Origin: Candidatus Saccharimonadota bacterium
Lineage (GTDB): Bacteria; Patescibacteriota; Gracilibacteria; BD1-5; UBA6164
NCBI GenBank assembly: GCA_963677765.1
Contig: OY782392.1
Location: 810,001-842,000 of the forward strand
Direction of reading: 5' to 3'
Length of the DNA: 32,000 nt
Shown here: positions 1-32,000 of the stretch, piece by piece
How positions within the stretch are numbered: position 1 is the stretch's first letter
Layout of the letters: each line of letters starts with the position of its first letter
The notes under the pieces: model-generated
What the model was told of the DNA's origin: nothing
Seen by the model: only the letters and a program-made list of their open reading frames with translations
Database searches by the model: none
Made by a program: the position numbers and the translations under genes

Positions 1-1432
1 TTTCAGATAAAAAGTTATGTATAAAGAAAGCTTCTACTAATGCTGTAGTTTTTACTGAAAATGGGTAGTTTGAAGTACTAAGAGTAGGAGATATTATTCT
101 TAAAGAATCTTCATTTATTTCTAGTAATTCTTCTATATTATCAAGTATTCAATCTCTTACAGTTTGTCTAAGCTTTGTTAATAACATTTCTTTATTATAT
201 GAATATGTTGTTATTTTTATTGATGCTCATAATTTGAAACTATCAGTTTCTTCTCATATATTTATTTGATCTTCTCATACTACATTAAATTCTGAATATT
301 TTGTAACTCAGTCTACAGGAAATATTTCATATTGTACATTATTTCTTTCGTTGTTATCTTTTATGTCGTTTTTTACATCTTCATATATTTGTGTTTCAAG
401 CTTTCATCTAAGTATAGTTTTAGCATTTTCTATATCTTGTTTTGTAACAACTTTTTTATAATTATCATTTCATCATTTAAATTGACTTATACTTTCAGCA
501 TATATTTTATCACTATCTTCTTTTAGTCATGGTAAAAACATTGCTATTCATGTATCTATATTTCAATTAGATCATATTATATTTCATTTGCTATCTCTTA
601 ATCTAGATTTTGCATAAGCATCTATTTCTCAAGGTATTACAGCTCATGTTGAACTTACACTACTAGATGGTATAACAACATTTCATTCTATTAAATACAC
701 TAATCAAGTTTGAGTTTCAAGTCTAGTGCTATCAATTAATTCTATTTCATCACTAAACATATTGTACAGTTTTACTTTTCATCTAGATGTTGAAACTGTA
801 TCTTCAGATACTCAAGATGTTCAGAAACTTGAATCTATAAAAATTTCTTTTGTTATTTTCTTTAGTCTTATAGTGTTTTCATCTAATACTAATTGATCAT
901 TTTCTGATTCTGTAAATATAAAATTTTTTCATTTAGTTTTTACTTCTATTTTTGGTGTTATTTCAATATGTGTTTCATTTACCGCAAAGTAAAAGACAAA
1001 TATTAGTAAAAATAATGATAAAAATAAAAAACTTATAAAATATCATATTTTTGAGTTTCCATATTTATCTCTATATCTAGATATTATATTATCATTATTT
1101 TTTTGTAAGAAAATATCTTTTATTTCTCTAAAATAGTTTTTAAATGTGTATAAAAAATATTCAAAAAAACTATAGTTATATTCTATTAAATCAGGATTAT
1201 TAGTTATAGAGTATTTTATTCATAATCTTTTTCATATTTTTTTCGCTGTTTTATCATTAGTAATAATAACTAAATCTTTTTTTCAAGATTTTGCTTTTAA
1301 TATTCTAAGTGATGTATAATTATGTAAAACTGGATGTCAAAAAGGGAATTCTAAAATTATTTCTCTTTCTTTAGTATTTTTAATTTTTATTATAATATCT
1401 ACTATAGAATCATTCTTATGAATTTTTATCAT
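1..1432 (-). CDS. hypothetical membrane-anchored protein (small N-terminal domain, one TM helix, large extracytoplasmic domain); C-terminus beyond window edge
   Basis: ATG at 1432-1430. The frame has no TAA/TAG for all ~477 codons down to position 2 once TGA is read as Gly. TM segment GYFISFLFLSLFLLIFVFYF about 130 aa in. No family recognised. Confidence 0.65.
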
Positions 1433-1559
1433 TTTTTATTTTAAAATTATTACTATTTTATTTGTTTTAGAATATCTATTTAATCTTTTTTTTCAAGTTA
1501 ATTATTACTTTACAAAATATCTATTTTGGCTACACTTTTATTATATTTATAGTTTAACT

Positions 1560-2963
1560 TTGTTTGTTTTGCAAGAGATACTGAAAATAATTGATTTAAT
1601 AGAAAGTTCTATCAAAGAAAATCCTGAAAATTCACTTACAGCATGAGAAATAATTGCTGATAATTATGATGAAAAAGTAGATCAATATAGAAATATTATA
1701 AATAATTCTCAAGAATGGCTATTAAATTATCAAAATGATTTATCAACAAGTACTTGAATATCAAACTTAAAAATTAAGTTTACTAATGCTTCTGGATATT
1801 TTATAGAAATACCAAAATCACAAACATCAAAAATTCCTGATAGTTTCATACATAAACAAACACTTGTAAATGCTTCGAGATATATAACTATAGAACTAAA
1901 AGAATTTGAACAGAAAATGCTTGAAGCACAAAATGAAAAATCTTCAAGGGAATATAATATATTTTTAGATATTAGAGAAAAAATATTAGATTCTTACTCT
2001 ATTATTAAAAAAACTAGTGATAAATCCTCAAATATAGATTTTTTAGCATGACTTGCAACAGTTGCATATAACAATAATTATGTAAAACCTGAAATAACTG
2101 ATAAATATAATTTTGAAGTAGTATGATGAAGACATCCTATAATAGAAAAAAATGTATCTGATTTCATAAGTAATGATTTATCAATGGATAAATCTAAATA
2201 TGTTCATATTATTACATGACCTAATATGTGAGGTAAATCAACTTTTTTAAGACAAAATGCTCTTATTATATTGATGTCACATATATGATCTTTTGTTCCT
2301 GCTAAAAAAGCTGTTATTCCTATCACTGATAGTATTTTCTCTAGAATATGAGCTAATGATAATTTATTTTTAGGTCAATCAACTTTTATGGTTGAAATGC
2401 AAGAAGTTGCAAATATATTGAATAATTCAACTGAAAATAGTTTTGTTATTATTGATGAAGTTGGTAGATGAACAAGTACTTATGATTGAATGAGTTTAGC
2501 TTGGTCTATACTTAAACATAATCATGATAAAATAAAAGCTAAAACATTATTTGCTACACATTATCATGAGTTAATAGATGAATCTACTAAACTTAAATGA
2601 GTAAAAAATTTTTCAGTAGCTGTTTGAGAAAATGATGAGAATTTAGTATTTCTTAGAAAAATAATTCCTTGATGAATAAAAAAGTCTTTTTGATTAGAAG
2701 TTGCTAGAATAGCAGGTTTATGAAATGATGTAATAAGTGAAGCTAAAAAGATGTTAAGATTTTTAGAATCTGAGCATTCAAAAACTTCTCAAACTCAGTT
2801 AGATATTTGACTATGAGATAATGTTAAATATATGGAAAAAATTGTTTATTGAGATAGTGAAATAGAACAATTAATTAAGAAAATGGATTTAAATAACTTA
2901 ACTCCTATAGATGCTTTTAATGAATTATATAAATTAAAAAATATGCTTGATGAAAAAAAGTAA
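1560..2963 (+). CDS. mutS: MutS mismatch-repair ATPase, C-terminal ~467 aa only (part of core, clamp, ATPase, HTH); N-terminal mismatch-binding half absent
   Basis: Translation with TGA=Gly gives the MutS signatures [14 protein letters not shown] (2214-2243, both Gly from TGA), STFMVEM, DEVGRGTSTYDG and FATHYHEL. By recollection the first residues ([14 protein letters not shown]...) correspond to a region several hundred residues into E. coli MutS. There is no in-frame ATG. Candidate TTG starts at 1560 and 1569. Stop TAA 2961-2963. Confidence 0.85.
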
Positions 2964-2973
2964 AATAATAATA

Positions 2974-4041
2974 ATGCATGACACATTTTTATATAAATGA
3001 TGATGAGAAAGGCTTATTCTTATGATGGCAAAGGCTCTAAACTCTGATTTAGCTTCAGGTTTTTTTAGTTCTTGAAGTTTTGATTTGAGAAAAGAAGGGT
3101 TTAAGTGAAAAATGATAAGTGTTTCAAGTGAAATATTTAAAAAATGATTTAGACATATAAAATTAAAATGGGCTTTTTTATTTAATACAAAATTTTTAAA
3201 TGAATACGATTGTGTTATTTTTTCATGAGATAGTATAAGTTCTGTAAGAAACTGTAGAAAAGATACAAAGAAAATATATTATTGTCATACTCCACCTAGA
3301 TATATATATGATTTACATGATTTATATCTTAGAAAAGTACCTTTTTTACTTAGGCCTTTGTTTAAAATTTTTTCATATATATTTAAAAAAATGTATGAAA
3401 ATGATGTAAAGAAAATGGATTTAATATTAACTAATTCAAAAAATACTCAAGCTAGAATTAAAAAATTTTTGTGATTAGATTCTACTATTTTATATCCACC
3501 TGTTGATTTATCTGAGTTTAAATATAAAGATCAAAAAGATTATTATTTATCATTTGCTAGATTATCTGATGCTAAAAGGGTAGATAGAATTGTGAAAGCA
3601 TTTTGAAAAATGCCAGATAAAAATCTAGTTGTTATATATTGAGAAAATGATCCACAAAAAAACTATATTTTTGATATATCTAAATGACACAAAAATATAG
3701 AATTTGTCACTTTACCTTGAAATATATGATTTACTGATTATGTTTCTAATTGTATTGCTAGTATTTATATTCCTATTGATGAGGATTTTTGAATGAGTCC
3801 TGTTGAAAGTATGGCTGCATGAAAACCTGTTATATGAGTTGATGACTGATGACTTAAGGAATCTATTATTGATTGAAAAACATGATATCTTATAGATAAA
3901 AGTGCTAAAATAGATGATATTATTTCTTGTGTAAAAACTTTGGATAAACAAAAGGCTTTATCTATGAAAGAAGCTTGTGAAGATAGAGCTAAGTATTTTA
4001 GTATAGATAACTTTGAGAAACAATTAAAAACATATATATAA
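2974..4041 (+). CDS. glycosyltransferase, GT4 (group 1) family
   Basis: 355 aa with TGA=Gly. C-terminal motif [37 protein letters not shown] is typical of GT4/GT-B enzymes. Three consecutive TGA codons at 2998-3006 (KGGGE). Stop TAA 4039-4041. Confidence 0.85.
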
Positions 4042-4044
4042 AAA

Positions 4045-4074
4045 AAGATACACTTATTTAAGTATATCTTTTTT
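4045..4074. terminator. bidirectional intrinsic terminator between convergent genes
   Basis: 10-bp stem with 1 mismatch (aagatacact / agtatatctt), 6-nt loop, A-run on the left and T-run on the right. Confidence 0.6.
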
Positions 4075-4080
4075 AAATTA

Positions 4081-4431
4081 TTAACTCATTGCTTTAATAG
4101 CTTCTTCTTCAGTATCAACAGTAGGAACAATAGTTGTTATACCAACTAGTTCTAAAATATCTTTTACTCCTTCAGAACAGTTAGATATATGCATTTGACC
4201 TTCATTATCTTCGATATTTGAAAATACATCTGCTATATAACCAATTGATTTTGAGTTTAAATATTTTAATCCTGACATATTGAATACGATTTTTTTGTTT
4301 TCAAAACCACCAATTTCATCATATATTGTTTTAAATGTTTTATCAGCATTTGTTTCATCTAATTCTCCAGAGAATTCAAAAACTAATATACCATTTTCTT
4401 CTTTTTTATTTACTTCTATTAATGTTTCCAT
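4081..4431 (-). CDS. STAS-domain protein (anti-sigma-factor antagonist, SpoIIAA-like)
   Basis: 116-aa ORF intact even in the standard code. Pattern ...FEFSGELD...FNMSGLKYLNSKSIGYI...LELVGI... matches STAS/anti-anti-sigma architecture. Confidence 0.8.
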   Translation of the reverse strand: METLIEVNKKEENGILVFEFSGELDETNADKTFKTIYDEIGGFENKKIVFNMSGLKYLNSKSIGYIADVFSNIEDNEGQMHISNCSEGVKDILELVGITTIVPTVDTEEEAIKAMS

Positions 4432-4520
4432 AAAATATTAAAAGTTATTATTAAATTTGATATATTTATTATATAACAAATATTTTTTTAAAGCAAATTT
4501 TAACATTATTTTTTCTTGAT

Positions 4521-4922
4521 ATGATTAAAAAATATACCATAGATAATATAAATACACTTGATATACCTATTCCTAAGCCTTCAATAATTTTTCTTAGAGG
4601 GGATTTATGAGCAGGTAAAACAACTATAAGTAAACATATTTTAAACAATTTGTTAAAAGTATGTGAAGAAGTTACATCTCCAACTTATACTTATTATAAC
4701 AGATATTGAGATAATTATCACTTTGATTTATATAGATTATCTAATTATGATGAATTTTTTGCTATTTGATGAGAAGATATTTTAGATAATAATGAATGAG
4801 TAATTCTTATAGAATGGCCGGATTTAATAATGGATTATTATCAAGCTGATTTAATTATTGATATAAAAAAAACTGATAATGATAATGAAAGAATAATAGA
4901 AATAATAAAAAAAGAAGCATAA
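4521..4922 (+). CDS. tsaE: tRNA t6A37 biosynthesis ATPase TsaE (YjeE family)
   Basis: 133 aa. P-loop GDLGAGKTT (4599-4625, middle Gly encoded by TGA), SPTYTYYN, HFDLYRL, LIEWPD. Confidence 0.85.
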
Positions 4923-4936
4923 TTGCTTCTTTTTTT
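4912..4936. terminator. bidirectional intrinsic terminator overlapping two convergent stop codons
   Basis: 8-bp perfect stem aagaagca/tgcttctt, loop taat, followed by a T-run. It overlaps the tsaE stop (4920-4922) and the sugar-transferase stop (4935-4937). Confidence 0.7.
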
Positions 4937-6407
4937 ATTTTCTAGAAAAAATAACATTAAAAGTTTTTAGTATTATTTTTAGATCTAGTAACATTGTCCA
5001 ATTTTCTATATAAAATATATCAAGTTCTGCTTCTTTTTTAAAATCATTTTTTTCTCTTCAATTAACTTGAGCCATTCAAGTAATTCATGGTTTTATTGTA
5101 AGAAGTCTTTTTTGTTCTATGTCATATTTTTCTACTTCTCTTGGTTGATGTGGTCTAGGTCAAACCAAACTCATATTTCATATTATTAAATTAAAAAATT
5201 GAGGTAATTCATCTATAGAGTATTTTTCTATAAATGTTCATATTTTGGTTTTTCTTGGGTCATTCTTTATTTTGTATAGTGGTCAATTTCTTGTTGAGTT
5301 TTTTTCTATTAATTTTTTTTCAAACTCTAAGGCTTTATCTTTTTTTGGATCTATATTATATGCATCTTTGATACAATATTTCCATTTCATATACCTAAAC
5401 TTAAAAAGATTGAATTCTTTTCAGTTTTGTCATATTCTTTTATTTTTATATATTATTGGTCACTTAGGATCTTCTATTTTTATTAGTATAGAAACAATTA
5501 TAAAAATAGGTGAAAATACTAATACTCATATTATTCAAGATAGAAAATCAAATATTCTTTTAAAAACTTTTCACCAACTATCTAGAGATGTATTATTTAT
5601 TTCAATAACTGGTATTTTATTTATAAGTGAAAGACTTGTATTTGTTTTTGTTACATCAAAAGAATTTGTTATATATCTATATCTAACTCAAAATATTCTA
5701 GTTAATTCCCATAAGTTATGTAATTCATTTTTTGAGAAATCACTATCTATATATAGTACTTCATCACATTTTTTAGATTCAAATAATTTTTTAAGTTTAT
5801 TTATATCTCATTTATAACTCATTTTTATTCATTCTATCTTTTCTATATTTGAATATCATATTATTTGATATATTTTAGCATCTTTTATATCTTTTATTAT
5901 ATTTTCTATTTTATTTTTTGGTTTATTATTTATAAGAAGTATTTTTCTTTTTGATAAAAATCATTTCTTTAATAAAAAATATTCAAACTTATTTAAAAAT
6001 ATCCTTTCTAATATTACAGCTAATGTACCAATAATAAATGTAAATAGTATTATAAGTCTAGGTATTTCAATTTCATAAATTATTCACTTTCAAAGATAAA
6101 CAAAAAATGAATAAAAAATTAACCAGTAAAAACTATATCTAATTATCTGTAAAAACTCACTTATTTTAGAAGATGTTATTTTTATAAAGTATAGTCAATG
6201 AATAGCAAATATAAATATATATAGTAAGGTACCGTATAATGCAAAAAAGAACAAACTAGAATCATCTATAGTTTGTAGTGGTAAATTTACTCATGGAACG
6301 AAGTCGTTTATTTGTCTTATTTCCCTGGATATGTAAAAAAGACAAAATATAATTATAAAATCAAGTGGAAGCTTTGCTATAGCAAATACAATATCTTGTT
6401 TTTTCAT
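4935..6407 (-). CDS. polyprenyl-phosphate sugar phosphotransferase (bacterial sugar transferase, WbaP/WcaJ-like, with N-terminal TM region)
   Basis: 490 aa with TGA=Gly. C-terminal catalytic domain motifs: DELPQFFNLIIGNMSLVGPRPHQPRE (Gly of VGPRP is TGA), KPGITGMAQVNGR, YIENWTMLLDLKIILKT. Hydrophobic N-terminal helices. ATG at 6407-6405, stop TAA 4937-4935. Confidence 0.85.
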
Positions 6408-6513
6408 CTTTTATATTTTTTAATATTTTTTTTTATTTTACTTTTTTGTTTTTATTTTGCAAATTCTATCTTATTTATTAAAATAAAATTGTATTAATTT
6501 TTAATTAACTTTC

Positions 6514-7539
6514 ATGAAACAAATAATTAAAAATATATTTTTTGATATACTTTTTTTATATAAAAACTTTATACATTGGAATTTTTCAAAGCTATTAATA
6601 TATATTTATTCTATATTGGTATCAATAGTTTTTGTTCTTCCTATTATATTAGTTTACTTTTTACTTTCACTTGCTAGTTGAGAATCATTTATTTTGTTTT
6701 TATCTTGATTAGTTACTTGAAATCTAATTCCTTGATTTGGAGCATTTTTTCATGTTATTATTTTTTTATTATTTTCTTTAGTTTTTGTACTAGCTACAAA
6801 TTTTTTATTAACAAAATTAAATATAAACTATATTAACTGAAATAAACCAAACTATAAAAATAAAGACTTTATAGATTATAAAAACTTTTTATCTTATTTT
6901 TGATATAGTTTATTAACAATACTTATCTTAATTTTACCTAGTGTATTTTTTATTGTAATTTTAGCTATATTTCTTGTTTCATTTTGATGAATAGATGAGG
7001 TTTTATATATGGTTAGTTCTTGACCTATAAATACTTTTTCTATATTAGCTTTAGTATTATTTATATTGAATGTTTTAATTACTATATATCTTTTTTATAG
7101 ATTAGCTTTTGGTTTTGTTTCTATATTGGAGGATAAAAATAATCCTTGAGTTTTAGCTAATATTAAAACTAGTTTTAGATTAACTAAATGATATAAAAAA
7201 TTATTAAAAGTTATATTTGTATTTTTACTTTTTGGTATATTTTATATGCCTTTTAATTATATGAGTTTAAATACTTCATGAACCTATAATGATATAGGGA
7301 ATTATGTTAGATATATAAATGCTAGTGAAGAACAACAATATTCTATTGAGGCATCAAATAAATATTATTACGAATGATTAGAATTATCTTATTGATCAAT
7401 TGATTTAGAATTATTAGAAAAATTACAAAAAAACTATTATTATTATAGTATGATATATCAAATAATAGAGTTTTTATTAATATATTGATTCTTTTCTATG
7501 CTATTAGTATCAATTTATTTTAGAATTATAAAAGAATAA
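6514..7539 (+). CDS. hypothetical polytopic membrane protein
   Basis: 341-aa frame free of TAA/TAG with TGA=Gly. Multiple hydrophobic helices. No family recognised. Confidence 0.6.
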
Positions 7540-7542
7540 TAA

Positions 7543-8340
7543 ATGAAATTATTAATTTTTTGAGACATATATTGAAGAATTTGAAGAGCCTGATTAAAAA
7601 AAGAGTTAGCATGATTAAAATCAAAATATAATCCTGATTTTACAATAGCTAATGTTGATAATATAACTTCTTGAAGATGAGCTGTTGAAAAACATATATT
7701 AGAGATGAATAAAATATGAGTTGATATTATGACATGATGAGATCATATTGTAGATAATTATTCAAAAATAAAAGATTATTTGTCTTTAGATAACACCAAC
7801 TTACTTAGATTTGCTAACTTTTATGATAAAGATTTTGCATGAATATGACATAAAATTTTTGAAAAAAATTGAAAAAAAATTCTTGTAGTTCATTTGCAAT
7901 GAGAGGTTTTTATGCATAACAAAGTTTTAAATCCATTTATTACTATGGATGAAATATTATCTAGTTATGACAAATCCGAATATGATTGAGTTATTGTAGA
8001 TTTTCATAAAGAAGCAACAGCAGAATGATATTGATTAGTTCATTATTTAGATTGAAGAGTTAGTTTTGTTTATTGAACTCATACACATGTTCAAACAAAT
8101 GATGAATTTATTTTAAATTGATGAACATGATATATAAGTGATGTTTGAATGAATTGACCATTTTATTCAATTATATGAGCAGAATTTTCTAGTGTTAAAC
8201 CTAGATTTTTATCATGAATATCAAAATGAAAAATAGAACAGTCACTTGATAATACTTATTTAGTTTCTTGAGTATTTATTGAGTTAGATGAAAAATGAAA
8301 ATGTCTAAAAATAGAGAAAATTAGAATAAAGTCAAAATAG
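7543..8340 (+). CDS. ymdB: YmdB-like metallophosphoesterase (2',3'-cyclic-nucleotide phosphodiesterase family)
   Basis: 265 aa. MKLLIFGDIYGRIGR, NVDNITSGRG, VDFHKEATAEG, VYGTHTHVQTNDE and YISDVGMNGP resemble the B. subtilis YmdB motifs as I recall them. Stop TAG 8338-8340. Confidence 0.8.
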
Positions 8341-8372
8341 AAAAGTAAAAAATTTGCTTTTCTATTTTTTTT
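8337..8372 (+). terminator. intrinsic terminator
   Basis: 9-bp perfect stem atagaaaag/cttttctat, 11-nt loop, then a T-run. Confidence 0.65.
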
Positions 8373-8385
8373 ATTTATAATCCAC

Positions 8386-8399
8386 CTAACAATCGTTAG
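8386..8399. promoter_or_regulatory. inverted repeat CTAAC-N4-GTTAG, candidate TetR operator
   Basis: Perfect 5+5 palindrome 19 nt upstream of the TetR-family start codon. Relatively G/C-containing for this DNA. Confidence 0.3.
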
Positions 8400-8417
8400 T
8401 TAGATAATTTAAAAATT

Positions 8418-8945
8418 ATGAAAAAAGAAGAAATTTTACAAAAAATAGAGCATTTATTTTATGAAAAAAGTTATAAAGAAGTTTCTCTTCAAGATGTAGC
8501 TAATATTTTTGAAATTAAAAAATCTAGTTTATATTATTATTTTGATTCTAAAGAAGATATGTTTTTTGATGTTTTAGAATATTCATTTAATAAATATTTA
8601 AACTTTATAAAAGATCTTATATCTAGATGGAATAATAGTAATTTTCAGGAATTACTTATAGAGTTTATTAATTATTGAGACAGCGAAAAGAATGTATTTT
8701 TTAGAATAAATCAATCTAGTTACACATGAAGTGATAAATCTTTGGATTTAATTCAGTATAAACAAAAAATTATTTTTGATGAAATTCATAAAGCTTTTTA
8801 TGAAAAAGCATGATTCTCAAAAGAAAGAACTTATTTATTTTTAGTTTTAATAAATCAAACTTTTAATAATAATTGAGTTTACTGAAAATGTGAATTGAAT
8901 AATGAAAATATACCATCAGAAATTGAAAAAATATTTTTTAACTAA
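8418..8945 (+). CDS. TetR/AcrR-family transcriptional regulator
   Basis: 175 aa. N-terminal HTH ...YKEVSLQDVANIFEIKKSSLYYYFDSKEDMF... is the TetR_N signature. It continues past the standard-code TGA at 8679. Confidence 0.85.
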
Positions 8946-8953
8946 AAAAAATC

Positions 8954-10873
8954 ATGAAAAAAATCTTTATTATTATTTCTTTATTATTATTTCTTTCTTC
9001 TTGTTGAGAGATTGATGATAAAGTAGTGAAATATTATGAAACATCTATTGTATCAACATGATCTTTAGATAAAAATACTACTTATGTTTGATATACTGAC
9101 TCTTTTGATAGTATTTGATTATCTTTTAAATCTCCATGAAAAATAACAGCAATATATAAATGAATTGGTGATAGAGTTGTAGAATGAGAACTTTTAGCAG
9201 AACTTGATTGATTAGAAGCTAAAACTTGATATAGTTCTAGTTTAGATATTATAGCAAGCCTTAATAATTTAAAACAATCTACTTCTTTGTCTTATGATAA
9301 GCAAATAGAAGCTACAAGAGCTCAAATAAATCAATTAAATAAAGCTCTAGAAATGTCTGATATTTCTATATCATGAGCACAAAGTTGATTATCAGATGCT
9401 GATACAATAAAATCAAATCAAATTGAAACTATAGAAAATCAAATTTCACAAGCTGAACTTTGACTAGAAACTTCAAAAATAAATTATGATAATACTAAGT
9501 CTTTATTAGAAAAAAAAGAAACTGATATTTATACAAACTCAAAAAACTCTATTTCAAGTGCTAATACTTTATCTTCTAATGTTTTTGATTTCTTAGATAC
9601 TTTATTTGGTGTTAGTTCAGTCAATAAAAATAAAAATGATTCTTTTGAAATATATTTATGAGCTAGAAATTCTTCTCAAAAAATATCAACTGAGAATTTA
9701 ATAGATAATTGAATGAAAGATTTTTCTAATCTAAAAGAAAAATACTCAAATTTAGATAGTAATGAAAAAATTAAAGAAGCTTTAAATGAATATTATATAT
9801 TTTTTAATAATGATTTAAAAAATATTTTAGCTTCAGCATATACTACATTGGAAAACTCTATAGAATCATCTAATTTTAGTTCTTCACAAATAAATCAATA
9901 CAAATCAACTATTTCAGAATTTCAATCTAAAAATGAGCAAGTTATATTGTTTGTGAGTTGAAATTTTATGTTGGGTTTAAAATGAAGTTTAGATAATATT
10001 GATACTATACAAAGAGAAAAAAAATCTAGTTTAGATTTATTGCAAAAACAAATAGAAAATAGTGAAAAACAAATTGATATTTTAAAAAAATCTTTAGAAA
10101 CTTATAAGTCTCAATCAAGTTGAAATGTTAATCAAGCAAGTACTTGATTAGAACAAGCAAAAAAACAAAAAGAAATTGTTGAAAATCAAATAATAGAAGC
10201 AAATGCATGATTAGAGGCACTAATAGAAAAAAAGAATGCTTCTCTTAGTGAGATTGATACTCAAATTTCGCAAGCAAGAGCCTCACAAAATAATGCTTGA
10301 GCAATGATTCAAAATACAAAAATTTATTCAAATATATCAGGTATAATTACAAAAAAGATGTTTGATGTATGAGAAGTTGTATGAGCTTGAATTCCTGTTT
10401 TATACGTTAGTAATAGTAAAGATATAAAAATAGAATTAAATATATCTCAAGATTTAGCTGATAATCTAAAAGTTTGAGATATTGCAAAAGTTAAGATTGA
10501 ATGATTAAATGATTTATTTAATTTTGAAGTTTTTAAAATATATCCTTCAAAAGATGAATTAACTAAAAAAGTAACTATTGAATTATTTTATAATAATATT
10601 GATAATAGAATAAAACTTTGAAGTTATTCAAAAATATATTTTGATTTAAACAAATCAAGTACTTGAATTATAATTCCTAATACAGCAATTATATCTAAAT
10701 ATATGATTCCTTGAGTTTATGTTCTAAGTGATAATTGATTAGTTAGTTTTAAAAAAATAGAGATTATATCTCAAAATGATGATATTACTCAAGTTACTTG
10801 ATTAAATGTTTGAGATATGCTTATAACATGATGAAAAGATAATATTTATGACGGTGAAATTTTATCAAATTAA
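8954..10873 (+). CDS. efflux pump periplasmic adaptor (MFP/HlyD family) lipoprotein with very long coiled-coil hairpin
   Basis: 639 aa. Lipobox LLFLSSCG. N-terminal lipoyl-like strand (GKITAIYKGIGDRVVEGELLAELD). Long Q/E/K-rich coiled coil. C-terminal beta-barrel segments (SGIITKKMFDVGEVVGAG, IIPNTAII). Stop TAA 10871-10873. Confidence 0.8.
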
Positions 10874-10874
10874 A

Positions 10875-10896
10875 AAAGAGGCCGTAGCCTCTTTTT
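10875..10896 (+). terminator. intrinsic terminator (GC-rich stem)
   Basis: aaagaggc-cgta-gcctcttt followed by a T-run, directly after the MFP stop codon. Confidence 0.75.
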
Positions 10897-10903
10897 GTTA
10901 ACC

Positions 10904-11035
10904 TTAAGACTTAGCTTTAAGGCTTTCTTGCATTTTGGCTATAGCAAGCCATCTGCAAGGTTTACTCTTTTTCTCTCCTTTTTTTATTGTTTGTGTAGAC
11001 TTTGTTTGTTTAACAGATTGAGATTTTCTCTTCAT
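10904..11035 (-). CDS. small basic protein, 43 aa (MKRKSQSVKQTKSTQTIKKGEKKSKPCRWLAIAKMQESLKAKS), function unknown
   Basis: ATG at 11035-11033 preceded by AAGGA 8 nt upstream. The sense strand is A-rich like other genes here. The region is visibly more G/C-rich than neighbouring spacers. It lies antisense between the MFP and RND genes. Confidence 0.35.
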   Translation of the reverse strand: MKRKSQSVKQTKSTQTIKKGEKKSKPCRWLAIAKMQESLKAKS

Positions 11036-11143
11036 GTTATTAATCCTTCTTGTATTGTTCTACATTTCTCAAAAGAGTATTGTTATTTATAATACTTTAA
11101 TATATAATGTCAAATTGTTTTTAATATTTTAAAATAAGTACTT

Positions 11144-14100
11144 ATGTTTAAAAACATAGCAAACTTTTTCATAAAAAATTCAAAATTAACTTTTGTTATA
11201 GTATTTGTAAGTTTTTTTGTTTGAATTGCTAGTTATTTTTCTTTGCCAAAACAATATAATCCTACTATTGTTGTTCCTGCTTTTGAAATACAAATACCTG
11301 CAAATTGACTTTCAGTAAACGAAGTTAAAACAAAAATAATAGATCCAGTTGAAGATTTGTTATATGAATTAGAGTGAATAGATGATGTTTATTGATATTC
11401 ATATGATAACTTTGCTTGATTAATGGTAAAGTTTGAAGTATGAGTTGATAGTGAAAATGCAAAAATTAGATTATTGCAAAAAATTAATGATAATATTAAT
11501 TTTAAACCAAATGAAATAGCTGAACCTGTGATAAGATCAATAGATCCAGAAGATTTATCTCAAATAACTTATGCAATTAATTATATTGGAAATGATATAT
11601 TAGATAATGAACAAAAACAAATCTATCTTAGACAAATAGCTAATTTAATAAAACAAGAAATAAAAAAAATAGATAATATTACAACTATTGAAATAGTTTG
11701 ATGATTTAAAGAAGATATAGTAATTGATATTAATATTGATGAGTTAAAGGCTAGAAACTGAGATATATTACAAGTATATGATGTGTTACAAAAATATAAT
11801 TTTGATATGCCTAGTTGAGATATTATTAGCTCTGGTGAAAAAGTATTTGTATGAGTTGAGTCTAAAATTAATTCTATAGATGAGCTTAAAAAAATAGTTG
11901 TATCAAATATAAATTGAAATAACTTATATTTAGAAGATATTGCAAGTATAAGATATTGAGTTAGTAGAATTGATAGTTTTACTTTGTATACAGATAATAA
12001 AATAAAAACAGATAGTGTATTAATTTGATTTTGAAAAAAAAGATGAACTAATGCAGTAGTAGTTACTGATAATATAAAATCAAAAATAGAAGAATTAAAA
12101 ATATCTTTACCTAAAGATATTTCTATTGATGTTATACAAGATGAATGAAAAACTGCAAATAATGCAACATCTATGTTGTTAACTAATTTGTTCCAATCAT
12201 TTATTATTGTATTTATTATATTAGCTTTTTACTTATGAGTAAAAGATGCTTTTAATACAGCGGCTTCTATTCCACTAACTTTAGCTTTGGTATTTTTTCT
12301 TGCTATATTAGTATGAGATAACATAAATAAAATTACTTTATTTGCTCTTATTTTAGTTCTTTGAATGATTGTTGATAATTCTACAGTTGTAGTTGAAAAT
12401 ATATCAAGGCATTTAAATGAAAGAATAAACACTTGAAAAACAAAATTAGAAGCAGTTTTAGAATGAGTACAAGAAGTATGATTTTGAGTTATAATGGCAA
12501 CTATTACAAGACTTCTAGCATTTTGAAGTATGTTCGCTGTTACATGAATGATGTGAGAGTATATGTGACCAATACCTAAATATGCTATATTTGCTTTACT
12601 TATTTCTCTTATAATAGCATTGACTATAAATCCTTGGATAAGTTATATGTCGGCAAATGAAGTAACTGAAAAGGATAGAGATAAACATGAGTCAAACTCT
12701 AAATATGATCCTAGAAAATATTATCTTAATTTTATGAAAATATTTATAAGTGATGATAAAAAATCATTTAAAAATAGGAAAACTTTTAAGTTAGTTTTTT
12801 GGATAACTTTGTTTTCAGTTATTATAGCACCTATATATTTTAGTATATTTAAAGCCAGAATGCTTCCTAAATCAAATCAAGATCAAATATATATTTGGGT
12901 TGATGCACCAAGAAGCTATAGCTCTGAAAAAATGCTTGATATAGAAAAAGATATCACTAATTTTTTCTTTGATAATGAGTCTTTACCTGAAGAATTAGAT
13001 ATAGCAAATAATATAACTAGTACTATATGAAATGCTTTTGTATGAGATTTTGCTAATTTATTTAGATGATGATCTCAAAGAATATGAGAAAATCAAATAA
13101 GTTCTAGATTGAATCTTATAGAAAAAGATGAAATAAAAAACAGAGTTAATTCTGAATATTATACAATTAATATAAGACCTTTATTTAGAGATTATATGTT
13201 ATCTAGATATCCTGACTTAGAATTAAGACTACAAGAAGATCCTCCAGGGCCTCCTGTTATGTCAACTTTTATGATAAATATTAAATGAGATGCTACTAAT
13301 GACTCACTAGATAATTTTATGATAAAGGCTCAAGAAGAAGTAAGATCTATTATTAAAAAATATTCTTTGGTTGATTTATGAAATTCAAATGATACAACTT
13401 ATAGAAAAATTAACCTAAAAGTTGATCATAATTCTGCTTCAAATGCTTGAATAACTACTCAACAAATTACATCAACTTTGGCTATAATATTATCTGATGC
13501 TAATTTATGACTTATAAATAATAATTATAGCTATGAACATAATAGTCTTATTTTATCAGTTGATAATAATCAAAAGGATACTATATGAATATTGGATGAA
13601 ATTTATTTAACTAATAAAAATTGAGTTAAAATAGCCTTAAATTCTTTAGTTGATGTAGAATATTCTTTTGTTTCTAATCAAATTAGTACTGATTCTAGAG
13701 AAGAAGTAAGAACAATTTATGCAGAAATGTGAGATGATTCTCTTGTTTATCCTGTTATAAAGTTATTTAAAATATTCTTAAGTGATGAATTTACTTGAGA
13801 TGATTACAAAGTAGAATCATGGAATCCTTATGGTATAACATATTTATGATTAAAAGATTGAAAAGAATATAAAATAGAATGGTGATGAGAATGGGAATTA
13901 ACTGTAGATACTTTTAGAGATTTATGAATTGCTATGATTTTGTCATTATTAGCTATATATTTTTTACTTGTATGACAATTTTCTAGTTTTAAAATTGCTT
14001 GAATAGTTATGATTACATTTTTACTTAGTTTTTTCTGAGTATTTCCTTGATTTACAGCTTTATATTTATTTAATAATGAATATTTTTCAGCAACAAGTAT

Positions 14101-14437
14101 GATATGAATAATAGCATTATGATGAATTGTTGTTTGAAATGCTATAATACTTATAGACTATTTAAATGTATTAAAAAGAAATTGACTAACTATGTGAGAT
14201 GCTTTATTAAAAGCTTGATATGTTAGATTTGCTCCTATTATATTAACTAGTTTAACAACAGTTTTTTGAGCAGCAACTATAATTTGAGATCCAGTTTGGT
14301 CATGATTGGCTTGGACTGTTATATGGTGATTGCTTATAAGTAGTATTCTTACTCTGGTAGTAATTCCTATATTTTATTATGATAGTCAAAAAGATGAATG
14401 GGAAAAATGTGCATGAATAGATGAAAAAAAATGTTAA
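11144..14437 (+). CDS. RND-superfamily efflux transporter permease (AcrB/AcrD/AcrF family)
   Basis: 1097 aa continuous with TGA=Gly. Typical 12-TM, two-large-loop layout. Conserved TM4-region LFALILVLGMIVDNSTVVVENISRH and second-half equivalent IGIIALGGIVVGNAIILIDY. Stop TAA 14435-14437. Confidence 0.9.
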
Positions 14438-14440
14438 AAA

Positions 14441-14468
14441 AATAACCTACTTAGTAGGTTATTTTTTT
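14441..14468. terminator. bidirectional intrinsic terminator
   Basis: 10-bp perfect stem aataacctac/gtaggttatt, loop tta, T-run. Overlaps the stop of the convergent gene. Confidence 0.7.
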
Positions 14469-15573
14469 AACTATTTTCTTCGTAAGCTTCTAATATTTTT
14501 TTTATTTCAGCTTCTGATCTTCATTTAGCAGTTAATTCTTTTTTTAGTGCTTTTTTTTGTTTTTCTAATTTTCTTACTTTTTTTTGCTCATTTTCTAAAT
14601 CAATTTCTAAATTTAAAGATTTTTTTTCAATTTCTTGCTTATCTATTTGTGCTCTAATTAATTCTTGTTTTAATCTTTCTATTTCTTTGTTTGCTTTTTC
14701 TATTTCAGTTTCTCATTTTAACTCTGTTAATTCAAAAGACTCCATTCTAGTAGTATCTATTTCTCAAGCCTTTATTACATTTGATGTTTTTCTTTCATCT
14801 TTTTGGGCCTCATTTATTATAGGTCTTATTATTTTTTCATTTTTTAGTAATCCTTCTATTGTTGAATTTATTTTATATCATCATCAATTTACTTTTAATA
14901 TTACTCACTTATTTATTAAATGGTTTATTAGTATTCTCATTGTTTCATATCAATGTCATAATTTTTCTACTTTTTCTACCAAAACATCATCTGTAATTAT
15001 TTCATCAGGAAATCTTATATTTAGAATTTTTGATATTTCTCAGAATCAGAAAAATTTATTTACAACATCTTCTAGTTTAATATTTTTTCCATCAATTCAG
15101 CTTTTTATTAATATTTGAACAATTTCTTCTAATTTTTCTTCATAAAAAACAGATTCACTCTTTATTTTTTCTATTTCTCTTTGGTCATCTAATCTTAGGT
15201 TTAGTAATTGTCAAACTCTGTTTTTATATCATTCTATAAGATCTCTTGTTTCATTACTTTCTATTTCACTTTTTATTTTTGTTTTATTTAGATTATGACT
15301 TAGTATTAAAGATAGTGCTTGATAAAATAATAAATCATTTTTTAATGATTCTTTTGAGTTATTTGTAGTAGCTATTCTGTTTATTTCTTGATTTAAAAAT
15401 TCTAAAAAATAACCATTAGCTATTAAATCAATAGATTTTTCAACTTCTTGAGCCAATAGACTCATTTTTAATTGATTATCTTTTTTATAATTAGCTAAAA
15501 AAGCATCTCTTAAAGCATCTATGATATTTTTATATCAATCATATGTGTTATAGTCATCAAATTTATTAACCAT
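14467..15573 (-). CDS. hypothetical protein with winged-helix-like central segment and C-terminal coiled coil
   Basis: 368 aa (1107 nt, in frame with the standard-code fragment 15229-15465). Contains an NGGGY run from three tandem TGA codons. The C-terminal ~90 aa are an E/K/Q heptad-like coiled coil. No family recognised. Confidence 0.65.
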
Positions 15574-15718
15574 AATTTTTTTTTATTTTGTATATATTTT
15601 TTATAATATCATTTTATTTTGATTTAGACAAAATATATTAATGTATTTTTTAAATAAACTTTTAAAAATGCCAAAAATGTATAAAATACTTATCAAATTA
15701 ATTTTATAATTACTCTTA

Positions 15719-16093
15719 ATGAAAAAAAGATTTTTATTATTTTTGATATTTGTAATATTCCTTTTATCATTTACTACTTTTTTCCTTATATTAAACTATC
15801 TGGATCCATATGAATATAGGTTATTATCAGTATCTTTTATAATTATAAGTTTTATTTTATCTTGTACATCTTTTTTTACAATTTTTTTGTATTTTATAAA
15901 AAAAATTTATTTCAGGTGAAACGTATATATATATCATGTACTATCTAGCTTTAGGCAATCTTTTTTTATAAGTTTGTTTTTTATTAGTCTTATATATTTC
16001 AATTACTTACAAGCGCCTATTTTTATAACAGGTATATTTTCTTTTTTACTTTTGTTTTTTCTAGAATTATTTATTAAAAACCAAGAAAGTTAA
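15719..16093 (+). CDS. small membrane protein (about 4 TM helices)
   Basis: 124 aa. Extends the track ORF 15719-15919 through a TGA. Hydrophobic throughout. Confidence 0.6.
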
Positions 16094-16172
16094 TCGTCAA
16101 GACTTCTTTCTTTGAAAAAAAGGTTAAAATGTTTTAAAATATATATAGATGTTTATTTTTTAAAATATTATT

Positions 16173-18224
16173 TTGCATAAAATATATATATCAATTTTAT
16201 TAGTTTTTTGATTTATTTTGCATTACTGATTTGTACATGCATTAACTAATTCAGAAAAATGAGCTATACTAGAAAGATTTCAACAACAACAATATGAGTT
16301 GTTATTTAAGTCTGAATTATCTGACTTTGGTTGAGAATATTCAGATGTTTTTAGTATATCAAAAAAACTAGATTTATATAATTCTATGAGTAATGATATA
16401 TTAGAAGAAAGACAAGATGCTCAAGAAAAATATACTGATTTAGTTAGTCATGTAAGCTCTTTGGAAGAACAACTAAATGATTTAAATGCAAGTATCGAAC
16501 AAACTCAAAACAAGGTAAAAAATATAAACCTTGATGTTATTAGAATTAAATGAGAAATAGAAGAAAATTCAGTTACAATTGAAGAATTAAAACAAAAAAT
16601 AGAAGAAAATAAAGAAGTATTATTAGATTATTTAATATATATCTATAAAAAATCTAATACTTCTTACGAATGAACTGAAATCGATAATTTAAAAAGTATA
16701 TTGTTGAATTGAGAAGATATAGGTGATATGATTAATGATCTTTATTATAAGTGAATTATTCAAGTAACTGGTCAAAATTTAATAGATACTCATAGAAGTT
16801 ATATAAGTGAACTATATATTAAAAAAGTTAACTTAGAAAAAAAAGAACAAGAATTAAAAGAATTAAGAAAACAATGAATTATTGAACAAAAAATTCTTCA
16901 AGATAAAAAAGACTTCCAACAAAAACTATTAGAAGAATCAAAATGAGAACAAGAATATTATGAACAATATTTAGAAGATAAAATAGAGTTAGAAAGTGAA
17001 GTAAAATTGAAAGTTTTAAGAGAAAGAATTAAATTAAACTCAGCTAGAAATACTATTTTAGAAAAATATGGTTGTGATTTTATTGATGTTACACAAGATT
17101 CAGAAGAAGTTAGAACTATGCAAATTACTTCTGAAAAATGTTACAATATAAATAGAATGCTTTATTGAGAATCTCAATTAGCTAATAATAGTGAAAATCT
17201 AAATGAAAATAAAACTCATAATGTATTTGATTGGCCTGTTAATCCATATTTAGGTGTATCAGCTTTTTATAGAGATCCATCATATAGAGAAACATTTTGA
17301 GCTGATCATAATGCAATTGATGTAGTTATACCTCAATGAACTCCTATTGAAGCTCCAATGGATTGATATGTTTTATACTTAAATCCACCAACAAGTGAAG
17401 CTTATTCTTATTTAGCATTAAAACACTATGATTGATATATAACTGTTTACTGACATTTGAGTGAAATATTAGTAGACGAATATCAATATGTAGAAAAATG
17501 AGAAATAATAGCAAGAACATGATGAGAATTTTGAACAGCTTGAGCATGATATATTACAACTGGTCCACATCTTCATTTAGAAGTATTTAAAGACCAAGAA
17601 TATATAGATCCATTAACTGTTTTAGATAACTCTTATTTAAAATTTGAAACTCTACCTGATAGATATCAAACAAAATACTTAATTGATTATCAATTAAGAA
17701 AATGATATGCATATCAAAATATAGATAAAAATTCAAAAACTTTTTATCTAGAATGAAATAATGAAATAGAAAGACAAAAAAATCTTATTTCTAAATATGC
17801 AGTTTGATCATTTAATAACTGGCAAATGTGGATAGATGAATCACTTGATTGAAATATAGATCCATCACTTGTTATGTGTATTTGATTAGCAGAATCAGGT
17901 TTATGAAAAAACCTTAGTTCTCCTTATAATATATGAAATGTTTGAAATAATGATAGATGAGATAGAAAATGATTTGAAAATGCAAGACAATGAGTTTATG
18001 CTATAATTCAAACATTAAACAATAGATACTTCAAAGACTATAACGATTTATCTAAACTATCATGAGCATGAAGACAATTAATGTGATTACCTTCTTGTAA
18101 AGAGCAATGAGAATATTGTTATGCAACAGACACTAATCATTGGCATAATAATGTTACAAAATGTTTAACTCATTTGAAATGATCATTTGTTCCAGATACA
18201 TATAACTTCAGGTTATTAAAATAG
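16173..18224 (+). CDS. secreted peptidoglycan hydrolase: signal peptide, coiled coil, M23 (LytM) metallopeptidase, C-terminal glucosaminidase/lysozyme-like domain
   Basis: M23 motifs HNAIDV...GTPIEAPMDGYV and TGPHLHLEVF. C-terminal CIGLAESGLGKNLSSPYNIGNVGNND resembles the glucosaminidase (FlgJ-type) motif. There is no in-frame ATG before the signal-like N-terminus (ISILLVFGFILHYGFVHA), so a TTG start at 16173 is assumed. Stop TAG 18222-18224. Confidence 0.75.
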
Positions 18225-18244
18225 TGTGAAATTTTGCACTACTA

Positions 18245-18303
18245 AAAGATATATGATAAAATATTACTAGATTTAGAATATTTTTATCTTATATCTTTTT
18301 TTT
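18245..18303 (+). terminator. long-stem hairpin plus T-run, putative terminator abutting the next start codon
   Basis: 15-nt arms aaagatatatgataa / ttatcttatatcttt (1 mismatch), 24-nt loop, T-run to 18303. Confidence 0.45.
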
Positions 18304-19239
18304 ATGAAAAAAATAAAATTAATATCTTTGTTTTATATTTTATATTCTTATTTGAATATACAAATTTCTCATGCTGCTGTATGAGCTAATGAATTAGATC
18401 AATGAAAAGAAAATGTAAGTATTATTGCTAGTTTTTTTACAACACAAATGCTTCTTAATGTAATATTTGCTATAGCTGTTGTATTTCTTACTTTTGTATC
18501 ATCAAAAATGTTATCAGCTAAATTGGCTAGATATTTAGAAGAAACTGCAAATTGAGAAAATAGGGAAGAATTAGTAGGTGTTTTATCAAGAACTACACAT
18601 ATAACAGTACTTTTTATATGATTTGCAATAACTTTGACTATATTGTGAGTTGATATGTGAATTTTTTTAGGTTGATTATGATTTTGATTATGATTTACTT
18701 TGAAAATATTTTTATCAAACTTTATAGCTTGAATTATAATGGTAACTCAATGAACTTATCATAATTGAGATCTTATTCAATTAGAAGATGGTAAAATGTG
18801 AAATATAAAAAGAATACATTCTCTTTTTACAGCTGTTCAACAATTTGATGGTGTTATTTACTATGTACCTAATGTTAAGTTTTTAGAAGAAAATGTTTCT
18901 AACTATAATAGTAATGATAAGAGAAGGGTAGAAATACATGTTTGAGTTGATTATGATACTGATTTAGTTAAAGCTAAAAAGATCATGATACAAGTTATAA
19001 AACAATTTCCAAATGTTTTAGTTAGTCCTGAACCAATGGTTACAGTAGATAAATTAGCTGATAGTTGAGTTAATATGATTCTTAGATTTTGGATTCCAGC
19101 AGATGGAGGAGATTATCTAAAAACAAAATCAAATGTTACTGAAACTATACACTTAGCATTTAGACAATCTGGAATTACTATTCCTTTCCCACAAGTTACA
19201 CTTAGTAATAGATCTGATTTTACAATTAAAAATAATTAA
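18304..19239 (+). CDS. mechanosensitive ion channel, MscS family
   Basis: 311 aa. Pore-helix region GIFLGGLGFGLGFTLKIFLSNFIAGIIM followed by a beta domain (GDLIQLEDGKMGNIKRIHSLFT...VPN), typical of MscS/YnaI-like channels. Confidence 0.85.
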
Positions 19240-19242
19240 AAA

Positions 19243-19270
19243 AAAGAAGTTTTAAAAACTTCTTTTTTTT
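19243..19270. terminator. bidirectional intrinsic terminator
   Basis: 8-bp stem agaagttt/aaacttct, 3-nt loop, A-run on the left and T-run on the right, between convergent genes. Confidence 0.65.
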
Positions 19271-20639
19271 ATGCTCTTTTTTGTTTGATAACAAAATATA
19301 TTATTGGTAATAATAAAGATATTAATAATAACAATAATAATTCAGGTCATGTTTTTACTTTTGTAGCATCAGATAATGCTCATTCATATGGTTCTCAATT
19401 ATCATCTTGCGTTACAGCTTTTACATAAAAATTTTCATATCTTACTTCTTCTCATGTAAACATAACTTCATATCTAGATTCTTCAACATTTGCAATCATT
19501 TCTAATTCTCAATTTTCTAATTCTCTATATACATTATAACTAAGAGCATCTTCAAGTGAGTCCCATGATAATACAGATTTTGATTTTAATTCTACTACTT
19601 TTAGATTTTTTATATTTAAATCTAATTCTTTTTCTTCTATAACTTCTTCTACTGGATTTGCAGCATTTAGATCTTCAGGTTTATTAACTACTAAACTAGA
19701 AGCTCATAATTCTCTTTTTTCATGTCATATTTCATCTTTTAATATAACATCTATACTGTAAACTCATTCGTCACCAGGAGCATAAGTTTTAGCTTTATAT
19801 ATTCATTCTTCATCTTCTTTTAGAGTTGTTACTACATCATTTATAACTACACTAACATCTCTTAATCATTTGTTTGATATAATTTCTATTTCAAATGCTC
19901 AGTTTGTATCAACTTCTTCAGGTATAGTTTTTATATTTTTTAAGCTAATATTATTAGTTTCTACTTTTATCTTGATTTCATTTGATTCTCAAATAACATT
20001 ATCATCTCAATCTAATACTTTTGCAGTTATAGTATTTTCTCAATCCATTAATCATGTTATTTCTTTTTCATATATTCATTCATTGTTTGTTGTAGTTTCG
20101 AATTCTTCACTAGAATTAACAGTTATTATAACTTTGTGATTTTTATCCGAGCTACCTGATACTTTTATAGAGTCTTCTCAAATTGTTAATCCATTTTCTG
20201 GACTTATAATATCTATAGTAGCAGAGCTTACTGTTCATTCTCATTCAATATTAACTTCTCAAATACCAAATACTGTATCATCATTGAAGTCATAAACATA
20301 TATATTTTGATTTCCTGGATTCAGAAATTTTACTGCATTTTCAAACATTATTTTTCATTGATCTGAAGGTTTGAATGTATAAGTATTTTCTTCTAGTTCA
20401 AGAGGTAGTTCAGCTTCAGGATCTGATTCCGAAAATATTAAAACCATTCATTCATAATCAGTAACAGTTTGATTATTTTTGTCTTTTGCTTCGATATAAA
20501 AATCTAGATATTCTCATGCTTTTGCATTTTCAGGTGTAAGTTTCACCTCAAAGTTATCTATTCAGGCAGCTAATGTAGTAGGAATAGCTAATAATATACT
20601 AGTAAAACTAGTTGCTAATATTTTGCTTAAAATTTTCAT
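19269..20639 (-). CDS. secreted surface protein with Ig-like/FN3 repeats and C-terminal sorting-signal-like tail
   Basis: 456 aa (1371 nt). Signal peptide MKILSKILATSFTSILLAIPTTLAA. FN3-like segment LKVVELKSKSVLSWDSLEDALSYNVYRE...YVKAV. C-terminus KTGPE + LLLLLLISLLLPIIYFVI + KQKRA. Confidence 0.7.
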
Positions 20640-20738
20640 AAAGAGAGAATTAACTTATTTAAAATATTATCTATAATATAACTAAAAATAGCTTTTTTAA
20701 AACAAATCTTAGCTTTTTTGTCTTTACAATTTTATTTA

Positions 20739-21776
20739 TTATATTTTAATATAGTAAGTATCGGGATCTTCAAAAATATTTGATATAAAAGTTTGGTAAT
20801 ATCTTATTTTTGATAATAGCATATTTTTATGTTCTTGATCTAGTTCACTTAATAAATCATCTATAATCAAAATAGGTTTTTTTCATGTCTTTTTTTCTAT
20901 AAATATACCTTCTAATAACTTTAGATATATTATAACACTTTTTGCTTCTCATCTAGAAGCAAAATTTATTAGATTTATACCATCTATACTTACTTCAAAG
21001 TCATCGATATGTGGTCATATAGGTGTTTTTCATAGTATGATATCTCTTTTTATATTTTTATCTATATATTCTTTTATAGATGATTCTATATTGTTTTCAT
21101 CTACTTTTGTTTTGTATATAAACTCTATATTTTGAGCTTTTTCTCAAAAATATTCTTTTGTATTTACTATAGATTCTTTTAAAAAATTTATTAGTTTAAA
21201 CCTATATTTATATATTTGAGAAGCTAACTCTATGAAGTTTTTATCAAAGAAAACTAAATCATCTAAACTAGCTTTTTGCTCGTTTATTGCTTTTAGCACT
21301 GAGTTTCTAGATTTTACTATTTTTTTGTATTTTTTTAGTAATAAATCATACTCTTCATAACTACTTTTTAGTGTTTCATCTATAAAATCTCTCCTAAGAC
21401 TAGGGGATAAATACATCATATTCATCATTATAGGAGAAAAAATAACACATGAATAAGATTCTAGAAGAAATTTTTTCCTTGTAGTTTTTTTGTTGTTTAT
21501 TAGATAATTTTTCTTTTTATCTTTTTTTGAATAATAAAATCAAAATTTATCTCATTTTTTATTAAAAACTTCAATAAAAAAATAATCCTCTCACAATTTT
21601 ACTAAATCATCTAAATGTAATTTTGTGATAGAATTATTTCATATTAGACTTATAGCTTCTAGGATATTTGTTTTTCATTTTCAGTTTTCTCAAATAATAA
21701 AGTTTTCATCTCTGAAATCATTTATTTCTTTTGATCAAAAATTTCTAAAATTTACTATTTTTAAGTCTTTTATCAT
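20739..21776 (-). CDS. recF: DNA replication/repair protein RecF
   Basis: 345 aa. Walker A GENGKGKTNILEAI (21666-21692, three Gly from TGA). Signature region ASRGEAKS. Walker B PILIIDDLLSELD. In frame with track fragment 21144-21428. Confidence 0.85.
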
Positions 21777-21784
21777 ATTTTTAA

Positions 21785-22072
21785 TTATTTCATTATATTT
21801 GAAATAGCTATTTGATTTGCTACTACTTTTTGTTTTGAACAAGCTAGTAGATCTTTTACTTCTGTTTCTTTTTGTGTTTCTACATCATCTCTAAGAATAT
21901 TTTCTTTTTCTACTACAGAAACAGTAGGAGCTACTCAACTAGTATCAACTTCATTTAATAAGTCTATATATTTTAGTATTTCATTTATATCGTTAGCTAA
22001 TTTTTCATCTTCTAATTTTATTTTACTTAGATTTTTTGATAATTTTTCAATTTGTTCTTGTGTTAAACTCAT
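21785..22072 (-). CDS. gatC: Asp/Glu-tRNA amidotransferase subunit C
   Basis: 95 aa. MSLTQEQIEKLSKNLSKIKLEDEK...VDTSGVAPTVSVVEKENILRDD matches the GatC pattern (...v.p......lReD). Confidence 0.75.
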
Positions 22073-22141
22073 TTCTTAATATATTAATTGTAATAAATTT
22101 AATTTAAATATATTTTTTATTTTTAAAAAATCAAGATTTCT

Positions 22142-22507
22142 ATGTGAATAAAAGAAAAAATAAAACAAGACTTTGCTACTAAGTCTATATTATGTAGAGC
22201 AAGACTTAATTCAGCAAAAACTATATTTGCTATCGTTGCTTTTTTATTTTTTGTTAGTTTCTTTTTTGTTTGAGCATGATTTTATAGAGATATTTTTATA
22301 AGATTTCTAAGTATTTTATATATATTGTTATTAGTATCTTTTGATTTTTTAGTTTTTGTATATTTAGCTAACAAGTTTTTAGAAAAATTTGGTATTGTTT
22401 TTAAAATAATTACTATAGTTTTTCTTCTATTGTTTACATTACTTATGATATGACCAGTTTTATATGACTGAGGTTTTATCTCTTTTTATAATGAATATTT
22501 AAATTAA
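22142..22507 (+). CDS. small membrane protein
   Basis: 121 aa. It starts ATG-TGA (MG...), so it is invisible to standard-code ORF calling. Three or four hydrophobic helices. Confidence 0.55.
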
Positions 22508-22533
22508 AATTTTAAAAAATTATATAAAAAATT

Positions 22534-23088
22534 ATGTTAAAAAAAATCCCCTTATTAATCATAATGATGTTTTGAATTGTTTCTTGTGGTTGAGCTGAAC
22601 AATGAATAGAATCATGATTTAGCGATTTTGAAAATGAATCTTTCAAAATGAAAATTCCAAGTGTGTGGGAAATAATAGAAGACAAAGATACTATTTTACC
22701 AAAAGCACGTGCTTGAGAAATAGAATTAGCTGTTACTTCTACCAATTTTAATACAGGTTTTGCTAATAATATGCTTATATTATCTGATAATTTAGATTCT
22801 TTAACTACAGCTAAAGATTATTCTATGTTAAATAATGTATGAGCTTCTTCTGATTATATCGACTATAAAAAACTAGCTACAAAAAATGTAGTTTTCGCTG
22901 ATTGAACAGAGTCTGTTTTATATGAATTCGAAGCAAAATACAACAAAGATACACCTCTTTTAAAATTTATACAAACTGCTAATATTTGTAACACAAATAA
23001 AGCTTACTTTATAACAGTTGCTTTGAATACTAATGTAGAAGATATAACTAGATACGAAGATTTTATAACAAGTTTTGAGTGTAAATAA
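22534..23088 (+). CDS. hypothetical lipoprotein
   Basis: 184 aa. Signal plus lipobox LLIIMMFGIVSCG. Soluble alpha/beta-looking remainder. No family recognised. Confidence 0.65.
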
Positions 23089-23094
23089 TAAAAA

Positions 23095-23127
23095 ATGAAA
23101 ATTTCTTTTGAAATTTTCATTTTTTTA
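23095..23127 (+). terminator. intrinsic terminator
   Basis: 10-bp perfect stem atgaaaattt/aaattttcat, 6-nt loop, T-run. Confidence 0.7.
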
Positions 23128-23153
23128 TTATAATCAGCAAGCAACAATTTTTT

Positions 23154-23182
23154 ATATTATATATGGTGCCATGGCAGAGTGG
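23154..23182 (+). repeat. 29-bp exact copy of the tRNA-Cys upstream 11 nt plus tRNA positions 1-18
   Basis: ATATTATATATGGTGCCATGGCAGAGTGG is identical at 23154-23182 and 23354-23382. Confidence 0.9.
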
Positions 23183-23316
23183 CGATTAGGTAAGTATTAA
23201 TAGATGTAAAACGACGAATAGGAGTTTTAAAATCATTAATAGTCCTAGTGAGTGCGAAAGAGTCTGTAATGAAATGGAAGCGAATGAAGCGGACATCAGA
23301 GGTCTGAGCTCTGCAT
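23165..23316 (+). other. tRNA-Cys-derived, GC-enriched ~150-nt element (candidate structured RNA or decayed/disrupted tRNA copy); not a functional tRNA
   Basis: Starts with tRNA-Cys nt 1-18 and then diverges. I count 63 G+C in its first 150 nt, clearly above flanking spacers. Long-range pairing GCAGAG (23174-23179) with CTCTGC (23309-23314). Local stems TAGGA/TCCTA (23219-23223 / 23243-23247) and CGGAC/GTCTG with a 7-nt loop AUCAGAG (23290-23306). C-GAAA-G tetraloop at 23255-23260. No T-arm or 3' acceptor. Confidence 0.4.
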
Positions 23317-23353
23317 TAAACTAACGTTTCAAAAAAATAAATTGTTGATATAA

Positions 23354-23382
23354 ATATTATATATGGTGCCATGGCAGAGTGG
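23354..23382 (+). repeat. second copy of the 29-bp repeat (genuine tRNA-Cys 5' end and upstream 11 nt)
   Basis: Identical to 23154-23182. Confidence 0.9.
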
Positions 23383-23438
23383 TCATGCAGAGGTCTGCAA
23401 CACCTTGTACAGCGGTTCAATTCCGCTTGGCACCTCCA
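23365..23438 (+). tRNA. tRNA-Cys (anticodon GCA), CCA encoded
   Basis: Manual cloverleaf: acceptor GGTGCCA/TGGCACC; D-arm GCAG..TGC; anticodon stem GAGGT/ACCTT with loop CTGCAAC; T-arm AGCGG-TTCAATT-CCGCT; discriminator T then CCA. Confidence 0.9.
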
Positions 23439-23440
23439 TA
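23427..23440 (+). repeat. attL-like direct repeat = 3' end of tRNA-Cys (TTGGCACCTCCATA)
   Basis: Exact 14-mer repeated at 30847-30860. Similarity continues imperfectly (ACAAAAC vs TCAAAAAC). Confidence 0.85.
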
Positions 23441-23629
23441 ACAAAACATTCGTTGAGACTTTTTACCCATCTAGATTTTAGGATAGCTAAAGGAAAAAAC
23501 GAATAATATAATGAATTTAAAAACAAAAAAAGTACGAGTTAAAACTTAGTTTTGCTTGTGCTTTTTTTATTGTATGATTGATTAAAATTTAATATAAATT
23601 TAATATTTTACTGAATATAAAGGGAAAAA

Positions 23630-23657
23630 TTGCTTTTTTTGTTTAAAAGATTATAGT
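23630..23657 (+). promoter_or_regulatory. candidate sigma70-type promoter for the SAVED/CD-NTase pair
   Basis: TTGCTT-N16-TATAGT, 33 nt upstream of the ATG at 23690. Confidence 0.3.
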
Positions 23658-23689
23658 GAAAGGTATATTTATATGATTATCTATGTGTT

Positions 23690-24571
23690 ATGCTTGAATT
23701 CCTTGAACAATTTTTTGATTTTCTAAAGGATGCTAAACTTTTACGGGGTTTAATTATTTGATTAATAACTTTTATATTAAATTATTATTTATTTAGAAAA
23801 GATACAGATATATGAATTATTAGTACATATTCTGGTAAATCCATTCCTACCAAAAATCATATTAATAATGCTATCCATAGTCTTATTTTTAGAAATAGAA
23901 AAGATTATATTATTATGGATCAAGATTTAAATTCTAAATGATATACTAACGATACTTTAGATACTTTTATTACTGAAAATACATCACAAATAAAAAAACT
24001 TAGTAACTCAAATAATGTATTATCATTATTTTTGTTTGCTCATATGCCTTTAATTGTTTATTTAGGTTTTAAAATATGAAAATCAAAGAAAGTTGAGTTA
24101 TATCATAAATTAAGAACAGAAGATAAAAATGAGTGGAAATGGAAAAATATTATATTTAAAAATATATATAAAAATAAGTGGGAATATATTATTAATAAAA
24201 ATTTAGATGATAGTAAAAAAGACGTAATATTAGATATTGATATTTCTTTTCCTATTCACTGAAAAGACTTAATAGATTATACGAATAAATCTTATTATAG
24301 AATAGAGTTGATATGAAAAGATAATGAATTAATTAGAAATTCTTTTTTAAGATATAAATATCAATTAACAGAATTTTATAATATTGTTGAAAAAGCATTT
24401 TATGAAATAGAAGAAAAATTATGAAGTAATTGTAATATACATTTATTCTTAACAACTCCTAATCCTTTCTCATTTATTATATGACAACAAATACATATTA
24501 ATTGACCAAAAGTGTTAGTTTATGATAAAAATAATGAGTGAAATTATGTTGTGATGAAAATTATAAATTAA
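23690..24571 (+). CDS. CBASS-type effector candidate: N-terminal single TM helix fused to SAVED-like (double CARF-like) sensor domain
   Basis: 293 aa, verified codon by codon (11 in-frame TGA, stop TAA 24569-24571). TM helix LLRGLIIGLITFILNYYLF. Two repeated nucleotide-sensor-like motifs, VLSLFLFAHMPLIVYLGFKIG and NIHLFLTTPNPFSFIIGQQIH, as in the two halves of SAVED. No recognisable enzymatic domain. Confidence 0.65.
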
Positions 24572-24583
24572 CAATAAAATATA

Positions 24584-25921
24584 ATGAAATTAATAAGTTA
24601 TTTTGATGATTTTTTGAAATCAGAAGTAAATTTAGATCAAACAAGATTAGATACCGCAAATAGTAGAATAGAAACTATTACAGGGTTTATTGAAAATGAA
24701 AATTTATTTAGTAGGATATTTAAAAAGTCTACTCCTCAAGGTTCTTTTAAACATCAAACAATTATAAAACCTGTAAATGTTGATGATGAGTTTGATGTAG
24801 ATTTATTAATAGAATTAAATGAAATTGTAGGTTGGGAACCTAAGCATTATATTAATAATTTATATAGTATATTTAATGATAGTGATAGATATAATGATAT
24901 TGTAGAAAAAAATACCAGGTGTATAACATTGAATTATAAATCTGATTTTCATATGGATTTAGTACCTTGTATAAAAAAAATAGATAATTATTATATATTT
25001 AATGAAGAAGAAAATAGTACTGAAATAACTGATTGATATTGATATGCTGATTGGTTTAAAGAAAAAAATGATTTAACAAATTGAAACTTAAAGAAAGTTG
25101 TAAGATTATTAAAATATTTAAGAGATTATCATAATTCATTTGATATTAAATCAATACTACTTACTACTTTAATAGCAAGAGAAGTAAATGAAAATGAAGA
25201 TTATCAGGATGTACCATCAACATTAAAAATATTAATTAATAGTCTATCAGGAAAATTATACAATATTATATATTTAGATGACTTAGATTTATCTAACCCT
25301 GTATTACCTGATGAACAATTTGATAGACATATAAATCAAGATATATATGAGAATTTTAGAAATGAAATATTAAAACTTAATATTTTAATAGATGAAGCTT
25401 ATAATGAAACAGATAAAAATGTAAGCATAGAGCTTTGGAAAAATATATTTTGAGAGAGTTTTTGAAAATCAAATAGTAAAAATAGTATTGTAAAGATAAT
25501 AGCAAATGAATGGATGTGAGAGAAACCAGTTTGGGAGAAAAAACTTATTGGTAGAGTAGTAGTAAATTGTAATTACTATACTAGAATAAGTAAATATAAT
25601 ACACAAAAAATAACTGTAAAAAATTTACATACTTTTGTTATATGACAAAAAGTAAAGTTTTCAGCTTCAGTTTACAATATATCTTGACCTTATGAGGTTA
25701 AATGGCAAGTAGTAAATACTTGAGATGAGGTTAGGTGAGATAAGGAAAAAATGAGATGAGATTTTTTTAATTGAAGAGATGAAAATCTTAATGATGTAAA
25801 AAACTCACTTACAAATTGGGAGAAAATCTGATATAAATGAATTCATTGGATAAAGTGTTATATAATAAAAAATAATTTTATTGTATGAGAAAGTGAAAGA
25901 TTTTATGTAATTGTAGATTAA
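24584..25921 (+). CDS. SMODS-family nucleotidyltransferase (CD-NTase-like cyclic oligonucleotide synthase) with ~150-aa beta-rich C-terminal extension (AGS-C-like sensor domain)
   Basis: 445 aa. Pol-beta NTase catalytic pattern GSFKHQTIIKP...DEFDVDLLIEL plus third acidic residue in FHMDLVPC. Downstream ...LKKVVRLLKYLRD is typical of CD-NTases. The C-terminal 300-445 is rich in short beta-like segments (VVVNCNYY, VKFSASVYN, YEVKWQVVN, HWIKCYIIK). Starts 12 nt after the SAVED gene stop. Confidence 0.75.
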
Positions 25922-25956
25922 CTAATTTTATTTAATTAGTATTTATTAAAGATATA

Positions 25957-25965
25957 TGATATAAT
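25957..25965 (+). promoter_or_regulatory. extended -10 element TGATATAAT
   Basis: Perfect TGnTATAAT 28 nt upstream of the ATG at 25993. Preceded by a weak A/T hairpin (25921-25940) after the CD-NTase stop. Confidence 0.4.
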
Positions 25966-25992
25966 CATAAATATATAAAATAATATTTTATT

Positions 25993-26919
25993 ATGGAATT
26001 AGAAATAAATAGGATTTCTCTATATTTAGCTTGAAAATTACCTCCATATTATAAACCATTTGATAAAATGGAATTTATGGAAGAATTAATGTGAATATTT
26101 TCTGATGAATTTTCAGAAAGTACTTTTAATTTTATACAAAATCAATCAAAAACAGACGAGCAGTTTTATTCTATGTCTTTAAATAAAGCTAAAAGAATTA
26201 ATAAAGCTAAATTAGTTTTATTTTTAGATAAAATTAATGTTAAAGATGATGCAAGAAGTATTATTCAAGATAGAAAAGAATCTGAAATAAATTGAAAAGA
26301 AGAATTACAATTAAAAATCAAAGAATTAACAAAACCAATAATAATCACAGAATGAAAAACAGATGTAAAAATCTTAAATATTGCTTGGAATAAACTATAC
26401 CCAGATTTAGAATGTCCTTTTAATATAATAGAGAATTGAATAGAAAAATGAAATGAATTACCAAAAAATGGGAGTGCAGAGTGACTTAAAAATCAATTAA
26501 ACTATAGTACTATATATTGAAAAGATAGGTTAATAATATGACTTTTTGATAATGATAAAGAATGAAATGAGCAATTTAAATGATTATATAAAGATTTATT
26601 TGAGAAATACGATTTATATAAAGATATAAGAAAACATAAAGATTATAATATTTATTGATTGTTATTGCAGGTACCTGAGTTTAGAAAAAATTATGTAAGT
26701 TCAGATGATATTAAGCAAAGGTATTTTCAAATTGAACATTATTTTTCTGATGAAATTCTTAATGAAAACAATATGAAAAAGAAGGAAATAATTAAGTGAA
26801 CTTGAATTTTTGAAATATGATGAAGTAAAGACTCTTTTTCAAAATCAGTAGAAAAATTAGAATTAAAAGAATTTGAGAATTTTAAAATATTATTTGAAAG
26901 AATATTAAAGTATATATAA
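25993..26919 (+). CDS. Toprim-domain protein, DUF4435/AriB-like C-terminal nuclease domain with unrecognised ~115-aa N-terminal domain
   Basis: 308 aa. Toprim Glu motif PIIITEGKTDVKIL (Gly is TGA). DxD motif IIGLFDNDKEG. Downstream QIEHYF resembles the ENYL motif of DUF4435 proteins. No partner ABC/AAA ATPase gene nearby. Confidence 0.6.
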
Positions 26920-26928
26920 AAAATAATA

Positions 26929-26958
26929 AAACTCTAGACTAAAAAATCTAGAGTTTTT
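26929..26958 (+). terminator. intrinsic terminator
   Basis: 9-bp stem aactctaga/tctagagtt, 8-nt loop, T-run. Confidence 0.7.
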
Positions 26959-26979
26959 CTTTTAAATGACCTTAAATTT

Positions 26980-27008
26980 AAGGGGGTAAAAAGTCTTAAT
27001 GCCCCCTT
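26980..27008. other. isolated G/C-run hairpin AAGGGGG-N15-CCCCCTT in a ~300-bp non-coding stretch
   Basis: 7-bp stem containing five consecutive G:C pairs, very unusual for this AT-rich DNA. Only three T follow, so it is a poor terminator. Confidence 0.5.
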
Positions 27009-27214
27009 TGATATATCCATTTTGAAAATTTAGAAATTTTACGAATTTTAAATAAGGGCTTTCCGCTAAGGTTAGCTTTTTTTAGTGTCTATAAAAAGTT
27101 CAATAATTAGTTTTTTAATGCCAACCGTCTTTTGTTCTTTATTTAGTGAGTTTTGGCTTTCATATAGGGAAGAATAGAGTTCAATAATTCTGTTTATTAT
27201 AAAAAAATATATTT

Positions 27215-27243
27215 TTGACAATATTTACTTTATATGTTTTAAT
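27215..27243 (+). promoter_or_regulatory. candidate sigma70-type promoter for the Mrr-HRDC gene
   Basis: Consensus -35 TTGACA, 17-nt spacer ending in TG, then TTTAAT. 35 nt upstream of the ATG at 27278. Confidence 0.45.
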
Positions 27244-27277
27244 ATATTAAATATATTAAAACTTTATTTAATACATA

Positions 27278-28177
27278 ATGAAAATAAATAAACTAGACTT
27301 AGCTAAAGTTATAAGTGACTTTATGTTTTTAAATGAGGAAAATCCTGAAGAAAAAGCTAAAGTTGTTTTTAAAGTCAAACATAAGCTAACTGCACATTGA
27401 TTTGAAAAATATATGCAATACTATTTTGAAAAAATAAAAGGCTATAAAGTAACTCTTAATTGAAGAACTTATGAGTTTGATTGAGGTATTGATTTAAAGT
27501 GAATAAAACAAGAAAATTGAGTTAATAAATACTTAGTGGTGCAATGTAAGAAATACTCAATTAAAGATATAACAGAGGAGAATATAAGAAGTTTTCAATG
27601 AGGTACAATACATAAATATGCTCAATATAAAGAAGATACAGAAACTTATTATATTACTACTTCAAAATTTACTGATAGAGCTGAAAAGTTTGCTAATGAA
27701 GTATGAATAAAAGCAATAGATTTTTTTCACATATATAAATTACAGAAAGTTTATTCTGTAGAAAAATTTGAAGAAGATTTGAAAAAAGAGGAATGAATAA
27801 GAGAATATAATAAATCTTTCGAAGAAGACCAAATGATTTTAGATCTTGATAATCAAGTATATGAAACAATTTGAGTTACAAATAATGAGGTATTTCAATT
27901 GTTAAAACAAGTAAGAAGAGATTATTCTCATCATAAACAATTAAGGTTATGAGATATTGCTAGAAATGATACTTTAGAATTATTATCTAGAAAAAGACCT
28001 CATAATTTACAAGCATTAAAAGAAACAATATCTCATTTATCTACAAGAGAGCAAAATAAATTAATAAAACACTGAACAATTTTTGTAGAAAGATTAAAAT
28101 ATATTGATAATGAAGAATGACATCAAGAACTAATAGAAAAATCATTTTTTAGTAAATTGGTAGAATTTATAAAATAA
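27278..28177 (+). CDS. Mrr-type restriction endonuclease (PD-(D/E)xK, Mrr_cat) fused to HRDC-like C-terminal domain
   Basis: 299 aa. FDGGIDLKG...YLVVQCKKY...ETYYITTSKFTDRAEKFA is the Mrr catalytic-domain pattern. The C-terminal VFQLLKQVRRDYSHHKQLRLGDIARNDTLELLSRKRPHNLQALKETI resembles HRDC helices. Confidence 0.7.
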
Positions 28178-28178
28178 A

Positions 28179-28208
28179 AAACCCTATGTGAATTTTTCAT
28201 AGGGTTTT
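28179..28208. terminator. bidirectional intrinsic terminator
   Basis: 10-bp perfect stem aaaccctatg/catagggttt, 9-nt loop, flanked by A-run and T-run. Confidence 0.7.
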
Positions 28209-28218
28209 ATTATTATTT

Positions 28219-28581
28219 TTATAAAAACTCTTTAATAAAAATAAATATTCAAAATATTATAAATAATGTTAATATAAAATAATAAATATAATCATAAGAT
28301 TTAGATTCAATTATTTCCTTATTTATTTTATTTGTATCTTTAATTTCAATATTATTTAATTCATTTATGTTACTAATATTATTTAGATTTATATTATAGC
28401 TTTCTTTGGGTAATAAAAATTTCCAAAATCTATATGTTATATAAATGATACTAACAGTAAAAAATATTATAAAAGCATAAATTATTAAGCTAAGACTTAT
28501 GGATGAAATAATTACATCTGTAAATTCATTTCAGTTATTTATTGGAGTATTAAATAAATTTTCAGAAATCGTTCTTATCAT
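28219..28581 (-). CDS. small 2-TM membrane protein
   Basis: 120 aa. ATG 28581-28579, stop TAA 28221-28219. Two hydrophobic helices separated by an N/K/I-rich linker. Extremely AT-rich, so coding status is less certain. Confidence 0.45.
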
Positions 28582-28607
28582 AATGTTTAAATTAATTATA
28601 AAAATTT

Positions 28608-29273
28608 TTATTTATTTTTAACATATTTTTCATTTATAATATTTCAATACTTTATTTTTTTTATATGATTTATATTTCATATTTTTTTATTATGAGATAT
28701 TATGTAACTAAAAAATATTATTGTTTTAGCTATATCTTGTCATGAATAAAAATGAAAATCGTTATTAATTATTATTTCTAAAACTTTTTTATATATGAAT
28801 CTATATGATCATCAATGCCTTAAAATATCAAGTATTATGTCATCATTGTTTTCAAAAAATAATATATAATAAATATTATTTTTTATTTTTTCATCAAAAA
28901 ACTTTTTATTATAATAATTACTTTCATTATTTTTATTACTATAAATGAAATTTTCTATATCTTTTAATGTATCTAATGCACTCTGTATTTTAATTGAATA
29001 ATAATTTTTCTTATACTTCCTATATATAAAATTAAGTTCAAAAAATATTATAATAGTAATATTAATAATAAATAATTCATATAAGTTTAAATTTATAAAC
29101 TGTTCTTTGAATATGAATAAAGATAAACTAAAAACTAAAAAATATATTAAAAATCTTTTTTTAAATTTTTTATTATTTTTTAAAATATTAATGTCTTTAT
29201 CTACTAAAGATACATCAATCATAATTCCTGATATAAAGAATAATAATATTAAACCTACCAAAAAGTCTCACAT
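28608..29273 (-). CDS. membrane protein (3 N-terminal TM helices plus ~130-aa soluble domain)
   Basis: Extends track ORF 28812-29261 through two TGA codons (..RHGGSYRF..) to TAA at 28610-28608. An ATG at 29273-29271 lies 4 codons upstream of the TTG used in the track. Confidence 0.5.
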
Positions 29274-29395
29274 ATTGTATTTAATAAAAAATAAACATAT
29301 TTTAATATTACTATATAATATAATAAATTCAATTTTAAGTTTGTAATTTGAAATTTATTTATAATAATATATATATTATTTTTTACTATTTTTTT

Positions 29396-29791
29396 ATGAA
29401 ACTTATAATAAATTTTATTAGATATATTTTATTTATAATATTTTCATTTTTAGCTTCTGAGTTAATATTTTATTTATTTACTTTACTTTTAGGATTTATA
29501 TCATCACTTTCAATTTTTTGGTTAATAATATTTTTTATTTTCCTTTTTTGAGCTGTTAGTTGAGTTTTATATTTATTTTCTTGATTATTAATATATTTAA
29601 TATGACTTATTTCACCTTCAAAAATTATATGATCTTACATATTTTCATTTATTATATTAATATATTTTTCTTTATATATGTATGATATAATTTTTATTAA
29701 TGAATGAATAATATTTAAAATATTTATTTCTTTATTATTTAGTTATTTTACTTTAATTCTTATTTTCTTTTCTTTTAATAATGAAAATTAA
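29396..29791 (+). CDS. small polytopic membrane protein
   Basis: 131 aa from the ATG at 29396. Continues past the TGA at 29552. Almost entirely F/I/L/Y. Overlaps the next gene by 11 nt. Confidence 0.45.
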
Positions 29792-30134
29792 TATAAATAA
29801 TAATAAAAAAATTATTATATTAAATTTAATAGCTATTATTTTACTAATAGGAACTTTATTTGATTTTCCATATTTTTATTATCAAATATTAAGATGGTAT
29901 ATATTTATAGCTTTTATATTCATAATCTATAATTTGTATTTAATAGATAAAATTAAATTTAACATATTAATATATATTTATTGATTTATTGCAATAATTT
30001 TCAATCCTATATCACCATTTTATTTTTGATGAGATATATGGTTTATTATAGATATAATTACAGTTTTTGTTATAGTTTTTAATATTTTTTACTACAATTA
30101 TATATCATCTAAAATATCTCTTAATATTCAATAA
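29781..30134 (+). CDS. small 4-TM membrane protein
   Basis: 117 aa. ...YYQILRWYIFIAFIF...IAIIFNPISPFYFGGDIWFIIDI... Continues through TGA codons to TAA 30132-30134. Confidence 0.55.
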
Positions 30135-30143
30135 TCTTTATTT
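30105..30143 (+). repeat. 39-bp direct repeat, copy 1 (3' end of the 29781-30134 gene plus 9 nt)
   Basis: TCATCTAAAATATCTCTTAATATTCAATAATCTTTATTT. Copy 2 at 30808-30846 differs at 2 positions. Confidence 0.85.
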
Positions 30144-30234
30144 CAATTATATTTATTTAAGTGTTATGGGTTAAACTTTTTCATGTTAGTTTATGTTATG
30201 TTTTAATAATGTAAAGTTTATGGTAAAAATTTTC

Positions 30235-30265
30235 AAAAAGACACGGAACTATCCGTGTCTTTTTT
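30235..30265. terminator. bidirectional intrinsic terminator (G/C-containing stem)
   Basis: agacacgga-acta-tccgtgtct with an A-run on the left and a T-run on the right. Confidence 0.7.
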
Positions 30266-30737
30266 ATATTCATTTTTTTATTCTTATTGAAAATATATCT
30301 CATTTAAAGTGTTTAATTCAATCATAGTCATGATTTATATTATAAAATGTTACTTCAATTATCATTCAATCTACTTTCCAAGAATAAGATTTTAATGAAT
30401 TATTTGTTCATTCTATATTCTCAGTTTTATAATATTCTCATAAGTCTTTTTTTATGTCTTCTAAACTAGATTTTATATTTATATTTCAATAAATATATCA
30501 ATTATAAAGCTCCCATTCTGAATTAACTCTAGAAGGAAAAAATATTCAATCTACTTTATTATATTTATTATATTCCAATCAAAATCACAAATTTTGATAA
30601 CTTCAATTTTTACTTTCTCATACCAAATCTACAACTGACTCTCTAGTATCATTAAGTTGAATTTTAAATCTATATTCATTATTAACACTGCAAGAATATA
30701 ATAGTAATAATATAGTTAATATAAATATTTTTTTCAT
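30264..30737 (-). CDS. hypothetical lipoprotein
   Basis: 157 aa. MKKIFILTILLLLYSCS lipobox. The soluble remainder has many TGA-encoded Gly. Stop TAA 30266-30264. Confidence 0.6.
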
Positions 30738-30807
30738 AATGATTTAATTAATTAATATTTTTTTTATAATACTTTTTAAAATATAAAAATCAATTTATAA
30801 TTCTACC

Positions 30808-30846
30808 TCATCTAAAATTTCTCTCAATATTCAATAATCTTTATTT
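30808..30846 (+). repeat. 39-bp direct repeat, copy 2 (orphan 3' gene fragment abutting the attR-like repeat)
   Basis: Encodes ..SSKISLNIQ* like copy 1 but has an in-frame TAA about 14 codons upstream. Ends 1 nt before TTGGCACCTCCATA. Confidence 0.85.
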
Positions 30847-30860
30847 TTGGCACCTCCATA
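30847..30860 (+). repeat. attR-like direct repeat (orphan copy of tRNA-Cys 3' end)
   Basis: TTGGCACCTCCATA is identical to 23427-23440. No T-arm or other tRNA sequence precedes it. Confidence 0.85.
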
Positions 30861-30870
30861 TCAAAAACAA

Positions 30871-30899
30871 AAAAACCGACTATTTTTAGTCGGTTTTTT
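30871..30899 (+). terminator. intrinsic terminator, probably the ancestral tRNA-Cys terminator
   Basis: Stem ccgacta/tagtcgg extended by A:T pairs, loop tttt, T-run. 10 nt after the attR-like repeat. Confidence 0.7.
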
Positions 30900-30958
30900 A
30901 CATTTATATAAAAATATTGTAAAATATATATGAAATTTATAAATTTTAAAAATTACAT

Positions 30959-31330
30959 ATGTGAATAGAATCTCAAGAAGCTAATTCTCTTACAGAAATA
31001 ACGAATAATATAAAGGAAAATCTAATATCTAGATGAACAATAGATATTGAAAAAATTGATTATTATATTAATTTTATATTAAAAGGTAAATTTAGTGAAT
31101 GAAAATTACAAAATTTATACGATAAAATAAGTAATAGTGATGATAAAAAAGTAAATGAAGTTATAGATTTTCTATATTTTATGGGTTATATGGAAAAAGA
31201 ACTAAATGACATAAAATCATCTCTTGATAAAGCTCCAGAAAAAATAAAAAAAGCTATTAGTGAACAAGCAGAAATGGAAAATAAAATTGAATTAGAAGAA
31301 TTTGAAAAATTTATGAATGATAATTTATAA
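30959..31330 (+). CDS. hypothetical alpha-helical protein
   Basis: 123 aa. Starts ATG-TGA (MGIES...). Charged and helical. No family recognised. Confidence 0.5.
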
Positions 31331-31371
31331 AAAATTATTATTATTTAAATCTTATATATTAAAAATATAAA

Positions 31372-31758
31372 ATGGCAATTGAATCAGTAAATCATACAGT
31401 TGAAGCTGTTAATAACCTTAATAATGATATAAAGGGCTTAGAGAATAAATTAAATGATATAAAAGAGAAAACATGATTGTTCTCAGAATATTCTCCATCT
31501 GAAGGTATGGATAAAGTAATAGATACTATAAGTGATTTTATTAAAGAAAAATATGGAACTATAAATATTATATCAAATGCTTTGTCTAATTGAATTGAAA
31601 ATCAGGAGGTAAATCAGATTTTAACTAGTTTGGTATCTAAGATGGATATTTTAATATCTACTCTAAATGACAATTCAACATGGGTTAGTGGTTGATCAAA
31701 AGATAAATTTAATATGTTACTTGCAGAACTTAATACTGTTAAATCAAAAATTAGCTAA
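31372..31758 (+). CDS. hypothetical alpha-helical protein
   Basis: 128 aa (MAIESVNHTVEAVNNL...). N-terminus loosely similar to the preceding gene product. No family recognised. Confidence 0.5.
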
Positions 31759-31850
31759 AAAAATATTATTTTATTTGTAATTACTTATTGTTATATCTAA
31801 ATTAATATTATATAATATAATTCAATTCAATATAAACTAAAAAAACTATT

Positions 31851-32000
31851 ATGAAAAAATCTACATTAATTACTTCTATTATTTTTGTATTATTTATATT
31901 TACTTATGTAATTGTTGATGCAAGAGCATGATGATGAGGTTCTTCTAGCTCAGGTGATTGAGAGTCAGTTTTTTGAGCAGTTATAGCATGACTTATCTAT
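31851..32000 (+). CDS. small secreted/membrane Gly-Ser-rich protein, 3' end beyond window
   Basis: MKKSTLITSIIFVLFIFTYVIVDARAGGGGSSSSGDGE... Three consecutive in-frame TGA codons at 31929-31937. Confidence 0.5.

Follow-up and report, generated by a model that had tools for sequence, protein, structure and literature searches.

What TGA encodes is the question raised by the window analysed here, a stretch of 32,000 nucleotides with a GC content of ~22%. Under the code usual in bacteria (translation table 11), the window offers no open reading frame (ORF) longer than 190 amino acids (aa), and that one, at 5245-5817 on the plus strand, lies entirely within a minus-strand sugar-transferase gene (4935-6407) and is an antisense artefact. 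An earlier note on this DNA, made from the sequence alone, had argued that standard-code annotation fails and that TGA is read as glycine (table 25), and both points are borne out below. Under table 11, ORFs of 100 aa or more together amount to 8% of the window's length; when only TAA and TAG serve as stops, they amount to 97%. With TGA as sense, 30 genes span 89.7% of the window, and the genes of 1097, 683 and 639 aa that the note listed on recoding are recovered as the longest. Two other recodings were tried and rejected: TAG as sense brings no gain over table 11, and TAA as sense yields short ORFs only (longest 354 aa). Tables 4 (TGA as Trp) and 25 give identical ORF boundaries. The genes and other features that carry the argument are as follows.

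1560-2963, plus strand: short MutS, comprising domains III (part), IV and V only; 20 TGA (Pfam MutS_V, E=7e-72; NCBIfam)
2947-4041, plus strand: GT4 glycosyltransferase; 20 TGA and 2 GGN (Pfam Glycos_transf_1, E=7e-13)
4081-4431, minus strand: STAS-domain protein; 9 GGN and 0 TGA (Pfam STAS, E=2e-17)
4521-4922, plus strand: TsaE (Pfam TsaE, E=3e-26; alignments to PDB 6n9a and 1htw)
4935-6407, minus strand: bacterial sugar transferase; 22 TGA (Pfam Bac_transf, E=4e-49)
7543-8340, plus strand: YmdB-family metallophosphoesterase; 29 TGA, 0 GGN and 0 TGG (Pfam YmdB, E=1.5e-53)
8418-8945, plus strand: TetR regulator (Pfam)
8954-10873, plus strand: HlyD-like adaptor; 33 TGA (Pfam)
11144-14437, plus strand: RND transporter of 1097 aa; 62 TGA (Pfam; PDB MexK 9xwg)
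16173-18224, plus strand: M23 peptidase of 683 aa; 38 TGA (Pfam Peptidase_M23, E=5e-22)
18304-19239, plus strand: MscS-type mechanosensitive channel; 16 TGA and 7 GGN (Pfam MS_channel_2nd and MS_channel_3rd)
20739-21842, minus strand: RecF, with three TGA in its Walker A motif (PDB RecF 5z68, E=2e-38)
23365-23438, plus strand: tRNA-Cys(GCA), the window's only tRNA (ARAGORN, Rfam)

A separate gene for the N-terminal half of MutS was found neither in the window nor in ~270 kb of flanking sequence from relatives.

Within the genes, frame 0 contains 445 TGA codons against 27 TAA and 2 TAG, the TAA and TAG all being terminal; outside frame 0 both occur often. No gene ends in TGA, in keeping with the note's statement that genes here end in TAA or TAG. 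In-frame TGA is present in 29 of the 30 genes, the exception being the STAS gene. TGA amounts to 4.65% of codons, compared with 85 GGN (0.89%) and 47 TGG (0.49%), and therefore makes up 84% of the window's Gly codons if it is counted as one, a TGA:GGN ratio of ~5:1. The predicted proteome then contains 5.5% Gly and 0.5% Trp, while table 4 gives 0.9% Gly and 5.1% Trp. The amino-acid composition is thus normal only if TGA is Gly, which favours table 25 over table 4 where re-calling the genes leaves the two codes tied.

Conserved motifs locate TGA (X) at Gly positions. The MutS Walker A motif at 2214-2243 reads T-X-P-N-M-X-G-K-S-T, the TsaE P-loop at 4599-4631 reads G-D-L-X-A-G-K-T-T with TGA at 4608-4610, and the RecF Walker A motif at 21666-21692 on the minus strand reads X-E-N-X-K-X-K-T-N. 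The sugar-transferase V-X-PRP, the GT4 EDF-X-MSPVE and a TE-X-KTD motif, all cited in the note, are likewise present. The one part of that list that could not be confirmed is the name Toprim for gene 25993-26919, which we dropped: its Toprim_2 match (E=0.072) scores 13.9 bits, below the threshold of 22.1, with no padloc or NCBIfam match and no meaningful PDB match, and the reading of UGA as Gly is unaffected. The EWP and WKW motifs said to show that Trp is still TGG are also found, and the Trp of the TsaE EWP is TGG.

Alignments to proteins of solved structure from standard-code organisms, covering five families (MutS, YmdB, RND, RecF and TsaE) in 8 alignments, extend this pattern beyond individual motifs. 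With one alignment per family, Gly lies opposite 50 of 109 distinct TGA sites and Trp opposite none. Across all 8 alignments, Gly is opposite 85 of 169 TGA positions (Gly background 7.6%) and Trp opposite 0 of 169, although this larger count scores the same YmdB and TsaE sites against several targets, so that its P=3e-49 overstates independence. Residues other than Gly (Ala, Lys, Leu, Ser and others) lie opposite roughly half of these TGA sites, as expected at variable columns, and not every site is individually proven. E. coli MutS (7ai6) aligns with the window MutS at E=6e-94, placing 12 of the 20 TGA codons opposite Gly, and the YmdB alignments to PDB 4b2o, 1t71 and 1t70 place 15-18 TGA codons opposite Gly. 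TGG, for its part, is opposite Trp at three of nine aligned sites, which stem from two separate codons: a MutS codon, and that of the TsaE Trp, counted against two targets. At ten of the 20 MutS TGA columns, 22 of 22 standard-code bacteria have Gly, and in 15 Gracilibacteria relatives these ten columns hold TGA or GGN only. Over all 20 columns the same relatives have 126 TGA, 91 GGN and no TGG, and the window and 15 of 15 relatives all carry TGG at the Trp-conserved MutS column.

Taken with the gene calls and with the relatives described below, these columns leave us nearly certain that this DNA is a normal stretch of chromosome from a highly AT-rich Gracilibacteria/BD1-5 bacterium that uses table 25, with UGA as Gly, UGG as the sole Trp codon, and UAA and UAG as the only stops. 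Of the checks suggested in the note, all those applicable here favour table 25. Since TGA is read as Gly, the window has to be annotated with table 25 rather than with table 11 or 4.

Three other readings were weighed against this one. Table 4, the code of Mycoplasmatales and several insect endosymbionts, would suit an AT-rich window and predicts the same ORF boundaries as table 25. Much of the lineage's public protein data has in fact been translated in this way: in the public collection, TsaE of this genome occurs solely in a Trp version, and 86 of the best 120 public YmdB homologues contain at least 3% Trp, carried where Gly belongs. These Trp-containing entries are, however, a product of gene-calling heuristics, which cannot tell table 4 from table 25 (bioRxiv 10.64898/2026.05.24.727570). 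Beyond the absence of Trp opposite any aligned TGA and the use of TGG at Trp-conserved columns, table 4 would require proteins overloaded with Trp and depleted of Gly, to the point where YmdB would contain 10.9% Trp and lack Gly altogether. It would also have to accommodate relatives without TGG at the window's MutS TGA columns, and the lack of any TGA-TGG exchange between strains though one transition suffices. Judged on the aligned columns, table 4 is refuted, and we regard it as extremely improbable. Table-4 systems (Mycoplasmatales, Hodgkinia, Zinderia, Nasuia, Stammera and others) likewise have sense UGA, AT-rich reduced genomes and an expected loss of RF2; the difference lies in the amino acid, as UGA is Trp there, while here it aligns to Gly and Trp columns are UGG only.

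Still harder to credit, to the point of being negligible, is that TGA remains a stop, the window being decayed, pseudogenised or largely non-coding, or its TGA codons being read through or recoded as selenocysteine. The failure of table 11 to give any long ORF is what such decay would predict, but TAA and TAG never interrupt the gene frames while TGA occurs at a normal Gly frequency, and strains and relatives keep the same frames. By the note, homologues that end at TGA would have refuted recoding; instead they run through these positions, with MutS, RecF, TsaE, YmdB and RND homology unbroken across 5-62 TGA per gene (E values down to 1e-94). Selenocysteine recoding also makes UGA a sense codon, yet it affects few codons in few genes and requires SECIS elements. 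A total of 445 sites, in all genes but one, is implausible for it, and the aligned residue is Gly rather than Cys or Sec. A further change on top of table 25, with CGG (perhaps also CGA) read as Trp, would mean that plain table 25 mistranslates a few codons, and we consider it unlikely. In the predictions of Shulgina & Eddy (PMC8629427), Absconditabacteria read CGA/CGG as Trp and some Gracilibacteria read CGG as Trp, and the CGN box is almost vacant here, the precondition for codon capture: 9,565 codons include one CGT, one CGG and no CGA or CGC, the remaining Arg codons all being AGA or AGG. A single CGG and no CGA, however, give no evidence either way. The sole CGG is codon 19 of gene 23690-24571, in a non-conserved N-terminal segment, and the practical effect on the window is at most one residue.

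The table 25 reading is further supported by close relatives. Compared with a 92%-identical strain, TGA is exchanged with GGA six times and with GGT six times, but never with TGG or TAA, and both strains and relatives preserve the frames that contain TGA. The nearest MutS matches, at 58-65% identity (65% for the best among GTDB species representatives), are labelled Candidatus Gracilibacteria or Altimarinota, as are all YmdB matches that bear an organism name, and these nearest relatives themselves use in-frame TGA. No Absconditabacteria (SR1) label occurs among the nearest named MutS and YmdB relatives. The note had placed the source among the stop-codon-reassigned lineages; that placement agrees with these matches, and best-match labels, not a phylogeny, narrow it to Gracilibacteria/BD1-5 (Candidatus Altimarinota at NCBI). 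Absconditabacteria form a sister clade (GTDB class JAEDAM01) with the same UGA-to-Gly change, but the CGA/CGG-to-Trp change predicted for them concerns codons that the window essentially lacks.

Reassignment of UGA to Gly in the Gracilibacteria lineage has been known since 2013. It is textbook knowledge, nothing here is new in kind, and proteomics proved it in BD1-5 in 2014 (PMC4032931). Members of this group (BD1-5; Candidatus Altimarinota; GTDB class JAEDAM01, order BD1-5) share with the window UGA at Gly columns, UGG for Trp, UAA and UAG as terminators, a low GC content and a small genome (the source contig is 1,048,296 bp). A closed BD1-5 genome has 28.9% GC (PMC6851277), compared with ~22% here. 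To judge from the lineage, UGA would be decoded by its own tRNA-Gly, with a UCA anticodon and the identity elements for glycine, and loss of RF2 would leave this tRNA without a competitor. None of the available BD1-5 genomes has prfB (PMC6851277), and criteria for tRNA-Gly(UCA), together with Codetta results, are published (PMC8629427). The tRNA is found in the clade whose label the window's nearest relatives carry; it is near-invariant (76 nt, anticodon UCA, G1:C72, C2:G71, G3:C70, U73) and lies on 35 or more UGA-recoded metagenome contigs of low GC. Several of these contigs share stretches of 68-80% nucleotide identity with those relatives. Neither the window (ARAGORN, Rfam) nor 18 related loci contain a tRNA(UCA), a BLAST of the clade tRNA against the window returned 9-10-nt chance matches only, and the 32-kb window holds no release-factor gene. 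Two relatives carry tRNA-Trp(CCA).

Comparison of relatives also suggests how TGA became so frequent. The sum of TGA and GGN stays at ~5.3-6.7% of codons, while the TGA share of Gly codons in the relatives sampled ranges from 0.23 to 0.87 and declines as GC rises (rho=-0.80, P=2e-4), placing the window near the extreme end. AT mutation pressure has probably turned GGN codons into GGA and then into TGA, the last step being a single synonymous change under table 25, which would account for the window's high TGA share.

The STAS gene departs from this trend. Its 9 GGN and 0 TGA are improbable at the window's TGA share (P=7e-8). An origin as a recent foreign insertion is unsupported: in 9 of 15 relatives STAS sits close to MutS, three sister-strain contigs also contain it, one of them syntenic with the window over ~10 kb, and its GC is 25.6%, compared with 22% for the window. 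Nor is the family free of TGA as a whole, as two relatives (L014 and L006) have 9 TGA and 1 GGN at the same Gly columns, so the avoidance in STAS is lineage-specific. In relatives, GGN is kept in EF-Ts, ribosomal protein S1 and DEAD-box helicases, and only weakly in S2. The data hint that some highly expressed genes still avoid the captured codon. A plausible reading, though one that we do not quite favour, is that UGA is the default Gly codon (84-87%) in the lowest-GC Gracilibacteria, where one-step synonymous GGA-to-UGA changes have drained GGN, while highly conserved or expressed genes selectively keep GGN (here STAS; in relatives EF-Ts, S1, DEAD-box helicases and, more weakly, S2). If this is true, UGA decoding by tRNA-Gly(UCA) still costs speed or accuracy, for example through U34 wobble between UGA and UGG, and usage of a captured stop codon would be a mutation-selection balance that can be quantified across the clade.

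The choice of code has practical consequences. Table-11 analysis of this window or genome produces fragments only, and table 4 puts Trp at ~4.7% of residues in place of 84% of all glycines. The public YmdB copy nearest to the window gene has 10.9% Trp and 0% Gly, and Trp-substituted sequences of this kind impair homology searching, the profiles of protein families, structure prediction and databases for proteomics across the clade. For codon-capture dynamics, the window adds an extreme data point in its TGA:GGN ratio and near-empty CGN box.

Across the window, TGA behaves as a sense codon synonymous with GGN, TGG encodes Trp, and TAA and TAG terminate translation. The reassignment of UGA to Gly is real and was correctly interpreted in the earlier note; it is already established for this lineage, of which the window is one instance, and table 25 is essential for annotation. 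At 14-25% GC per 2 kb (about 22% overall), the window yields five ORFs of at least 120 aa under table 11. The longest, of 190 aa (5245-5817, +), lies wholly within a minus-strand gene that matches Bac_transf strongly and runs in the opposite direction, which bears out its earlier dismissal as an antisense artefact. With TAA and TAG as sole stops, the window has 36 ORFs of 100 aa or more, headed by the previously reported genes of 1097, 683 and 639 aa. Making TGA a sense codon takes summed ORF length from 8% to 97% of the window; reading TAG as sense leaves the window's ORFs unchanged. After curation, 30 genes occupy 89.7% of the window, with terminators that, as earlier claimed, are all TAA (27) or TAG (two). 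The coding frame holds 445 TGA codons and contains TAA and TAG only as terminators, yet both are common in the two remaining frames.

Because composition, structure alignments, codon columns and strain comparison all point the same way, table 4, in which TGA is Trp, is ruled out, and TGA = Gly is established as firmly as sequence analysis allows. TGA makes up 4.65% of codons in the window's genes, GGN 0.89% and TGG 0.49%; table 25 gives a composition of 5.5% Gly and 0.5% Trp, compared with 0.9% Gly and 5.1% Trp under table 4. For the structure alignments, TGA was masked as X and five families were aligned to solved structures from standard-code organisms:

MutS: E. coli 7ai6
YmdB: 4b2o, 1t71 and 1t70
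RND: MexK 9xwg
RecF: 5z68
TsaE: 6n9a and 1htw

Over all alignments, Gly stands opposite 85 of 169 aligned TGA positions (Gly background 7.6%) and Trp opposite none, in agreement with the original glycine claim; when each TGA site is counted once, with one alignment per family, 50 of 109 are opposite Gly. In the controls, query GGN falls opposite Gly at 13/15 positions and query TGG opposite Trp at 3/9. All motifs cited in the earlier note were located, coordinates included.

Codon columns of MutS, compiled from the window segment, 15 Gracilibacteria relatives and 22 standard-code bacteria, give the same answer. Of the 20 TGA columns in the window's MutS, ten have Gly in every standard-code sequence (22/22), and in a further two Gly stands in 21/22 and 19/22. 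In all 20 columns together, the 15 relatives have 126 TGA codons, 91 GGN codons and not one TGG. At the single column where Trp is conserved, the window and 15/15 relatives carry TGG, confirming that Trp is still written TGG. The sister strain on Logan contig L001, 91.8% identical to the window, differs from it at 15 codons involving TGA: 12 are exchanges between TGA and GGA or GGT, two involve Ser and one Ala, and none is an exchange with TGG or TAA.

By analogy with the lineage, UGA would be read by a tRNA-Gly(UCA) and RF2 would have been lost. The window itself carries tRNA-Cys as its only tRNA, and no release-factor gene. At the level of the clade, metagenome contigs were scanned for tRNAs that combine the anticodon UCA with the identity elements of a glycine tRNA. 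A nearly invariant 76-nt tRNA-Gly(UCA), GCGGGGGTAACATAAAAGAGTGAGTGTACTAAGGCTTCAACCCTTGGGTGTGCGAGTTCAAACCTCGTCCCCCGCT, occurs in at least 35 matches, on contigs of 18-30% GC. Long ORFs cover 0-0.4 of these contigs if TGA terminates and mostly 0.6-0.95 if it is translated, and stretches of several of them align at 68-80% nucleotide identity to loci from the closest relatives of the window. A tRNA-Trp(CCA) is present in the relatives L008 and L010. Published work reports that prfB is missing in all available BD1-5 genomes (Sieber et al., PMC6851277) and that proteomics finds Gly at UGA, with 97 peptides unique to the Gly database versus 3 unique to the Trp database (Hanke et al., PMC4032931). On many recoded contigs, a conserved 111-aa basic protein (MANSHGLKS...GMPR) lies a few hundred bases from tRNA-Gly(UCA) (L128 1389-1721, L145 1895-2227, L171 1492-1824 and at least six other metagenome loci). 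It has no Pfam match, and its genes are TGA-poor (0-2 TGA, 7-8 GGN).

Among GTDB species representatives, the closest MutS sequences share 58-65% identity with the window's and are labelled Candidatus Gracilibacteria or Patescibacteria/bacterium MAGs, with one Ca. Altimarinus. Every YmdB homologue that carries an organism name is assigned to Gracilibacteria or Altimarinota, two names that share NCBI taxid 363464. Because no MutS or YmdB match is labelled Absconditabacteria, the earlier 'Gracilibacteria / SR1' appears to narrow, by best-hit labels rather than a tree, to Gracilibacteria/BD1-5. Two MAGs labelled Gracilibacteria, L019 and L043, are essentially without in-frame TGA, which agrees with published genomes under this label that retain UGA as a stop (PMC8629427; bioRxiv 10.64898/2026.05.24.727570).

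Beyond the known reassignment, the finding matters mainly for its extreme codon takeover, selective GGN retention and measurable protein-database contamination. TGA accounts for 84% of its Gly codons (445 versus 85). Among 16 recoded loci, the TGA share runs from 0.23 at GC 33% to 0.87 at GC 22% (Spearman rho -0.80 against GC, P=2e-4), with TGA and GGN together steady at about 5.3-6.7% of codons. Shares of 0.86 and 0.87 are found elsewhere, in L013 and L014, and the window sits at the extreme end of takeover without being unique. Its UGA/GGN ratio is 5.2; the gTranslate preprint clamps its log(UGA/GGN) feature at 0, removing extreme outliers. GGA/GGT in the window is 0.33, against A-/T-ending ratios of 0.63-0.89 in the other four-fold boxes, in line with a draining of GGA into TGA, which takes one synonymous change. 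Among 9,565 codons, CTC is absent and the CGN arginine box is almost vacant (CGT 1, CGG 1, CGA 0, CGC 0). In the sister clade Absconditabacteria, CGG and CGA are predicted to have become Trp; the window has no CGA and only one CGG, codon 19 of the gene at 23690-24571.

Public protein data reflect the wrong code. By exact-sequence look-up, the genome's TsaE is present in the public collection only with Trp at every TGA, and the Gly version is absent from it. Trp makes up 3% or more of the residues in 86 of the 120 best YmdB homologues there. In the nearest of the homologues, P0005 (88% identity), Trp occupies all 29 TGA columns, and the composition is 10.9% Trp and no Gly; the NCBI-named YmdB entries, with 0% Trp, are the only ones containing Gly. 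Most public proteins of the clade, P0002 and P0005 included, are translated with table 4, which matches a documented limitation of coding-density heuristics, namely that they pick only between tables 11 and 4.

One gene in the window is free of TGA:

4081-4431, minus strand, STAS-domain gene (Pfam E=2e-17)

It has nine GGN and no TGA (P=7e-8), so its protein is identical under any code and can be looked up exactly; the exact protein also occurs on three Logan contigs 92-99.7% identical to the window. In these four strains, which span 92-99.7% DNA identity, all nine Gly codons are GGN, with GGT/GGA changes at two sites and never a change to TGA. Strains with flanks of 91-93% identity share the protein unchanged (100%), and at 70-80% identity across Gracilibacteria relatives it is more conserved than MutS. 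Avoidance as a property of the STAS family is rejected, as the relatives L014 and L006 use nine TGA and one GGN at the same columns. STAS and TsaE point away from each other, and the 89-bp intergenic stretch that separates them (4432-4520) matches L001 at 100%, compared with 91-93% for the flanking genes; it is probably a conserved regulatory region or divergent promoter.

A depletion screen compared TGA use in 462 ORFs from 48 recoded loci with that of each ORF's own locus, with identification by Pfam. The most strongly depleted ORFs include DEAD-box helicases (6 TGA/60 GGN and 25/35), EF-Ts (0/15) and ribosomal protein S1 (6/25), in relatives' regions L005 10308-13481, L011 2585-4375 and L012 2078-4177; ribosomal protein S2 (2/9) is a weak case, lost on correction for 462 tests. 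Other strongly depleted ORFs, such as those in L184 (0/35) and L119 (0/19), have no known function. The pattern suggests, short of proof, that mutation drives the use of UGA and that highly expressed genes continue to avoid the codon.

The window is a housekeeping stretch of the chromosome, with genes in this order:

First block: short MutS, GT4 glycosyltransferase, STAS protein, TsaE, sugar transferase
Second block: YmdB, then TetR, HlyD-like adaptor and RND pump
Third block: M23 peptidase, MscS, RecF
Last block: tRNA-Cys, two-gene CBASS, Mrr-like nuclease

MutS (1560-2963, +) consists of the C-terminal half only, aligning to E. coli MutS 399-852 and to positions 391-792 of the NCBIfam MutS model, and lacks the mismatch-binding and connector domains. 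This short form (458-589 aa) is common to all 15 TGA-using relatives and L019; the MutS proteins of L026 and L043 are longer, at 870-885 aa. An N-terminal half was sought in the window and in the DNA flanking the relatives' MutS genes and was not found in either. Two genes are without family matches: a 477-aa gene running past the window edge (2-1432, -; 26 TGA/1 GGN) in Pfam and NCBIfam, and a 368-aa gene (14467-15573, -) in Pfam, NCBIfam and padloc, whose product has a charged, repetitive, K/E-rich C-terminal part. The CBASS, an anti-phage signalling system in a code-25 CPR bacterium, lies directly 3' of tRNA-Cys(GCA):

23365-25921, plus strand, tRNA-Cys(GCA) and the two CBASS genes
23690-24571, plus strand, SAVED effector with a hydrophobic N-terminal segment
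24584-25921, plus strand, oligonucleotide cyclase with SMODS and AGS_C domains (padloc E=3e-124)

Further 3', within 25993-28177 (+), are a 308-aa protein and a nuclease-like protein with Mrr_cat and HRDC domains (padloc PDC-S02, E=2.5e-10), possibly the remainder of a defence island. The 308-aa protein has no significant family match (only Toprim_2, E=0.072), so the Toprim label it had been given is unconfirmed. The adjoining stretch 28219-30134 has 12-15% GC and four small, very hydrophobic ORFs (120, 221, 147 and 117 aa); that at 29781-30134 has a 69%-identical DNA match adjoining tRNA-Gly(UCA) on metagenome contig L131.

Follow-up and report, generated by a model that had tools for sequence, protein, structure and literature searches.

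A conserved structured element interrupts a partial tRNA-Cys copy upstream of the intact gene in a Gracilibacteria genome

Upstream of the tRNA-Cys gene in the 32,000-nucleotide stretch analysed here (the window), the start of the gene occurs a second time, and the question is what separates the two copies. The first-pass annotation had described a 29-bp repeat lying 200 bp upstream of tRNA-Cys, and this was borne out: 23154-23182 and 23354-23382 form an exact direct repeat (29 nt, 100% identity, spacing 200) made up of 11 nt of upstream sequence and tRNA-Cys nt 1-18. An intact tRNA-Cys(GCA) was identified at 23365-23438 by ARAGORN and Rfam (59.9 bits). In the first copy (23165-23316), neither ARAGORN nor Rfam (RF00005) called a tRNA, even at E<=10, and a T-arm was lacking, as had been noted from the sequence. 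The tRNA fragment in this copy stops after the canonical G18 G19 of the D-loop. The regained tRNA similarity that had been reported further downstream is also real, since 23294-23306 equals tRNA-Cys nt 20-33 save one absent base and includes a 10-nt exact match between 23297-23306 and 23388-23397. A GC enrichment of about 42% had been counted from the sequence; we determined 41.4% G+C for 23165-23316 and 35.7% for 23183-23294, compared with 21.7% for the window and 23.2% for the genome. No credible gene was found in 23154-23382, and the sole ORF of at least 60 aa touching this stretch is at 23245-23526 on the minus strand. A minus-strand gene was considered and rejected, its only candidate being a 93-aa TTG ORF that crosses the intact tRNA-Cys, with a minus-strand promoter-like match at chance level. 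The features of the locus are as follows.

23090-23125, plus strand: terminator-like A/T hairpin, a perfect 16-nt inverted repeat that ends the upstream gene (22534-23088)
23129-23134, plus strand: TATAAT, probable -10 box of the ancestral tRNA-Cys promoter, now upstream of the pseudo-copy and the element
23154-23182, plus strand: repeat copy 1, with the captured tRNA-Cys 5′ fragment (nt 1-18) at 23165-23182
23167-23184, plus strand: P0 hairpin (RNAalifold), in which tRNA nt 3-8 pair with nt 15-18 and the first two bases of the insert
23183-23296, plus strand: X-type core, consisting of a linker, a long hairpin and a purine-rich tail; its end resembles that of homologues
23189-23245, plus strand: long hairpin (consensus helices 2 and 3) with 20 pairs, 12 of them changed on both sides among 5 sequences
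23213-23223, plus strand: 11-nt apical motif GAYGAAUARGA, found in all family members and here in its C...G variant
23250-23296, plus strand: purine-rich tail (73%), conserved in sequence and unpaired in the consensus alignment
23297-23306, plus strand: remnant of tRNA-Cys nt 24-33 (from 23294 if CAT is counted), a 10-nt exact repeat
23307-23353, plus strand: A/T-rich spacer between pseudo-copy and intact gene, 16% G+C over 23317-23353
23354-23438, plus strand: repeat copy 2 (23354-23382) and intact tRNA-Cys(GCA) (23365-23438), by ARAGORN and Rfam

The core of about 110 nt that follows nt 18 of the partial copy was found in at least three other lineages besides the window. It shared 72-78% identity with the cores of loci L011, L058 and L064, in genomes of 20-25% G+C, and was conserved while the intergenic DNA flanking X-type cores could not be aligned across genera. 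The covariance model R3 scored the window core at 142.6 bits, and BLAST found this core to be unique in its own genome. The junction at nt 18 recurred in L011, L058 and L080, and an analogous tRNA-Cys remnant (nt 21-27) was present in L058; the remnant at 23297-23306 is the 3′ flank of the insertion within the pseudo-copy. In an alignment of five X-type sequences, some of them close relatives, 12 of 24 pairs covaried compared with 4.2 ± 1.5 in shuffled alignments; none of 500 shuffles reached this number, and slid controls gave 3 at most. The search for homologues in table-25 genomes and the covariation check, both proposed at the outset, were therefore positive, and the insert at 23183-23296 is a conserved structured element rather than the product of random decay. 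The earlier proposal of a disrupted tRNA-Cys copy stands as far as the interruption of the D-loop after nt 18 and the resumption at nt 20-24 are concerned. Two other matches, one obtained with covariance model R1 in G016:C17 and one at L083, were a coding sequence and a chance coding match, respectively, and were set aside.

Three parts make up the conserved fold: tRNA nt 3-18 form a 5′ hairpin, a hairpin of 57 nt follows whose 11-nt tip is invariant, and the purine-rich tail is single-stranded. In L058, the P0 pairing survives two C-to-U changes that turn the pairs into G-U pairs, and in the tRNA-Val-linked copies L064 and G016 a related hairpin takes the place of P0. L064, an X-type copy adjoining tRNA-Val, has a 5′ hairpin that resembles tRNA-Cys but has diverged, and in addition a perfect tRNA-Val 3′ fragment of 25 nt. 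The 3′ 45 nt of the consensus are 73% purine and unpaired, and the last 22 nt of the tail showed 0-1 base differences from L058, L079 and L080 in the alignment and in a pattern scan of metagenome contigs. The particular stems drawn earlier from the window did not survive this comparison: neither the pairing of the ends (GCAGAG/CUCUGC) nor the local stems of the 3′ part, including the anticodon-arm-like hairpin, was kept in homologues, and the GAAA-tetraloop stem is not part of the conserved fold. In the tip, positions 3 and 9 switch jointly (U/A or C/G), and we read the motif as tandem G-A pairs, a covarying Y-R pair and a GAAUA loop. The tip of all members also fits the kink-turn or K-loop consensus, in which a closing stem and a 3-nt bulge are combined with tandem G-A and A-G pairs, and the L023 version has a stem in place of the loop. 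However, since positions 3 and 9 covary as a Watson-Crick pair, the tip is better explained by an uninterrupted helix that contains tandem G-A pairs and is capped by a GAAUA pentaloop than by a K-loop, and no match to an L7Ae-family protein (PF01248) was found in G000, the genome of the window.

The terminator-like hairpin marks the start of the tRNA-Cys transcription unit and is conserved upstream of tRNA-Cys in the congeners G002 and G003, in which no X-type element is present upstream of this gene. The sequence (T)TATAAT occurs 18-35 nt upstream of tRNA-Cys in nearly all of the 19 loci of relatives, element-free congeners included, and TATAAT at 23129-23134 is probably the -10 box of the tRNA-Cys promoter. 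Promoter and terminator scans of the spacer (23307-23353) revealed neither a terminator nor a good promoter. Because TATAAT is conserved upstream of copy 1 in relatives, and because no terminator lies between the element and the tRNA, the window element would most likely ride in the tRNA-Cys leader; it is predicted to be transcribed within a leader of about 230 nt and to be freed by the RNase P cut at the tRNA-Cys 5′ end. The first-pass annotation had suggested a novel structured RNA, and the conserved fold with its homologues in other table-25 genomes and its 12 compensatory pairs upholds that part. Yet the element does not appear to be a free-standing small RNA gene with its own duplicated promoter, since the TATAAT of tRNA-Cys lies upstream of the pseudo-copy.

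The 11-nt tip of the window core is common to a larger family located downstream of many tRNA genes in Gracilibacteria and Peribacteria. Most common is the Y-type, whose 5′ arm is complementary in sequence to the T-loop together with the opening bases of the 3′ T-stem strand. Besides three hairpins, Y-type elements contain purine-rich joiners that are single-stranded and conserved, and directly 3′ of the core they bear a copy of tRNA nt 57-76. The form found in the window (X-type) is joined to tRNA-Cys nt 1-18 at its 5′ end and to nt 20/24-33 at its 3′ end, and therefore lies in the D-loop of a partial duplicate. The family is tRNA-adjacent in Gracilibacteria, Peribacteria and related bacteria, and its members are always covalently joined to a copied tRNA end. 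They contain no ORF, and an intact tRNA gene was never found to be interrupted by one. In the Y-type alignment (nine sequences, some of them close relatives), 15 of 25 pairs covaried and 96% of cells were paired, a result reached by none of 500 shuffles. G-U pairs favoured the tRNA-sense strand (15 cells versus 4 A-C cells), and every tRNA-linked copy examined lay on the same strand as its tRNA, at a distance of 9-90 nt when fresh. The folding strand is the tRNA-sense strand, most likely as RNA; a folded single-stranded DNA substrate would fit the stem covariation equally, which counts against the RNA reading.

In reverse complement, the Y-type arm corresponds to tRNA positions 54-62; this holds across at least 12 tRNA species, and most copies have 0 mismatches. 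Within the arm, the 5′ portion pairs with positions 57-62 and the 3′ portion (GAA) with UUC. The X-type copies at tRNA-Cys showed no clear or consistent guide arm, and a mirror-image arm for the X-type was rejected, as the search yielded no more than a 6-nt complement that was confined to the window and not conserved. The copied tRNA tract always started at position 56/57. It ended exactly at CCA for Glu and Met in L052, at CCA plus 9-17 nt or past the terminator T-run in others (the latter for Leu and Met in G000 and in L048), and within the 5′ part of the next element in L063 and at G000-Leu. It is plausible that these end points are natural 3′ ends of tRNA transcripts.

Three copies were counted in G000 (two besides the window copy), eight in another genome, and at least 19 downstream of tRNA genes in one complete 1.36-Mb Peribacteria genome. 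Among these 19, 10 had a tRNA tail identical at 20/20 positions, and the others were decayed. In both tandem pairs, the tRNA-proximal copy was the fresh one. When 151 genomes of the order were searched with model R3, the X-type was detected in 6, and 1 of 11 genomes of genus g5 had it; model R1 detected the element in 2 of 41 genomes. Only a subset of tRNAs carries an element. Remnants were also seen: G003 retains 16 nt at its tRNA-Met, and G000 has an arm on its own at tRNA-Arg(CCT). A 19-mer search of a viral contig collection gave 0 matches, so that phage carriage was not seen there.

Known families did not account for the elements. Rfam 15 gathering scans of the window and 18 related loci returned tRNA and rRNA matches only, and E-value scans (E<=10) of X-type, Y-type and L042-type elements gave chance-level matches only, none to a ribozyme or intron family. 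A divergent SRP RNA was rejected: Rfam detected SRP RNA neither in G000 nor in any of 41 genomes from the order, but RF00169 did not match the element, which is rare, multi-copy and tRNA-linked. RNase P RNA was likewise rejected, as it is found elsewhere (G000:1031038-1031446). The reverse transcriptase domain RVT_1 was absent from G000, G018, G414 and G417, and a retroelement with its own reverse transcriptase was rejected on the absence of RVT_1, including from the complete Peribacteria genome with 10 fresh copies. Literature searches on Gracilibacteria tRNA introns or insertions, kink-turns with IS200, T-loop reverse splicing, and candidate-phyla structured RNAs turned up no account of such elements.

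We tentatively favour the reading that 23183-23296 is one copy of an undescribed family of structured, ORF-less elements of about 90-130 nt, intron-like or mobile, which may copy themselves beside tRNA genes, although we would not put this at even odds. The element would act as a small intron: base pairing of its guide arm would span the target loop of a tRNA or pre-tRNA, the end of the element would become linked to the tRNA in the elbow loops, behind G19 or C56, and the element-tRNA chimera would be copied back into DNA beside the tRNA gene. Fresh copies would appear alongside the tRNA as earlier ones degenerate. The last step counts against this explanation, because RVT_1 is absent from both G000 and the Peribacteria genome with 10 fresh copies, and so does the left limit of the window repeat (-11), which is not at a predicted transcription start.

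Group I introns in bacterial tRNA genes (e.g., in the anticodon loop of tRNA-Leu or tRNA-Ile) resemble the elements in being RNAs that reside in tRNA loops. Furthermore, the Y-type arm is ordered like an internal guide sequence, its 5′ part pairing with the downstream exon (57-62) and its 3′ GAA with UUC, the last bases of the upstream exon, and the unit of element plus 3′ exon is the expected product of the first step of reverse splicing. In contrast, the element core has 90-130 nt and three hairpins compared with at least 200 nt in group I introns; it lacks the P3-P9 core, the conserved terminal G and an Rfam match; it never interrupts the sole tRNA copy; and its sites are the D- and T-loops rather than the anticodon loop. 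Counting against the intron reading are the core size, far below that of any group I intron, a pre-junction base that varies and is not a conserved G, the lack of a clear guide arm in the tRNA-Cys X-type, and the lack of a ribozyme or intron match in Rfam.

The fold might instead serve as a single-stranded DNA recombination site like attC or the ends of IS200/IS605, a DNA-level cassette being inserted at or beside a tRNA loop by a trans-acting recombinase or HUH transposase, with the arm as inverse core site and the start of the tRNA copy as core site; we consider this possible but rather unlikely. It would require no reverse transcriptase, matching the absence of RVT_1, and the arm does pair with the sequence at the unit boundary. 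The tandem arrays with the freshest unit adjoining the tRNA recall integron cassette arrays, where a folded single strand pairs inverse core with core at the boundary and the newest unit lies beside the entry site; however, no IntI-type context was seen, the entry site is a tRNA loop, and the units carry a tRNA fragment and not a gene. IS200/IS605 elements and PATEs are similarly small, ORF-less, hairpin-rich and strand-specific, and the IS elements pair a guide beside the hairpin with the cleavage or target site. An IS200-type element of 770 bp in Sphaerochaetaceae, of which a tnpA-less derivative exists, bears the 11-nt-tip hairpin at its very left end. Y1 transposases are present in 164 of the 401 genomes examined from the class and also in the Peribacteria genome with 19 copies; G414 and G417 have one each. 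Nevertheless, 38 IS200-type loci of the window's class and the G414/19-copy-genome copy have ordinary IS200 hairpins and not this one, and the element carriers G000, G395, G415 and G437 have no Y1 transposase; an IS200/IS605 derivative was therefore rejected. The elements also differ in lacking a fixed 4-5-nt target at the left border, where the flanks vary, in duplicating a tRNA end, and in an arm of 9-11 nt versus 4. Moreover, at the DNA level there is no obvious reason for copied tracts to end at the exact CCA or a terminator T-run, the many GNRA-type loops and sense-strand G-U pairs suggest RNA, and a unit that replaces a tRNA 3′ end could not move between different tRNAs. A host-useful, tRNA-linked RNA, vertically inherited and kept tRNA-like by gene conversion, whether as a cis-acting leader or trailer for tRNA folding or processing or as a ribozyme exchanging damaged ends, would agree with the unpaired joiner sequences that are strongly conserved between Peribacteria and Gracilibacteria, with the constant co-orientation of element and tRNA, with the same core subtype at tRNA-Leu(CAA) in G000, G003 and the Peribacteria genome, and with the retained P0 of L058; competition of the arm with the intact tRNA's own T-arm is conceivable. 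We regard this as unlikely, however, given the very patchy distribution even inside genera, the visible decay of about half of the copies in one genome, the close relatives without an element at the same tRNA, and the restriction to some tRNAs.

That the locus is the relic of a classical integrase-mediated island, with attL/attR left after deletion of the body (CIME-like), is very improbable and close to refuted. Direct repeats of tRNA ends that flank foreign DNA, with the tRNA gene kept intact, are the usual footprint of such islands, and in this genome tRNA-Cys is a hot spot of integration, with a decayed 7.4-kb island at its 3′ end. Yet the sister strain L081 has the element and not the island; the repeat involves the 5′ side of the tRNA and not the 3′ end, which is the part duplicated by integrase-borne islands, an atypical arrangement that the first-pass annotation had rightly pointed out; the unit totals about 200 bp, its body is a conserved fold, and the 200 nt contain no integrase fragment or ORF. 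In addition, the 110-nt core is found at an identical nucleotide in four lineages and shows compensatory changes, and deleted islands that share one folded remnant cannot account for all 19 copies at 19 tRNAs of one genome. For the scar of a second integration event, as had been suggested, no integrase-type footprint was found. A functionless, neutrally decaying tRNA-Cys duplicate with a chance insertion would explain why the pseudo-copy has nothing past nt 33 and why the flanks outside the repeat are unrelated to the tRNA locus, but the core identity across genera at such low G+C, together with the covariation and the membership of a large family, leaves it hardly any probability and effectively refutes it.

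Returning to the favoured RNA-level reading, a stronger version appears quite unlikely: the elements would be small ribozymes, or ribozyme-like RNAs assisted by host enzymes, that attack the elbow loops of tRNAs, folded or in the course of unfolding, via the guide arm and exchange tRNA ends. The element with tRNA nt 57-76, or nt 1-18 with the element, would then represent a half-spliced intermediate; the unit could give a fresh end to a damaged tRNA or cut its cognate tRNA, amounting to an RNA-level system of tRNA repair or targeting that also copies itself into DNA. If the elements do exchange tRNA ends, they would constitute a new ribozyme class.

If the favoured explanation is true, tRNA genes of candidate phyla would host an uncatalogued class of tiny structured elements that select a target through T-loop base pairing, or are located at the D-loop, and that capture tRNA ends, and these would represent a new kind of tRNA-associated selfish or intron-like RNA. 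The odd partial tRNA duplications in such genomes would thereby be explained, and annotation pipelines would gain a model to mask them. Furthermore, the ends of the captured tracts, at the mature CCA or the terminator, would provide a handle on RNA events that are written back to bacterial DNA without a recognisable reverse transcriptase.

The genome to which the window belongs (G000) is a single contig of 1.05 Mb with 23% G+C, in which TGA is read as glycine, and both ARAGORN and Rfam called one tRNA in the window, tRNA-Cys(GCA). The first-pass annotation had reported that tRNA nucleotides 1-18, together with the 11 nt that precede them, are repeated 200 bp apart, that a G/C-rich divergent stretch follows nucleotide 18, and that tRNA similarity is then regained. 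All three observations were confirmed: the repeat is exact, and past nucleotide 18 the partial tRNA duplicate (copy 1) carries approximately 112 nt of unrelated insert before the tRNA similarity returns, with 41.4% G+C in 23165-23316 versus 21.7% in the window. No credible ORF was found in the element. The locus comprised the following features.

23088: end of the upstream gene
23090-23125: perfect A/T hairpin, directly after the upstream gene
23129-23134: TATAAT box
23154-23182 and 23354-23382: exact 29-nt direct repeat (11 nt upstream sequence, tRNA nucleotides 1-18)
tRNA nucleotides 3-8 and 15-18 with the insert's first bases: short hairpin P0
23189-23245: long hairpin
23213-23223: invariant tip of the long hairpin, GAYGAAUARGA
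45-nt tail: 73% purine, conserved in sequence, unpaired
23297-23306: remnant of tRNA-Cys nucleotides 24-33, identical to 23388-23397, with divergence beyond
23365-23438: intact tRNA-Cys(GCA)

In four further cases, the 5' end of the organism's own tRNA-Cys was copied and followed by a related insert; we refer to this form as X-type.

L011/L039: genome G018
L058, L079, L080 and L082: lineage of genome G395
L081: sister strain of the window's organism
L023: genome G012, short form, tRNA copy stopping after nucleotide 14

The junction fell after nucleotide 18, at the canonical G18 G19 of the D-loop, in all cases but that of G012. The duplicated upstream part measured about 80 nt in G018 and 11 nt in the window and was lacking in L058, whose 5' tRNA fragment had diverged at 3 of 18 positions. 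Identity among the cores was 72-78%, against 85-92% among the tRNAs themselves, and the intergenic DNA beside the elements could not be aligned between lineages. Of 151 genomes from the order, 6 carried an X-type element, as did 1 of the 11 from genus g5.

The X-type consensus was derived from an alignment of five sequences (A7), in which 12 of 24 pairs were altered on both sides; shuffled alignments gave 4.2 ± 1.5 such pairs (0 of 500 reached 12) and slid controls gave 0-3. Tip positions 3 and 9 changed together, being either U/A or C/G. The element is conserved, folded, strand-specific and ORF-less. The earlier proposal of a novel structured RNA held for a conserved, covarying fold, the folding strand being probably RNA, whereas the proposed end-to-end pairing and 3' stems were absent from the consensus of the homologues. 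No Rfam family matched the elements in the window or the related loci, and our literature searches turned up no account of such elements.

This upstream gene, its hairpin and the box also preceded tRNA-Cys in the congeners G002 and G003, with an element-free box-to-tRNA gap of 18-32 nt, and a TATAAT-type box lay 18-35 nt 5' of tRNA-Cys in almost all of 19 relatives' loci. In the window, this conserved promoter stands 5' of copy 1, and a promoter and terminator scan found neither a terminator nor a good promoter in the stretch that separates the element from the intact tRNA-Cys. We therefore infer that the element is transcribed within the tRNA-Cys leader and then removed by RNase P, whose role in leader removal is established.

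Partial matches of the first covariance model led to mirror-image cases 3' of tRNA-Met (L033) and tRNA(UCA) (L034), from which the wider family was traced. In this downstream form (Y-type), an intact tRNA and a 9-90-nt spacer precede an arm whose sequence is reverse-complementary to tRNA positions 54-62. Three hairpins with conserved joiners rich in purines come next, and the core directly abuts a repeat of the tRNA sequence from position 56/57 through CCA. The arm pairs with the beginning of the copied tract, and in the resulting four-helix fold 15 of 25 pairs covaried and 96% of cells were paired. Two Y-type copies lie in G000 outside the window.

208855-208939: element at tRNA-Leu(CAA), locus G000:C1:208855-209200 (+), L065
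443268-443344: element at tRNA-Met, locus G000:C1:443060-443344 (-), L066

In both, the T-loop-complementary arm and the tRNA 3' end copy are accompanied by a near-identical duplicate of the 58-60-nt trailer with its terminator. A complete Peribacteria genome (G414) contained at least 19 copies, and the tRNAs that these follow span at least 12 amino-acid specificities; another genome contained 8. X-type cores with arms also occurred in the downstream layout in family f2 (L105, L106), and others adjoined tRNA-Val (L064, G016); in L064, one element has both a diverged tRNA-Cys-like 5' hairpin and a perfect 25-nt tRNA-Val 3' fragment. The family is physically fused to tRNA ends, and most copies carry target-complementary arms.

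Y2-subtype copies, such as L066:214-359 (-) and those of G414 behind tRNA-Cys, tRNA-Lys(TTT) and tRNA-Leu, have a first-hairpin tip (4-bp stem, loop UGGUUAG) that resembles a tRNA D-arm, including its GG. The Peribacteria tRNA-Cys has its element on the T-loop side, and the window's family on the D-loop side. In three Gracilibacteria/Altimarinus contigs (L042:5745-6010, L051, L054), a Y-type core lies within a conserved non-coding stretch of about 270 nt with no tRNA nearby and no Rfam match to the L042-type stretch, and the arm pairs with adjacent upstream sequence rather than with a tRNA copy.

Of the 19 Peribacteria copies, ten had tails matching the tRNA at 20/20 positions, the remainder being decayed, and in both tandem pairs the tRNA-proximal copy was the fresh one. 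The copied tract stopped at one of several points: CCA itself (Glu and Met in L052), 9-17 nt past CCA (L044, L045, L047), the far end of the terminator T-run (Leu and Met in G000, and L048) or a point within the 5' part of the next element (L063, G000-Leu). At tRNA-Met of G003, all that remained was the element's initial 16 nt. A solitary 9-nt arm with no element body, outside the window at G000:C1:519084-519110 (+), lies 10 nt after tRNA-Arg(CCT) with one mismatch to the T-loop-region reverse complement, and looks like a remnant or a landing site. The commonest Y-type occurred in 3 of the 151 genomes sampled from the class, and these three belong to the window's family. Fresh and decayed copies, varied tract ends, remnants, empty sites and patchy presence together indicate that this multi-copy family turns over in a birth-and-death pattern.

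A 19-nt hairpin scan of one genome per species returned 28 loci, versus about 4 expected by chance by our own estimate. These were tRNA-linked in Gracilibacteria and Peribacteria, multi-copy and at contig ends in an Ignavibacteriales genome, at the left end of an IS200-type element in Sphaerochaetaceae and Pleomorphochaeta, and also present in Omnitrophota; the viral contig collection gave no hairpin match. In Ignavibacteriales MAG185 the hairpin occurred on six contigs, mostly at their ends (L037, L041, L046, L049, L056, L062; a further hairpin in L041 carries the C/G tip variant), and appears to be a multi-copy element. In Sphaerochaetaceae/Pleomorphochaeta (L038, L040, L053, L055, L059) it forms the extreme left end of an approximately 770-bp IS200-type insertion sequence that inserts just past terminator-like hairpins; L057 is a left-end plus right-end derivative without transposase, about 190 nt after a tRNA.

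Two further observations concern G000. The Rfam model for small SRP RNA (RF00169), which matched the control genomes, gave no hit at E<=1 in G000 and none across 41 genomes from its order; the SRP RNA of the order is either very divergent or missing. Outside the window, a tRNA-Val(TAC)/tRNA-Arg(TCT) pair occurs twice on the same strand, 5.6 kb apart (G000:C1:426222-426430 and 431858-432066), indicating a recent segmental duplication.

Several features argue that the folding strand acts as RNA: the elements share the orientation of the tRNAs and are probably transcribed with them, G-U pairs lie on the sense strand (15 cells versus 4 A-C cells), GNRA-type loops are numerous, tract ends coincide with RNA 3' ends, and the junctions immediately follow G19 and C56, which pair with each other at the tRNA elbow. 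The Y-type arm is ordered like a group I internal guide, which pairs with a ligated-exon junction, and the unit of element plus tRNA 57-76 would be the expected product of a first reverse-splicing step into a tRNA. We therefore favour an intron-like element that attaches itself to tRNAs, the joined product being copied back beside the gene. The weakest link is the RNA-to-DNA step, which lacks an explanation because no recognisable reverse transcriptase is present: neither G000 nor the 19-copy Peribacteria genome had an RVT_1 match. G000 also had no Y1 transposase or L7Ae-family match. The main rival is a single-stranded-DNA cassette moved by some recombinase. A single IS200-type transposase is present in that Peribacteria genome, and its ends are ordinary IS200 hairpins that do not contain the motif; nor did the motif appear at 38 IS200-type loci from the class. 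A tRNA-linked RNA that serves only the host is possible, though it accounts less well for the decay and patchiness.

Neutral decay is essentially excluded by covariation and core conservation, and these together with L081 essentially exclude a deleted integrase island. L081 has the same element and tRNA-Cys as the window, but the two differ in sequence directly 3' of the tRNA (L081:1337 onward versus window 23439 onward); as it carries the element without the island, the window's 7.4-kb island at the tRNA-Cys 3' end is consistent with a later, separate insertion.

The element shares single features with known systems: the guide layout of the Y-type arm with group I tRNA introns, hairpins and guide-type targeting with IS200/IS605 derivatives, a duplicated tRNA end with tRNA islands, and a folded boundary and array order with integron cassettes, but it failed the defining tests of each. 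We place it among tRNA-targeting mobile or intron-like elements; RNA-level end exchange, if demonstrated, would make it a new category.

What the first reader, a model, noticed from the sequence alone, without database searches (positions are those of the whole stretch)
23427..30860. Integrase-less ~7.4-kb genomic island inserted at the 3' end of tRNA-Cys, bounded by an exact 14-bp direct repeat
TTGGCACCTCCATA (the last acceptor-stem bases, discriminator, CCA and 2 nt) occurs at 23427-23440 inside tRNA-Cys and again at 30847-30860, with no tRNA body in front of the second copy. This is the classic attL/attR footprint of site-specific integration into a tRNA gene. A strong terminator sits just after the right copy, consistent with the displaced original tRNA terminator. 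Everything between is accessory-type cargo (defence genes and tiny membrane proteins). I could not find any tyrosine or serine recombinase ORF on either strand. The element is therefore either a fossil, mobilised in trans, or uses an unrecognised recombinase. Mobile islands are little documented in table-25 lineages.
Basis: partly seen in the sequence, partly recalled or inferred. Interest (0 to 1): 0.7.

Follow-up and report, generated by a model that had tools for sequence, protein, structure and literature searches.

The report
Decayed serine-recombinase island at tRNA-Cys
The repeat is real, but the 7.4-kb "integrase-less island" is the eroded remains of a small mobile element that a serine recombinase inserted into the end of the tRNA-Cys gene, and a separate CBASS anti-phage cassette was inserted into it later.

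Summary
TTGGCACCTCCATA occurs only at 23427-40 (end of tRNA-Cys) and 30847-60, and a strong terminator follows the right copy. The organism reads TGA as Gly (code 25, Gracilibacteria-like). The right copy is an attR: 121 nt around it are 81% identical to the distal junction of a 4.8-kb element in a relative (L005), and another relative (L004) has the matching empty site. The recombinase is not unknown. Window 27016-27263 (minus strand) is a frameshifted 3' stub of a large serine recombinase (LSR; E=7e-22). Intact relatives of this LSR sit reading into tRNA-Cys in at least four other lineages. The LSR's attP lies inside its own gene, and the common core is the last 12 nt of the tRNA. The interval is composite. 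Sister strains (96.7% identical) lack 23439-27015, which holds a TM-SAVED effector, a CD-NTase cyclase and g26. That cassette has 61-nt terminal inverted repeats, a 4-5-bp flanking duplication and no transposase. A further ~0.7-kb segment carrying g32 is bracketed by duplicated distal arms. Verdict: a fossil LSR element that seeded a defence-gene hotspot. It is a new variant of a known kind and of moderate interest.

The parts
23365..23438 (+). tRNA-Cys(GCA), intact. This is the target gene (attB side of attL).
   Evidence: ARAGORN. Rfam RF00005, 59.9 bits. It sits directly after the g22 orthologue in all relatives.
23427..23438 (+). Left copy of the 12-nt common core TTGGCACCTCCA (last 12 nt of the tRNA).
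   Evidence: 'MEVP' in LSR tails is the antisense of TGGCACCTCCAT and marks the point where free-form and integrated-form tails diverge.
23439..27015 (+). Module A: a 3.58-kb cassette inserted between the tRNA's CCA and the LSR stub. It is flanked by TCCA(T) at 23435-23439 and 27016-27020.
   Evidence: Absent from sister-strain contigs L011/L019 and L012, which join window 23439 to window 27016.
23438..23498 (.). Left terminal inverted repeat of module A.
   Evidence: the repeat finder I1: 61 nt, 70% complementary to 26954-27014. 43 of 61 positions match, against a null mean of 20.1 (sd 3.9, maximum 39 in 200,000 random pairs). An exact 13-mer, AGACTTTTTACCC, is present in both arms.
23690..24571 (+). 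g24: CBASS effector with an N-terminal transmembrane segment and a SAVED sensor domain.
   Evidence: Pfam PF18145, 7e-25. PADLOC SAVED/effector models, 2e-24.
24584..25921 (+). g25: CD-NTase (SMODS) cyclase with an AGS_C domain.
   Evidence: Pfam PF18144 2.4e-33 and PF18134 8e-19. PADLOC cyclase PDLC00793, 3e-124.
25993..26919 (+). g26: 308-aa protein of unknown family. Motifs that look Toprim-like (IIITEGKTD ... FDNDKEG) were seen by eye only.
   Evidence: No hit in Pfam, PADLOC, NCBIfam, PHROGs or PDB sequences.
26928..26957 (.). Bidirectional terminator hairpin closing the g24-g26 operon.
26954..27014 (.). Right terminal inverted repeat of module A.
27016..27263 (-). Pseudogene stub: the last ~70-83 codons of a large serine recombinase, with one frameshift near 27078-27081. 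It ends exactly at the former tRNA junction.
   Evidence: tblastn with P0066: residues 388-450 match 27263-27075 (67%) and residues 449-470 match 27081-27016 (77%), E=7e-22. L005 C-terminal ORF, E=2.5e-8. DNA is 72% identical to L005 10705-10879.
27278..28177 (+). g27: Mrr-type PD-(D/E)xK restriction endonuclease with an HRDC-like C-terminus.
   Evidence: Pfam PF04471 2e-15; HRDC 2e-4, below the curated cutoff. PADLOC PDC-S02, 2.5e-10.
28219..30134 (.). g28 (28219-28581, -), g29 (28608-29273, -), g30 (29396-29791, +) and g31 (29781-30134, +; DUF6804): small membrane proteins. GC content is 12-15%.
   Evidence: g28 is 66-68% identical to a gene in L005.
30093..30143 (.). Extra copy of the element's distal (P) arm, overlapping the 3' end of g31.
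   Evidence: 88% identical over 51 nt to 30796-30846. The homology stops exactly where the core would begin.
30264..30737 (-). g32: lipoprotein (weak DUF3862 hit), lying in the ~0.65-kb segment between the two arm copies. A terminator is at 30235-30264.
30757..30846 (.). Distal (P) arm of the LSR element. Its reverse complement encodes the LSR's free-form C-terminal tail, KNKDYGILREILDEVEL*.
   Evidence: Window 30757-30875 is 81% identical over 121 nt to L005 15397-15516, E=9e-26. Amino-acid-level conservation is seen in three copies, and the reconstructed attP gives a continuous ORF.
30847..30858 (+). Right copy of the 12-nt core: the displaced original 3' end of the tRNA (attR).
   Evidence: The L005 counterpart is TAGG-ATCTCCA.
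30859..30899 (+). Native tRNA-Cys 3' flank: A-rich spacer plus terminator hairpin and T-run.
   Evidence: The same layout directly follows CCA in L004, L014, L015, L016 and L018. In L005 the corresponding flank matches L004's native flank.

Best explanation
The interval 23439-30858 is the eroded remnant of a small integrative element with later additions.

The element family. The element belongs to a family, found in Gracilibacteria-like (code 25) genomes, that integrates with a large serine recombinase (LSR) into the 3' end of tRNA-Cys(GCA). In intact members the LSR gene lies at the tRNA-proximal end and reads towards the tRNA. Its attP lies inside the last codons of the LSR gene. The common core is the last ~12 nt of the tRNA (TTGGCACCTCCA), so integration regenerates the tRNA. 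Integration also replaces the LSR's C-terminal tail with antisense-tRNA codons. It pushes the original tRNA end and its terminator to the far end of the element, forming attR.

Shown for this window. (1) attR, made of a conserved distal arm, the 12-nt core and the native terminator, lies at 30757-30899. (2) Only a frameshifted 3' stub of the LSR survives (27016-27263, minus strand), so the island cannot move on its own. (3) A 3.58-kb cassette (23439-27015) lies exactly between the CCA and the stub. It carries a type I CBASS pair (TM-SAVED effector and cyclase) plus g26, has 61-nt terminal inverted repeats and a 4-5-bp flanking duplication, and is missing from sister strains. (4) The distal arm is duplicated around g32.

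Inferred. (a) The LSR catalysed the original integration. (b) g27-g31 are the cargo of that element or later accretions. (c) The CBASS cassette is a non-autonomous unit, either transposon-like or recombinase-dependent, that was mobilised in trans.

The locus therefore works as a defence-gene hotspot seeded by a now-dead LSR element.
For: Repeat and terminator.

Code 25, and island genes that use TGA-Gly as the flanks do.

LSR stub: (E=7e-22). It ends exactly at the junction.

LSR identity: L020's 489-aa protein has Resolvase (3e-18) and Recombinase (1.7e-13) domains. Its N-terminal domain is nearest to PDB 3G13 and carries the YCR(K/V)STD serine motif.

Same chromosomal context: the order RecF-GatC-g21-g22-tRNA-Cys with an LSR reading into the tRNA is seen in L005/L007, L020, L023-25 and L026/27. 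Eighteen LSR clusters have C-terminal tails that are antisense tRNA-Cys.

Empty and occupied pair: L004 1-10698 aligns with L005 27-10709, and L004 10693-10773 aligns with L005 15493-15573.

Window attR: it is homologous to L005's attR arm (81% over 121 nt, E=9e-26).

attP inside the ORF: the reconstructed window attP gives one continuous ORF...FLNFQNGGAKNKDYGILREILDEVEL*. In the sister subfamily, free-form tails (P0041, P0043, P0044) and integrated tails diverge right after MEVP, which is the antisense of TGGCACCTCCAT.

A second complete element: L026/27 ends with ACCTCCA plus spacer plus terminator.

Module A: absent in two independent sister-strain assemblies. Its inverted repeats coincide with those boundaries.

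Sister strain: it retains a 95-nt stub fused to a native GNAT gene.

Hypervariable content after the tRNA in every relative.
Against: - No empty site for the whole island was found in the window's own species. The empty/occupied proof comes from a related species pair.
- Cargo genes are not shared between the window and L005's element. The one shared gene (g28) lies outside L005's attR.
- In L026 the repeat is only 7 nt, and L023's distal end was not reached.
- No free-form record exists for the window's own LSR subfamily. The coding tail is inferred from three arm copies.
- The reconstructed attP shows no strong dyad symmetry.
- No recombinase activity has been tested.
- Module A has no identified transposase or recombinase, and only one copy was seen, so its mobility is inferred from anatomy alone.
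- The arm duplication around g32 is unexplained.
Confidence: 0.8

Rival explanations
1. One 7.4-kb island integrated as a unit at the tRNA 3' end by a tyrosine-type integrase using a 14-bp core. It now lacks any recombinase sequence and is mobilised in trans or by an unrecognised enzyme.
For: There is an exact 14-bp direct repeat with the tRNA end and a displaced terminator. No intact recombinase ORF is present. tRNA 3' ends are the usual targets of tyrosine integrases (PMC9262239).
Against: An LSR stub sits inside the interval at the former junction. The homologous attR arm belongs to an LSR element in L005. Sister strains lack only 23439-27015, so at least two events occurred. The last 2 nt of the 14-mer come from different sources. 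No tyrosine integrase lies next to tRNA-Cys in any of the relatives examined.
Confidence: 0.05
2. Module A (CBASS plus g26) is ancestral. The sister strains lost it by a microhomology-mediated deletion between the two TCCAT pentamers, and selection kept only deletions that leave the tRNA intact.
For: Only 5 bp of identity flank the segment, which is typical of illegitimate deletion. Sister strains have clearly suffered other deletions at this locus: the stub is shortened to 95 nt and fused to GNAT.
Against: In intact elements of four other lineages the LSR's last codons abut or overlap the tRNA with nothing between, so tRNA|LSR is the ancestral state. The segment's ends are 61-nt inverted repeats that terminate exactly at the indel boundaries. 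That fits an insertion of a discrete unit, not a random deletion.
Confidence: 0.08
3. Hotspot turnover by homologous recombination only. The region downstream of tRNA-Cys is exchanged between strains through flanking homology after DNA uptake. The LSR stub and core copy are incidental passengers and not the cause of the island's boundaries.
For: Each of the four relatives examined over about 10 kb downstream (L004, L005, L009, L010) has different genes after tRNA-Cys; the metagenome loci checked (L015, L016, L020) lack the window's genes too. L015 has a recombinase-less AbiE cassette between duplicated copies of the tRNA end plus terminator. The left end of module A (TAACAAAAC) resembles the native flank (TATCAAAAAC).
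Against: The 12-nt core copy, the conserved arm and the stub occupy exactly the positions predicted by LSR integration, and joining them restores an ORF. The L004/L005 pair differs by a precise element-sized insertion.
Confidence: 0.07

Closest known systems
Large-serine-recombinase integrative elements and prophages (phiC31, Bxb1, A118, phiRv1, R4)
   Same: The recombinase has a Resolvase catalytic domain with the serine motif followed by a Recombinase domain and a long coiled-coil-rich C-terminus. The common core is short. By my own recollection, not checked here, known cores run from 2-3 bp up to about 12 bp for phiRv1 and R4. The recombinase gene lies next to one att site.
   Different: The target is the 3' end of a tRNA gene, which the element regenerates. 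[quoted passage not shown] The close family gives no PF13408 Zn-ribbon hit. The elements are small (~5 kb) and are not recognisable phages. The host uses code 25.
Staphylococcal SCC elements (CcrAB/CcrC serine recombinases at the 3' end of rlmH/orfX). This comparison rests on my own knowledge and was not tested here.
   Same: A serine recombinase integrates at the 3' end of a conserved housekeeping gene and preserves it. Direct repeats of about 15 bp result. Composite arrays and recombinase-less remnants ('pseudo-SCC') accumulate accessory cargo at one hotspot.
   Different: The target there is a protein gene, not a tRNA. There is no sequence relationship beyond the LSR superfamily. No attP-in-ORF arrangement is known to me for Ccr.
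tRNA-targeting tyrosine-integrase genomic islands and prophages (P4-like islands and others)
   Same: Integration is at the tRNA 3' end, with a direct repeat containing the tRNA end and a displaced remnant plus native flank at the far end. Decay into integrase-less islands is common.
   Different: The recombinase family is different: serine, shown by the stub and the relatives. The core is 12 nt, compared with the 25 bp or more typical of Int-Y. No arm-type sites or Xis are evident.
attP-within-gene systems: SSV1-type integrases (my own knowledge) and integration-dependent immunity of mycobacteriophage BPs (PMC9262239)
   Same: attP lies inside a coding sequence, so integration alters the C-terminus of the encoded protein. 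In BPs the attB is also a tRNA 3' end.
   Different: Those systems use tyrosine integrases. In BPs the gene that is altered is the repressor. Here it is the serine recombinase itself.
Type I CBASS (CD-NTase plus SAVED-fused effector)
   Same: The cyclase matches PADLOC model PDLC00793 end to end (3e-124). The adjacent effector has a SAVED sensor and an N-terminal transmembrane segment. No Cap2/Cap3-like genes are present.
   Different: It is carried on a 3.6-kb cassette bounded by inverted repeats, in a code-25 genome. It is accompanied by an unassigned 308-aa protein (g26). No paper in the library pairs CBASS with Gracilibacteria.

Membership tests
Large serine recombinase (LSR) integrative element | N-terminal resolvase-type catalytic domain with a nucleophilic serine | tested here: not met
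   In the window this part of the gene is deleted; only the last ~83 codons remain. It is met in intact relatives: L020 PF00239 3e-18, motif IIYCRKSTD aligned to 3G13. The window therefore holds a remnant, not a functional member.
Large serine recombinase (LSR) integrative element | Recombinase domain (PF07508) followed by a Zn-ribbon and coiled-coil C-terminal region | tested here: inconclusive
   PF07508 is present in relatives (1.7e-13). PF13408 is not reported for any close family member (P0032-P0081), though it is for more distant ones. The window stub aligns to the extreme C-terminus only.
Large serine recombinase (LSR) integrative element | Element bounded by attL and attR that share a short common core, with an empty attB in relatives | tested here: met
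   Window: 12/12-nt core at both ends. L005 (occupied) versus L004 (empty). The window's attR arm is homologous to L005's. L026: 7-nt core plus displaced terminator.
Large serine recombinase (LSR) integrative element | Recombinase catalyses attP x attB recombination at a central dinucleotide | not testable with these tools
   Needs in vitro or in vivo recombination assays.
Genomic island at a tRNA gene | Variable presence among close relatives at a conserved locus | tested here: met
   Upstream synteny is conserved and tRNA-Cys is present in all relatives, but downstream content differs in each. Sister strains lack module A and have replaced the remainder.
Genomic island at a tRNA gene | Compositional or codon-usage deviation indicating foreign origin | tested here: inconclusive
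   GC falls to 12-15% at 28.5-30 kb, against 21.7% overall. However, g24-g27 use TGA-Gly as heavily as core genes do, so donors were also code-25 organisms.
Type I CBASS | CD-NTase (SMODS) cyclase gene | tested here: met
   PF18144 2.4e-33. PADLOC PDLC00793 3e-124 over residues 1-444. The GS...DxD motif is visible in the sequence.
Type I CBASS | Adjacent effector with a nucleotide sensor domain, and no Cap2/Cap3 or HORMA/TRIP13 accessory genes | tested here: met
   g24 SAVED 7e-25 with an N-terminal hydrophobic segment. No accessory-gene hits were found in the interval.
Type I CBASS | Signal synthesis and phage defence activity | not testable with these tools
   Requires experiments.
TIR/TSD transposon (module A) | Terminal inverted repeats at both ends | tested here: met
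   61-nt arms with 43/61 matches; none of 200,000 random pairs reached 43.
TIR/TSD transposon (module A) | Short target-site duplication | tested here: inconclusive
   TCCA(T) flanks the insertion relative to the sister strain. The same pattern would arise from a recombinase crossover core or from microhomology.
TIR/TSD transposon (module A) | Encoded transposase, or multiple copies sharing the TIRs | tested here: not met
   No transposase family was found in g24-g26. The TIR 13-mer occurs only at the two ends in the window and in none of 36 loci. I therefore do not file module A as a member of any transposon family.

The most novel reading that the evidence does not exclude
This Gracilibacteria LSR family has evolved an integration-state switch. 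Because attP lies inside the recombinase gene, integration into tRNA-Cys swaps the enzyme's conserved C-terminal tail (…KDYGILRDILDEIEL or …VSELYDNI..DLDDLK…) for antisense-tRNA-encoded residues. This could control directionality without a separate RDF. The occupied tRNA-Cys end would then serve as a capture site where recombinase-less defence cassettes are inserted in trans. Examples are the TIR-bounded CBASS unit here and the AbiE unit in L015.
Probability: 0.25. Interest if true: 0.7.

Novelty: new variant of a known kind. Interest (0 to 1): 0.5.

Why it matters
It turns an apparent "integrase-less island with an unknown recombinase" into a testable system with three parts.

1. A family of large serine recombinases (at least 45 protein clusters, seen in at least five genomic lineages) targets a tRNA gene. 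Serine integrases are generally reported not to use this class of site. The att sites are predictable, and attP is embedded in the recombinase ORF.

2. The window gives strain-resolved evidence that code-25, ultra-small-genome bacteria gain and lose defence systems (CBASS, an Mrr-type nuclease, AbiE) at one hotspot.

3. A CBASS cassette bounded by long inverted repeats but lacking any mobility gene points to trans-mobilised defence cassettes.

LSRs with defined 12-nt cores and natural tRNA targets could also be useful as genetic tools for Patescibacteria, which currently have few.

Tried and rejected
- Six-frame (code 25) Pfam scan of the whole interval. It recovered the frame +0 domains but missed DUF6804 in frame +1, which scores 1e-17 alone. 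Long X-masked strings therefore lose sensitivity, so I abandoned it for the minus frames and relied on individual ORFs.
The table-11 150-aa fragment of the cyclase and P0026 were not on record.
- The single genome-contig scan with the LSR returned one 28%-identical hit in a Gammaproteobacteria MAG. The viral scan returned one 25% hit. Neither was informative.
PDB-sequence, PHROGs, NCBIfam and PADLOC searches gave nothing for g26, g28, g29 or g30.
- I first read the 95 nt after the sister-strain tRNA as the 'native terminator'. I rejected this once it proved to be LSR coding sequence and the scanner did not call it.
- I looked for an LSR stub at module A's left end. Only the antisense-tRNA part aligns.
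- I looked for dyad symmetry in the reconstructed LSR attP. None was convincing.
- I looked for displaced tRNA-end copies in L023 and L020. None lay within the sequence held.
- I compared cargo between the window and the L005/L026 elements. No homology was found except g28.
- P0041's LSR contigs turned out to be a conjugative-plasmid-like context with no tRNA-like site.

Full report
**1. The observation**

The window has one tRNA, tRNA-Cys(GCA), at 23365-23438. TTGGCACCTCCATA occurs exactly twice, at 23427-40 and 30847-60. There are no further hits at up to 2 mismatches, where 0.05 are expected. The 12 tRNA-derived bases alone are expected 4e-5 times per strand. Nothing tRNA-like precedes the right copy. 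A 13-bp-stem hairpin with a T-run follows it at 30870-99, in a region with 6 terminator-like sites against 0.4 expected.

The DNA is 21.7% GC, and TGA is a sense codon. Table-11 ORFs are shattered (longest 210 aa, against 1099 aa when TGA is read as sense). TGA falls on the invariant glycines of the Walker A motifs of MutS, RecF and TsaE. This is code 25, and flank-protein homologues are labelled Candidatus Gracilibacteria.

**2. Gene content between the copies**

Genes were called under code 25.

| Gene | Assignment | Evidence |
|---|---|---|
| g24 | TM-SAVED effector | PF18145, 7e-25 |
| g25 | SMODS + AGS_C cyclase | PADLOC PDLC00793, 3e-124 |
| g26 | 308 aa, no family | no hits |
| g27 | Mrr_cat nuclease, weak HRDC | |
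| g28-g30 | small membrane proteins | no family |
| g31 | DUF6804 | |
| g32 | lipoprotein | |

Searches are. g24 and g25 form a type I CBASS pair. No ORF is a recombinase. g24-g27 use TGA-Gly as heavily as core genes, so any donors were also code-25 organisms.

**3. Comparative context**

Orthologues of g22, the gene just upstream of the tRNA, gave a graded series of relatives. In all of them the order AcrB...MscS-g18-RecF-GatC-g21-g22-tRNA-Cys is conserved. What follows the tRNA differs every time.

"Simple" relatives (L004, L014, L015, L016, L018) have CCA, a 15-20-nt A-rich spacer, a hairpin and a T-run. The window's right copy has exactly this layout after it.

**4. A recombinase is there, as a stub**

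L005/L007, L020, L023-25 and L026/27 each have a large serine recombinase on the opposite strand, reading into tRNA-Cys. It carries Resolvase and Recombinase domains. Its N-terminal domain is nearest to PDB 3G13 and has the YCRxSTD serine motif.

Window 27263-27016 (minus strand) aligns to the last ~83 residues of family member P0066. Identity is 67% and 77% across one frameshift, E=7e-22. The window reads INRIIELYSSLYESQNSLNKEQKTVGIKKLIIELFIDTKK / KKLTLAESPYLKFVKFLNFQNG. P0066 reads INKIIELYSSLYESQKLLNKEQSTVGIKKLIIELFIDTKKELSIAESPYLKFIKFLNFWNGGA.

Eighteen LSR clusters have C-terminal tails that are simply antisense tRNA-Cys. The family is therefore habitually found integrated at this gene. 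It comprises more than 45 clusters at 50% identity or higher.

**5. The right copy is an attR of that element family**

Window 30757-30875 is 81% identical over 121 nt (E=9e-26) to L005 15397-15516. In L005 this arm is followed by TAGG-ATCTCCA, a decayed copy of L005's own tRNA end (TAGGCACCTCCA). After that comes a spacer and terminator that match L004's native post-tRNA flank.

L004 and L005 are collinear up to the tRNA end (L004 10698 / L005 10709). They resume at L004 10693-10773 / L005 15493-15573. This is a clean empty/occupied pair for a 4.8-kb LSR element.

A second complete element (L026/27, about 5 kb) ends with ACCTCCA, a spacer and a terminator before a PheS-like (phenylalanyl-tRNA synthetase domain) gene. 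The 7-mer is expected 0.05 times.

**6. attP lies inside the LSR gene**

I joined the window's distal arm, the core and the stub to reconstruct attP. The result is one uninterrupted minus-strand ORF ending ...FLNFQNGGAKNKDYGILREILDEVEL*. The other arm copies encode NKDYGILRDILDDI* and KKKDYGILRDILDEIEL*, so they are conserved at the amino-acid level.

In the sister LSR subfamily, integrated records end ...MEVP|SGLEPLYTVLQT (antisense tRNA). P0041, P0043 and P0044 instead continue ...ME(V/A)P|..VSELYDNI..DLDDLK..., which is a conserved alternative tail. MEVP is the antisense of TGGCACCTCCAT. The common core is therefore the last ~12 nt of the tRNA, and integration swaps the enzyme's tail.

Reconstructed sites:
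- attB = ...GGTTCAATTCCGC·TTGGCACCTCCA·TATCAAAAACAAAAAAACCGAC...
- attP = ...CAATATTCAATAATCTTTATTT·TTGGCACCTCCA·TTTTGAAAATTTAG...

**7. The interval is composite**

Two independent sister-strain assemblies were recovered: L011/L019 and L012, 96.7% identical over 1.3 kb. They run through the tRNA to window 23439 and continue at window 27016-27109 (97.9%). They therefore lack 23439-27015 (g24-g26). Only TCCA(T) is repeated at the junctions.

That segment has 61-nt terminal inverted repeats at 23438-98 and 26954-27014, with 43 of 61 positions matching. None of 200,000 random pairs reached 43 (null mean 20.1, maximum 39). The arms end exactly at the independently defined boundaries.

In intact elements nothing separates the CCA from the LSR's last codons. 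tRNA|LSR is therefore the ancestral state, and the CBASS cassette is a later insertion of a discrete unit. It has no mobility gene, and only one copy was seen. The enzyme that inserted it is unknown.

The sister strain keeps only 95 nt of the stub, fused to a GNAT gene. That gene is native chromosome in L004 (69% identity, 5.6 kb from its tRNA). The two strains have therefore decayed independently.

Finally, the 51 nt left of the right core (30796-30846) are repeated at 30093-30143, the end of g31, at 88% identity. The homology stops exactly where the core would begin. These two copies bracket g32. This suggests a second event or tandem element, but I cannot resolve it.

**8. Mechanism and confidence**

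Shown:
- attL and attR with a 12-nt core
- the LSR stub
- the homologous arm
- the empty/occupied pair in relatives
- the attP-in-ORF geometry
- the strain-specific cassette bounded by inverted repeats

Inferred:
- the LSR performed the integration
- g27-g31 are its cargo or later accretions
- module A moved in trans

Overall confidence is 0.8. The weak points are:
- no empty site for the whole island was found in the same species
- the cargo is not shared with L005
- g28's homologue lies outside L005's attR
- no biochemistry has been done

**9. Comparison with what is known**

The literature in the library states that tRNA attB sites with long cores are the province of tyrosine integrases. 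[quoted passage not shown]

No paper pairs Gracilibacteria with serine recombinases or with CBASS. Genomic islands in Patescibacteria are reported only generically (PMC12455944).

Functionally, the closest analogue I know (my own knowledge, not tested here) is SCC. There, a serine recombinase integrates at the 3' end of a housekeeping gene, and composite arrays and recombinase-less remnants accumulate. The attP-within-gene feature recalls SSV1 integrase and BPs integration-dependent immunity, both of which use tyrosine integrases.

I rate this a new variant of a known kind, with interest 0.5.

Noticed in passing
window 23154-23382: An exact 29-nt direct repeat (11 nt of upstream sequence plus tRNA-Cys nt 1-18) occurs at 23154-23182 and 23354-23382. 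It brackets a 171-nt segment with 33% GC. That segment is 98.8% conserved in sister strains, more than the flanks. A 79%-identical copy (109 nt), also preceded by a degenerate tRNA 5' copy, lies upstream of tRNA-Cys in the distant L023/L024 lineage. It is absent in L004 and L005. The predicted fold has z=-2.7. No Rfam family matches. It could be an unknown small RNA or an old footprint on the 5' side of the tRNA.
   Followed up: partly
L015 (Ga0247839_1005205), reoriented coordinates 7892-9620: The tRNA-Cys end plus its whole terminator is repeated 1.66 kb downstream (about 50 nt, imperfect). The repeat brackets an AbiEii toxin (PF08843, 1e-16) and a putative AbiEi partner, with no recombinase. 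The distal arm (TTCAATACTCC...) resembles the window/L005 arm. This is another recombinase-less defence cassette at the same site.
   Followed up: partly
window 4081-4431 (-), gene g5 (STAS / anti-sigma-factor antagonist): All 9 glycines are encoded by GGN and none by TGA, whereas neighbouring genes use TGA for roughly 80-100% of glycines. The protein is identical in three other assemblies whose neighbouring genes differ (one tested neighbour, AcrB, is 94% identical).
   Followed up: no
L028-L036 (LSR P0041, 66% identical to the tRNA-Cys LSRs): The same LSR family occurs on a conjugative-plasmid- or ICE-like element with relaxase, a T4 coupling protein, an N6/N4 methyltransferase and tyrosine integrases. 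It has the free-form C-terminal tail and a diverged core (MEAP), and no tRNA lies nearby.
   Followed up: partly
LSR family P0032-P0081; L020 residues ~255-330: Close family members have no PF13408 (Zn-ribbon) annotation and no cysteines where the zinc ribbon of LSRs normally lies. More distant relatives (36% identity or less) do carry PF13408. This may be a zinc-less DNA-binding domain.
   Followed up: no
window 30093-30143 vs 30796-30846: A 51-nt direct repeat (88% identical) of the element's distal arm brackets g32 and a terminator. The upstream copy forms the 3' end of g31 (...SSKISLNIQ*), and the homology ends exactly at the arm/core boundary. It may be a remnant of a tandem element or of a secondary recombination event. 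It remains unexplained.
   Followed up: partly
window 28219-28581 (g28) and L005 16292-16654: This 120-aa two-TM protein is 66-68% identical between the two genomes. It lies inside the window's island but about 0.8 kb outside L005's attR, next to PemK and a Type ISP restriction enzyme. It may travel independently within the hotspot.
   Followed up: no
window 26040-26049 (inside g26, codons 16-19): ACCTCCATAT, which is the tRNA end plus 3 nt and is identical to the right-copy context, occurs within the g26 coding sequence. The 7-mer is expected 0.026 times in this stretch. It could be chance or a relic junction.
   Followed up: no
window 30959-31758 (g33, g34): The two genes after the native terminator begin alike (MGIES.../MAIES...). 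g34 has a single match among 5.8 billion proteins (P0026, 98% identical), apparently the same gene read with TGA as Trp. The right flank may itself be strain-specific.
   Followed up: partly
L026/L027 3911-4981, L020, L023-25: A 352-356-aa protein of no known family is conserved across LSR elements: 79% identity with L020 and 35% with L023-25. It is a candidate core (replication?) gene of the element family. Pfam and PHROGs give no hit.
   Followed up: partly

What the first reader, a model, noticed from the sequence alone, without database searches (positions are those of the whole stretch)
23690..25921. CBASS-like two-gene module in a recoded CPR genome: TM-SAVED effector followed by a SMODS/CD-NTase with a C-terminal sensor-like extension
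The downstream gene has the CD-NTase/SMODS catalytic signature (GS...DxD, third Asp in HMDLVP, RLLKYLRD helix). It also has a ~150-aa beta-rich tail reminiscent of the AGS-C sensor domain defined in comparative-genomic work on SMODS systems. The upstream gene, separated by only 12 nt, has one TM helix and two CARF-like repeats characteristic of SAVED, with no nuclease, TIR or patatin domain. There are no Cap2/Cap3 or HORMA/TRIP13 genes, so this is a minimal type-I-like layout with effector-first order. The inferred mechanism is cyclic-oligonucleotide-triggered oligomerisation of a single-pass membrane protein leading to membrane disruption. Such a system in an ultra-small, probably host-dependent bacterium is noteworthy. 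It has 11 and 20 UGA-Gly codons in the two genes, so it is invisible to standard pipelines. It also raises the question of which phages it targets.
Basis: partly seen in the sequence, partly recalled or inferred. Interest (0 to 1): 0.8.

Follow-up and report, generated by a model that had tools for sequence, protein, structure and literature searches.

The report
Minimal CBASS phage-defence operon, recoded bacterium
These two genes are a real but ordinary-type two-gene CBASS anti-phage system (a nucleotide-signal synthase plus a membrane-anchored signal receptor), written in the rare genetic code where TGA means glycine; its only unusual feature is a receptor with one membrane helix instead of three.

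Summary
Read with TGA = Gly (code 25, shown directly in these genes), 23690-24571 encodes a 293-aa protein with one N-terminal transmembrane helix plus a complete SAVED domain. After a 12-nt gap, 24584-25921 encodes a 445-aa CD-NTase (SMODS) with intact GS / DxD / D catalytic residues and a C-terminal AGS-C domain. Profile hits, high-confidence AlphaFold models and Foldseek matches all agree. No Cap2/Cap3 or HORMA/TRIP13 genes are nearby, so this is a type I CBASS.

- The literature says about 40% of type I CBASS cyclases carry AGS-C.
- TM-SAVED effectors (Cap14) have been characterised experimentally.
- Effector-first order is the rule in this cyclase subfamily.
- Close cyclase relatives occur in many phyla, including several CPR lineages.
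- Both proteins are already in public databases as code-4 translations.
- The TGA counts are 10 and 15, not 11 and 20.

New here: the effector keeps only the last TM helix of Cap14's three-helix membrane domain. This 1TM-SAVED form appears only in TGA-recoded relatives. The operon also lies in a 7.4-kb island bounded by a repeat of the tRNA-Cys 3' end.

Verdict: new member of a known kind, modest interest.

The parts
23690..24571 (+). Effector gene: 293-aa single-pass membrane protein with a SAVED domain (1TM-SAVED, Cap14-like); 10 in-frame TGA = Gly
   Evidence: ORF under code 25. Pfam SAVED E 7.2e-25. NCBIfam SAVED aa 53-286. The PADLOC '1TM' CBASS effector model PDLC00663 matches aa 24-283, E 3.2e-9. 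AlphaFold pLDDT 89.4. Foldseek matches Cap5, 3TM-SAVED and Cap14 SAVED domains.
23732..23794 (+). Transmembrane helix of the effector (aa 15-35), preceded by a short acidic amphipathic helix (aa 2-13) and followed by R36-K37
   Evidence: AlphaFold helices 2-13 and 15-34. One hydropathy peak. It aligns with the last TM helix (residues ~80-105) of BtCap14 / 3TM-SAVED in a profile search. A single TM is conserved in five relatives.
23804..24565 (+). SAVED (double CARF-like) nucleotide-sensor domain, aa 39-292; includes R142 (24113-24115), which aligns with the ligand-stacking Arg234 of L. lactis Cap5
   Evidence: Pairwise alignment to 7rwm/7rws, read together with the residue roles described in PMC8568899. 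The same Arg column is shared with BtCap14.
24572..24583 (+). 12-nt intergenic spacer; the two genes are probably co-transcribed
   Evidence: Sequence. No terminator-like site lies between the genes.
24584..25921 (+). CD-NTase (SMODS) - AGS-C fusion gene, 445 aa; 15 in-frame TGA = Gly
   Evidence: Pfam SMODS E 2.4e-33, DncV-like NTase E 2.9e-8, AGS_C E 7.9e-19. PADLOC cyclase PDLC00793 matches end to end, E 3.4e-124. AlphaFold pLDDT 91.2. Foldseek matches CdnD/CdnC/CdnB/CdnG with E 7e-18 to 1e-13.
24740..24958 (+). Catalytic core: G53-S54 (24740-24745), D71-V-D73 (24794-24802), D125 (24956-24958)
   Evidence: Read from the sequence. These residues are invariant in alignments of 20 and 41 homologues.
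25511..25918 (+). AGS-C domain (aa ~310-445), beta-rich, joined to the cyclase by a low-confidence linker (aa 297-309)
   Evidence: Pfam AGS_C aa 326-444, 68.4 bits against a cut-off of 26.7. The model shows ~10 strands and a linker with pLDDT below 50.
23365..23438 (+). tRNA-Cys(GCA), candidate integration site of the island that carries the operon
   Evidence: ARAGORN. Rfam tRNA 59.9 bits.
23427..23446 (+). Left copy of a 20-nt direct repeat (last 12 nt of tRNA-Cys plus 8 nt): candidate attL
   Evidence: two matches in the window, none in 100 shuffles.
30847..30866 (+). Right copy of the repeat (19/20 identical): candidate attR, closing a 7.4-kb island (23439-30866)

Best explanation
This is a functional two-gene type I CBASS anti-phage system in a bacterium that reads TGA as glycine (the code-25 Gracilibacteria/Absconditabacteria lineage of the CPR).

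Shown:
- Gene 2 is a cGAS/DncV-like nucleotidyltransferase with all catalytic residues, fused to an Ig-like AGS-C domain.
- Gene 1 is a single-pass membrane protein whose cytoplasmic part is a complete SAVED domain.
- Gene 1 is homologous to Cap5 SAVED domains, and to Cap14 / 3TM-SAVED from Cap14's last TM helix to the C-terminus.
- The pair is conserved in the same order in at least four other TGA-recoded relatives.
- Its codon usage is fully adapted to the host.

Inferred:
- Phage infection relieves inhibition of the cyclase, possibly through the AGS-C domain.
- The cyclase makes a cyclic dinucleotide, most likely a cGAMP-type molecule with a 2'-5' bond, because the nearest SAVED relatives bind 3',2'- or 2',3'-cGAMP and the ligand-stacking Arg is kept.
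- Ligand binding drives head-to-tail SAVED oligomerisation. This lines up the single TM helices in the membrane, breaks the permeability barrier and kills or arrests the cell before phage release (abortive infection).

The operon rides on a 7.4-kb tRNA-Cys-associated island together with an Mrr-type restriction nuclease gene.
For: - Code 25; see also the YmdB-like GDxxGRxGR motif.
- Domains.
- Catalytic residues invariant.
- Folds: cyclase model pLDDT 91.2, matching CD-NTase structures; effector model pLDDT 89.4, matching Cap5, 3TM-SAVED and BtCap14 SAVED structures bound to cGAMP isomers.
- Effector profile against the PDB: DwCap5 1.7e-15, LlCap5 1.6e-8. BtCap14 and 3TM-SAVED give about 3e-7 over profile positions 15-292, which correspond to chain residues 80-357, that is the last TM helix plus SAVED.
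- Conserved operon in recoded relatives L001-L005, each with a single TM once start codons are corrected.
- TGA supplies 84-87% of Gly codons both inside and outside the island.
- No Cap2/3, HORMA or TRIP13 in the neighbourhood.
- Mechanistic precedent: CdnB-Cap14 confers phage defence, and Cap14 binds 2',3'-cGAMP and permeabilises membranes after ligand-induced filament formation (PMC10402079; PMC13434031).
- AGS-C is correlated with phage specificity (bioRxiv 10.1101/2023.05.21.541620).
Against: - Nothing here is experimental: no product, ligand or phenotype is known for this system.
- The effector lacks the first ~80 residues of Cap14 (two helices and the hairpin that is reported to rearrange in the filament). 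The Cap14 membrane mechanism therefore cannot simply be transferred.
- The cyclase profile is nearer to CdnD- and CdnG-type structures than to CdnB, the usual Cap14 partner. The nucleotide is therefore uncertain.
- The AlphaFold inputs had Trp at the TGA positions, because the tool would not accept the code-25 translation.
- The island has no recombinase gene, and one relative (L004) carries a cyclase with its active site deleted. Decay of such systems does occur in this lineage.
Confidence: 0.75

Rival explanations
1. Same system, but the effector acts as a gated ion channel or depolariser that causes reversible growth arrest. It would not be a filament that ruptures the membrane.
For: The first description of Cap14 reported a 2',3'-cGAMP-gated chloride-selective channel (PMC10402079). 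Single-TM CARF effectors of type III CRISPR are reported to depolarise membranes (title and abstract of bioRxiv 10.1101/2025.11.13.688252). One helix per subunit fits a small bundle pore better than a bilayer-shearing array.
Against: Later work summarised in PMC13434031 describes filaments and non-selective permeability for Cap14 / 3TM-SAVED. Nothing in the sequence discriminates between the two modes.
Confidence: 0.15
2. The operon is a decaying, no longer functional remnant of a mobile defence island.
For: There is no integrase or recombinase between the att-like repeats. Relative L004 has a cyclase with a ~95-aa deletion that removes DxD and the third Asp. The effector looks like an N-terminally shortened Cap14.
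Against: Both ORFs are intact over 293 and 445 codons, and every invariant catalytic and structural residue is kept. The single-TM form is conserved across relatives of 27-49% identity, which argues for selection rather than a recent truncation. Codon usage is fully ameliorated.
Confidence: 0.07
3. A SMODS/SAVED signalling pair used for something other than phage defence, for example regulating the episymbiont's interaction with its host cell.
For: The organism probably depends on a host cell. AGS-C is a generic sensor-type domain of unknown ligand.
Against: The cyclase matches a CBASS cyclase model end to end (E 3.4e-124). In relatives its partner genes are classical CBASS killers, patatin and HNH-SAVED. 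It sits on a tRNA-linked island next to an Mrr-type nuclease, and in relatives next to recombinase and primase genes of mobile elements.
Confidence: 0.03

Closest known systems
CdnB-Cap14 type I CBASS of Bacillus thuringiensis 407 (Cap14 = Saf-2TM + SAVED; PDB 9om7, and 3TM-SAVED 9wq2/9wq3)
   Same: It is a two-gene type I operon whose effector is an N-terminal membrane anchor plus a C-terminal SAVED domain. The effector profile aligns with Cap14 from its last TM helix through the whole SAVED domain (E ~3e-7), and the folds match. The expected logic, ligand-induced SAVED oligomerisation acting on the membrane, is the same.
   Different: It has one TM helix instead of three and lacks the inter-helix hairpin. 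By sequence, the SAVED domain is closer to Cap5 than to Cap14. The cyclase carries AGS-C and by profile is nearer to CdnD- and CdnG-type structures than to CdnB structures. The host uses code 25.
CdnG-Cap5 / CdnB-Cap5 CBASS (HNH-SAVED effectors; PDB 8ysq, 7rwm, 7rws, 8fmf)
   Same: These are the closest SAVED domains by sequence and by fold. The ligand-stacking Arg is conserved (with PMC8568899). In 29 of the 80 fetched loci, the same cyclase subfamily is paired with an upstream SAVED-domain effector, mostly ~390-400 aa. The one of this size that was scanned (L015) gave only a weak HNH_2 hit.
   Different: There is no HNH nuclease domain; a single TM helix takes its place. The output is therefore expected to be membrane damage rather than DNA degradation.
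Type I CBASS operons with CD-NTase-AGS-C fusions (Richmond-Buccola et al., bioRxiv 10.1101/2023.05.21.541620)
   Same: The cyclase architecture is the same (NTase core plus a ~18-kDa Ig-like AGS-C), with no accessory genes. PADLOC model PDLC00793 matches full length.
   Different: The tested operons are gammaproteobacterial. The CD-NTase clade of this enzyme could not be assigned with the tools available.
Patatin (CapV-like) + CD-NTase-AGS-C operons in Saccharibacteria, Moranbacteria, Wolfebacteria and many other phyla
   Same: These are the nearest non-recoded cyclase relatives (36-41% identity). The order is also effector first, usually with a 4-nt overlap.
   Different: The effector is a phospholipase rather than a TM-SAVED protein.

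Membership tests
CD-NTase / SMODS nucleotidyltransferase | Profile match above the curated threshold | tested here: met
   Pfam SMODS 116.1 bits (cut-off 26.5) and DncV-like_NTFase 35 bits (cut-off 24.9). PADLOC cyclase PDLC00793 E 3.4e-124.
CD-NTase / SMODS nucleotidyltransferase | Catalytic G-S loop, DxD and third acidic residue | tested here: met
   G53-S54, D71/D73 and D125 are invariant in 20- and 41-sequence alignments.
CD-NTase / SMODS nucleotidyltransferase | Pol-beta-like NTase fold with a helical C-lobe | tested here: met
   Model pLDDT 91.2. Foldseek matches CdnD, CdnC, CdnB, CdnG, DncV and CdnE; target-normalised TM-score is 0.65-0.78 for the CdnD, CdnC, CdnB and CdnG hits and about 0.50-0.64 for DncV and CdnE.
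CD-NTase / SMODS nucleotidyltransferase | Synthesis of a cyclic oligonucleotide | not testable with these tools
   Needs in vitro assays of the recoded protein.
CD-NTase clade (A-H) | Placement in the reference CD-NTase tree | tested here: inconclusive
   No reference tree was available. Profile against the PDB: BcCdnD 8e-26, SmCdnG 2e-25, EcCdnD 8e-17, CdnC 1e-12, BfCdnB 2e-10, DwCdnB 1e-6. The literature restricts AGS-C in type I CBASS to clades B, H and parts of F and G. Whether clades F and H are represented among solved structures was not checked.
AGS-C domain | Profile match above threshold at the C-terminus of a cyclase; beta-rich fold | tested here: met
   Pfam AGS_C 68.4 bits (cut-off 26.7), aa 326-444. 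About 10 strands in the model.
SAVED domain | Profile match above threshold covering both CARF-like halves | tested here: met
   Pfam SAVED 88.2 bits (cut-off 26.2). NCBIfam NF033611 91 bits (cut-off 33), aa 53-286 aligned to profile positions 18-253 of 261.
SAVED domain | SAVED fold | tested here: met
   Model pLDDT 89.4, pTM 0.85. Foldseek gives E 1.9e-14 to the Cap5 SAVED domain 8ysq, with TM-score 0.77 on the target.
Type I CBASS | Cyclase plus an adjacent nucleotide-sensing effector in one operon | tested here: met
   12-nt spacing on the same strand. The pair is conserved in L001-L005.
Type I CBASS | No Cap2/Cap3 (E1/E2/JAB) or HORMA/TRIP13 accessory genes | tested here: met
   Pfam and NCBIfam scans of ORFs between 20.7 and 31.8 kb, and a PADLOC scan of the four genes at 23690-28177, gave no such hits.
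Type I CBASS | Protects against phage | not testable with these tools
   Needs a surrogate-host challenge.
Cap14 (Saf-2TM + SAVED effector) | Sequence homology to Cap14 across the SAVED domain | tested here: met
   Profile A2 against 9om7_F (BtCap14) E 3.5e-7 and 9wq2_B E 2.7e-7, covering profile positions 15-293. Pairwise phmmer found no hit at E <= 1.
Cap14 (Saf-2TM + SAVED effector) | Saf-2TM membrane domain (three helices with a hairpin) | tested here: not met
   Only one TM helix (aa 15-34), preceded by a 13-residue helix. The alignment starts at Cap14 residue 80. I therefore file it as Cap14-like 1TM-SAVED, not as Cap14.
Cap14 (Saf-2TM + SAVED effector) | Binds 2',3'-cGAMP and forms filaments | not testable with these tools
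   Only the conserved Arg142 column could be checked.
Cap5 (HNH-SAVED effector) | N-terminal HNH nuclease domain | tested here: not met
   No HNH hit. The N-terminus is 38 residues of helix and TM only.
Genetic code 25 (TGA = Gly) | In-frame TGA at conserved Gly positions, TGG at Trp positions | tested here: met
   TGA makes up 87% of Gly codons in 15 flanking genes.

The most novel reading that the evidence does not exclude
The single-helix SAVED effector may be a lineage-specific minimal membrane killer. It cannot use the inter-helix hairpin rearrangement described for Cap14 / 3TM-SAVED. It would therefore disrupt the membrane by a different and simpler principle: a ligand-templated row or bundle of single TM helices. 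It would have evolved inside the TGA = Gly lineage, where recoding isolates the genes from exchange with standard-code bacteria.
Probability: 0.3. Interest if true: 0.5.

Novelty: new member of a known kind. Interest (0 to 1): 0.3.

Why it matters
- It confirms that abortive-infection signalling of the cGAS-like type is maintained in ultra-small, recoded CPR bacteria. It has been there long enough for TGA to supply about three quarters of the glycine codons in the two genes.
- It offers the smallest natural TM-SAVED effector seen here (293 aa, one helix). That makes it a convenient minimal model for asking how SAVED oligomerisation is converted into membrane damage.
- It is a practical reminder that defence-system surveys run with table 11 will miss these genes. 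They would see only a 150-aa fragment.
- It does not reveal a new kind of system.

Tried and rejected
- Table 4 (TGA = Trp) was rejected in favour of table 25, from column-by-column comparison with non-recoded homologues.
- Source organism: exact look-ups of the database copies P0001 and P0121 returned no contig. The genome scan did not return the source genome. The organism is therefore named only by its genetic code.
- More effector relatives: a second word-seeded search with a 5-sequence profile found nothing new. Pattern scans of JGI metagenomes and IMG/VR confirmed no relative. The exhaustive search of 1.84 billion representatives found only 7 proteins at E <= 1e-10.
- CD-NTase clade assignment from PDB sequence and fold ranks was inconclusive.
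- A third operon gene: g3 (25993-26919) lies 71 nt downstream on the same strand and is followed by a hairpin. It has no homologue next to the relatives' operons and no significant family hit. I did not count it as part of the system.
- The tRNA-like duplicate upstream of tRNA-Cys gave no Rfam or ARAGORN hit.
- A literature search for CBASS in Gracilibacteria found nothing. CPR defensomes have been surveyed in general.
Full report
1. What is there

The window is 21.7% G+C. With the standard code almost nothing is callable. With only TAA and TAG as stops the window is densely coding, and in-frame TGA is very frequent. TGA means glycine, not tryptophan. In the downstream gene of the finding, TGA codons sit on columns that are Gly in all or nearly all non-recoded homologues: aa 290, 392 and 419 in 16/16; aa 380 in 15/16; aa 153 in 14/16. 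The eight TGG codons mostly sit on invariant Trp columns. A YmdB-type phosphoesterase elsewhere in the window reads GDIYGRIGRAG only under this code. TGA supplies 87% of Gly codons in 15 flanking genes and 84% in the genes around the finding. The host is therefore a code-25 bacterium of the Gracilibacteria/Absconditabacteria branch of the CPR. I could not name it more precisely.

2. The two genes

Gene 1 (23690-24571, 293 aa, 10 TGA) and gene 2 (24584-25921, 445 aa, 15 TGA) are on the + strand, 12 nt apart.

Gene 2:
- It matches Pfam SMODS (E 2.4e-33), the DncV-like NTase core (2.9e-8) and AGS_C (7.9e-19, aa 326-444).
- It matches one PADLOC CBASS cyclase model end to end (1-444 against 1-461 of 462, E 3.4e-124).
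- In alignments of 20 and 41 homologues, Q52-G53-S54, D71, D73, D125 and the RLxKYxRD helix are invariant.
- An AlphaFold model has mean pLDDT 91.2, with a disordered linker at aa 297-309 and a C-terminal domain of about ten strands.
- Foldseek places the N-terminal 300 residues on CdnD, CdnC, CdnB, CdnG, DncV and CdnE structures (E down to 7e-18).

Gene 1:
- It matches Pfam SAVED (E 7.2e-25). The NCBIfam SAVED model covers aa 53-286.
- PADLOC effector models of the HNH-SAVED, 2TM and 1TM classes match it. The 1TM model aligns from aa 24, so it includes the membrane helix.
- Its AlphaFold model (pLDDT 89.4, pTM 0.85) shows a short helix at aa 2-13, a TM helix at aa 15-34, and an alpha/beta domain at aa 39-292.
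- Foldseek matches the Cap5 SAVED domains (8ysq, 7rwm, 8fmf, 9dif). It also matches the recently solved '3TM-SAVED' dimer and filament bound to 2',3'-cGAMP (9wq2, 9wq3) and the BtCap14 SAVED domain (9om7).

Neighbourhood: Pfam and NCBIfam scans of ORFs between 20.7 and 31.8 kb, and a PADLOC scan of the four genes at 23690-28177, gave no E1/E2/JAB, HORMA or TRIP13 hits.

3. Relatives

Both proteins are already in the public protein collection, from a 1,048,296-bp NCBI/ENA contig. There they are translated with Trp at every TGA, and they already carry Pfam SMODS/AGS_C/SAVED hits. Under table 11 only a 150-aa fragment of the cyclase is callable.

The next cyclase relatives (62, 54 and 49% identity) and the only close effector relatives come from contigs that are also TGA-recoded. 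In all of them the order is 1TM-SAVED followed by SMODS-AGS_C. Two database gene calls had lost the TM helix through a late start codon; the true starts restore it. One relative (L004) has a cyclase with a ~95-aa deletion that removes the active site.

An exhaustive HMMER search of 1.84 billion representatives found only 4 proteins at E <= 1e-30 and 7 at E <= 1e-10. The full-length matches are all Trp-rich at Gly positions, so they are recoded. The remaining hits were mostly ~380-390-aa proteins, and the one inspected (P0130) has an HNH-like N-terminus.

The cyclase subfamily, by contrast, is widespread. A scan of one genome per species found 504 loci. The best 80 span Acidobacteriota, Actinomycetota, Bacteroidota, Cyanobacteria and Proteobacteria, plus at least eight CPR genomes (Saccharibacteria, Moranbacteria, Wolfebacteria and unclassified Patescibacteria).

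In about 74 of those 80 loci a same-strand gene lies directly upstream of the cyclase, usually overlapping it by 4 nt. Across all 85 fetched loci this upstream gene is a patatin phospholipase in 40, a longer SAVED protein in 29, and the 1TM-SAVED form only in the recoded contigs. The one longer SAVED protein of that size class that was scanned gave a weak HNH hit.

In a neighbour-joining tree (no support values) the recoded cyclases form one clade. It sits next to a CPR-rich group that is mostly paired with patatin.

Effector-first order, AGS-C fusion and presence in CPR are therefore all ordinary for this subfamily. The particular effector is specific to the lineage.

4. Relation to characterised systems

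A profile of the five 1TM-SAVED proteins, searched against PDB sequences, gave:
- D. wulumuqiensis Cap5, E 1.7e-15.
- L. lactis Cap5, E 1.6e-8.
- BtCap14 and 3TM-SAVED, E about 3e-7.

The Cap14 alignment runs from profile position 15 to 292, which corresponds to Cap14 residues 80-357. That is the last Cap14 TM helix plus the whole SAVED domain. The effector is thus a Cap14-like protein lacking Cap14's first two helices and hairpin, with a SAVED domain somewhat closer to Cap5.

Arg142 aligns with Arg234 of L. lactis Cap5. In that protein this Arg stacks on the adenine and contacts the 2'-5' phosphate of 3',2'-cGAMP (PMC8568899). The same column is Arg in Cap14.

The cyclase profile ranks B. cereus CdnD (8e-26) and S. 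marcescens CdnG (2e-25) above CdnB structures (2e-10 and 1e-6). I could not assign a clade.

5. Mechanism

Literature, not tested here:
- CdnB-Cap14 protects B. subtilis from phages. Cap14 binds 2',3'-cGAMP at about 11 nM and conducts ions (PMC10402079).
- A 2026 review reports that TM-SAVED/Cap14 goes from monomer through dimer to filament on ligand binding, and opens the membrane (PMC13434031).
- About 40% of type I CBASS cyclases carry AGS-C. The domain correlates with which phages are restricted, and escape mutations map to virion assembly proteins (bioRxiv 10.1101/2023.05.21.541620).

Inference for this locus: infection activates the cyclase, possibly through AGS-C. A cyclic dinucleotide, probably with a 2'-5' bond, binds the cytoplasmic SAVED domain. 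SAVED stacking then aligns the single TM helices and the membrane barrier fails, aborting the infection. R36-K37 after the helix fit an N-out / C-in topology.

Because the hairpin-bearing part of Cap14 is absent, the membrane step may differ in detail. A small helical-bundle channel is the main rival. A decayed remnant and a non-defence signalling role are less likely, because the ORFs are intact, the invariant residues are kept and the architecture is conserved.

6. Context

The last 12 nt of tRNA-Cys (23365-23438) plus the next 8 nt are repeated 19/20 at 30847-30866. No such match occurred in 100 shuffles. The 7.4 kb between the repeats holds:
- the CBASS pair;
- an unassigned gene with Toprim-like motifs (25993-26919);
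- an Mrr-cat + HRDC nuclease gene (27278-28177);
- very AT-rich small membrane-protein ORFs.

There is no recombinase. In relatives the operon lies a few kb from serine recombinase, HTH and primase genes. This looks like a small, possibly immobilised, defence island. Its codon usage shows long residence in code-25 hosts.

7. Verdict

It is a new member of a known, experimentally characterised kind of system. The single-helix, code-25-restricted effector is the only feature worth following up.

Noticed in passing
window 23427-23446 and 30847-30866: A 20-nt direct repeat (19/20), consisting of the 3' end of tRNA-Cys plus 8 nt. It bounds a 7.4-kb segment that carries the CBASS pair, a Toprim-like gene, an Mrr-type nuclease gene and AT-rich membrane ORFs, with no recombinase inside. 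It looks like att sites of an integrated, possibly immobilised, defence island. A strong hairpin plus T-run follows the right copy (30868-30900).
   Followed up: partly
window 23154-23182 vs 23354-23382, and 23183-23330: The 11 nt upstream of tRNA-Cys plus its first 18 nt are duplicated exactly 200 nt upstream. They are followed by ~150 nt of comparatively G+C-rich sequence that also shares CAGAGGTCTG with the tRNA anticodon arm. ARAGORN does not call it a tRNA and Rfam gives no hit. It could be a disrupted tRNA copy or an unknown small RNA.
   Followed up: partly
window 25993-26919 (+), hairpin 26928-26957: A 308-aa ORF lies 71 nt downstream of the cyclase on the same strand and ends at a 13-bp bidirectional terminator-like hairpin. 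It has Toprim-like motifs (IIITEGKTD, GLFDNDKEG), but its best family hit is only Toprim_2 at E 0.07. There were no hits in PADLOC, NCBIfam or PHROGs and only chance-level PDB sequence matches (best E 0.03). It is not found next to the relatives' operons.
   Followed up: partly
window 27278-28177 (+): A 299-aa protein with an Mrr_cat restriction-endonuclease domain (E 2.2e-15), a C-terminal HRDC-like region just below the Pfam cut-off (21.6 vs 23.8 bits), and a hit to PADLOC PDC-S02 (2.5e-10). Weak homologues lie just upstream of the CBASS effector gene in two gammaproteobacterial loci (L013, L024).
   Followed up: partly
window 28219-30134: A stretch of only 13% G+C encodes four small, very hydrophobic ORFs on both strands. 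One of them (29781-30134) matches DUF6804 (E 1.4e-17). Their function is unknown.
   Followed up: no
window 30093-30143 and 30796-30846: A 51-nt direct repeat (88% identical) flanks the lipoprotein-like gene 30264-30737 (-). The second copy abuts the right att-like repeat, which suggests a secondary insertion or duplication at the island's end.
   Followed up: no
L004 2547-3605 (JGI contig SA2_1000785): A recoded relative's cyclase has an internal deletion of ~95 aa that removes the DxD motif and the third catalytic Asp, while the AGS-C domain and the upstream 1TM-SAVED gene remain intact. This is a decaying copy of the same system.
   Followed up: partly
L001 1-5450; L002 1-1936; L003 754-1500: In recoded relatives the same operon lies a few kb from serine recombinase (Resolvase) and HTH genes. 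L001 additionally has DUF5906 and DnaG zinc-ribbon primase genes, which indicates carriage on mobile elements.
   Followed up: no
L003 / L011 (GCA_964458505.1, CAYWJC010000142.1): A contig labelled 'uncultured Candidatus Peribacteria bacterium' clearly uses TGA as a sense codon in these genes. Its taxonomic label or assumed genetic code may need checking.
   Followed up: no
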